NCBI GenBank assembly: GCA_964035545.1
Contig: OZ037766.1
Coordinates: forward strand, 23,424,767 to 23,488,766
From: Bugula neritina
Taxonomy: Eukaryota > Animalia > Bryozoa
DNA: 64,000 nt
Direction of reading: 5' to 3'
The notes under the pieces are model-generated. The model ran no database searches, was not told where the DNA came from, and saw only the letters and a list, made by a program, of their open reading frames with translations. Below are positions 1-64,000 of this stretch, in pieces. How positions within the stretch are numbered: the first letter of the stretch is position 1; every line of letters begins with the position of its first letter. Position numbers and translations under genes: made by a program.

Positions 1-2811
1 TTCTTGGCCCGGACTAGGTCAGCTACCACCCCTGGTAGCGTAGCTTAGAGCCGACACAGCTCCCTGACGTTCCTGAGCAGTGTGGGGTTTGCGTGAAGGT
101 TGTTAACAGCTTCATTAGGGGATTCGGACCGGAGTTGTCCTTCTTCCCAGCTGTATACCCCGCTTTCCCCAACTGTTCTTCAACGTCCGAGCAAGGGGGT
201 CCACCATCCCTGCGCTCAATATTCTGGCACTGCTTGCACCCATCTGCCTGGCGGCGGCTGAGCCCGTCGGCATTACCGTGTTTCTTACCGGGTCAGTGTT
301 CGATCCGATAAAAAAACTTTGCCAGGATTTCCAGCCAGCGCGCTACTTGGCTTGATGGTTCCGCCCGTCGACACAGCCATATCAAAAACGCATGATCCGT
401 CCGGAGCCGGAACGTACGCCCATATAGATATGGTTTAAAGTGTTTGACCGCCTTGACTACTGCCAAGAGTTCCCTCCTGGTTGTACAGCAGTTCTTCTCA
501 GGCGCCGACAGGGCTTTGCTATAATAAGCCACCACCACCTCGCGACCATCTTGGACTTGCGATAGTACAGCCCCCACATTATGGTTACTGGCATCAGTAT
601 CCAAAATGTACTCCTTCGCAGGGTCAGGGTACGCCAAGATGGGTGCTTCCACCAGGCGATCTTTCAGGTGGTCAAATGCCTTCTGCTCGGCCTGTGTCCA
701 CTGCCATCGCACTCCTTTTGCTGTCAGCCGATTTAACGGCTGTGCAATTCCTGCGAAGTCTGGTATGTACTGACGATTGTACCCTACCAGTCTCAGGAAT
801 GCCGGCAATTCAGGGAGGTCGACAGGGACAGCCCAGTCCCTCATAGCCCGTACCTTCTCGGGGTCGGTGGCGACCCTGTCTCGACCAACTACTTAACCTC
901 GCGCTGCAGTAATGCACACTTCGAGGGCTTGAGCTTCAGGCCCGCAGCTCGAAGTCTGTCAAACACCTCCCTGAGTTGACTGACATGTGTGTCGAAGTCG
1001 GGGGAGATGACAATGACATCATCAAAATAAATGAGCAAGGTCTTCCAGTGTAGCCCACTCAGGACCTGCTCCATGAGTCGTTGGAAGGTGGCCGGTGCGG
1101 ACGTAAGTCCGAATGGCAACACCTTCCATTTCCAGAGCCCATCCCGCGTTATAAACGAGGCCTTGTCCTGTGCTCCAGGACTCAGGGGCACCTGCCAATA
1201 CCCGCTTAACAAGTCCAACGTGCTAAAGAACTTGCTACCAGTTAAGGCATCGAGCGACTCATTGATCCTAGGAAGAAGGTAAGCGTCCTGGATGGTCACG
1301 CTGTTCAGCCTGCGATAATCAACGCAAAACCTCCAGCTCCCATCCTTTTTCCGAACCAGGACAACTGGAGAACTCCAGGCCCCATGGCCTGGCTCAATCA
1401 GGTCCCGGTTCAGAAGGTCTTGCACCTGCCGGCTCACTTCTTTCTCCTTCTCAGGACCTAACCGGCGGGTCGGCTGCCGGATGGGCGCCGTCCTCGCCGC
1501 CAGGGGTATCTCATGACAGACAGTCTTAGTCAGACCCATGTTATGGTCGCCGCAACTAAACACGTCCTTGTACTCGGAGAGTAGCCGCGCCATCACCAGG
1601 CGTTCCCGCTTGCTCTCACATCCATCACAGGCATCCTTGTACAACTCTGCTACGTGTTCAGGCACCGGCCCCCTGCCGTCTCTAGTGGGTACCCCACGAG
1701 CTTTGTCCACTGTCTCCAGCGCGGGCCCGACATCCTCCTCCTGTACGGAGTGGAACTTCCTCACTAGAGACCCAGCCGGCAATTCTACCGGCTCTGTGAA
1801 AGGATTCACGTACTGGACCAGGAGCTCCCCCCGCTCATCCAGTCTATTCAGACTGTTAGCAAGCTGAACACCCCCCAGTGCACCTTCCACCACTCCTAGC
1901 TCGGAGATTTCCCTACAGTTCACTCTGCAGCGAACTGTAGCACGGGAGCGCCCAGGTACAGTACAGCACTGTACCACCTGCACTCCCCCCACTAAGGGTC
2001 TGCCAAATCGGTCGACACAGGCCAGCTCACGTCCGGCCATCACTACCGCCGACTTGTTAAAGTCGATGTAGCAGCTGTGTCGCTTCAGAAATGGCATGCC
2101 CAAGATGGCGTCCTCCTTGAGTTGACTGACGAAGGTCTCGCTGATCGTCTGATCACGAACTCTACCAGTCAACTGGATTACCCCATAGAAATGAATACAC
2201 GACCCGTCTGCCAACGTGCCGTGCTCCCCTTCATATGGTTCTAGGCTAGCCCTGTCCCTGGCACTGAGAGTGTCAAATAGACGCCGACTCAGTAGGTTTG
2301 TGGTGCACCCAGTATCCAACAGGAATGTGACAGCTTTGCTGGCAAGCTTGACGGGGAGGAAAGAGCTGCTTCCATATGGCTGAGCGCTCACTGAGCGGTT
2401 CGTCTCTTGAGGCGACACCTCATGTGCATGGAGTTGGGGATGCACCTGAGCTTTTCGGTTGCGAGGGATTCGTCGACGTCGCGTGGGTAAGCAGGTTACA
2501 TCTCGGTCTTGCTCACACACGAGCGGCCGAGTGAATTCTCGGACTGGTGCTCATGTGGGCAACCGAGGAAAATCCCTGTTTCGCTCCCACTCGTCTTACA
2601 CTCCCTCATCAGGCAAACCTTCAAAGCGGTTTTTGAGTGCCCAAGCCGGAGGTTTTGGCGGGCCTTGCGGCCTACTAACTCTCCTTGGGGCTTGCCACTC
2701 TGGCGAAGGCGGCCTCCTCACCCGGTGGGGTTTGGGCCTTGGCCTCTGCCTTGGGGGGTTAAACTGGGGCCCACGGTCGGTGGAAGTTACCGTGGGCCAT
2801 TGCCGTTTAAC
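1..2811 (-). pseudogene. pol: Gypsy pol: aspartic protease, reverse transcriptase, RNase H; disrupted
   Basis: Protease motif FLLDTGC. RT motifs WRFCVDYRRLN, PFGLTSAPATFQRLM, YFDD. RNase H motifs ILDTDAS, RELLAVV, RTDH. The frame continues past the TGA at 293-295 as PGKKHGNADGLSRR. Deletion/frameshift near 889; in-frame stops at 2551-2553 and 2596-2598. Confidence 0.93.
2768..2811 (-). promoter_or_regulatory. Putative -1 programmed ribosomal frameshift signal at the gag-pol junction
   Basis: Minus strand G_TTA_AAC (2811-2805) in the phase of the gag knuckle frame, a 6-nt spacer, then a perfect 10-bp stem GGCCCACGGT/ACCGTGGGCC. The -1 frame equals the pol frame. Confidence 0.75.
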
Positions 2812-3658
2812 TGCCTCTCTCTACCGTGGGGGCAACTTCGCATGAAGTGCCCACCACTACCACAGCCCCAGCATACGGGGCGCCGCCTGTCATCGACAGC
2901 TGTCGACGACCCTCGGGTCGCTCGGCTGTCGACTGCTGGCGTAGTTGCCTGATCTCAGCTAACAACTCTCGAACCAAGCTTGTAGTCAAGCTAGTCGGCT
3001 CGTCGGCTGCTGCCATGGCGACATGTACAGCTGTCTTCGCTGGCGACGTCGACACGTCGTCGTCTGCTCCGACCTGCTGTATTGTCGTACCAGGCCGACA
3101 CGCACTGATGGCTTGGAAATAGGCATTCCCAAGCCTTAGAGCTCTCATCATAGTTTCAACCTCGGCCACCAGCAGATGCTGTTTTAACCCGAGGTTGTTA
3201 ATAGACTGGAGGAATGCATCCAGTGCTAAGCTCTGTCGACTATCAGCAGGCAAGTCGCCATAGGCAGCTTGTGCCAGTCGTTTGACTACAGTAGCATGCT
3301 CTCGCAGGTTAGTCTTAGAATTTCTCCTAAGCCCCTGGAGTTGCACGCGAGCATCTCGAGCGGTTAATCCAAACCGAGCTCTTAATGCTTCAAATATGTC
3401 ACCGACATTCTGGCTTATCCAATAGGGTTTAGCCGGCCCTGTCAGACATAACCGCAGCTGGATCAGAGTAACTCTATTTGGCCATCTGCAGATGGCCGCC
3501 ACATCACTAAACTCAGTGATGAATTGCTCCACATCTTCTTCTCCCGAGAAGATGGGAGCCCGCAAGTGGTACCTGTCCATAAGCAGCGCTGGGCCGCCTA
3601 TGTGATCCTCCTCTACTGCTGCCGGTTCCTGTCCGGGCGCGTCGTCCTCGTCGGCCAT
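2787..3658 (-). pseudogene. gag: Gypsy gag with CCHC zinc knuckle, broken by one frameshift near 2880-2910
   Basis: ORF 2807-3658 has a retrotransposon-gag-like N-terminus. The knuckle CWGCGSGGHFMRSC (CX2CX4HX4C) lies at 2832-2873 in the -1 frame, which ends at TAA 2787-2789. Confidence 0.85.
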
Positions 3659-3701
3659 CTTCTTTCTACTCCCTGGCTGGGAGCACTTGTATTAAGTGGA
3701 G

Positions 3702-3718
3702 TCCCACTGCTGCCACCA
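3702..3718 (-). promoter_or_regulatory. Primer binding site complementary to a tRNA-Leu 3' end
   Basis: Minus strand TGGTGGCAGCAGTGGGA, 1 nt after the LTR-terminal CA. It is complementary to TCCCAC(C/T)GCTGCCA-CCA, the 3' end typical of metazoan tRNA-Leu(AAG/TAG). Confidence 0.85.
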
Positions 3719-3719
3719 C

Positions 3720-4120
3720 TGTAGTGAATTTCTCAATTCACTATATTATGTGGGTCGACTTATACAAAGCTACTACACCAGGTTATTTACGTTATAACAA
3801 GTTTATTATTTACAAGAAACAAGAATTGAATTACTACTAACATGAATTGTACGATTTTATAACACTGAGCACTTTGCACACAACTACTCTAAGCGAAGTC
3901 CCAAGCTGCTCTGCCCGGCTAGCTACTCAGCGTGCTTCTACTACGCGTAGCTAGCTCCACCTGCTATCAATTAACAGTCCTTCCTAATTGGCTGGTATTA
4001 GTGGTGCCACTGTCGACTGTAAGATGTACGTCGGCTGGGAGTCGATGTAGTCGACCTCCACAATAAGATAACATAGAGTCGACCCTTTCGATATATAAAC
4101 TAATTGTTAATTGCACTACT
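3720..4120 (-). repeat. 5' LTR of the Gypsy element (outer boundary uncertain: about 4062 or about 4120)
   Basis: Inner end ...CACTACA abuts the PBS. Minus-strand TATAAAA near 3855-3861 and AATAAA at 3802-3807. AATTGCACTACT at 4109-4120 is an imperfect inverted copy of the inner terminus. Confidence 0.75.
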
Positions 4121-4163
4121 GAAATCCATTATACTCCAAACCCCCACCCCAATATTAGAAAGC

Positions 4164-4538
4164 GTGTGCCTTATTTACCTACTTTTCTATTTGTGCTATT
4201 ATTACCTGTACCAATTGTACTGGGCACCACCCACAATACATCAATTGGAGAAGATTTCAAATCATCCATCATTGCTGAATTGTGAACAAACTCAGTGAAA
4301 TTCTTCTGTAGTTCCTCTAAAAACTTTTTGATAAAGCGTTGCAATGGGTCACACGTCAATTTAAACATCTAGCTCTTTCTTTTGGAGAAGTAGTTCAGAA
4401 AAATACCGTTAAAACTCCAATAAAATTTCAAAGAGATGCCCAGAAGATTTTTAGAAAAAGAATCTGAACCAGGTAGTTTCCGGTAGAATTGGCACAGGTA
4501 ATAATGGCACAAATGAAAAGTTAGGTAAAAGTGGCACA
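4164..4538. repeat. Pair of ~58-bp imperfect inverted repeats (4164-4222 and 4481-4538), transposon-end-like
   Basis: tttacctacttttctatttgtgctattattacctgtaccaatt versus the reverse complement of the right copy, tttacctaacttttcatttgtgccattattacctgtgccaatt. Confidence 0.75.
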
Positions 4539-5505
4539 TTTTCAAAATTATCATTGAAGATTTGAGTTGGGGGCTAAGCATTCAGCATGGGGGGTTTGGA
4601 GGTTTTGGAAAATTTAACACTAATGAATAATTTTTATCTAAAATTTGAGCAGTTCATTGAGTGTGGGGAAAGATACCGTGTTTTGGAAAGAGTAGCCACC
4701 ACTTTAGTGTAACTTTAAGGACATTGCTGCTGTGATGAAAAGCAGTAATATGACTGAACTCCTGAATTTTCAGGTTCAGGTTATTTATTGTAGCAAATAT
4801 ATTTACTGGGTATGTAGTATACAGTGCGTAGAAAGTGACTTGCATGGCTGCTAAAAGTTGGTCTTTTGGCTTTTGCAAATTTTTTAACCTCCATTCAAAA
4901 TGGAACAGAGAACAGTTAGGGTAGATTAATTATTAAACACTTTTATGTGAGATTGCAGAATACGGTTTGGTTAAATAGATGAACTGATATGAAGATTTAT
5001 AGATATACATATACATGTAACTTGGAAGAGCTCAAAAAGCCATCAACAACCTGCTTGAATTTTTCAAAATCTAAATCCCCCAAAATGTCTAAATTCTCAT
5101 TATAGGGGAACTCACCCTAGGTTGAGAACCACTGTTTTAGAAATTAGTAAAATCCATGTTCACCCAGCCAACATAAATATTATCTTTAAAATTCAATTGT
5201 TGAACTTATAAGTTTGATGAAAATGTGACTCCCAGACAAAAGAATTGTAATAATACCAGTTACCTCAAGAAAGTACCACTAGGCAGTAAAGATTTGCAGT
5301 GTATGCAGGTACGAATTGTAATATCATTCACTTCTGTTCAGGTTCAAGTAGCGAGCTTAGGAAGAAAGCATCAATAAACATGAAAATATTCAGGTTCATC
5401 CGCGTTATCCCATCAACAATGGATGACATCATCTGTTTATGGCTTCTCATTGTATAAAAATGTTTGAAATATTTTATGCAAAATTATGCTAGAAAATTAT
5501 GCAGT

Positions 5506-5789
5506 TTTTCCAACAATTATCTTGTGTAGTTTTGCAATAAAATTCTTAACATGGCTTGCTAGCTCTAGAAGTTTATTTTGTTAGGGATTTATTTTATACT
5601 GATTAGTTGTAGGGATGACCAGGGCACAATAGTCATAGGTGTACAAAAAGCCTGTTAAGTTGTCAGAGAACTTATTGACGTAGAGTTTATCCAAAAATTT
5701 TCTTGCATGATTTTGCAATAAAATATCTTAATATAGCTTGCTAGCTATAGAAGTTAATTTTTTTATGGATTACTTTTATGCTGATTAGT
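5506..5789. repeat. Diverged ~100-bp direct duplication (about 5506-5607 and 5686-5789)
   Basis: Shared ttttgcaataaaat...cttgctagct.tagaagtt...ctgattagt. Confidence 0.75.
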
Positions 5790-6021
5790 AGCACTCACTA
5801 TATTATGTTTTTTTTCTAGTTGAAATTAGGTAATTATAATACTTTAAAATAATTATAAATACATGTAGTCTCATTTACAGGCAACAAATAGGCATAAAAT
5901 TTGTTGTTAAGTAATTTATAATTTGTCATATGAAATATTCGGCTTTTGACATTTTGCAGCTATATGGAACAAAATTGAAACTATTTTTGCATGAACGCTA
6001 TAAAATATGTATTTTATAGCG

Positions 6022-6153
<132 letters not shown>

Positions 6154-6179
6154 TACAGATTAATCCAATACGCCCTAGG

Positions 6180-7660
6180 GCATTAAATGGATATCATTCT
6201 TAGTGATCTTGGTAGTTGATTCCACAGCACAAGTTTTCTAAAATGTGAGGACCTTTGGCCAGCGGATGATAAATGAAAAGGTAGGTACACGGAGGAAACT
6301 GGCTGATAATGAGTAGAATAGAGAGCGGAGGTTGAAGAGTTGAGTGAATAAAATAGCTTGTGCTTGCTTGAGTATTTTGTATTTGTATAGTTTATCTACA
6401 GTTAGAATAGGTATCTAATGTCTTAAATAGGTCTTTGGTTGGAAATCTACAAGGTTTGCGATTAATTATTCTTACAATTTTCTTTTGAAACTGAATCAAC
6501 CTTTGAAGATGAACTCTAGATGTATTTCCCCAGGATTCAATGGGGTAGCATAACTTAGAGTGTATGAATGAACAATACAACAATGTTAAAACTTGTTTAG
6601 GAACAAAATTACTTAAACGATAAAAAAGACCAGCTGCAGGTCTAAGATCTCTTAGCAATTAGTTGGCGTGTGATGACCAGCATAAGTGCTTATCAATTAC
6701 TACTCCAAGAAATTTTATCTCGTCAACCTCTTCAATATTCATGTCATTTAAAGTTCGACTTCGATCAAAAATAAACTTATTTTGATGGTTTTTAAATATC
6801 ATGTACCGTAGCAGGTTTTTTCATAGTGTAGTGAAAATCAAGCACACACTTGTTTTGTTATTATTTGAGTTGTTCTCCCCTGCTACTTTTTTTGTATGTT
6901 AAATAATTATAAGCATGTGAGCCGAATTCGGAACCAAAGGTATGATTTCGGATGGGGTCTGTCCGATTTCGGATGGCGGAACTCCGAATTCGGCCGATTC
7001 CGGACCCCTAAGTGGCAGGCACTTTTCTGACAGTATATAAAGGCGAGCATTTTAGTATCAATTCAGTCTAACACTGGAGCTCGCAGAGGAAACTACTATA
7101 TATATATATATATATATATCAATAAAGGCTATTAGAATCAATATTTTACAAAGACTGTTATTCAACAATTAATAGTACTGGCATGCAGACTACTTAATCT
7201 GTTTCATTAAACCCGCAAAATCATGACAATAGTTTATAGTTAGTTTATTCGTTTGACACCATTTATTAAGTTTTACTAAGTCATAACTGATTTTAGAAAA
7301 TGCATAATTGAGGTTCCTAGATTTAAAAAACAGATTTGTGTCATCTGCATACAGTATGGGAGTTAGATATTTTAAATTGAGAAAAAGATCATTGATGTAT
7401 AGTAGAAATAGGGTTGAACATAATATGGAGCCTTGAGGTACATCCCATGTTATAGTACTAGTTTTAGAAAAGGATTCATTTATTTTACTTATCTGGGTTC
7501 TGTTTGTTAAATAATCTTGAATCCACTGAATGGCTAAGCCGCTGAAATTATATTGCTTTAGGTAATTTTTTACAAAGTATAATATGACCAATGGTGTCGA
7601 ATGTTTTACGAAAGTCAATGGACATACCAAGAACACATTTGCTTTTTATTTTGTACAAAA
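6180..7660 (-). mobile_element. 5'-truncated, decayed non-LTR retrotransposon (LINE; CR1/L2/Jockey-group-like RT and C-terminal region), split by a solo LTR
   Basis: IDFRKTFDTIGH, VPQGSIL, FLLYINDL, YADDTNL, KFLGVVIDKHLCWSSH, LLYCSFIHSKLCY, WNQLP. Contains stops and frameshifts. Confidence 0.9.
6827..7228 (+). mobile_element. Solo LTR (402 bp) inserted in the LINE, with 4-bp target-site duplication ATAG
   Basis: TGTAGTGA...TCATGACA termini. ATAG at 6823-6826 and 7229-7232. Removing the insert rejoins LINE coding sequence (TINY-EKTCY). TATATAAA at 7034, AATAAA at 7121. Confidence 0.88.
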
Positions 7661-7667
7661 ATAGAAT

Positions 7668-9041
7668 TTATATGACGTTACTCAATTTATTTTTAATAAT
7701 TTTAGCGTACACAGGCTTGCTACAGCCCAGTGTGACATTGTTATTACTATCTTTACCCTGGGGTACAAGGTAGTCGCTAACATAGTAGCATGGTTCAACT
7801 CTAATTGGCTGTTTTGGTCCAAAGTACTTTGGCATGGGAATACTGTCAAAATGCTGGTCAACATTTTCACTAATATCGATCAACAGTCCAATGCCAGACG
7901 ATGCGGATGGTTGGTTTTCTGCCTCTTCATAAAGAGAGTGTGTACTCGTAGTTAGATCGTTATCACTATCATGTGAAAGCTTCTCAGCTGAGTTTCTTTG
8001 TGGTAGAGGAGGTGGAGCCTCTGGAACTGAACCATAACCTGTGGAGAGAGCTGAGCAAGTTGATGAGCTCCGGGAATATATTATACTCGACTTCTTTCGA
8101 TAACTATCAATACTTTCATATATATTCTCATTGATATCACCGGAGCTCATCTGCACTCCTTGGCTGTGAGAAATCGTAGTGTTGGTGAGCATAGCTTGCG
8201 ATTTGAAGGGGCTTGTGGTAACAGTTGCGCTCCCTGTAACACATATGCATGATTTTATAACGCATCTGATAAAGATCAATTCCAAGTAATCAAGTCAAGT
8301 TCAATTTGTTTAGAAGTTTTATCGCAGAAGCTATTAAGCACGTGGGAGTTATGAGCATCGTACAATACATATATTAAATGTATGTTACTATAACATTTAT
8401 GAATATATTGTAGAATAAATTCGTTTTATTCACTGTCTATAAACAAAACAGGTTATCATTTCAATTTTGTGAATACTCTAGATTTCCAGCTACTTGCTAT
8501 AGACTCACTAGAACTAATGGCATCAGAATTGAGCAAAGTGTACCACTCGTCTCGGTCTTCCATGTTATAAAATAATATCTGCATTCGCTTAAATCCTCGT
8601 CCTTTGATACTAAGACAATATGGTCGAAGAGTTCCTCCATTAAACTTTTCGCATTTCAAATCTTTACAAGCAGAAGGCAGAGTTAAAGTTCTAGATATAG
8701 AAGCACAGACGGCAGAAAGTTTTGCAGGCTGAACTTGTATAGTGATGAGCCAAGCAGGAATGGGACCGGCCGAAGCAGCTAAGGTCACTCTACATGACAT
8801 CCATTTCTACATCAAGTCATCGGAAATGTAAGCAAACAAAACTCAGTAAAGTAATGTTGAATAAGTTAGAAAATAGAGCTTACAGGATAATCAGTGCTAG
8901 TATTCAAAAGATAAACTCCAATTTTAGTGCTCATTTTTGGACACGTTCAAATTAAGTAGTGAGTAGGAAATGATACAATGAAGTTGAACTCACCTTAGAG
9001 AATCCAAAGCAAATTTTAACAGGCTTCCAAGAATTAGACAT
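7668..9041 (-). CDS. Uncharacterised ~300-aa putative adaptor: PH-like N-terminal domain plus low-complexity tail with Tyr and Pro motifs (exons 9041-8994, 8806-8509, 8233-7668)
   Basis: Phase-compatible GT-AG junctions (GTGAG donors). PH-like C-terminal helix FYNMEDRDEWYTLL. Tail motifs ENIYESI, PPPLPQR, LYEE, DYLVP, VYAKI. Confidence 0.6.
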
Positions 9042-10151
9042 TATGTCATATTTGTTAATGAAGGTTTAGTTAGATTGCAATTAGTCAATTATGCGAAGAT
9101 GCTTTTGCGGTGGATAATATAGAAGGCCTTTAATGAACAGGCGATACCAGCTGGAAAGTAGCTTATCAGGATATTAAACATAGATAGCAGACACCCATAC
9201 AGTAAAGGCTCCAGTTTTTATCAATAGTTACATATTTTACTACAGTAGCACAACTGATAATAAACACTAGCACTGACCGACTACGTATCAAGATAAAATT
9301 ATTGTTAGAGAAATATTTTTCCTGATCCGTCAGGACTTATCCTAATATCCCAATAATCGTTATAGTGCACGTTTATTATTGAAATATACAAATATACTTA
9401 TAATAAATTACAAGTATACTAATACTCTAAGGTAACTGGTTATTAATGCATGGTATAAAACTAAGAGCAGTAAATTAATGTTTGAGTTAAATGGTATCTA
9501 CATTCACTAAAACCTTCCCAGTTCAAAGCACTAGTATCATTATATAGGGTAGAGATATAATTAAGTAATTATTAGCAACATCAAAGGCTCTGTCTTCTAA
9601 CTCAGGTTATATATATAGTCTGAGTGACTCATGCGATTTTTTGGAGCAGAAAAAAATCAGCGATTAAAGAAAATAACAAACATAAGTAAAATCTAAATAT
9701 GATACTGTTATTGAATCAGATAACATAATGATAGCTAGACACCATAAAATTTTTAATAATAGCATTTTGATAAGAAACACAACTCCATAATTGATGTGAA
9801 GGTGTAACTGAGATATTTCTATATACTCTTAAAGCATAGACGCATAACCAAAGACAGAAGCATTCTTACTTTATTAAAAAACATTTTTGAAACTTTTAAA
9901 ATTACACGAACGAAAAAACAATACTATTAGCTAGATAATCATGGACTAGCTATAGAGCCATCGAAAGTATTAATTATATTGAAATACTGAAGAATATTAT
10001 TGGTTAGTAAATATTACACACTACAGCAGCAGTAGAATGTTTCTATCTTAAGGGGGTTGGGCTGGTAGATATTGAGAATTACAATATTAGCTAACTAAGG
10101 TAGGCAGGAATGATACAGGAGTTAAATCTGACAATTGCTGAGCACTTAAAT

Positions 10152-12418
10152 TCAATAAAAGCGTTTTCTTGAGTTATCTTGGTGTCTTTGGAAGACCAGG
10201 AAGCCAACAAGAACGACAACTCCAACAGCGACACACAAAAGCACAATTATCAACAGGAGCTTCAATCCAGACCACGAGCCAGAAAAGAATCCTGGTTTGG
10301 GGTCATCTACATGATCTGCAACAGGAAATACACATATATGTATAATGATACATGTATACCAACAGCAGCTATATGAGTTTACAGCATATCACGACTTTAC
10401 TTTGGTACTCAGGGCAGATATAAAACATAGTTATAGTAGTAAGGCAATTTATTTTCGTAACTACAGAAAAATTAGAGAAAAGTATATATAAGAATTACCT
10501 TAGGAAAAAAGACACAACAAAAATGTAGCGAATAAGAAGAAAAGGTACGAAAGTAATGAATACACAACACAAATCGATGTTTTCCCAGGCACATGAGCCC
10601 AATGCGGGAAAAGCATGTGCGGCCAGATGAATAAAAAATAGTAGTTAATCAGCCCAATGCGGGAGAAGCAAGTACGGCCGAATTTAGCAATATAATGCGA
10701 TAAATCTGTGTTGTCCGAGTCTGGATTTTTCCTTTTTGATCTTTTATCAGCACGTATAACAGCAGCTATAGGAGTTTACATCACATGACAACTTTACTTT
10801 AGTAGTCAGGGCAGACATACCTCGGGGAGGTGAAAATATGGACGCGCTGGGCTCCACTTTACTGTAGTCATCATCTTGTTTAAGTTGAGATTCCAGCTCA
10901 TAGAATTTGACGGAAATAATATCGTGGTTGTCTGGTGACAGAAAGAATATATGGTAAAAATATGATTAGTTATATAACAGCAAAATAAAAATACAACAAA
11001 ATATAAACAGATACAGAATATCTACCAGCAAAACACGAAACAGATTTCAATGGTGACATTGCAATGTTTTAAAATTTACCTGCAAGGTCTCCAGTGGCTG
11101 CCGTTAGTCCCAGATAGTACCCAGTAGGCAAATGAACTCCTTCAACCACGAAACATTCTTCCCAGTTTTGTTTATTGTCTATGTCAGTCGACACCTAGGA
11201 GTATATAACACACAATATGAGAAGTAATAATTGATAAGGCAGATACCATCTAACCATTGTGAGCTATACCTAAATATATGGAAAGCTGAGAGCAATTTCC
11301 TCATTTAGAATTTCTTTACTCTATGCATTTAACCAGAGAAGACAACTCCTGGCTCTCAGCAAATAGTGATAAATCTACAGATTTTTCAACAAAGTGTATA
11401 TAATTATGTAATATGGACAACAAAGCCACTCACACTAAGCTTGTTGTCCAAGTATCTGACGGCTATAAAAGTTTCATGGTTGACGTTTCTGGCTGTAACA
11501 GAGCATCCAGCTAACTCAGTGTGTGTACCATCTCTGTCGTGATCATATGCCAGCGTGCCATTGTTTATCATAGCAGATATATATGGGTGTTGGTGATTGT
11601 GAGGCCCATTATGGTTGTTGTATGTGTCCAGTAGAACAGCAAGTCCATGAAAATGGTTTTTATAACCAAAAACATCACCTAAAAGATTCAACAGATGCGT
11701 GTATAAAATTGACTCAACATCGAGTTGAATATCATATTCACATGATGTGTGTGTATATATTATTGCTTAGAATACAAACCCAATACTAGAGGATCTTTAG
11801 CATACCAGAATGCAAAGCCATCGCCATGGAGACCATTCTCACCTTGACCATGTATTGCAAATTGTATGTGGACTTCCCAGTTGTGGTATACTATTGGCTA
11901 AAAGAAATCAATAATATATTCATAATAAATTCATGAAAGTTTACTGTTACAAAATCTTGCTTGAGGCACAAACTTTTAAGATATTTTATGGGTGAGAGAA
12001 TTCTTAGTCCAACCTGAATATTCCACAATCCTCCTTGCTGACTTTGCTCATCTCTGGTCAGCCTCACTCGGTCAGTCATTATTACTGATTGGCCAAGGAT
12101 GTCCCAATATGAACCTTGAGTATAAAAATACGCATAATAAAATACTACCGTCATTTCATAAAAATACATGATTCATCAGCACTTTGAAGCCGTTATATAA
12201 CGCGCATTGAGCCATTGGTTACCAGCTTGATAAGGTGTTGTGCATTAGCAGGTACAATAACTTACCTGTATTAGCAGGTACAATAACTTACCTGTATAAG
12301 GAGAGGTGAGTGTGTGCTCTCTTCTAAGATACTCAGACTGTACATTATAAAACTGACTAGCAAATATCAATAAATATTTGAGGAAGAAGACTGAAAATAA
12401 ATTCAATCCGGGATGCAT
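10152..12418 (-). CDS. LMAN2: VIP36/VIPL-like L-type lectin cargo receptor (LMAN2/LMAN2L family), 7 coding exons
   Basis: Signal peptide; EYLRREHTLTSPY, RVRLTRDEQSQQGGLWN, GDGFAFWY, LDTYNN, YDHDRDGTHTELAGC, LPTGYYLGLTAATGDLADNHD; TM helix; C-terminal RKRFY. Confidence 0.93.
12244..12295. repeat. Exact 26-bp tandem duplication spanning the splice donor of LMAN2 coding exon 1
   Basis: attagcaggtacaataacttacctgt x2. Confidence 0.95.
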
Positions 12419-12539
12419 CTTCTTGTTCTAGTGAATATTTTCCCTATAATAAAAAAGGAATGTTACTAATTATTCATTTATTACTTATAAAAAACAACGT
12501 GCACAATTCAGCCATCTATTAATTTAAGATATTTATGTT

Positions 12540-14160
12540 AAGTCGCCAGTAAGCAATAATCAATTCAGTAACTTCATAAGTAAAAGATAAGTCTATTATC
12601 ACCTTCAGATTATTAACTCTACTCATACTTCCATCAAACCTAAGTTCTCAACAACCAGAATCAATTGGAAAACAACAAAAAGAGACAGTCTATATGTCGT
12701 GTGACAAAACACTTATAAATGTTTTTTGGAATAAATTACGTGTTGCTACTTTCTATCCATACCAAATCAAGTTTGTAACATTAGCTCATATATGGAATGA
12801 TTATAAGATAGGTTATCAGGTCTAATTTAAATAAATTACAGAGAGTAGCACTTACATTTACTAAAAATAAAATACATTATCCTATATAAACAACTGCTAT
12901 CTAGTAGAGATAACAGTAATAATAATACCTATACTAATAATAATACTATTGCCAGACAGATCAATGAGTTTTATTATTATTCTGAGTTTAATTTCAAATT
13001 CATTTCATTATATTATAATTACAATTATATATAATAACGATGTTATATATGTATTTATCATTATTAGAAACTTTTATAAAATTCACAAGGGCGTATAGTT
13101 GCTATTCCTGTGAGAACCCCTGATCAAAAAGTTTATTTAGTGGGCCACGAATTTGTTTTCTATTGCCGTAACAGAGAAATTATGACTAAATGCCCTTCCT
13201 AACATCATCAATGTATGCTGTTACTAGTAGTAATTTAGTTTTACTGAATAGCCTAGCAGTTGAAGTGAAAAGAAGTTAGAGCTATGTTTAACTTTGACTT
13301 GTGCCTAAGGCTAATGAAGTATTATCAATACTAATAATCAATAGAGTATTAGTAATACTAGTAGTAATCGCTGTAACGACTAACGACATAGTCTGATTAG
13401 TAATAGTGAAGTGATAGTCTTACACAACTGATACTCATCTCAATCTGAATTTCATGATAATTAATAGTAATACGTTTATATTTAGTATTACTCATAGTAT
13501 TACTCTTAGTATCAGTATTACTAATGATTGTGGTTATCTGTTATTAACTATGTAGGCTATATTAGTAATTGGTACTAGTATCAAGTATTAAATCAAGAAT
13601 AAGTCCCCCACTTACTTGTACTTTCAGTTTAGAACTAATATTATGATTAACAATAATTTCAAGTTTAAGTTACTTTAGGTATCACAATGAATCATGATAA
13701 CAGTAACACTAACTATATCGACAGGTACCGGTAGCAACTGCAATATGAACATCATCATCGACATTACTTCATTATAATGATGCACATAATTATCATAAAT
13801 TAAGTAAATATCATTCTTCATTATCATTGGACAATACGCAAAACGAAAACTAAATCTTACTCTAAGAGTAAGAGTAAGACTAACTCTTACTCTAAGACTA
13901 AGTCTAAGAGTAAGTCACTAACTAAGTCACTTACAGTTACTAGCTGCAATTTTTAAAGTACCAGTATGGCTAAGAGTTATACTTACAGTAACACTAATTC
14001 ATTGATTAAGTAAGTTAGTAAGACTAAGAGGAAGTGTCCAGTTTAAATTAAATTGTGGTGACTGTTGAGACTTGGTCTCAAAGTTGAAACCGAACTCAAA
14101 CTGAAAGTTAAAAATTAAAGTTACTAAATACTATAACTATTAGTATTATTGTTAAAATTC
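12540..14160. other. 6-bp-periodic (TNA-NNN)n island, probably in the LMAN2 5'-UTR intron
   Basis: 11 consecutive in-register TNA units at 13851-13913 and many shorter runs. Candidate minus-strand acceptor near 12445. Confidence 0.75.
13094..13213 (-). mobile_element. Fragment of the same SINE family as 39279-39461
   Basis: Shared cctgtgagaa(a)cccc and tgact..atgc.cttcctaacatca.caatg. Confidence 0.65.
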
Positions 14161-14822
14161 ACAGAAAAAATGAATGTGTCAAACTGTAATTTACAGAATA
14201 TATTTTGATTGTTTTAGTTTACAAGCAAGTCGACGGTATTAAATTTTTTAAAGAACACAATAAATGATTTATATTTAAAATTAAATTTCAATTTGAGGTT
14301 TCAAAACTCAACTTCTGGTACTTTTTTGTTGTGGAAGGTACAAAAGCGATGACAGTTGTCGTAATTGATATGTAGATAGTATTTGAAAATGTGTGTATTC
14401 AAAAGCAGTAATAAGACGTCATTTGAAGTACAGAACCTAGTTTGTGTTTCTGAAAAACAAAACTTTTCCTTATGAGATTCACATGGCAGAAAAATAAATT
14501 TATCAGAACACGAACTAACACCCAAAATCCTATAAATTTCTAACGATTCTCAACTTAGTCTCCCCTCTACACCACCGTAGCTTTGTAAACATAAATTTTG
14601 GCTAGAAAATTGTGATTTGCCGACTACTTGGCTAAAAATGGTCTTTGATTAGTGTTTTACTAAATTTAACCGATTTAGCTTTTTCAGTTTTATAGGCAAT
14701 AGCAATAATTATATTTTCATAATAGTTAGGTAAGCATACGCTAAAAAAACAAAGATACACCGCCTTTTCTTTATCAAAAACAAGGCAACTAATTGATAAC
14801 AGTACCAAGGTCCAGAATCAGA
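14160..14822. promoter_or_regulatory. Inferred bidirectional promoter and 5'-UTR region for LMAN2 and NDUFS3
   Basis: Head-to-head gene arrangement; non-periodic core between two periodic islands. TSSs are not visible directly. Confidence 0.5.
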
Positions 14823-17800
14823 ATGGCAGTTGCTGCTGGAAGAATATTTTCTAATCACCTCCTGAGGAATTCGTTACGAAACTGTAAGTATAAGTTTTAC
14901 TCCAAGTCTAATGGGTGTGCTAAGTAGCAAAATACTACTGTTTTAGTTTTCTTTTTATGCTCATAGTCATACTGATACTGTAAGTGAAAAAATTATTGTA
15001 ATACCGACCAATAAAACTAAAAGTTAATCATAATGATAATGATAATCATAATATTATTATTAATGTAATTGTATAGTAATACTTATACACTTACATTTGT
15101 ACTTATAGTATTATGCTAGTACTAATTGTAGCTGACTCGTTCGAGTTAGACTTACAGTTACACTTCCTCCTAGACGTTGGATTTAATGCTATAGTTATCC
15201 TTATTAACTTTTGTTCATATTGATATTCATATTGGTGCTTGTATTGCATTCCTGTAAGGCTAAGTCAGTAAGACTAAATGGAACTATATGCAAGTGTAGT
15301 GCAAAGTGTAATATTGATAACTTTTTTTTAAAAAAATCGAAATACAGTTGAATTGTAATAACCCAGTAACTAAGAATAAGAATAACTGATTTAATGACTT
15401 TTGCTAAACTCAAAGTTAAATCACGTAATAGCTTTATGATTAAGAAGTACAAGAAGTAAATTAGTTTAATGCTTGTAGTTTATACTTATGTTACTAATCG
15501 TTGGAGTTTGACATTCAAAATAAAATAGAAGAAATAAAAAAGACTGTCAATAAACATGTATATGGCTATTCTCTAGGTGTGGCATCAGGTCTTCCAGGTT
15601 TAACTAAAGTGTGCAACCAGTTAAAGACAATTAATGTGCACAATAGCAGATGTGAACAGCTTCGCTATGAAACTAGTGAGTAGTAGTATAATTGTTGATA
15701 TAAACATAGTATCTATACTGTAACTTTTCTGTACTAACTCACTAAAAATTTACTAATTACTGTGGTGATTCACTAATTTTCCTATTCTTTATGTTGAAAT
15801 AAGTAGTAATTATTATATTATTACTGTATGTTATAAGATGTGTTAAATGCCTTGTCCAGGCTATTTGATTTAATTGTGTTACTAACATACATTAGTATTA
15901 GTAAACTTTTACTTTATGTATTAAGGTTTTATTTTAATGCATGTTTTATATAGCATTACTACATTATAATTTTATATCACTCTACTACTGTATATCTTGC
16001 TACCACCAGCTACAACTGTGAAAGAATCTGTACCACAAGCTAATGCACAGCTGGAGGAATACGGGAAAATGTGTGCTGAAGTTCTTCCTAAATATATCCA
16101 GGTTAGATATTGTAGTAGTTTTGTGGGTAGAATGAAATTAAGTGGGGAGCATAACTGCAGTATAGAAGAAACAAAGTATTTGTAGTCGAGAGAAGAAATC
16201 TTTATTGTATCAAAAGTAGCGTGTATAAGTAGGTCTGTATCCTACTCTGTGAGCTCGCCCCTTTATATACAGGGACAAAGCCCTTCTAGCAACTTCTACC
16301 GTTCCTGTCCAAAAGTCGGGCTTTCTGGCATTTTGTTGCGCTTGCCGATGTCAGAAAATACTCCGACTTTCGGACAGAATCGATTTAGACGATCATAACT
16401 GTTAAATGAAAGAATATAAAAATTTGAAAAGACAACTCTAGATAAAAGACACATTATACTATTATCGCAAATTTCCACTGCAATATTTCCTCTTTTTTTC
16501 AATGTAATGAGTTTTTTCTATGCAAATATATTGTTACACTCTTTTTGCATACATGTTTTGAGCGCATGCGTTAATATATTTACTCTTTTCTTTATGATTT
16601 AGATGTGGTTGTTTTTCAATGACATGCATTTATTCACGCTCTTCTTTTTTATACACTTATATAAATGCACTGTATTTGCCATGCTCTAGATGTTCATTAT
16701 ATTCTCTGTAGTGCCTTTATTCACTGCGTTTCCATGACTTTAAATTATGCGAATGGATGCTTGTACGGATGAATTTGTGGTTACAGTTTGCATGGGCTTA
16801 TAGTTGTAGCTTCATTCTGCAACTGTTTCCATATACAGAATGAAAAATCCATTCGAATAATGTGAAGCTTGGAAACATAGTGAGTGTAAGCCTAGTTATC
16901 TATATTTCACTATTTATATTGCAGAGAGCAGAAGTGACACAATTTGGGGAGCTCGAGCTATTGATACATCCTAGCGGAGTGATTCCAGTGACAACCTTCC
17001 TTAAGGATCACCACAATGGACAGTTTCTTAATCTTTCTGACATTGCAGGCATTGACATACCAGCCAAAACTAATAGATTTGAGGTGAAGTTATTTTACAA
17101 AATACAGCATTTTGCAAAATACAAAAGTTATTTTATAACTTTTTAGAAATTAGATTGAAATTTTTTTACTGAATTTTATCCAAGTATAATCTAAATAATG
17201 TTCTGTATTCCACATGAGTATAGATTATCATGGCATGCTTTGTAGATCGTGTATAATTTACTGTCACTGCGATATAACGCCAGAATTAGACTAAGAACAT
17301 ACACTGATGAACTGAGTCCAATTGATAGCCTGTGTTCTGTGTTTATCGCAGCTAACTGGTATGAAAGGGAGGTAGGCTAATTATACATTTAGTATTATTC
17401 TAATGTTTTTCATATTCCTCTTAATCATTGGAAAGGCATGTGGCCCGATCAGTAATGCAAAGTTGCATGTACTGTGCATATAATTGGTATCTAATATATG
17501 TAGACAAGGTGTTTCCATTTTTATTGTTGTTGCTCATCGGTTTTTTCATTAAATTTTGAGTTTAGGTTTTATATCTGTTGTTAACGCTTATTGTTACTGC
17601 TTTGCAAGTTACAGCTTTTTTGTTGTCATAGACATAGTGTTTAGTGAAACTTAGTGTAAGTTTTCTAATTAAATAGCCTTTACCAGATGTAATGTCTGTA
17701 GTATATGCAAACTATATTATTTATAAGATGCTATAACCCAAATATCACATATCATCATATAATTTACAGATCTGGGATATGTATGGTGTGTATTTTTCAA

Positions 17801-19219
17801 ACCATCCAGATCTTCGAAGAATTCTTACCGATTATGGATTTGAGGGGCATCCCCAGAGGAAGGATTTCCCCTTAAGTGGCTATGTGGAGGTAATTCTATA
17901 CATAGATGAGTGTTCAGGTGGTACTTTGCTCTACCCTGTTGGCCACACTGTTTATCTATAAACTTGATTACTCATTCTAATTTCCTAATATGCTCAATAT
18001 TCTTTTCTAATGAACTCCTAATTCTCAATCTGGATTCTTCCCAAGGATTAAGATCTAAATAGTGACAATCAGTTAAACTTATGTCAAATGAAAATTAAAC
18101 ACAAAATAAAATCAAGAGAGTATTTTTCCTCCACTGTCTAATTGTTGAGTACCAAAACATTCGTCTAGACTTTCATAAAACTAGTGAGGACAACTCTTCA
18201 TAAGTTTTATCTTGCAGCTTTCAAAGTTATATACTTTCGTACTTTGAACATTAAAGCAAAAAATTTTCAAGTGGTCGAGCTACCATATTTGTCCAATATC
18301 AATGAAGTTCTTCTTTCAAAATCTTTATTTGTTTTTTCGGCAATTGTGCTCTTTTTACTCTACAAATTCTTTTTCAACCTTCTTTGTCTAACTTGAAGTC
18401 TCTATGTTTTCCAATTGCATACCATGTTTAAATATCTATTATTACTTCATGGTTTCCAATGAGCTAAATACTGCAGTCATCACTGTATGCAAATATAGAT
18501 GAACTGCATATAAACATTGAATAATTATATTGCAATATATTTTTTTGTTTTACTTTATTTTTCAACATCGTAACTGCTTCTTTTTTTGTTGAATTCTCTT
18601 TAACCTTGAAGCTAATCTTTTTTAACAACTGCTGTAATAATGTGTTGTTTTCTCGGTTGACTGTGCTGGAAGTTTAGTTTGCTAAAAGATAGGAACAGCA
18701 ATTCTTTCATTGATAAATCATGCTTAACTCAAGGATGACTGTCAAACATTATCCTTTGAATTGCATAGATTAGAGAATTGCTGTCAAACTGATTTTCTTA
18801 AAAGCATTACTTTCTTCTCAATGTAATCAACAAGGTAGTTTTTTAGGATCACAAAGCTACCTTGAAAGTGACTCTGTAGTTAAGCAGTGCTCTCTATATG
18901 TAAATACATCAAGTTTGAGTCTTTTTAAGGAGATATTTTTTCTACTGGTAACGTTAGATAACCTCAACTATTTTATTAGCAAATAACCATGATTTCATGT
19001 ATGCACGCATGTTTTACTGTTCACTTGTAGATGAGATATGATGAAGATGTGAAAAGAGTTGTAGCTGAACCACTGGAATTAGCCCAAGAGTTTAGAAAGT
19101 TCGAGCTGGGTAGCGAGTGGGAGCAGTTCCCAGCTCATAGAAACAGAGAGGTGAAGGTGCGCCAAGTATCTCCAGGAGAGTCTTTCAAACAGGTTGCCAA
19201 GGAGGGTGAAGACAATTGA
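14823..19219 (+). CDS. NDUFS3: NADH:ubiquinone oxidoreductase core subunit S3 (30 kDa), 7 exons
   Basis: Mitochondrial-transit-like N-terminus; [85 protein letters not shown]. Approximate exons 14823-14883, 15577-15675, 16010-16101, 16926-17083, 17246-17371, 17770-17889, 19031-19219. Confidence 0.97.
14950..15900. other. 6-bp-periodic (TNA-NNN)n island in NDUFS3 introns 1-2
   Basis: For example TCA TAG TCA TAC TGA TAC near 14961; TCA TAA TGA TAA TGA TAA TCA TAA near 15028; TTA GAC TTA CAG TTA CAC near 15146. Confidence 0.65.
16299..16383. repeat. Short inverted-repeat (MITE-like) element
   Basis: ctgtccaaaagtcgg versus ccgactttcggacag (reverse complement ctgtccgaaagtcgg). Confidence 0.55.
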
Positions 19220-19594
19220 CAGTGTGATGATAATATGATGGATTAGTAACCATAATCTTATAACAAAGATGTGTTATGCCAGATTTTATTGTATTGTACA
19301 CCATAAAACTTGCTAAATAAGAAGAGTTTTCTGATAAGATTTGTACTGAACTGTAGTAAATTCAGTTGACTGATGTATAATAAATTATTGTCTGGTTTGT
19401 GATAAATGTGGCTTGTTACTATCAAGAGAAAGTTCTTGCTGGCATCTGGAGAGAGGTTATTCGTTGTCCAGTAAGTTATATTGAACGTGTTGCTCCTGTA
19501 ACAAGTGGAGCCATGGTTACCATATGCGAGGATATAATTTGTGTATTTCATGCTTTCAAATACAATACATGGTGCCCTAAAATAGTATGCTGAG

Positions 19595-22500
19595 TCATTG
19601 GCTCACCTCAATAACCTCATCTGGGTCAAACGGTTCATCCGCATCAATTTCGTTCAGGCTGATGCGACTAAAGGTCCTGGCAAATGATTCTCGTCTCATT
19701 CGCTCAAACCAGTTCTTATTTCGCTCAAAATACGAGCATTTCCTCTCTAATTTCCGTCTCCTCTTCTCACCAGAGTTCTTCTACACAAATTTCGTTTAAT
19801 CATTTTAAATAAACCTGCTAAGGTGCAGCATCAGCAATTTTGAAGTTGTGTTATATTCTCCAACTAGATAAAAAAAACAATTCCAAAAACTTATAATTGT
19901 ATCTGGTTCATTGGAAAAGGTTTTCGGGGCTAACTTTAAAAGAAATTGCATATGTTAATAATATTTTCTTTAATTTATTCTTTTTGTGAATAGCACCACA
20001 TAGGTAAAGCACATTTAAAATGTCTGGTGAAACAAACACTCAATTTTCCCCTAAATCTTTGAGTCGTCTTCAAAGTATATAATTTATGCTCTGAAAATGA
20101 TTTGTGTGAGGGACTTCAAGCATGTATGCATTTTAAAAATACTTCATGTAATTGCCACAATAAAAATTGGCTTGATATAAAAAATATTATAAATATTACT
20201 CAGCATCCATCATCACTTATTTACCAATGTTATAGACACTGTGCTATGTATGAGAATGTACTGGGTTTTAAAGTGAATTCGGCAATATCAATACTGTGTC
20301 AACATATCAAACTATTTAACTACGGACTGTTGGAGCTGACTTACAGATATAGTGGATGAGTTGAAGTTTTGAGAGGAGGCAACAGCAAGCAGGTTAACTG
20401 TAGGATCATTATCTGTTGTCAGTGCAGCATCGTAAGCCTGGTTTATGAGAAATGAAAGAGAATTACTTAATATGTGAATGCATACAAGTATATAATAAAG
20501 TAAGATCATCTCTTTATAATTAGTGTACATTATAGGAAAAAAAGCTGTTCAATATGGTACGCGGTGACAATTTGTTCATTTGATTATTTACGGCTAGTAA
20601 TAATCAAAGGCATATTACCGACTTAGGTGTATTTACCTTGAAAATTGTATTCTTCCATCTGGTACGGATTTTCTGATGCCGTTTCTGAATGCTTTTTGAT
20701 TTTGAATCAGGCGAACCAAAATGTGTACCATCTAGTTGAAGAATTGCCTAAACAAAAGATAAAAGTAACAGCAGCTCCTATCTGAACACGCATGCATATA
20801 TGCATATATAAAAGGATTATAGGCATTTTTTCATGTTTGAATATTCAAATTCTTGTAGAGACTCACCCCTAGCATGACTGTAACGACAATAATGAATGGT
20901 ACAAGTGAAATGAGAAAAGGAATTAGCCGAACTCTATCCCATTGCACAATCAATGAAGCTAAAAATATATATTTAGTATGATGAAAGTTATCTATTACAC
21001 AGAGAAGTTGTGACATAACATATCTTCATCACACTACGTTCTCATGATACATAATATTGTATAGTAGAATATAATATACATAGATCTTCTATAGCTTGGG
21101 CACAGCCGGAATCTATGTACTGATCTTTAGTGTAGGCCCTCAACTTGATGCAGTAGTCGGCACTATACTTCAGTTTTCCATTACAGTATTGACTCTTGAG
21201 TTTCCTGTCACATGTCTGAGAGCCAATGAGATAATCAACAGTTCTACCTGTGCATCACATCAACAATAATACACTTCATATTAATTATTTGTACATTATT
21301 CTCACATATCTCGCTTTGTCCTGTTCGGTAGTGGGATTATTTGCACATGTTACATTATACTATAACTAAGAATATGTACATTATATATACTTTTATATAT
21401 ATTTGCAATATATCTTGTATATCAAAATATTTCAATTCATTAGCAATATATTATGTATCATACACACTACTCTGACGATGACCGGGCTCAATCCACTGAA
21501 AGAGATTTTCATTAGTAACCACCACATCTTCCAAACCAATAGCTTCTTCCATACTCATATGTGCGTTATCCCCTCTAAATATTGGGTCTTTAGCTGCAAT
21601 GGCAGCAAATTCCAAGTTTACCGGCATGCGACTTCATAGAGTACACAATTTCGGTTACAAAGAAATAAAATATATAATGGCAGAACTGAAAAGTAATAGG
21701 CCAAAAACTTGTTTCAATTTGAGAACTATGTTTGTAACAGCTACTACAGTAGCGGCTCCTTATACCTGAATACGCTCTCTTTTTTCTCCCAACTTGAAAC
21801 TCGGCATGGAGAGCACCAGTAATGACATCTGGACATCCTGAACCGGTAAATAGCTGACATCTATCATGAATTAAATAAGGTGGCCAATAAGGATAGTCTT
21901 GAGCCTGCGATACCATATAAGGTAATAATAGTCAATGCATTTAAATATACTATAGTGAAATAATATCGCCCGTAGAATCATAGCATTTATTCACATGTAG
22001 GTAAGTATTACCCACAGCTGCCCAAGTAGTGAGGTTATCGGTAATGGTCCCCTCAATGTAACTTTGTGGTAGAAACTCATTTCGTTCAATAACAATGATG
22101 TTAAATAAATACACGCTGCCATTCAGTGGTGAAAAGATGTCAGTAAGACGCACTTCAATTGTACTTTCATCGGCATCAAAGTTCTTTAACCTAGAACTAA
22201 TAAAAATCAAAAAACGATGCAGTGATGCATATTACAGAGTTCTGTAACACACCATATGTCTCCATGCATGTGCTATAAAATATTGAGACAAAATATTATA
22301 ACTGCAATTTAAAGTAAGGTGCTATTAAATACAGAAATAACACTCAATTCTATAGTATATCACAGCATACTACAAAATATTACAGCATTCTGGACTGCGC
22401 AGTATACAGCAGTAACTCTGGTACACTGCAGAGCCCTACAATATACTAAAAAGCTACTCTAGCATTCTTTTATATTGTAGAAATCGTTGCAGCACATTTC

Positions 22501-25500
22501 AATACTAAGCATAAGCATTTCACTAAAATACCGAATGGGAGATCAACATACAATGTCTATTAGGTCCCTTCCACCTGTACATGAGCTATAGAAATCCGTA
22601 ACAAATAGAGACCTACCTACCTTGGTGATAGTATAGGAATCATATCCTCATATGTGAACCCATCAGCTACGGCTGGCTTTCCAGTTGGCAAATAAAAAGA
22701 AGCAGCAGGTTCTCCAAGCTTTCCATAAGCTTCCTCTTCCCAATCAAATATACTCCCATAGATCCATATATGGTAATTGAAACCAGGTGGCACTTTACTC
22801 TTTACTGTATGTATCTCTATAGCAACATGATGAATCATATGCATTAATGTGATTGTTCAAACAGCATATTATTGTAATGCCCAATGCTTAGCACCAGTAG
22901 AAAAATACAAAACAACTAAATCATTGCTCTCGCTGCTTCTACAGTCAAAGCACATCACATGAATCTGTGACTACTTTTTGATCCTAACAAGGAATAATTA
23001 CTCATAAGTATTCATGTAAGATCAAAACCTACTAGAGACAAGTTTGCTAATAGCAAATATTGAAATCGAATGTACATGAAATTATAAGCAGTTGATTTAA
23101 TTATCAACTGAGATAATACAATGTGATGGTACTAAAAAAGTAGGGAGTACTAACTAGAGCATCCTATAACCAAGGATTTGAATATAATATATATTATAAA
23201 GAATTTTAGCAATAAAATATATAATGTAATATAATAAAGATCAAGCATGTAATTTACCAGCATATACAAAATAAAATAATTCAAAATAATAGCTGTAATG
23301 CAAAATGAAATAATTTGTTATAGTGTAAAATAATATAATACACGAAACTCACTATTTGATCTAGAAGATGCATGACTTAGAGTAACATTGACTCTTATAT
23401 AATTCTTGTCATCTTTACCGATAAACCTGATACTGTAGTTAGCAATATCCTCTCTTTTATTATGTGTTGTGTTGGAGGAATTTAGACTGGATTTATTTTG
23501 AAATAAATTGGTGTTTAGCCAGGTTACAGTTACACTGCCGGGTTGGGAGGGGTCCACATCCACTATTGCACCATACTGGAGCTTGTAAGCTACAATGAGT
23601 TAGTGTAACAAGCTAATAGATAAAATATTGTCCCATAATGCACCAGGTACCGCAAAATCTAACAAATGGTGCAAAATTTGTCTGTACTACTGTATAAATA
23701 TAATATATATTTTTTTAAAAAAAATCATTTAGATGCAGTAGCGAAGAAATTGACATAGCTTATGTTCTTTAATTTTATTATTAAATTTTGGTTTGGGTAT
23801 ATAACTTTCTTTGCTAAATTTTTAATCTAGAACGCAAGCTTTTTTCAATTTCTCTATCACTGTACTTACCTCAGAAAAAGGTTCATATGAAATTTATTGC
23901 AACAGAGTGGAAGTCAACGTCTTACACAGATGCAAAAGGTTTTGTTTGTGAATGTTTGAAGGCAATCTTACTGTAGCAAATGTGTTCATCTGAGCCCATC
24001 CATTGGCCATAATCATTACAGGTTTTAACAATTTCATTTCTACCATCAAAGATAGAAGACCCAACAAACACATGGTGTGGGTAGCATCTTACAGTTACAC
24101 TATCTCCACTGTAGTAGATTGTTTGAGGGTTTAGTACTTCGGCTCTAACAAGATTTTTGATTTGAGGGCATTTTATACCTGCAACACAATAAATTAATAG
24201 CTTCACCTTTGTTTACACATTCCCTACTTTTAGCTGTTTACACATTTGCATTGGCAATGTTTAAGTAGTTAAATCTTTAAATATTTCATGCATACAAGGA
24301 AAACTTACATGAACACCGTAAGTTTTTCAGTAGTTACTTACGTGTGCACTGTAAATTTTGCCAGTTTAGCCACGATCCTTGAGTGTCACAATAACTATTA
24401 AAAGTTTGTTTGTAAAATGTGTCCGCCTAAAAGTATATATAAAATCTTTAGCAGCAGCTTCAAAAAGAACTATTTATTGCCATAATTTTTAAATTTTCCT
24501 TAATGGTGTAGTAAGAATAATTAACCAGACTGTACTTATAGTACATAGGTAGTTCTAGATAAGATACATACTACAGCACTGATAGGTAAGTAGCTATAGA
24601 TAAATGTGAAGACTCCATAAAGCCCATTTAGCATATCCACACAATAACAATAATAACTTTAAGTATTGAACAGGCAGAGGGATTGCAACTCCTACAGACA
24701 CTTGTCAATAACTATATTTAAACACTTGTTTTTTTCACCAAAGTTTTCAAGAAAAGAATTGCTAATCTAAATATGTCTTTGGGCTGTTTCTTTTAGTATA
24801 GCATTTAGATTATATATTATCCTATTATTTCATATCATACCCACAAAGACTAAAACAGATACAGTGAGAAACGGTGAAAGAGTTTTATATTATACCAATC
24901 TATTTTAATAATGCCAAGGCTCAGAACAGAGTTATAACAAATAAATTGAACAATTCTGCTACAAAAAAGCACCAAAAGCTTACTTAAAATAGAATTTCAT
25001 TAAAACTATATTTTAACTGCACATTACACAATAATACAGGCCTACATTTTATTTTGTTTTGAAAGCTTTACAAAATATATTTTACAAAGAATTTGACTAC
25101 GGGAACTTTTTAAGTCTATGCTGCCTTGATAATTTTTCTATTTATAATGCAGCATAAATGATATCACAAATTCTACTAAAGAATAATTCTACTGACTATG
25201 TAAGGGTAAAACTTACTAGAATACCATAACCTCCGTCACAGACCACTTGTATTTCATCATCAACAAGATAAGCTCTAGATTTATTTAGACCAACAACTCT
25301 ACCATTTGGTATCACAAGAGGGGGGTCGCTACACACCCTAGCTGAAGAAATATAGCTTTGTCAGAGAAAAATCTACATATATTATGGATGTATATATGTG
25401 GTATATATTAAATATTACAATAAAAAATGGACACAGTATTGATGTTTACGAAAATCTTACAAAAGAAGTAATATTCTCATAGTACCTTTAAATTAAATAA

Positions 25501-28500
25501 CGAACTAAAACTCATGCAATATGAAACACTACATTGAAGTTTGTCTGCTATTTCTATTACTGCAATTGCTTAAAAATGCATGCCGTGATTACCTTGCAAA
25601 ACTGTCACAGATCAGTCTGATTGACCAACTATAAAACCCGAATTTATCTATAAGCAGCTCCGAGTTGGGGGTGACTGAGTGCAGTAGTTTAGAACTTTTA
25701 ACCTTAATTCCAAACTCAAGAACCCTTAACTACATCACTCAGTTACCCCCAACTAGGAGCTGCTTATAGATCAATTCGATGACAACAGGCTTGACCAGTG
25801 CAGTTCATATTTTAATAGATAGATTAGTCAGCCAGGGTGAAGGTCTCAGATTATATTCCCACCTGTGCATTCTAATAAGGAGTCACCAACCCAAGTTTTA
25901 TTTTCTGAACAGAACAATGAGAGTTGTCTTCTTCCTGTGTATCTATCTTGGTAGCCTGGGACACACTGATATGTTAGATTGGAGCCAATAGCCTGAGCTT
26001 TGAACCCTGAAGAAATGTAGCTGTGTGCAGTGGGTTGTGGAGGTAGATCGCAAGTCTTGGCTAATAAGCAATAAAATATACGATTACTACATTAGTGTTA
26101 GTTCATTGAGAAATGGCACGATGCCTGTATGCTTAGACAATATAATATAAATGTCTTAAATTTTAGCTAATAATCATTCAGTACATAAAAAGAGGTGGTT
26201 TATAAATCCATTTAGTGCAGAGTTTACATGGATATATATCCCGATACAACCAAGAAGTAAATTATAGATTTCTATAATATTAGTTTTTGTCTATTGCTTA
26301 TAAGGACTTTTTTTGTTTAAAGTCTTGCATAAAAAAACTCTTATACTGCTTTTGTTCATAAAAAATTTCACAAGTCAACTTTTTTATTAACGACCTCAAA
26401 ACTTGTTGCTGTTGTTCAACTTTAGCTTTAAGCAGGCTAGTCAATACAGGGTTATAGGTACAGTATAAGAGAGCTGAGAATTTCTTAATGTTGTATTTAT
26501 TATACAGCAAAAAATTGTATAAGTTTATAAAGTGTTGAATGAATTGCTATTAATAAAGTTCAAACCCGAGCACTTCTAAATATTTCTTAGAAAAACTGTA
26601 AGTGTTAGATTGTAATGGGTAGTATACATCAACACTGAACATCAATTGGAGAATTGTTAACATAAATACAATAAGAGCTACACAAAATGCTTATATATAT
26701 TAAACATTCAAATCTTTAGATAAAGTTTCATAGCTTCAGAATCACTATGCAGCACTTTTAACTTTAAATAATAACACATGATGACACAGAAATCCGACAA
26801 AAATGTGAGAGCCTATAGCAAATTGTCATTTGAACTGAATCAATTTCTCAAAGAGATGTATCCATGCAGCCCCCAACTGGCCAACTTTTTAAAAACAAAT
26901 TTTGAAAACTAAAAATTGCCCAGTTCAAATTTCACCAATTGACATATAATGAACTCACGTTCACAGCTTCTCATTCCCGCAAACCCACTTCCTGTCACAT
27001 TAACAATAAGTGTCCGTACTCCGGTTTCAAACTCATGTTCCTCGTCACACTGCAGAATTAGCTTATCTCCTGGAAACACAGCATCTTGAATTCTTCTTCT
27101 TTCAGCCAGCATAGCCTCAGTAGCTAGCTCCACAACTTTAGTCTGGTTCCATAATATATGCAGGTAGCGAGATTGCAGACTAAGATAATGAAACTCTCTA
27201 CCTAGAAAAAAAACTACTAGAAAGTAAATTGTGTTTATTGTATTTTTGCAAGCCGCATACTCTTGTTAGAGAAAATAAACTCACCAATACAAATAGGTGG
27301 TCTGCTACTCCAAGTTCCATTGGGAAGGCAGACTGTAGTCATGGAAGTTTGGTTTGTTCCGTCTATTAATAGATCTGACTCACAGGTGTAGGTTAATTTA
27401 TCGCCAACGACATAAATAATTCCTTTAATAATTCTTTTGCCGCTGGTGAATGTAGAGATAAAAGAAAAGGGTCCACTCAATGGTGCTGAGCAGTTATTGG
27501 CTAAAACAGAGTGTTGGGCTTAAGCTATGGTTCTGGTGAATTTTATAGCACAAGAAGTTGCCTATTTACCGAATAAATTTAACAAAACCATCAGTAAACT
27601 TAAAAGTTAAACTAAAATGTGTAAGGCTAAGTTAAATAAAAATCTACAGTTGTATCATAGCCAGAGAAAGGTCATAACTTGAGTATAAGAAAATATTGTT
27701 GGTTTAAATATTATTAAGTTAACAACACCTCCAATTAGGTTAATTCGTTTAGGTATACTGTAAGCAAATACATACGGATGCATTGAATATTATGATAAAT
27801 CTGCCAATTAGAACTCATGTTGCATGAAAATACTGCAGCCTCATTTCCATTCACCATTCTATATCCAGTATCACAATGTATCTTAACATGTGACGGGTCA
27901 GGAAATTCTGCTGCAGCGTGCTTTACATTGTGACGGAGAAAACAGCAAAATTCTACAAAAATGTTCAAATAGCTTATAGAAAAGTTGGTTTAAAGCTTGA
28001 AGAAACTTCATAGAATAATTACTTTATAAATTTAGATACTAACCACTTTGTTCAGGTTGGTTACCATGACAACCAGTACAAAATCGATTCTTAGCTGAAC
28101 AGGGCTTCGTACGTTTCCTCACATAATTATAGCATGGCTGCCATTCTGTCCAATCAGCCCACTCCCCTAATAAACGAGAAATCGCAAAGTAAACAAACTA
28201 AGAATTTCTAATGTAAAAAACTAAGTTTTGGCCCTTTTATTTCTTCCAATTTTGATTTGATTCAGAGAAAGACAGCTGTTTACAATTAAAATACATCTTT
28301 TGTTAAAAACAACATTATAAATAAATAAAAAAAAACAAGATTTCAATAGCTACTTTTGCTATACTCTACAATATTTTGGGTACAACTGTATTTAGACTAC
28401 ATAAAGCCAATAGCTTTAAATTTTCATTAACTACAAAGCATTGTTAAAATACTAATTCTTTTAGGGGACAACAAATTAACACTAAGGCTCGTTCCTTAGA

Positions 28501-31500
28501 GGCCTCTCACCTGGAGGTATAAATGATGTGTTCTCAAGATAACACAACTCTCTTAACTCTAAGCTGCAGTCTGCTAGTATATAATGGTCAGGTGTGTTTG
28601 TATCAAGAATAAAGCACTTCCGGTTTGATGTAATAGAATTGTAATTTGCTAAGGTTGTGTTGGTATAATTCCAGTTAAACTCAGTTCCATCTAGCCACTC
28701 TATAGTTGCTGAAAGTACAGTTACAGTCACAATAAAGTCTTAGAATACCTAATAATATTTTACCTTAAATATACAGCCATGTTAAGTAATGATTAGTTGA
28801 TATGAAAAGGCTAAAATCTAAACATATAACGCATAACAGTTCAGTTTCATATTTATATTTGAGTTCCAACATGACTGTAAGCTAAAGTAGAATATTGTTG
28901 TAATAGTTGGAATGAAAATGTCATGTACTTACACCTATTATGTGCTTTGTCGTGCATTTCTAATGAATGGCCCAACCAATATCTTCCACTCAGAAGTTGC
29001 AGAAAGGTATTTTGCTCTTCTATACCCTGGAATTAGTAGAATTTCAATAACTATACCATTTATGCACAATATTATATAACTACCTATGCACACAGTAGCA
29101 AAATACCTATAATGAAAATAGTTGCAGTGCTTCCTCATTATCTCACTGAGTTGCAGTCCTGAAACATCAATTTGTGACAGAGTAGAATACTAGATTTAGC
29201 CCACGGATCCATTAAACTTAGTCATTTTGTCCTATATTCAAAACAGCCTTTCTTCTCATAAGAGCTGAATTCATGAGATATAGAGAGAGCACTACACTCA
29301 ATAACAACAAGGAATAAATAAACTAAGAGCAATGCTAATTTTTTTTCACTCTAGAAATAGCATGCCATAGTTGACTCATTGAACTATAAATCTTTTAACT
29401 GTAAGGAAGTTTTAGCTCATTGGGTTAACCCATCAGGGACAACCTAATCCATCATAAAGTGTAAATGCCAAAATTACAATATGTCAGCATTTACACCACA
29501 ATTTACTGTATCATATTGTCCATCGGTAACAGAAGGCAGTTATCATAATTATATAGAGAACATCTTACATTGAGAGGGAAATGCATTTTAAAAATTCCAA
29601 GGTCATACTCGGAGCAGAAAGCCTTGGTTCTCCTTGGCATTGGAAAAAGAGAAGCTATGACACAGCCCCCACCTAGTTTTATAGTGGCAAATGCTTCACG
29701 CATTATTTGTTGATCATCTAGAAAAACAGTAGGTGATTTTTAAATGATGCCGAGCCAGAAGGTCAGCCAGTGTCATTTCAGATAGATGACCAAATTTCAG
29801 TTGAACGACCCCCAGTTAGACGACCTCCAGTTAGATGACCCCAAATATTGCTATTAAATATAATCTGTGCAGATGATATTAAAATATATTTGACTACTTC
29901 AAAATTTAAAATTGAATGAATATAATGTAGAAGAATAGTTTAAAAAATTATATTATATTATATTATATTATTTAAGAAAAATTAGACATCTTGTGGAAAA
30001 TGACTTCAGTAAACTGTTAGAGCAGCGGTTTTAATGAGTCATACTATGCATATGGCTTCAGTTATTTATTTATGAAATCAAAATAAATGCAACTTAATAT
30101 CAAATAGGCCTATTATTAATTTTTTAATCCTTAATGTTTTTAAATAAAGTCATCTAAATGAAGGTCATTCAGTTGAAGGTGGTTTAAGTGGAATATACCA
30201 ATGATCGTTTATTTGGAATGACACTGGTTAGCCAGCGTCTATTCGCGTTCAACACAACCTCAACATCAGCCACATAAGATTATAAAATGCTCATCACTTA
30301 TGTCATTATTCTGCATTTCATTTCATAAAATTAATAAACTGATTAAAATAGCCATGTCCACTAACTTGTTAGTTTACAAGGCTGGAGGGTCTCAAGATTC
30401 CACCCCCAATACTTTTGCTGGAAGTCATAAGTGCATTCAGCTAGCTGCAAATCCTGCAATGAAACTATACAGACTACAGAGCATATAGCATAGTGTATAT
30501 AGTATAATCACCATGCTATATTATAGCACTAAATTGCATAAATATATATTCATATTAATTTATCAATATATAAATATTAATACAATGAATACATAATTTA
30601 CAGAATGATAATGTAAATACACATAAACAAATTACTGCAATATAAATCTATCATAAAATTTAGAGTTAAAAGTATTTTGCTAAAATTATTTTATTTAGAA
30701 AAGTGTTTACACAACATTCTTGGACACTTTTAATTTTTATAATGAAACATAAAAAAATAATTTCAGTCACAATGCAGTTGATTAACAATTAGCAATATAA
30801 ACAAGCTACAATATATAAGGCTATAATATGTTGAACATACAATGATATACAGTGTACTTGTATATACCATGCATAGCTCACCTGTAATCTATCATATTCA
30901 TCCCTGCAAGTGACTAGTAAGTTAGGTTGTGTGTGCCTTGATCTAACAACCTCCAAGTCCACGCTCTCAACGTCACCAACTCGACTTTTGATAGATGTTA
31001 ACAAGTTCTGCTGGAAGATTCCAGAATTATCAGACATCTCAGTCACACATGAGTCTAAAATTAACATCAATAATATCATTTAGTATATACTATAGCATAT
31101 GCTATCTGTACAATATATCAATTATGCACATATAACAGTGTACAAAATCCAACCTGTGTGCTTTTTGCTTTATACAGTATGCATGTGTGTGTCCTGTGTG
31201 TTTTGTGTGTGTGTGTCTTGTGTGTGCGCGTGTGTGTGCGTGCGCGTGCGTGCGTGGGTGCGTGGGTGCGTGGGTGCGTGCGTGCGTGCATGCGTGTGTG
31301 TGTGTGCATGTGTATGTGTATGTGTATGTGTGTGCGTGTGTGTGTGTGTGTGCGTGCAAAAGCAAGTTAAATAAGTAGTTACTAAATGCTGCATTGCTAC
31401 GTATATACTTATATTAATATTGTATATAACACACCAAATTCACAGTCAGGGAGGTTGGCTGCTTCCACTATGTTATTCTGTTCACAATTCACAACTGAAA

Positions 31501-33463
31501 CTGTATGGACATCTCTCTGATCATACAACACAATAATTACAATAACATTGTATTGAATATATATTAATGAAACTATTACACTGCTCTTGTAATTCAACTA
31601 ATGCAAGGTTGACAGAATCGTGCAGTCTGGTGCATGATACCCTGTTAGGTCATTCTGGAGTTACATTGATAAGATCCACAGCAACAGAAGTGTTTCAGTA
31701 CACTAGTACTCACAAACCAACTTAAATTATATACATATAATTATTGCTATATTATTTGTTAAATGCTGAAGCTCTCTCTCTCTATTGCAATGAGCAGTTT
31801 ACCACGGCACGTTCAGCTAATGTCAATGATTAGTACTCTGTATTAGTGGAGAAAATAAAAGTCAAAGACCGTCTTTTATAGGTAGTTTTCAATACCCTAT
31901 CAAATATATATCTAACATTAGCTTGTTACATTTTATATACTAAACATATTCTAAAAAATACAAAAAACAAGGATTTGTTTGTTAAACTTTTATATTACCT
32001 AGCTATAATATATTATTTTAGCCTATAGCACTAGAACTTTATAGGCTACACTATACGGAGCATTAGTAAGTATCACTTTATTTAATATCAAGTAGCACAT
32101 ATTATACACACATCATATGCAAATTTATACTAATGATATATATTCTACTAAACAGTGCACACTGCACAGTGTGGGCTCTGTAAAAATACCTGAGCAGTGT
32201 TGGAACATGAAAAAGAGGCAGAAATGTGGGGAGAGTCAGAGAGAGAATAACTCCAAGTTACATCAACATATTCTGTTATTGATTGGTTGAATTGACAGCA
32301 TGAAAGGAATTGCAAAAGGTCAGCATTACAATCATTGCCTAAAATTAATTTAAATAAAATTTTGTTGCCTATAACTGAAATTTGTTTACATTGTTTATGA
32401 TTCAAGTCAGTTTCTTACAATTAAATTAAGTTTATGATCATTTTATGAGAGTCATTAATCACAGAATCTTGTATTTATATACCCAGCACCAGTGGCTTAC
32501 TAGATTCTAGATTGGTGCCTTTTTCCCAATAATCAAGAACTCTGCCAGCTAGACGCTCATTATTGTTACTAGATGTAGATTCAAGAGAGCACACAGGTAA
32601 ACATGGATATGTTAGTGTGACATTTTTAACTCCTCTTCCATCACATCCGGGTGTGCCCAAAACTGGTGCCGTATACACGTGACTATCATAGTTGCTCACT
32701 GTATAATGCCAAACATTCTAGGAATGCCCACTTTGTGTAGTATTGCTTATTTCAAAAACCCAAATTTAATTGTGAAAATATGTAACAGATCTTTTGTGTG
32801 CTTCAACATTCACATAGGCATGTGAGTTGGTACATGGAAAATTTGCAATAAAACATTTTAACTTGTAAAGAGTAATTAGTAAAAAGTAGTTAAATGTTGT
32901 TTAAGTTCTTCGGTTGAATAATATTTAACTACAACTAAGTTAACTTGTCAGTTTCAAATTATTTAAGTGCAAATTATAAAGTATATAACCAGGACTATCA
33001 AAACACTAGTAACAAGTTTACTCAATTGAATTTGAAAATTAAAACTTTTCCCTTAATTCCTCAACTGATATCAACTTCATTTTATTGGTAATTGCATCTA
33101 TTTGTATATTTATGACAACACATAACAAGTGAGAGTTTAGAAATTATATCAGCTTACTGTTTACATAACAGGTGACAGCCCTTTGAAGTTCTGCAGAAGG
33201 CAAGTTGGCAGTTTGTAGAATTGAAGTTAACCATTCTAAAGATTTCCTGAAACAAATTTGTTAAGAGGTAAAATTTTGTTGCTAATCTGACACTAAGCTT
33301 ACCTGCAGCTTCCCTATTATTCAAACTTGCCATTACACATTGGAAGATGATTATCTTATAGAAGCAGAAAGGCATACTTTCGAACAACATATCTTGCATG
33401 TTATAACATGCAAGATATGAGTACATGCGAGAACAGATTACCTTATATATATACCAATGTATA

Positions 33464-33539
<76 letters not shown>

Positions 33540-33596
33540 TACTCTGTTCTGTGCTGATGAGGGGACAAATCCTGAAACAGCTGCTGTCCACAGATT

Positions 33597-33659
<63 letters not shown>

Positions 33660-34470
33660 TCAAAAGAAATTATATTAAAGTATAAGCAAATAGCTGAATT
33701 TTTGCTTACCGAGTGCCATTGAAATGAGGTGTATAAATATTAGTTTCATCCAATAGGATTAGAGATTTCTCTAAACATTGCCTTTTAGCTCTCTTCTGCT
33801 CTTCAACTGAGTCTGAAATGCTGACGATGAAGCAGTCACAATTTTCCGTGGAACAGTATGAGAGTGTAGAGCTCTCTGCATCTAAGATGACAATGTAGTA
33901 AGTACTATGGTAAGTAGCATTGTATCAGAATAGGTAATGGAATGTATAAAGCAATATAATATATATGTGTAATATAAAAATAAATAAAACAATATGATGG
34001 GCAGCGACTGGAACAGACACACTAGTGGGGTCTCGGTATAGATGGTAAGAATGTAAAAAAAACAAAATAAGGCAATAGGTAAGACATGAGCAATGTAGTG
34101 GAGATTAAAATGGCCCAATGCGAACCCCGAATATAGTCTTGTAACTTAGCTACATGTCAGAGAAAAACAATGAAGCCACCCTCTTGAACAACTAACTTGA
34201 ATTTGTCTTCTCATTTCAGCCTGCAGTATGCATTATGGTTATTATAAATATACAAAATTAATGATGTTCATGTTGAGACTATATATATAATTGCAAGCAT
34301 ACTCTTAGTCTTTCTCCTGTAAATAGACATACTCATAAAGTCAGTGATTATAATATATAAAACAGATTAAAATTCAAGCTGAAATTAAATTTCTTGTACT
34401 TACGATATATGCTGCTGCATATTGTTAAATAAACTATTAGTACAGCATTTGTGAGTTTTATTGCATGCAT
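19595..34470 (-). CDS. Large multi-exon type I membrane protein: signal peptide, Cys-rich/C-type-lectin-like region, TSP1-like repeat, several sushi/CCP domains, FN3, receptor-PTP-like juxtamembrane domain, TM helix, short cytoplasmic tail
   Basis: Signal [20 protein letters not shown] (34470-34404) splices in phase to the exon at ~33879. CTL-like EWLDG...KCFIL...[10 protein letters not shown] (~28500-28700). [10 protein letters not shown] (~28150). Sushi motifs GDKLTYTC...[14 protein letters not shown] and GDSVTVRC...CNDYGQW. FN3 SVTVTW (~23530). [13 protein letters not shown] and IGSQTC...YCNGKLK...Y.IKLRAYT. TM at ~20870-20930. The upstream exons were not all chained, so this could be two genes. 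Confidence 0.75.
23730..23868. mobile_element. MITE-like repeat, same family as 58368-58530
   Basis: tag.tgcagtag.gaagaaatt...taatctagaa...atttctc.a...ctg.ac.ta in both copies. Confidence 0.65.
25639..25778. mobile_element. Palindromic MITE-like element, ~50-bp terminal inverted repeats
   Basis: cgaatttatctataagcagctccgagttgggggtgactgagtg versus the reverse complement of the right end, cgaattgatctataagcagctcctagttgggggtaactgagtg. Confidence 0.8.
29768..30226. mobile_element. Non-autonomous DNA transposon (MITE)
   Basis: Termini CAGTGTCATTTCAGATA and TATTTGGAATGACACTG. Subterminal 15-bp repeats (cagttagacgacc). Flanks GTCAGC/GTTAGC resemble a degenerate TSD. Confidence 0.7.
31183..31356. repeat. 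Compound (GT)/(GCGT)/(GTAT) microsatellite
   Basis: Direct inspection. Confidence 0.95.
33470..33653. repeat. (TA)n microsatellite split by a ~63-bp insert
   Basis: TA runs at 33470-33536 and 33600-33653. Confidence 0.95.
33548..33594 (+). ncRNA. Minimal type I hammerhead ribozyme motif (Penelope-like element/retrozyme type)
   Basis: TCTGTG-CTGATGA-GGGG ACAAA TCCT-GAAA-CAG CTG CTG-TC-CACAGA: perfect 6-bp stem I, intact core, GUC cleavage triplet. Confidence 0.85.
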
Positions 34471-35002
34471 CAGTTTATAGCAATATCATCATACACCTGG
34501 GAGAGGCTTGTAATGTATGATTTATCCTAGCATTATAGACAATGCAAATGTGTGCATGATGTCAAACAAACCTAACATTATTGTGTTGCTTCAATTGGTT
34601 AAAGCTAATTTTATTAGTATTGTTTTGTGGCAACAATGCTGTGTAATTGCAGCATGATGCTCTAAAAATGTCTGATGGATGATACCATAGCATCATTAGA
34701 AACAAATAATAAACAAAGATAATTCAGTTTGATATGCTGGTTTGTTAACAAGAGGGTATTGTCAGGCGTATTTGCTTTAATATAGTAAATAATATAGTTA
34801 ATAATATGTCATTGGTTATTCCATCAATAGCTAAGTAGCAATCGGGGTGTCAGAAGTGGTAATTAGGAGTTGTGTTTATAAGAAGGCCGTTTATTTTACC
34901 ATTGGAAGAATGGATCAGGACATGCTCCTACCCAAATGGTATGAGCCCACTTGCACCTAAAAATGCCTCTTTGACTTTAACGTGACAATCACATGATGTA
35001 AA

Positions 35003-40688
<5,686 letters not shown>

Positions 40689-41138
40689 CTGAATGCTGCC
40701 TGCTAAGGCACATGGCATTAGCTAATAACCTTTGATGAATATACCATTATGATATATACAAAACACTGTATTATAGCCAATAAGTTACAACTAGGTTATG
40801 AGGTCATGGTATTGTATTTTTTGATTGGAATATACATTACAACCTGGTAACATTTATCATTACTTTATATTAAACAAAGTTTAATTACTATAATTATTAT
40901 TCATACCAGCAATTATATACTTTCAATAAAAAACTATTCTGAACTTTGTAATATAAATTAGTGTCAAAATCATAAAACTCATAAGCAGAGCAAATTTAGT
41001 TGAATGAAAAGGAACTGTTATGATACAAGTGGCCTATAGTGTTACACAAAGTAAGTTATTTAAAGATAGCCTAAGAGTAAATGAGTAGCGTACGCAGCAG
41101 GCAATGAAAAACTAGGGTCGACTTGGAAGCCCCCAATA

Positions 41139-44100
41139 CTACTGTGTCCTGCACTGCATTCCTCCTCCATCACCGTGGTCCATTTCTTCGTCTTCAGCCG
41201 CGTGGCCTGACTGTCTAGAAGAATGATAGGGATGCAGATCTACCTCTTCATACTCTTCATTATCCTCAGGTGGGGGAGCACGCTCCGGCAGCAACTTCTC
41301 CAACATCTTAATACACAACACCACAATATTTAATACTGTATTTCACATATTACATTATTGTGTACATGTATGTACTATATTAGTGTGTTGGTTACATCAA
41401 ATTCAGAGTTTAAACTGAAAACTTTATCAGAATTGACTCAAGACATGTTTGCACAAAATTTATTATAAAAATTTTTGTGCATACAACCCTCAAACAATCT
41501 GTAGGTGATAGCTATGATAAATATAAATATTTTATTACTGCATAGATAAAGTGCGCCAGAGACTCTTTAACTATTACATGGAGCTCTATTAGACTAAGCA
41601 GAAAGAGAGAAAATAAACAATTGATATTGCTGTTGTAGTAAACAGTGACCTTAGTTCCCCATTTTTAGTATTAGAGTAATATCATTGTATTGTAAACTCA
41701 CAGTTAGCTGTTGTTCACCAGCAAACCCATCTTCAGGGAACTGTACATGAAAGTTGATAATGAGGTCTCCTTTACGGAATGGATTTTTGTGAGTCGGCAT
41801 CCCTTCTCCCATGACAACCTTACTAGACTCTAAGGAAACAGAAACATGCAGACATACACATAGACGTATACAAATACATACATTAACATATAAATAAATA
41901 TATACACAGGCACACACATAGATGTACACACAATATAAGCACAGATCAATTATATGATACATAGACATATGTATGTCAAAGATATACATCCGCAAAAAAT
42001 TGAGATGACGCATAACATAGGCCAAGACCACAGAGGCAAATCGAACATATTGTGTACAGTGAAAAATGACCGTAATACGTATAGTACAAAGAGAAATAGA
42101 CGTTGTACAGCTATGCAGAATAAGTCTACAGTGCTTAAACATAGAAACCTGGCTGTATAACTGCTCCTGGCGGTGATTTGACGAGAAGTTCTCTATTGTC
42201 TAGATGCTTGAGGGTGAATTCAAAGCCGCACAAGGCTTCTGTCAGCCCGATGTTACGAGTACAGTAGAGGTCTGAGCCCTTGCGAGTGAAGACGTCATGC
42301 TCCTCCATATTCAACACAATGATTACATCACCTGGTTCTATCCCAGGCTGCATAATACAAAATATTTGCATTAACATAGCTAACCAGAACTAGTCACTAT
42401 CTAATAAACATATTTTTAATGTGAAAGGAAAGCAACATTTTATCTACATATCTAATTAACGAAGGCCAGGATCAAAATGCCTTAATTTATATATCAATCT
42501 AAGTGATGGCCAATTCACATAGTCTAATATGTGAATTGTTGACCTACCATTTGATCAGCTTCCCCTCTTAGTGGAATCTTCTGTCCATCAACCATTCCTT
42601 TGTCAACATGAATCTCAAAGACTTTACTCTCTTTAATTGTTTTTTTGCCATTACACGCACCACATCTTTCATTTTCAGGTATGACTTGTCCTGCACACAA
42701 ATACAACACAATTGGTCTAATCACTCTAATGTTTAAATATACTCTGCGGCCTACTGTATAAAGAAATAATATATTGCTGAAGTGACACTAAAACTCTATT
42801 TTATAGATACATAGAAACAACGCACATAGATCATTCTTATTATCTTAAATTACCTTCGCCATCACAGTTTGAACATGTTGCTTGTAGTTGTTGAACCATT
42901 CCTGGACCCAACGGTCTCAAGTGAACTGTCACACCCCGACCCTTGCAAATTTCACAAGTTCTACTTCGACCTGTTTTACTGCCTAATCTACAACACACAC
43001 ACAGGCGCCATCAACAAGTCATAGGATGAATTAAAAACTGATAGTACTAATCACTAACCTCAACATTTCAAAGTGGTGATATAAACTATCTTGACATCAT
43101 CTACACTCAACTTTGAAACACAAAAAAAATGGAAAATAAGAACCAACCCTTTACAAGTTGCACATATCACAGTCTTGCTTAATTTCAGCTTGGAAGTTTT
43201 GCCGTTATACAAGTCTTCTAATGTTACCCTGAAAACAGTAAAACATATGTTGTGGTAGTTGAACATAAAACCCAAAAGAGAGTCATAAAAGCAAGTAAAA
43301 CTTGGTACCAAAACCAGCTGACTGGAGCCAATTCTGCAAAACTATATTAGAGAAGAAAATGAGAATAAGCTGTAAGGTAACCATAGTAAAAGGCTACACC
43401 AAATTATAGTAAGAATTTAATACAGAGAGTTAGTTTACACCAAAAAAATGACCCGACAAAACCGCTAGCATTGTCTACATTTTGTCTCAATTCAGAAAAT
43501 CTTAAAATTCAAATTTTCGTTAGCCCGCCATCAGCTGTTATTTTGGGGCTTAGTTTATTCGAGAGTACCATTAAACAGATATGTACAATCAACAAATGCA
43601 GGCCACCATATTGTTTTTAAACTCACAACTACAGATTTGTCACAATAACTTTATTCAATTTTAGGAAACAGTGATAAAAGCTGTTTGTCCCCCTTTAATA
43701 ACTTCCCCTCCCCATAAAATATTTTAATGTATAAAAACTATAATAGCTCAAAATAAAATACAACCAATTGAAATCAAACCAATCCTAGTACCCACTCATA
43801 ATAAACTGGATGAATACACAGCCAAATGTGTCAACTTACTTTAACGGGTGCAACACATCTCGACCTCTGGGAGGACCTCGTCTACCACCCCTACCTCCAA
43901 AAAGCCCTCCAAACATACCACCAAACAGGTCACCAAAGGGATCAAAATCTACAAAAAGTAATATATAACAAAGAACTGTAACAATAAAGTATGGTTATCC
44001 AATTATTCTAAGCAGCCTAGACAAAATGTATATGCAGCTCTGATATAAATCCTGAAGACAGATAGACATACGACTGAAAGCACTTACCATGACTACCTCT

Positions 44101-44434
44101 TCCTTCCTGCAAGCCCTCTAGCCCAAATCTGTCATAATTTTTACGTCTTTCAGGATCTGATAAGACTTCATAGGCATAGTTGATTTCTTTGATTTTCTCG
44201 CCGTGATTAGGATTTTTATCGGGGTGATACTTTTTGGCCAATTTTCTGTAGACCTACCCAAAACAAGTTCCTCATCATTTCTCAGAGGAATATCCCAAGC
44301 CACAATATAAAATGCTAAATAAGAATATGTTGATGATTTGAATAAAACTTTAGTACTAAACATACTGATTTCAGCTGATCACCCGAAACATCAGGCTGCA
44401 CTCCCAGGATATCATACAGTTGAGTATCAGGCAT
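41139..44434 (-). CDS. DNAJA2: Type I Hsp40 co-chaperone, DNAJA2-like, 9 coding exons
   Basis: [12 protein letters not shown]; J-domain YHPDKNP; G/F-rich exon; [18 protein letters not shown]; four CxxC zinc-finger motifs; EPGDVII; C-terminal CAAX CRTQ. Confidence 0.92.
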
Positions 44435-45050
44435 GGTCCCACAGACTGGATGTTAACACAAATATAACAATTTAACCTGTAAATAAAAATGCGTGAAAAT
44501 TGTGTAGCCTAAAAACCTTCATAATTCTTGAGTCAGACAAGCAAAGTTCTTAAAATGTGATTAAATACAAAGTTGCAACAGTCAATCTATTTAGTTGAAA
44601 GAGAAAATACAATAACTTAAAGTAAAGTCAAATACATAGCCATTGTACCACATCTAGAATCCTTCAGCAAAAGGATATAATACAGCAACCACAACAATGA
44701 AAACTTTTGCAATATTATTACTAGCAAACATTCTTTTGAAAATGTTGTGCAATTATACATGTTAAAGAAATTAACTTTATTCTAATATTATTGTCCTTAA
44801 CTAAAAACATGCTTTAAATTATCGATTATAAAAACTTGGTCACTTGTAAAATTAAAACTGAACTTGGATGATTGTAGTATAATTATGTATTGCATTATGG
44901 CATTGTTTGCTATACAAGCTTTTCACTAAATAGTTAATGTTTATGTATATACTGATTTTAATCTGCCTATGCTATTTAATTAGTTAACATGTCCTGTGCA
45001 CAATAAAACGTATTTATCATAATCCTACAACATTTTTGAGAGCTATAGAA

Positions 45051-45519
45051 CAGGGTTGGAGTCAATTACATATGAATGAAATCAATGACAAGAGAATTTG
45101 TCAATTACAATTATAATTACAGTTGAAATAAATGTGACTAATTACAATTACTATTACTTTTTTCTCACAAGAGACAAATAAAAGTTATAAAATCTCACTT
45201 CTGGGGTCCAACAACTCGGGGCAATTTTGACAACAAAAAACCGTCCTTGTTCTCCAGAGTAATGAATAGGGTGATAAGTACGACATTACATTAATCTGAA
45301 CTTTTTATTAAACAGTAGACAATGCTGGAAAAATGTGAATACTATAAGATTTAAAAATTTGAAGTAATTGTTATGTAATTATAAAATTCAATTATATTAG
45401 CAATGTAATTAATTATAATTACATTTTTATATATAAATTTCAAATTATATTCAATTACTTGAAAAAATGTAATTAATCACAACCAAATACAATTACAAAT
45501 TACAATTACCTCAACCCTG
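45051..45519. mobile_element. hAT-type MITE with 8-bp target-site duplication
   Basis: CTATAGAA|CAGGGTTG ... CAACCCTG|CTATAGAA; subterminal AATTAC/GTAATT arrays. Confidence 0.9.
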
Positions 45520-45699
45520 CTATAGAATTAGTATTATGATACCAATGTGGTGCTCATCTTTGCCTTCAAACACATATATTTTATTTATTACATATGACCT
45601 ATCCGTAGAAAGCCTACCATTGCATATTCGTTTTAATTCTGAGAAAAATTAAGAATTAAATAATATAACATAACAATCATAACAAAGTCTTTACTTTCT

Positions 45700-47770
45700 T
45701 AAAAAAATGCATCATTGTGTTTATAATGATATTCATAGTGATTACTGGCACTTGTCAATTGTGATTGTCACTTGATGATCATGATAGCCGAGATTGATAG
45801 TGATGGTGATGATGAACACCGCCATACTATTTGATCAAATGATGAATTACTTTATAGTTAAATTAAATTTCAAGTTTATCAAATTAAAATTGACAATTTA
45901 AATTTCACAGTTGAATATTTTTAGAACTGGTATAGTTATACCATTAGACTTAGTATTAGTATTACTATTAATATTAATATAGCTAAACTTAATGTTATCC
46001 TTAATTTCTTATACTTAATCTTACAGTTATCCTTAATACTTATTTACTAATAGTAATACTATTACTGTAGTAGTATTTAGTCATACTAATACTGACTGTA
46101 ATAGTAATACTAATACTTACAGTTACTCTTACTAAGAGTAAGAGTCTTACTCTTATTAACCCTTAGACTTATAATTATAATATTAATTATATTAAATCTA
46201 ATGCCAGTTTAGCTCAAACGATCACCATGATTGGGTAAATACGCTAAAACTCAAACGTAAAAGTTAAAGGCTCTTCTTAAGTAAAACTTCAAAGTCTAAA
46301 GTCAAAATAAAACTCTAGTCTTCCTTAGTGAGTGACTCAGTCTGAGTCAAACTCAAAGTGAAACTGAAACTGTAAATTTCTAGTTGAATTATCAATTATC
46401 AATATTATGATTGCAAACGGTTCAGGTTGTTGAGTAAAATGTATGATGCCAAAATAACCATTATTACTAGACCACCGTTGCTCATTAGTAATTATGATTA
46501 TTGATAACGGTTGACAATTTTAATTCTACAAGTACAGTGGCTATGGACAATCACAATGGACAATGAATAATCACGGTACTACTACAATATACAGATTTGA
46601 CGGAAGTAGAGACTGATGCTCGGACTTTCAGTCAGCGTATTTTCTTTGTAAATCAATCTCAACACAACAAACTCAAATAACATATAAAAATTATTGCGGC
46701 TTCCAGACTACAAAATATAAACCTCTTAGCCCGTAAGGTATGAAAATAGGAATACACTGGAGGTTTGGGTAAAATCTGGGTAAATTTAAACCCCCAGACA
46801 CTCGTCCTAAATTTAATGAACGCTTATTATTATAACGCCTAAGCCCTAAAGTAAAGTGTATACTAAATTACTAACTAAATATAGTGGAAAGACTTAAATG
46901 ACAAATACAGCTGCTTTATAATTATATCACGTCAATTATCACTCTGGGAGAGCAGTCGCTGAAGTTTTAAGTTTAAAACTAAGAATTAAACTAAAACTAA
47001 AAGTGTAAAAGTAAAACATTTTTATTTAATTTTGTGTTATTCATATTGTTACGCTTTCACTTTGACTTCGGCTTGCTCATCATCTTACTTTTAATCTAAG
47101 TATAAATAATACAGTTACTTTAATGTTATACTTATAGTTATTGTAGAAAAACTGAGGTAATTCTAATTGTGATTTTGGAAACTGAATCTGATCACTGATG
47201 GTGATTTCTCAGGCTCATAAGATTAAGTAAAGTATGAGCCATGCTGAGTCTGATGCTAAGTAATAGTTTGTTTTATAATTATAGCAATACTAATACTATA
47301 AATCTAATGCTAATAGTAGTACTAATAGTAATACTCATACTGGTAGTAATAGTAATACCCACACTGATAGTGATTGTCACTTACTAGGACTTACACTTAC
47401 ACTGTTACAGTGACACTAACAACTAACTGATAGTGATATATTCTTACTCTTAGTGATTTACTTTTACTTTTACTTTTAGTGATGGACTGATTTTCATATT
47501 AAATCTTATAGTAGTATCGATATTCATACTCGTAGCACTAGGAGTTGGTCTAGCCCTGGCCTCTAGTAATACTAATAGTAATACCAATTATCATAATCAA
47601 TATGACAATGACTATAATATATTCATATTGATAATCATTAAATTTAATTGACGATTATTACTATAAATATAATGATTCAATCAATAAATTTGAATCATGA
47701 TTAAGTTTGCTATTTAGTTTGACATTACTTATAATGATAATTATATTAAGTATTTATATTATTATTAAAG
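45700..47770. other. Two-armed 6-bp-periodic (TNA-NNN)n island around the inferred divergent promoter of DNAJA2 and the plus-strand gene (non-periodic core ~46570-46950)
   Basis: 9 in-register units at 46081-46131 and a long register at 47305-47379. The core contains CGGAAGT (46601) and a plus-strand donor AAG|GTATGA (~46738). Confidence 0.72.
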
Positions 47771-48844
47771 TTTTTGGTTCCCCCATTACCAAGACCTCAA
47801 CTCGCTAGCTGGGAACAGTACTCCAATAATCTGCATAGGCTGCTTTATTGTACACGTAGAAGATGTTACCAGTATGGACTACATACATACATTATCCGAC
47901 ATATAATTCACAGCTTTATTATAGCTAGCTGTTCTTTGTCTGTATAGAGACAGATGTGTATTGCATTTAGTGCACTTCAAAGCAATTATATAATAATGGT
48001 AGCTATAAGCAAACTGTTACAATATGAGTTAAATGTTAATCTTATGACTATGAGCATTTAACTAAGTTAAGTACTTCAGAATAATTTCATGAAAACCAAA
48101 GTCTAGAGCCCTGAAATGGCTATCCTGCTAACAGTGCTAACCATTGCAATAGTAAAAATACTTCAACCATTTTCTTTGTTTAATTACTATCCATTTATTG
48201 AGAAGCTTGAAAGTTTGAGGGCCACATAAATGTAGGCTGGAGGCCACACCAGGCCCTGGGGCTGCCTGTTGGACAGCCCTTGCCTAGTGTACTTGGAAAA
48301 GTTATACTGTATTGAGATGAGGATTCCAATACATTGACATGCTGGATTTCTAGAAGCTACTCTCATTTATTCTCTCAACATCATAAGTCACATTAGCATA
48401 GTAAAAGTTAGAAAGTATTGAAGTATATTATGCTAATGACATAGATGTGCAACATAGCACCTTTGGGTTACATGTATTTATAGAGGGGATAATTCTAAAT
48501 ATTTTACTTTCAAAGTCCACTGTTAACTTGTAACTGTTTATACTTATTAATGTATGTATTTTGGCCTTCGTAATAACGTAGCTGACCCCATTACTATTGT
48601 TGGAAAATGGTTATGTTTTTCACATTTCAGGTCTCCAGTAATAATGCAGTGCGGTAAACCCATAGAAGGCTTGATTTGAATTTACTTATTGATTTGAATT
48701 TTTATTTATGATTTAGCTGTGAGTGATGATGATGAATGCGAGAATGATAAAATATCTGCCATGCTGGATTATGGAGTTGGCTGAGAGGTATGTGTAATTC
48801 TATGCAGCCATGTAATTCCTAATGGGTCATTCATTTAAGCATAC

Positions 48845-49026
48845 ATATCCGACTCCCTTCATATCTTACGATTCCATAGGTCTCGAGAAGGGCTTGAAAC
48901 CCTGTTTTGTGACTTATGTATATGTGTATAGACACAAAATAGCCAAATTTAACGACTCTGGCTTTCTACTATGTCATGAATCAAAATTTTGGGACCGCAG
49001 CTTAGTGAGATAAGGAGGGAGCACTG
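48845..49026. mobile_element. Second, inverted copy of the Tc1/mariner-type MITE at 37998-38193
   Basis: Its reverse complement shares cagtgct.c.tc, cacaaaac.ggg...caagcccttctcg.gacctatgg. Confidence 0.7.
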
Positions 49027-51879
49027 TTTTTAAGTTAGACCTGTTATAGGCTACTATAATAATTATGGTGAGAAGCAATTTACTTGTATTAGAGTTGAAG
49101 TCTTTGTGGTATTTAATTGTCTTACTATGTAGGATAAGTTTTATCTTTTTGCACCACTGTTGTGTGATGCAATGATGAAATTGATATATTTTTATTCTAT
49201 ATTGGTAAAGTTTCTAGGCTCTATAAACATAGTTCAGCAAAGGTGCTAGTAGCTAGTATCAGAATTACAATTGATTTTACTCATGTTTTACTACAATTTT
49301 TAAAGAGTTTAAGGTTTTTCGCATATTCTATTTTTGATTAGTCAAATTCTAATTTCTAAAGTGCTGCAGTTGATGTATTACAATCAGTTGTATGATTTTA
49401 TTAAACTGAAATGAAAATAAATAAGTGGCACTAACTTCTTCATAGTAGATTTTGTTGTAATATCATCATCAGTTGCTATTGGAAAAACAAAAACAAAGGC
49501 TTGTTGGATTTGTACAGTGTGGTTTAGTTCTCATGCACTCTTATATAGGTGTAGTATTATTACACAAATGTGTTTTTTTGGCCTTTACTAAAAGTAAAGG
49601 AGAAAGGTTTTTTTAGCACGTTATAATATAATGGTTTTATGTTACAATATAGTATATGTTTTTGTCGCATACAGGTATTACGTGTAAAGAGTCTTGGCTG
49701 TCATAGGTGCAAAGTTTTTATTATGGTAATACTGTTTCTCGTTGGGTTTGTTTATGAAATTCGAAGTTGTTCTCTTTTCATTTACACGTGTTCATAATAA
49801 GACAACTCTAAATATTATCAAATGTTATTTTGTGTATTATTATCATGTATGAACTCATAAATTTGTATATAGGCTGTAAAGTTTATGATAGGAACATGAG
49901 AAATTTAAGTTGCCAAAATTTCTTGTCGAGCATAGGGATAATGCTTTATGAACCCAGTCTGGTGTGAATAGTGTGTATTCTATGTAGGGCTCCCTATTTC
50001 TGGCTGTATTCGTGAGTTAATAATTAAGTGGTTTCAGAACATTACAGTGATTACTGCTGCAATACCTAGACTTCAGGGTTTGATGTGATAGTGTGAAGTT
50101 GCCAAAAAATTAAAATATATCTATAAAGTTTTATCTTTATTGCAATGCTGTTTATATTATTTGTTTGGTGTTGAACATTATTTTATTATTTTTTTGATGA
50201 ACAAACTAAATATGTGTAAATGTGTCCTAATTTTATTATTCAGTATCATGTGTAATGTGTAATATAGTATAATATAATGGTAAGTAATATATAATGCCAT
50301 TATGTATAATAAATTATTATATTATAGTGCTGAGTAATATAGTATGTTATGTTATGATGTATAATATAAAATTATTTAGTATTGGATAATATAGTATGCT
50401 ATGATGGGCAGTATAATAGGATGTAGCAGTTGGTAGTGTAATGTGGTATATCAGTTGATATGATAGTATGATACGATGAAGTATATAAACAAGCCCCTTA
50501 TGGCAGAATTAAAAAAGTTCTCAATTAAAAGCATTCTTCATCAACTCTAAAGCAAGTGAATAAGTTGTCAGAAAGTGGAACTATTCCTTTGTATAAGTTG
50601 ATACCTTATATTCACTTCAATATACATAATAGTATCTAGTTGAATGCAACACTGTGTAGTTGAATACAAGTATATGTAGTTAAATATGGTGGTGGCCTTT
50701 ACCAATGTATTGTCATCTATTACGCACTGTTCTTCCCCATTACATGGTAGAGAGCTGCGCAAGTATTGTAAGCTAGTACTACTCTATATTCATACAGCAC
50801 CTAATTCACAGCACTGTGTACACCATTGAAATCTGAAACCACTGCTGCCAATAAAGATTTATGCTTTCCAAGTGGGTTTCTGCAAATAGTGCAGGCTTAC
50901 TGGAATAGTAATTTTATAAGGTACAATGTCGCAAAAACAAGATGCTAGTTTTTGCTATGCCCAGGAATTTATTATTACTAACTGGTCTAAACTTTTCTTT
51001 TCATTTTTTTTTAAATTTTAGTTTACGACCCTTTTAATTCTACAATTGTTGATATAGAAACAGCATTTTACTTCAAAATAGTTTATGACTTTAATTTCGT
51101 TGCCAATAGCTGAGCTTAAATGGAAGAAATTCACTCAGAATACTATAAAAGTGGAGGAAAGGTGGACGTGAAAAGCTTTTCTGTAGTACTTTGGTTTTAT
51201 GATGTATTTCCAAATGGTTTACCATTCGTAGCAGTGAAGGTATTTTGCAGTTCTTCTAATTGTTAACATTCTGTTGGAAACTTAATGCCAGGGTTCATGC
51301 CCTCTATTCTGTGTTGTACATCAACTATTGCTGCCAGATGCTCTTCTTTGACCTTTCAGAGATTCCAACTCTGAGCCCAGCCACTATAAGCCACAGCTTC
51401 TTTCACTTCACAAACAAGGCCTTGCTACTCAATACACTTCACTGGCCTTCCATTATCCAAAGGGCAGTCATTTAGTCTCACTGAAAGACTTAATAGAATA
51501 CAGACATTCTATACTACTGATTTTATACTGCCCAGTCTGTCCCTATAGCCAAGCCAATTTGCCACATTACCTCTGCTGCACCTTAGGAATTTCTGATTCA
51601 CGGCTCAAATATCGTGGAATGTTCATTGTGAGGTCTTAATTTTTCTCCTGCCAACTCAGTTTACGGAATAAGGTGCTTCTCTCACCACTTCTACATTGTG
51701 CATAACTCAGTTGTTATTCAAAAAAGCGACTGTATCAAATAGCCAACATCTCTGGTGTACCAACACACTGTACCTTACACTAAACACACACCATATAGAT
51801 CTTGCATACCTTCTTTATAACCACCCAAAGGGCAAATACCAGGTACACCACCCACAAAGTAAATAATAGATACACCACG

Positions 51880-52090
51880 AAAGTATTACCACCCACACAG
51901 AGTAATACATGTTCCACCACACACAGAGTAATACATGTTCCACCACACACAGAGTAATACATGTTCCACCACACACAGAGTAATACATGTTCCACCACAC
52001 ACAGAGTAATACATGTTCCACCACACACAGAGTAATACATGTTATACCAGACACAGGGTAATACCTGTCATACCACATACAGAGTAAATA
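51880..52090. repeat. Minisatellite, 26-bp unit (agagtaatacatgttccaccacacac), ~5 near-perfect copies plus degenerate flanks
   Basis: Direct inspection. Confidence 0.95.
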
Positions 52091-54138
52091 CCAGATGCAC
52101 TACAATATATGTAATGCTACATACAAACTAGGTACACACCCAGTTATACATGCAGTACATATTTTAGTCATTCTACTACACACTAAGTAAATACAGCTTA
52201 CCCTGTAGTACACCAGGTAAATGTTTTTTACTTAGTGTGTATGAGTAGACCTTCATTGGATATCATTTGAAGGTTGCAACTGTATAAAATAGGTTGGCAT
52301 AGGTAGGCTTGGAGTAATTGCAATTTGCTGGAATGCTCTGCAAGTTGATAGCAGTGCATTAACAGCATGCCTGGAAACACTTATTTAACAGGGCGAAACC
52401 ATATCATGGTTGGAACAAATACACATGTAGACAGTCAAGTGATACATTTTTTAACTGGGTTAGAAACTTTGGCCTTTGACCTATGCTCAAAGATGCTGAT
52501 TTTCCCCTAGTCCAAGTTTTAAATTGCTCGTTTAAAGTTCCAAATGTAGTTCTGTTTCTTCTCAGACCCCCAAAGTCCACTGTAAACTGATTTTAGTAAG
52601 CTACATATTGCATGGTGTCTCTAGGCGGCACAAGAGATGGTGGTAGTCATAACTTGTAATGAGTGTAGGCGTAGGCCATGGCTGCCCCTGTTATGCTAAA
52701 CTAAACCCATATGGTTTGACTCATTCTAGTAATTAGTAGAGTTGATGGGGGTCAAGCAAGTGTGGTGTTTAATGCTGCCATATATTTCACTGTGCACTGT
52801 GTTGGTATTGTACCTCTAATGGTAAAGATATGAACGTATAGAATTACTGCTGTTGTTAATGCTCAATGGTTTTACTGGCTGATATTGATTGGTTGAAAGA
52901 GTTTGCCTGGTGTTGTGATAGGGTACTGAATGCTGACACAATAGAGGCAGGCAGCGTTCCACCCTAGTATGTATAGAATGTAGCATGCTATCTAGAAACT
53001 GCCTCCCACGGTGTACTGTCTTCTATAACCACTACCATATGCTGCCTGCTAGATAACACTGCTAATTCACTCAAGTTGGTTTTCTCACTACTTACCATAC
53101 ATAGCTCTATCTACTATCTAAGTAAGTTTATTACTACCAGTACTTGCTTTAGCTCCTTTCTGAGAGTAAAGGTTGGGAGGTGGTGGTGGTGGTGACACTT
53201 ACCACTTTATTTCTTTTCATAGTTGTAGCATTTAATCATCTGTATACAGTTTTCATACTATAATAGGTTTGTTTTACTAAGCATACAATAAATATACGAT
53301 ATAATATTTGATGAGTTTTATTAATTTAATTTATTTTAATTATATTTAATTATTGTTATTCGCATTATTAGCACTACATTCTATTTCATGGATGTGTTTA
53401 CAACCATAGAGTCTAGTGTATGGTATATATTAGTATGACAAAATATGAAAGTTGAGGCACCAATTAATGGGTTCAATAAGTGTTAACATTATTTCTATTT
53501 TAACCAAGCTTAAACCTGCTGACTTTAGAGTTTGAGTAACTGCGTATAGTAATCTGTTGAAGTTTAGATTCTATCAACTAAACTCTGTTTGCACCTTCTA
53601 CATACTTGAGTATGCTGGACTCTACATGGTCTGTTATTTTTGTTTACTATAGAAGCGTTGATTTCTTTTGTCTACTTTCTTAAATTCCTCCAAGTAGCCT
53701 ATAGCAGTGGCCCCTACGGCCACGCTGTGCTTTGTACAGCTCCGGGAGAATTTACCAGTGCTATCTTAGACTCTGAACAATGCGCGTGATTGTAGCTGAT
53801 ATCAGCCATTTTATGACCCACTCCACTAGTCTAAAGTGCTGAGTTGATGTATTGGTGTACACCAATTGGCCACCACAACCACTAACTGGTGGAGTAGAAG
53901 ATTGGTGCCAGCATATTATCTTTCATCTACCAGGCGAGCAAACAGCCACACAGTGATGTTGAGCTTTAGTGTTGTGATATCTTACTATGCTAGTACTCGA
54001 CTTACCTATTTCTACACTCATTACCTATTAGTAAGTGTAGCTACTTTTTGCTCTGCAAGCCATTAGAGCTGGGGATGGAATCCGTGGTACTTGGGAATCT
54101 AAAGGCTGTAGTGAGTAATAATATCTTATTGAACTTCA

Positions 54139-54302
54139 CAATAGCACTTCTACCTCTCTCCACATTTGGTGCGACCATGCAATAACACTTCTACCTCTCT
54201 CTACATTTGGTGTGACTATGCAATAGCACTTCTACCTCTCTCTACATTTGGTGTGACTATGCAGTAACACTTCTACCTCTCAACACATTTGGTGTGACCA
54301 TC
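54139..54302. repeat. Minisatellite, 41-bp unit x4
   Basis: caatagcacttctacctctct.cacatttggtg.gac.atg starting at 54139, 54180, 54221, 54262. Confidence 0.93.
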
Positions 54303-57300
54303 TAACTAGTTCTCTTTACATCTGAATTGACTTTAAGCTGTTTATGTGACTTTCCAAGTCTGGCACAACTTCACACATATACTTCCCATTACTTCTGGTT
54401 TTGTCATCTGTCTTTCTCTTTGTTACATAATTTAAATTATATTTTTTGTTCCTTCTTTTTTTTATTTAGTATCAACGGTTCATTGCCATATGTTATATAC
54501 TAGTTTAAACCAATGATGAAAATGCATCTAGATAACACCTAGTGAGGATTTCAACTCATGCAAATACTAGATATAAAAACTAGGTTCAATCTGTCCAACT
54601 GGGAAAGTTTTGGTGTGATTTTATTTCTCATAGTGAGTTTATGGCTCTTGAGTTGGTTTATGCTGGTTACAGTTTATGTCATGTCATAGTAGAGCACTTT
54701 CTGAGACTTCCAGGATTGCAAGAAATTGTTCAAACTTGCTTTTTCATGTTATGGTTGCAGTTACATAGATCTTATGTATATAGTTCTAATTAATTATATA
54801 CAGTTTATACAATGTATGATATATTTGGTAAGATTGGTACTGATTTTCATATAAAAGAATTTTGTTGAATTAGTAAGTCAATTATATTGTACATTTGTCA
54901 ACATGCATTAAAGTATTATTTATAGAACTACAAAACTGTTGCAAAAAGTGATGGTCTCCATCAAGCCTGTGTTCTATCACTAAATAGTAGGTTGAAAATT
55001 GGGAGTTTTCTAGCCCAAACCTTAAATAGTTGGACAGAAGCTATTAAGATGGCTGTTGAAAATAGCTGAAAAACTCAAACTACTGGCTCCAACCACATGC
55101 ATTGTAGTGGGCCAATATGCAGCTGCTGTTTGAATGGTAAACTCCTATCTCAGGGTAATTATTGGCAAATACATTCGTTTGTAAGTTAAGCTGACAGAAA
55201 GAGAATATTGATTTGTCATCAGTAATGGTAAATTAGTTGTACATAGAGGCAGGCTTACAATGTATTAATATATACAAATGCTGCCAGCATTGAAGGGTAT
55301 GCTACATATTGACAGCCTTTCTGTTCTCTAAAAAGTTTAGAGACGATGCACCCTGTCCTTGCCAGTACTAAACGCTGTCGTAGATTCCAGGAGCAGACTT
55401 TAGCCACAAGTATTGCTGCAGTTCACTACATTATACTACTGCTGCATCAGCCTGCTTGGTTCTCTTTGCTCTTCATGTGGGAAATTCAACGCTGATAGAA
55501 CTAGAACAAAAGATTCTTTCATTTAGCTAGTAATGTTTGAGCACATTCTATCACGTTGACAAGCGTTCTTTATTCTCTCCATCATCGCTGCATACCTGGT
55601 CTGGTACCGATACCTTTGAAATTCTTGTAGACGCTAAGCCAACAGCATTGCCTCTTTACAAATGTAGATTTGCTTCTATGGATTGTTTGAATACCTTAAG
55701 GTTTGCGGCGGGTGAAATGGCACACATCCTACTCGAAGGCTATTGTTAGGAGCCCAAGGCTGTGTTTGGTTAAGGTGGAGTGTATATTATACTATAGTCT
55801 GTAAGACCTACAGGCTGTTGTATTGCAGGATAATACCCTAGCCTTTAGTTGATCCGCATCGTAGGGGGACGGGAAGCAGGAGTGCCGCTAAAAAGTGAAA
55901 TACCACTGGACTAAAGTGGTATAGATTGTAGAGCATGCTGTGTAATTCAGTGAAATATGAGCCCTTCTTTAGATGGTTTGGTGATTAGCAAGCATAGGCT
56001 AGCTGATGGTTGCGTTCTAGCTATGTTGAAGTGTTTAGTACATGCAGACACTGGAGTGAGGCGGCTGATAATGCAGCTTATATAATTCTCTCCTCTGCTG
56101 CCTCCATCGCCATTGCTAGGTGCCACATGAGCAGCTGACTACGGACAGCTGACTACAACATGTCACTGGGATCACCTCTCTCTTAATTACTTTCATCCTC
56201 TCCATTCTTTCCCTAGCAGGTCATATCAGTCTAAAATCATGTCTGGAAATATTTTAACATATCAAATTAAGTTGACCTCTTTGTACAAGGAACCATGAGC
56301 TAAACCCTGCAGTGCTGTCGGCTGTTTACTGTTTTATTGCCAGAACTATATACAGTCTTCTCTCAATATGCTATACTATAATATATTATACTTGTACAAC
56401 TTTTCGTACTGGAACACGTATAGCTCCTTCTACTGTATTAAATTTATTACCTGTAATGTTTTACAATAATTTGTGCTATTGAAACTTGGGCTCCTTAGAT
56501 TCTATAATTATTCAAAGTGTCAGGCAGCTGCAAGAAAGCCACCTGCCTACTAATAAGCAGTCCCAAACCAACCCTAAACTCCACACCAAGTATAACTCTA
56601 AGCTCATTTTATGTTACTATACTCTACACAAGTGCAAGTACTTCGTCTATATCTATTAAATATCATCACTGAGTTTACATTCCCAGGCTGCCTCCACCTC
56701 TAGCTGGATCTCATTCAGTCAGCAATTGGAAATATTTTAGGGTGATTTGAGCAGCTCATATGAATACATAGTTGACATCTGGTTCAGATAACAAATAGCC
56801 ATTGCAGTGTGTTATGATATGCCATGCCTGCATTACAACTACTACTATATATTGTACTACTTGCTGACTCTCCATCTCTCCAGTGGCTACACTGCACCTG
56901 CTGCTGCTGGTTCATTAGCATGCCAGCACACTGCAAGTTAAGTTAATTGGTGAAAACACACAAGCAGTCAGCCTGGCACCATTTGCTGCCACTGGTAATT
57001 ATAGCTTAGACCAAGGCATTGCATAAACTAAGGTTCGAGAATAAATGCAGGATAGCTAAGGTTAAAGAAAGGACACACCAGTGGGTGTAGGGGAGAAGGC
57101 ACCAGAAGTTCAATCTTGTGAGGGAAGGGTGGTGAAAGGTAATGATGGAGGGGGGGGGGTAGAAAAAGAGTGCAAGGGTGGAATGGTGAACAAGCAGGGG
57201 TGACTGATAATAACAATAATGAAGAAGGAGATATAAAGAAATGAGTGTCCAATGATAAAAAGGATATGGAGGAATGGCAGAGAAGATGGGGGAAGAGATT

Positions 57301-58367
57301 GGTTAGAGATGGAAGAATGGGAGGGTGGCGATTTGAAGTTAGTAAAATAATTTGGCAAATTTGTAACAGTAACAGGAAATAATGCAGTGTGTTGTTGCAT
57401 GAGCCTTTCCTGGTATATATTAACCTGCATTTGTGTACACTGAGACTATAGTGTACGCTGTGGTCAGTGGTGTATAACTGTTCACATCAGCTCCTAAGTG
57501 GCAACTATATCGATTTTCATGAACCATAATTAGTGGCAAGTGATGGTAATACATCAGTGGTTTAGTTTCTCCAATTCATGCCAGCTTTCTCCTGCCTGTA
57601 GCTGGTCTCATTCAATGCATACGTCTTCTATTGTATGGCAGCTAACGTTTACAATACAACTTACACTGTCACTCTCATTTCATTCTCAATGGTGTGTTGT
57701 TTGATGGTTTACACGTTTCTGGCTTTTGTCTTGGTTGAATAGGCTTTTGCTCTTGCAGTTGATCCACTTATATATCGTGAGCTCTTATAAATAGGTTCTT
57801 TGTGTTTGATTAACCATATTCTAAGTAAGCATTGGTCTGCAGTTGGTAGCCATTACCAGTGTCTCAAATCTCACCGCTTTATTCTCTTAATTCTGAATGT
57901 TCATATTCAACTCTAGAAATGGTGAATGCTGTAACTGTTATATATAATTAATATAATATGTATTGATAGTAAGTTCTCTGAAAGACATTACGACATACTG
58001 GAGCAACAGAAATTCCTGTAATTCTGATTTCCTTGTACATTTTATGCTTTGATTTTATTTTTCAATATTTTATCAATTTATAGCTTATCTATATTTGCAG
58101 CTTCAACAGATTAATTTTGCTGTATTTGTTAATGACATATCTGTTGGTTGGGCGTGTGAATGGGGTTAAACAGAGCACTTTCTGGAAACTAACAACATCT
58201 GAACTGGACTCTGAATTACTAGCTGCTAGGTCTTAGCATTTTATAATAGTCTTCCAGTAATACATTCACTTCAAATCTTCTAATTAGGTCACATTTTTAA
58301 TTGTTAATTTCTTATTAATACCTTAAATATAAGATATTTGTGGGAATAAAATGAAATGTAAATAAAT

Positions 58368-58530
58368 TAGGTGCAGTAGTGAAGAAATTTTATTAGCCTA
58401 AGTTCTTTAACTTGCTTGATAAATTTCGGTTTTGGGGTGAAGATTGAAATTCTTGCAAGAACTTAACTTCCTTTGCTGCATTTCTAATCTAGAATACGGG
58501 CTTTTCTCGATTTCTCCAATGCTGCACCTA
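58368..58530. mobile_element. MITE with ~21-bp terminal inverted repeats
   Basis: taggtgcagtagtgaagaaat versus atttctccaatgctgcaccta; homologous to 23730-23868. Confidence 0.7.
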
Positions 58531-59087
58531 TATAACAATGTGATACGTGTGTATTAAGTCCTTGGTGATGACAAAAGTAATGGTGGCTAGGTTGCAGCGT
58601 GAGTATATCGTGAAATATATTATATTGGTTTAAGTTTCATGCTGCTACTTCAGGCATACCCTGCACCTACCATAATCCTTGTTAGTTTATCACTTGTCCT
58701 TAGAGGGTTTCCACGAGGTTTCATTCTATTCATCTATTTGTTAAATTTGAGACATCTTTTATACTCTCTCTTACTTGATTGATGATTGGTTGTTTTTTCT
58801 GGTTGACGCTATCAGCTATAAAGAGAATAGGGGAGAAAAGGAGTTGCTGTGTATAACTGGTGTACTACATGGGTTTAATTAGGGCTCGGCATTCAGCTGT
58901 TGCAGTAGCCGTAGTGATTGCAGGTCACTTCTGGTTAGTTGTTAGTGGTACTACTGCTGCGATTGTATTTCTGTAGCCAGATCTAATTTTCAGTCTCTAC
59001 TCATTCTAAGCTTTACCTAAACCTGTATGGCAAGGACATGACCCCACAGGATATTATATAATATACTTGTCTTCACACTGTTGCTAG

Positions 59088-59401
59088 GATACGCCGGATA
59101 CTTATAATCAAATGGAGGATACTGGTGGTGGCCTGCTGGAAGCTGATGAGTTTGATGATGTATACACAGTCATACCTACAGCCCCAGAAGATCCGATTCC
59201 AGACAGCTATCCCACTACTCCTTCCGTACACCAATCTCCTACCAATGCTAGTCGGCATGGGAAGGGACATCACCCTGCCAGCATGGTACCCACCCACACT
59301 TTAAATGGAACTTCTAGTCTACACACATCAGTCATTAACCGTTCACCTCGGCCTTCCAAGCCAAGCCGTAACAGAGAAACAGGAAGTAAGAGAAGAGATG
59401 G
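59088..59401 (+). CDS. Probable coding exon (low-complexity Pro/Ser/Thr-rich N-terminus) of an unidentified gene continuing beyond the window
   Basis: CTAG acceptor at ~59087, ATG at 59112, open frame MEDTGGGLLEADEFDDVY...GSKRRD, strong G|GTAAGT donor at ~59401, GC content above flanks. Confidence 0.6.
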
Positions 59402-60024
59402 TAAGTTTTTGGTCTATCAGTTTCCACCAGTTGTTTAAAAGCCATAGTATATAATACTATATAAATAGTATGCATGCTACAGCAAGATACTTTGCTCAAT
59501 GACGCTGCTCCATCATATTCCTATACACTTGCTGCATCTTAATTTAGATGCTGTATTGCAGAGTTTTCAATCAGAGCCCTAGTTGCCTTGTAGTAGTGTG
59601 CACTTCAGGTTGAGGCTTTGCAATGTACGCTCCTTAAAAGACTAGTTCTCTTTCGTAGTTGATGTGGGGCAGGTTCCAGCCCGAACTTACATTTGTTATA
59701 CTAGTGAATACATGTTATTGCTGCAATAGTGTGTATAAATATTTCTGTATTTGGGGAGAGAATACAAGCATTAAATTCCCTTCCCTTCTGGTAGGGGTGG
59801 TCTGCGTGACTTCGCAGTTTTGGGAGGATTTCTTTAGTATTGGAAAACTTGTAAGGCTGGTGCGTTCACCTGAACACTTTGTAGATGTTTTCAAGTAGAA
59901 GTTAGCCATTGAAATACACCCAACCGAAGCTGTTTACTTAGAGGTATTGAAAAGTATTGTTCAAACAGAAGGACTGGAGTTGATAATTAAAACCATTCTC
60001 TCTAAGCCATTGCCTCCCATAAAC

Positions 60025-60378
60025 CTCTAGTAACTGCTGCCTTTACTCTCTAGTAACTGCTGTCTCTACTCTCTAGTAACTGCTGCCTCTACTCTCTAGT
60101 AACTGCTGCCTCTACTCTCTAGTAACTGCTGTCTCTACTCTCTAGTAACTGCTGTCTCTACTCTCTAGTAACTGCTGCCTTTACTCTCTAGTAACTGCTG
60201 TCTCTACTCTCTAGTAACTGCTGCCTTTACTCTCTAGTAACTGCTGCCTTTACTCTCTAGTAACTGCTGTCTCTACTCTCTAGTAACTGCTGTCTCTACT
60301 CTCTAGTAACTGCTGTCTCTACTCTCTAATAACTGCTGCCTCTACTCTCTAGTAACTGCAGCCTCTACTCTAATAACT
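60025..60378. repeat. Minisatellite, 23-bp unit (ctctagtaactgctg(c/t)ct(c/t)tact), ~15 copies
   Basis: Direct inspection. Confidence 0.97.
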
Positions 60379-60920
60379 GGCCAAGACATGGAAACTCGTA
60401 TCCGCTACCAACATCAAGTTCCTATTATATCTCAAAATATGCAAATCTGCATTCATATATATTCATATATAATATATTATGCTTACAATATATACATCTT
60501 AAATATACGTAATATATGGTTATAGTATATTCATATTAGACATATATATAATATATGCTTACAATATATACATGTTAGATATACACATCTCCCTTCTCTT
60601 CTGTGCCACGTAACCCAGCATTAGAAAACGCATCTTATAGTTCTAGTTGCTGCCATTCCTGGGTAAGGAGTTCGTGGAAGCAAATAACTATTTTTAGTGA
60701 ATAGTATGGAGTTCTGCATGTAAATCCTGCACCCAGACTCTAATAATATGACATCAAAGTTGAGCAAGTTTAGGACTGTTGTACATAAGTGGTGACAAGG
60801 GAAGATGTAGAGAATGAAGCTGATTGCAAGAAAAAGTGAACAAACATCATTGGGTTGATGGTGAGGCCAGAAATGAGAAGGTTTTCTTAGTTGTTGCCCA
60901 TCCGCTTATTTCCTGTCTCA

Positions 60921-61019
60921 CTGTAGAATTATTACCTGTATCTCTGTAGGATTATTACCTGTATCTCTGTAGGATTATTACCTGTATCTCTGTAGGATTA
61001 TTACCTGTATCTCTGTAGG
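60921..61019. repeat. Minisatellite, 23-bp unit (ctgtaggattattacctgtatct), ~4 copies
   Basis: Direct inspection. Confidence 0.95.
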
Positions 61020-63413
61020 GAGAAGGGTGGTTCTTGTCTAGTAAACTAATTATGTAATGGCCGTAGTCATTGTGAATGAGCGAGTCAAAAGGAGATTGGA
61101 ACAGGAAATATGTTGCAGATAAGCATCCAAATTCATGACTACATATCTAAAAGCCGACTGGGCTGGAAACTTCTAGATTTCATTAACTCAGTTTTCATAC
61201 TCTCTTGTCAGCAAGCACTAAAAGTTGTTCTTTTAGCCAGGACAGGGCGTTGGGGTTTTTCTTCATTGGAACTCTTATGGACAGTTTTGTTTCTTTTTAT
61301 TAGCTGAATATCAGCTAGTGTTGAACTGATGGTAGCAGAGTGTTTCCCTGTGATCTGTTCAGTGTAGAGTCTGTCTGTGCTTATATTATTATGATTTCTT
61401 GTTTGAGTTTCATTCAAATGATACAATTAGTGGAGGAGAAAGAATGGAGTAGACTCCTGAATATGACAAGTGGGTTAGCTACTGTGATGGAGTACTACTG
61501 CAATGGTGCTTACTGGCAAGTAATTGTGTGTGGAATAGAATAAAGAAAGTTTACTATTGTGATAGCATCAAGTGACAATACCTTTTTCAGAGGTATAAGC
61601 CAAGACGGCATGCTAACCTATTCACTAAGGCATAAGCAATTTCAGCCATAGAGCACTAGCAAGATGGTTCTACTAACCAATGAGTGGTTAAATGTCTTTC
61701 ATGGACCAGAAAATTTTTCCAAATGCTGTACTTTTTTGAAATAGCTTTAGAATATGTTCTAATTTTTCCAGGATATTGCTCTGTCTGTTTATGCAGGCAA
61801 GGTTTTGCAAAGGAAATTCGAGAGCTTTAAATGCAGCTTTAAGAGCATAGTATTAGTAGTAGCGCTCCGGTTTTGTAAACACCATAATATTGACTACTCC
61901 AATACTAATGCTAAAAGACAAGTTAATATAATATTCTCTTGCATGCAGCATAACTAAAGACATTCCATAATTTTAGCTGTCTTTCCATTCACATTCAAAT
62001 CATTTTGCAAAGGTATTTCTTTTTGTTGCAAAAGTTTCTTACAACTTCACATCATATTTCTTCTTCAGTTCTGTAATTGGTAATGTTGTACCTTGATTTA
62101 CTCTGGCATTTGTTTGAGTTCGGAAACTACTTACTGATGTTGCTAATTTTTTATTCAATTCCAATTATTTATTCTGTGTTATTGTTGTTATGAAGAAAGC
62201 TATGACAACTCCAAAAATATTATTTTCTAGTGTTCATGAGGTACTTCTGGATTCTGGGAATTTGCTGAAAATGTGTTTTGTTACCTGTAGCAATTGAATA
62301 TGGCTGTTTCTTTTTATTTGTCTATTTTGTTCATTTCTTGTGACCATTCATTTAATTTTGATTTGTGAAGGGCTCACAAAATATTTCTATTTGTGCTTAT
62401 TCACATGGTACAACTTCCATTGGAAGGTTTTTTTTAAAATAGTTTCATTATGACTCTTTCTCCAACCTACTTCCAACTTAGCTCCAATCCTATCAAGTTA
62501 TCACTCCCAACGTAGTGTTTGGTGTCTTCAGAGTTGTCCTTTCTTTTAGAATGGCATTAGTATTCATTGTAGTTCTGTGTTCTGCCTAGTTATAATTGTC
62601 CCCTCCTAGTGCCTTCAAGTAAAGTGCATGCATAGTTATTGGTTAGGTGCCACACTTTTTATTGAAAAGGTGTTTCTATAGAGTTTTGGGCTGTCAAACA
62701 TTTACAGCCATATTTGAATAACAAACTGTGTCCTAGGATTTCCTGTAGACAGCCTTAAGGCTACAAGTTTTGGAAATCAAGCATGACCATTTCGAAGTAT
62801 GCAGCTAGCAGCTTTAATACATTTTTCACGAACTATTTAGTTATCACATTTTCACATTTATGGCATTGTAATTATTTCAGAGTTACAATTGTATAGTTAA
62901 GGACAATTTTTGAAAATTTTTAGAATGTGTTTTAAGGCTTATTAGTAGTTTGATTTTTTCATTTTCAAAACAAATCTATGAAACCAAGTCTTCACTGGAA
63001 GAGAGGAGATGAAGCAACCTCAAAGCTGTTAAGATTGCAAAGAATACAAGTAAAATATATGCAAATCACTGTCAAAGAACATATTTTAGTGTTTATTTAG
63101 TTATGCTGCAAACATTAAATTAATTGTTAGAGTTATCAGTGGGAAAAGAAGATGCCACGGTTTCTCTTTGTGCAACCTTCCTGAGCTTATAGTCACTTCC
63201 GTGCTAATAATCTTAATTCTTAAAATCCTGAATCACAAGAGGTGAAATGAACCCAAAATTCTCATAAAATTCTATGTCTGTGTGAGAAACCTGGTGTGGT
63301 ACTACTGCAATATCTCAGTATACAGCTGGCATGTAGTTGCTGTTCAATATATAATTTACTGAATGGCATGTGCCTTCTACATCTTTCATTTTCTTCACTC
63401 CACGGATCGCTGT

Positions 63414-63450
63414 CTGCTGCTGCTGCTGCTGTTGCTGCTGCTGGTGGTGA
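63414..63450. repeat. Imperfect (CTG/CAG)n trinucleotide repeat
   Basis: ctgctgctgctgctgctgttgctgctgctggtggtgatg. Confidence 0.85.
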
Positions 63451-64000
63451 TGCCTCAGCAAAAGTGCTGTGGCAGATATCTGTAGCCCAGGGCTGTGGTC
63501 ACAGAGCAACACTCTACAGCACAAGCAGCTCTGTGCTGAGTTGGCTTGTAGGCTTTGGGGACTGGCTGGGCATTATGTTGAGTTGTAGTAGATATGGACA
63601 CAGCACACAATGCATATCTCATACGTTCTGCTGTTAGCCCATTGATTATCAGTGGAGACTGAATAAAGGTTTGCTTTTAAGCAGGTTGATTATCTTTAGC
63701 TGCGTTGGCACACAGAGCAGAGCCCAGTACCTTACACAGAGCGGAGTTAGTAAATACAGTAGTTGAGTGAACTCGTTACTCGTCGGGTTGACGAACGGGT
63801 GGTTGACAGGGCGCCCGTTACATTAGTACACTAGCAGTGAGTAATCATCGCAATCTGTTGCTCTCTCTCGCAGCAGTTTGCCAGTTGTACCAGTATCATA
63901 TTAACGATAGAGCAGCTATCTACCGTGAGTCGTGACAAAGAGAAGATAGAGGAAGAGCGTATGGTAGTCATGGCTATTGGCTTACATCTACTTGATTGAT

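Follow-up and report, generated by a model that had tools for sequence, protein, structure and literature searches.

Promoter-proximal hexamer-lattice tracts behind first exons in the genome of the bryozoan Bugula neritina

CpG islands are compositional signatures about 1 kb long at the 5′ ends of housekeeping genes, and they are widely thought to be partly a passive consequence of germline chromatin state. In plants, intron-mediated enhancement depends on a redundant, dispersed signal in introns that lie ∼1 kb or less from the start of a constitutively expressed gene. Transposons of the hAT type prefer gene 5′ ends and leave complement-flipped footprints, in which the target duplication is retained with complement changes. 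Hexanucleotide microsatellites, minisatellites and cryptically simple DNA are built of head-to-tail units, with similarity decaying over distance and length changes in multiples of the unit. The periodic An/Tn clusters (PATCs) of C. elegans introns were recently traced to transposon-borne minisatellites that were remodelled by transcription-coupled mutation (bioRxiv 10.64898/2026.08.08.743475).

The window, which is the whole stretch of 64,000 nucleotides analysed here (Bugula neritina contig OZ037766.1, positions 23,424,767 to 23,488,766), contains three loci with features of each of these systems. They belong to a genome-wide class of promoter-proximal, AT-rich, cryptically tandem tracts, which we call hexamer-lattice tracts. 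A literature search found no description of this sequence class. Like PATCs, the tracts are lineage-specific, kilobase-scale, periodic, AT-rich and intronic, and are defined by a grammar and not by alignable sequence. The identities of their genes would fit the germline or broadly expressed genes in which PATCs lie. In contrast to PATCs, their period is 6 bp and not the 10-bp helical repeat, so that no phased bending is expected; PATC-type clusters of An/Tn phased at ∼10 bp were not present, as there was no lag-10 peak. PATCs are spread through introns, whereas the tracts keep to the ∼1 kb that follows the first exon, and their sublattice rule, which leaves C/G orientation free, has no PATC counterpart. 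Unlike CpG islands, with their raised G+C and CpG content, the tracts are AT-rich (G+C 27–30%), CpG-poor (CpG observed/expected 0.42) and periodic, and they lie downstream of exon 1 and spare the promoter core. Confinement to promoter-proximal introns is shared with plant intron-mediated enhancement, but in plants the signal consists in a bias of motif composition and not in a periodic lattice.

The initial annotation had proposed that a T-N-A triplet recurs every 6 bp at three loci of the window. Autocorrelation of T-N-A at lag 6, compared with 100 dinucleotide-preserving shuffles, confirmed this, with observed/expected ratios of 2.31 (z 9.3) at 12540–15900, 3.53 (z 9.9) at 35000–36100 and 3.86 (z 16.4) at 45700–47800. 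The three loci were also raised at lags 12 and 18, and no T-N-A peak was found there at lag 7, 8 or 10. In the control regions 4000–12500, 16000–35000, 36100–45000 and 48000–64000 the lag-6 ratio was 0.81–0.97, with negative z. A scan of the whole window for (TNANWN)×4 agreed, giving 99 matches against 2.5 ± 2.2 in shuffles (shuffle maximum 10), and 96 of the 99 fell at 12963–15050, 35033–35908 and 45721–47751. These controls and the scan also showed that the pattern is absent from later introns and from the region 48–64 kb, where it had not been noticed before. Tandem Repeats Finder reported periods of 6, 12, 18, 24 and 30 (range 6–30) inside the tracts only. Period-10 Fourier power was not raised in the tracts, and base-wise Fourier power is insensitive here because the phase drifts along a tract. 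Fine mapping placed the periodic arms at 12.9–13.1, 13.3–14.3, 14.9–15.5 (weaker to ∼15.95), 35.0–35.9, 45.7–46.4 and 46.9–47.8 kb. Between arms, cores without lag-6 signal were found at 14.3–14.8 and 46.4–46.9 kb, as had been described.

BLAST of tract against tract gave only short HSPs (up to 83 bp at ∼85% and up to 261 bp at ∼72% identity), in many registers and both orientations, which indicates a shared low-complexity motif and not a defined element. A dispersed repeat or transposon family was therefore rejected, since tract copies share neither a fixed alignable length nor fixed ends; the initial annotation had likewise held that the loci are not one satellite or transposon family. The strand symmetry that it described also held relative to transcription (GC skew 0.005, AT skew −0.04).

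Tract A lies on both sides of the divergent LMAN2 and NDUFS3 starts. Its left arm (12900–14300, minus strand) was delimited by lag-6 maps and by pattern matches at 12963–14296, and lies in the putative LMAN2 5′UTR intron. This arm is interrupted at ∼13100–13300 by non-periodic sequence with a fragment of a high-copy repeat, marked by a depth spike and loose ends at 13174/13213. The first coding exon of LMAN2, read from the sequence (12292–12443, minus strand), has its ATG at 12418–12416, a signal peptide and a GTAAGT donor, and directly upstream of it is a pyrimidine-tract/AG acceptor ending at 12444. The gene was identified by a downstream exon (11404–11691) matching Lectin_leg-like (E 5e-32). 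The core between the two starts (14300–14822) would hold the presumed promoters and, by its likely position, the LMAN2 5′UTR exon. NDUFS3 exon 1 (14823–14883, plus strand) runs in the sequence from the ATG at 14823 to the donor AACT|GTAAGT at 14884. Periodicity begins at this donor, and the right arm (14884–15576, plus strand) lies in NDUFS3 intron 1. The periodic domain skips exon 2 (15577–15675) and continues more weakly in intron 2 (15676–15950, plus strand), as seen in the sequence and in the density of TNA.

Tract B (35020–35910, plus strand) takes up the first 0.9 kb of PEPD intron 1. Exon 1 (35003–35019) of this gene, whose exons contain AMP_N and Peptidase_M24, runs from the ATG at 35003 to a donor at 35020, and exon 2 is at 36411–36594. 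The left arm of tract C (45700–46400, minus strand) fills the promoter-proximal 0.7 kb of a putative DNAJA2 5′UTR intron; DNAJA2, identified by a DnaJ_C exon, has an acceptor at 44477 and its ATG at 44434–44432. Clear acceptors just 5′ of the ATG exons of LMAN2 (12444) and DNAJA2 (44477) point to 5′UTR introns that hold the tracts. A non-periodic core (46400–46900) separates DNAJA2 from a presumed plus-strand gene, on whose side lies the right arm of tract C (46900–47760, plus strand); downstream of this arm no Pfam match was found for the presumed gene. A hAT-type MITE (45051–45519), with the terminal repeat CAGGGTTGG... and the 8-bp target duplication CTATAGAA, is inserted in the DNAJA2 intron and adjoins the left arm of tract C.

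The tracts thus lie in the first intron behind the probable first exons, as had been claimed, with donors at NDUFS3 and PEPD and implied 5′UTR introns at LMAN2 and DNAJA2. They extend 0.7–1.4 kb from the first exon-intron junction, skip exons and are present on both sides of divergent promoters. In random genome samples a JADE-like gene and ASH2L also carried tracts. The identities of the genes bear out the proposed housekeeping-type class; transcription starts and expression breadth were deduced from sequence and gene identity. Two divergent neighbours, one with Sushi repeats and one of reprolysin/ADAM-like type, carried no tracts.

Viewed more finely, T-N-A turns out to be part of a T-n-A-n-W-n lattice, in which A or T occupies every second base and C/G is confined to the other sublattice. 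A/T runs of 1, 3 and 5 were enriched in the tracts and runs of 2, 4 and 6 depleted, and S-S autocorrelation was higher at even than at odd lags. Adjoining units share the A/T skeleton and the C/G positions. In-phase neighbour units were identical at 0.48–0.56, against 0.28–0.37 for distant units of the same tract, and likeness fell off with increasing lag. From one unit to the next, the choice between C and G at a given C/G position is practically random. At local lag 6 the C/G pair ratios were 2.07 (C-C), 1.87 (C-G), 1.70 (G-C) and 1.98 (G-G), and the A/T pair ratios 1.54 (T-T) and 0.72 (T-A). Genome-wide, pairs of the commonest unit numbered 6,711 CC, 13,455 CG, 8,018 GG and 10,390 GC, so that C/G orientation was the same in 38%; A/T orientation was the same in 38,574 pairs against ∼5,300 flipped (∼88% same). 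The choice of C or G was independent of every base within ±12, and in units with two C/G positions both were random and mutually independent. After C,G the third unit was C in 3,161 cases (47%) and G in 3,544 (53%) genome-wide, and inheritance of a two-unit 12-mer behind the C/G alternation was rejected on this count. Differences between neighbour units showed no transition bias. Perfect tandem repeats and hairpin-capable palindromes were under-represented in the tracts. Exact lag-6 runs of at least 12 were depleted (6 against 15.0 ± 3.2 under a C/G-flip null), and exact runs at lags 18 and 24 were slightly above this null.

A six-unit pattern was matched 25,398 + 25,399 times (∼50,800) in the Bugula neritina genome, where, by arithmetic from base composition, a few tens would be expected by chance. 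Of these matches, the first 100 formed ∼22 clusters in 755 kb, or ∼1 cluster per 34 kb. Tracts were present in three of five random 40-kb genome samples and made up an estimated 2.5–7% of the sampled DNA. In the only relative recovered (L033, 69% exon identity) a tract of a different period, ∼3.3/10, lies next to PEPD exon 2.

The hAT MITE has at least 675 candidate genome copies, with 8-bp target duplications in at least five. Seven of 11 other copies lie within 1.5 kb of a tract, against a background of 2.4% of random 100-bp bins that are strongly periodic; zones of this kind are known to attract transposons. The mutation spectrum of the copies is ordinary whether they lie inside, near or outside tracts (transitions 60–65%, C↔G 4–5%), a result that rejects zone-wide C↔G hypermutation or a general mutation bias. 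Per-site A↔T and C↔G rates in these copies were similar. Private indels were mostly of 6 bp, and 6-bp indels occur in hexamer runs. A lineage 6–9% diverged differed by 8.4–9.2%, with many gaps, inside tracts and by 5.4–7.4% in other introns. Divergence inside tracts is at least equal to that of other introns, so the exact tract sequence is not conserved.

We tentatively favour, at somewhat short of an even chance, the explanation that the tracts are the footprint of a sequence-specific duplication or repair process acting locally in the 5′ transcribed zone. The same grammar everywhere (lattice composition, A/T run lengths and S-S autocorrelation) argues for a sequence-specific process; in-phase likeness decaying with lag, the 6-bp indels of MITE copies and the excess at lags 18 and 24 argue for local growth; and strand symmetry relative to transcription argues for a process at the DNA level. 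A recurrent, strand-symmetric, sequence-specific duplication or break-repair process would act only in the 5′ transcribed part of genes that are active in the germ/stem lineage, and its footprint would accumulate as tracts. Each event, whose unit of mutation we infer from statistics alone, would copy the A/T skeleton of a neighbouring unit, keeping the register, and would choose the C/G pair anew. In doing so it would create a further copy of its own preferred target, and the tract would grow until the accessible zone is filled. Candidate enzymes are a cut-and-paste transposase and other nucleases that make staggered cuts. The tract would then record where DNA was accessible and broken and would not be a code read by protein. 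The period-2 sublattice rule is left without explanation by this footprint model, and the two random, independent C/G positions per unit mean that a scheme of one new base per event needs two registers. No element or enzyme with a matching 5–7 bp target duplication was found, the only transposon characterised making 8-bp duplications. Models of a TA target plus one leftover base and of a 3-bp target plus a 3-bp filler conflict with the A/T run lengths and with which positions are copied. Palindromisation driven by hairpins or cruciforms was rejected as well: short palindromes were not enriched, and odd-loop ones were depleted against an orientation-randomised null.

A selected element would be expected just as much to show one grammar throughout the genome and to be specific to a class of genes. 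It is possible, although we consider it rather unlikely, that the tracts are a selected cis-element, a sequence-encoded promoter-proximal mark of constitutively active genes whose read-out ignores C/G orientation. Candidate read-outs are the minor groove, DNA shape or mechanics, nucleosome organisation and an array-binding protein, with CpG islands and PATCs as comparisons. Nothing in the analysis spoke for reading by a zinc-finger or polymerising protein, or for a chromatin-setting role, as the initial annotation had suggested. One grammar at thousands of independent loci favours selection, as do the fixed place and similar length behind housekeeping-type first exons and the absence at tissue-type neighbours. 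A C/G class that is kept with its orientation free is tolerable to a shape or minor-groove read-out, and perfect tandem repeats and hairpin-capable palindromes are rare, as if instability were avoided. PATCs give a precedent of periodic intronic DNA protecting germline genes (bioRxiv 10.64898/2026.08.08.743475). However, the tracts diverge at least as fast as other intron DNA, with more gaps, and their 6-bp period is out of step with the helical repeat. Predicted duplex stability is only ∼1% from that of composition-matched shuffles, and minimal duplex stability was rejected because the nearest-neighbour value is only this far below them. A base-unpairing or scaffold-attachment region was also rejected, as stability is only that much lower and C and G are mixed on each strand, with no 'ATC' strands. 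Depletion of poly(A) signals is weak; the deficit is only 22% against mononucleotide shuffles and there is little difference from controls, and avoidance of these signals was discarded. Selection on class only cannot explain why A/T is remembered and C/G is not, because MITE copies mutate A↔T and C↔G at similar per-site rates. A functional, DNA-encoded bryozoan element, a third 'housekeeping-gene mark' beside CpG islands and PATCs, has in our estimate about the same limited likelihood; a strand-blind chromatin, topological or array-binding system would then maintain the T/A skeleton and the orientation-free C/G grammar.

It is more doubtful that the tracts are an ordinary hexanucleotide micro- or minisatellite, produced by replication slippage and neutral point mutation and lying in first introns for incidental reasons. 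The head-to-tail array, with its Tandem Repeats Finder periods of 6 to 30 confined to tracts, is that of a tandem repeat, and both the drop of neighbour similarity with distance and the 6-bp indels in hexamer runs of MITE copies are in keeping with slippage. Faithful unit copying and the local mutation spectrum were not found. Units made by slippage are whole copies, yet the C/G orientation of a unit is not passed on (38% same, against ∼88% for A/T), exact lag-6 runs are depleted as given above, and perfect repeats are under-represented. MITE copies at the same places show a transition bias that is missing from the differences between neighbour units. Slippage would amplify any local seed, yet one lattice grammar recurs at thousands of unrelated loci, and the strict anchoring to first exons and transcription starts is left unexplained. 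The suggestion of 'promoter-linked slippage or mutation bias' in the initial annotation comes nearest to the footprint explanation, while plain slippage fails on C/G orientation.

Stacked excision scars of a hairpin-forming hAT-type transposon, with 6-base duplications and complement-flipped junction bases, are a still less probable origin. Complement-type differences dominate between neighbour units, hAT MITEs are enriched beside tracts, and a flip model reproduces the genome-wide 62% of opposite pairs (0.618 in simulation at 80% flipping). As a growth model, however, complement flipping predicts 0.585 for the third unit, and 0.47 was observed. The hAT family here duplicates 8 bp and not 6, and no lag-7 or lag-8 signal was found. 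In contrast to hAT/Ac footprints, each C/G position of the unit flips, wherever it lies and independently of the others, A/T positions flip rarely, and the changes are not restricted to one junction; the short palindromes expected of hairpin opening were not enriched and partly depleted, and no palindromic additions were found. It is very improbable that the tracts act in the pre-mRNA as decoy splice donors or branch points, as U1 sites or as dense stop codons. In favour of such a role, the units look like GTAAGT donors and CTAAC/CTAAT branch sites, the NDUFS3 tract starts at a donor, and poly(A) hexamers number 13 sense and 26 antisense in the window arms (small numbers). Relative to the gene, however, all motifs are equally frequent in antisense and sense (for example GTAAG 15, CTTAC 14) and base skews are ∼0, and this strand symmetry also speaks against the stop-codon and branch-point alternatives of the initial annotation.

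If the tracts are a mutational footprint, they would preserve, over a kilobase of legible sequence, the traces of DNA breakage or duplication linked to transcription starts in an animal germ/stem lineage, with a signature (A/T skeleton copied, C/G orientation re-drawn) that we could match to no described mechanism. If they are selected, they would be a new sequence-encoded mark of active genes. On either reading, gene starts in the Bugula neritina genome could be predicted from the tracts by sequence alone, and the tracts offer a concrete, testable system in which to study the influence of promoter-proximal chromatin on DNA sequence.

T-N-A recurred at a lag of 6 in the three loci at 2.3- to 3.9-fold of expectation (z of 9.3, 9.9 and 16.4 against dinucleotide shuffles), with further echoes at lags 12 and 18, while in the remainder of the window it was at or below the shuffle expectation. 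This bears out the initial annotation, which had described a T-N-A every 6 bp at these places. A four-unit IUPAC pattern gave 99 matches in the window against 2.5 ± 2.2 in shuffles; 96 of them lay inside the three loci, as plus/minus pairs with a 2-nt offset. The periodic arms, at 12.9–14.3, 14.9–15.5 (weaker to 15.95), 35.0–35.9, 45.7–46.4 and 46.9–47.8 kb, surround non-periodic cores, as had been proposed for the promoter cores. BLAST between the tracts rejected a single repeat family, in agreement with the same annotation. In the right third of the window, which has no tracts, four minisatellites lie at 51889–52087, 54139–54301, 60025–60371 and 60906–61019, with periods of 26, 41, 23 and 23 bp and 90–95% matches.

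A phase-tracking HMM of the tracts gave the unit T(0.90), W/n, A(0.79), n, A/T(0.92), S(0.82). The most frequent words were TAATAC, TAATAG and their complements, at about equal frequency. Runs of C/G were of length 1 in 84% of cases, and runs of A/T were enriched at lengths 1, 3 and 5 and depleted at 2, 4 and 6. The C/G autocorrelation alternated up to lag 24, exceeding 1 at the even lags and falling short of it at the odd ones, with peaks at lags 6, 12 and 18. Together, the HMM, the run lengths and the even/odd C/G lags indicate a T-n-A-n-W-n lattice, with the A/T skeleton on one sublattice and the free positions, where C/G may stand, on the other.

Pfam searches identified PEPD on the plus strand and, on the minus strand, LMAN2, DNAJA2 and a Sushi-repeat gene at 23.9–28 kb. 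They also identified, at 1–3700 on the minus strand, a retrotransposon of Gypsy type with protease, RT and RNase H, whose G+C content is 55–60% against 35% for the genome. Exon and acceptor positions of NDUFS3, PEPD, LMAN2 and DNAJA2 support the earlier proposal that the stretches lie in the first intron(s) at putative gene starts. The NDUFS3 tract begins directly behind the donor (14884) of exon 1 (ATG at 14823), is broken by exon 2 (15577–15675) and resumes as a weaker signal in intron 2, so the periodic domain tracks distance from the gene start and not one intron. Tract B, the PEPD arm, lies directly behind exon 1 (35003–35019), and the last 0.5 kb of that first intron is without periodicity. 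The start-codon exons of LMAN2 and DNAJA2 have good acceptors upstream, at 12444 and 44477, which would place the tracts at the promoter-proximal ends of 5′UTR introns; for the tract-bearing genes, we infer both first exons and expression. At 12244–12297 a tandem duplication (26 bp × 2.1, 100% identity) covers the first-exon donor region of LMAN2 (ACAG|GTAAGTTATTGTACCTGCTAAT) and gives two identical candidate 5′ splice sites. No tract was found at the Sushi-repeat gene adjoining PEPD.

The genome searched (G000), in which the window is C2:23,424,767-23,488,766, has 216,009,554 bases in 321 contigs, a size that agrees with the published assembly of B. neritina (216.00 Mb, 9 chromosomes; PMC11480708). 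A six-unit pattern had 25,398 + 25,399 matches, where base composition leads us to expect about a few tens by chance. The first 100 matches formed about 22 clusters across 755 kb, a spacing of roughly 34 kb, and the class numbers roughly several thousand loci. Random samples totalling 200 kb showed tracts at three further promoter-like cores; a JADE-like EPL1/PHD gene carries one arm in its 5′ intron, while its divergent reprolysin/ADAM-like neighbour has no tract, and another tract flanks ASH2L. A 41-bp-period satellite at G000:C1:1332407-1332829, whose unit contains TATTAGTAATAG, accounts for a few of the word matches counted across the genome. At about 31300–35000 of C5_7M (L029–L032), an 18-bp-related repeat (AAATAGYACAGCTACTAC / AACCAGCACAGCTACTAC) forms a long array that has no relation to the tracts and may be a coding repeat.

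At lag 6 in the tracts, all C/G pairs were similarly enriched (C-C 2.07, C-G 1.87, G-C 1.70, G-G 1.98), while T-T (1.54) and A-A (1.53) were enriched and T-A (0.72) and A-T (0.71) depleted. The neighbour of a unit with C at a free position carried C, G, A or T at frequencies of 0.34, 0.33, 0.18 and 0.16, and neighbour-unit differences at free positions showed no transition bias. C/G positions were flipped to the complement in about half of neighbour pairs in every unit class; in units with two such positions both flipped independently, and A/T positions seldom flipped. The choice of C or G was independent of every base within ±12. For the commonest unit genome-wide, the pairs were CC 6,711, CG 13,455, GG 8,018 and GC 10,390, that is 38% in the same orientation, and the third unit following C,G was C in 3,161 cases and G in 3,544. 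In A/T orientation, 38,574 neighbour pairs were the same versus about 5,300 flipped.

Copies of a hAT MITE, one of which lies at 45051–45519 in the DNAJA2 intron, served as a mutation control, being foreign DNA inside and outside the tract zones. The element has 8-bp target duplications, the terminal repeat CAGGGTTGGGGTCAATTAC and at least 675 candidate copies in the genome; copies are 78–87% identical to that of the window. Hexamers of the AATTAC/GTAATT type abound in its own interior, and most of its private indels measure 6 bp. Their substitution spectra were ordinary and equal inside and outside the zones (transitions 60–65%, C<->G 4–5%), so the C/G anomaly comes from the making of the tracts and not from point mutation in the zone.

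In a lineage 6–9% diverged (runs X2, X3 and X6), the tracts had 8.4–9.2% mismatches and many gaps, versus 5.4–7.4% mismatches elsewhere. The orthologous sequence spans 12301–18300 with many gaps and would fit a sibling lineage within the B. neritina complex; by label, one set of runs is a symbiont metagenome (2016), and the other comes from the study that also supplied the near-identical run. A 385-bp reference stretch (16111–16495) is missing from the contigs of all three runs, with 11 other letters instead; this insertion/deletion polymorphism in an NDUFS3 intron overlaps a high-copy repeat. In a relative, an ENA metagenome assembly contig (L033:560-840) carries PEPD exon 2 at 69% DNA identity, directly followed by an ACTA/CAGC-rich low-complexity tract with a period of about 3.3/10, not 6.

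Three explanations, namely plain slippage, scars of hAT hairpins and a function in RNA, were each contradicted by one direct test or more; duplication/repair or selection is left. Selection on an orientation-blind lattice we consider unlikely. Plain slippage as the origin would copy units as they stand, and exact two-unit repeats were depleted against a C/G-flip null. For scars of hAT hairpins, 7 of 11 MITE copies lay within 1.5 kb of a tract; the tests did not support this origin, and palindromes were not enriched in the tracts. RNA-level roles, including the stop codons and branch-point decoys suggested initially, are disfavoured by the strand symmetry of the pattern, which had been noted at the outset and holds also relative to transcription. 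Duplex stability and poly(A) signals each showed small effects.

No description of this tract class was found in the literature searched, where the nearest analogue is the PATC system of C. elegans. No mechanism known to us accounts for the sublattice rule or for the coin flip between C and G. Our tentative reading, somewhat short of an even chance, is that the tracts were made in the 5′ transcribed zone by a process of duplication or repair that is sequence-specific and strand-symmetric. Such a process would copy the A/T skeleton of a unit and re-draw C/G afresh.
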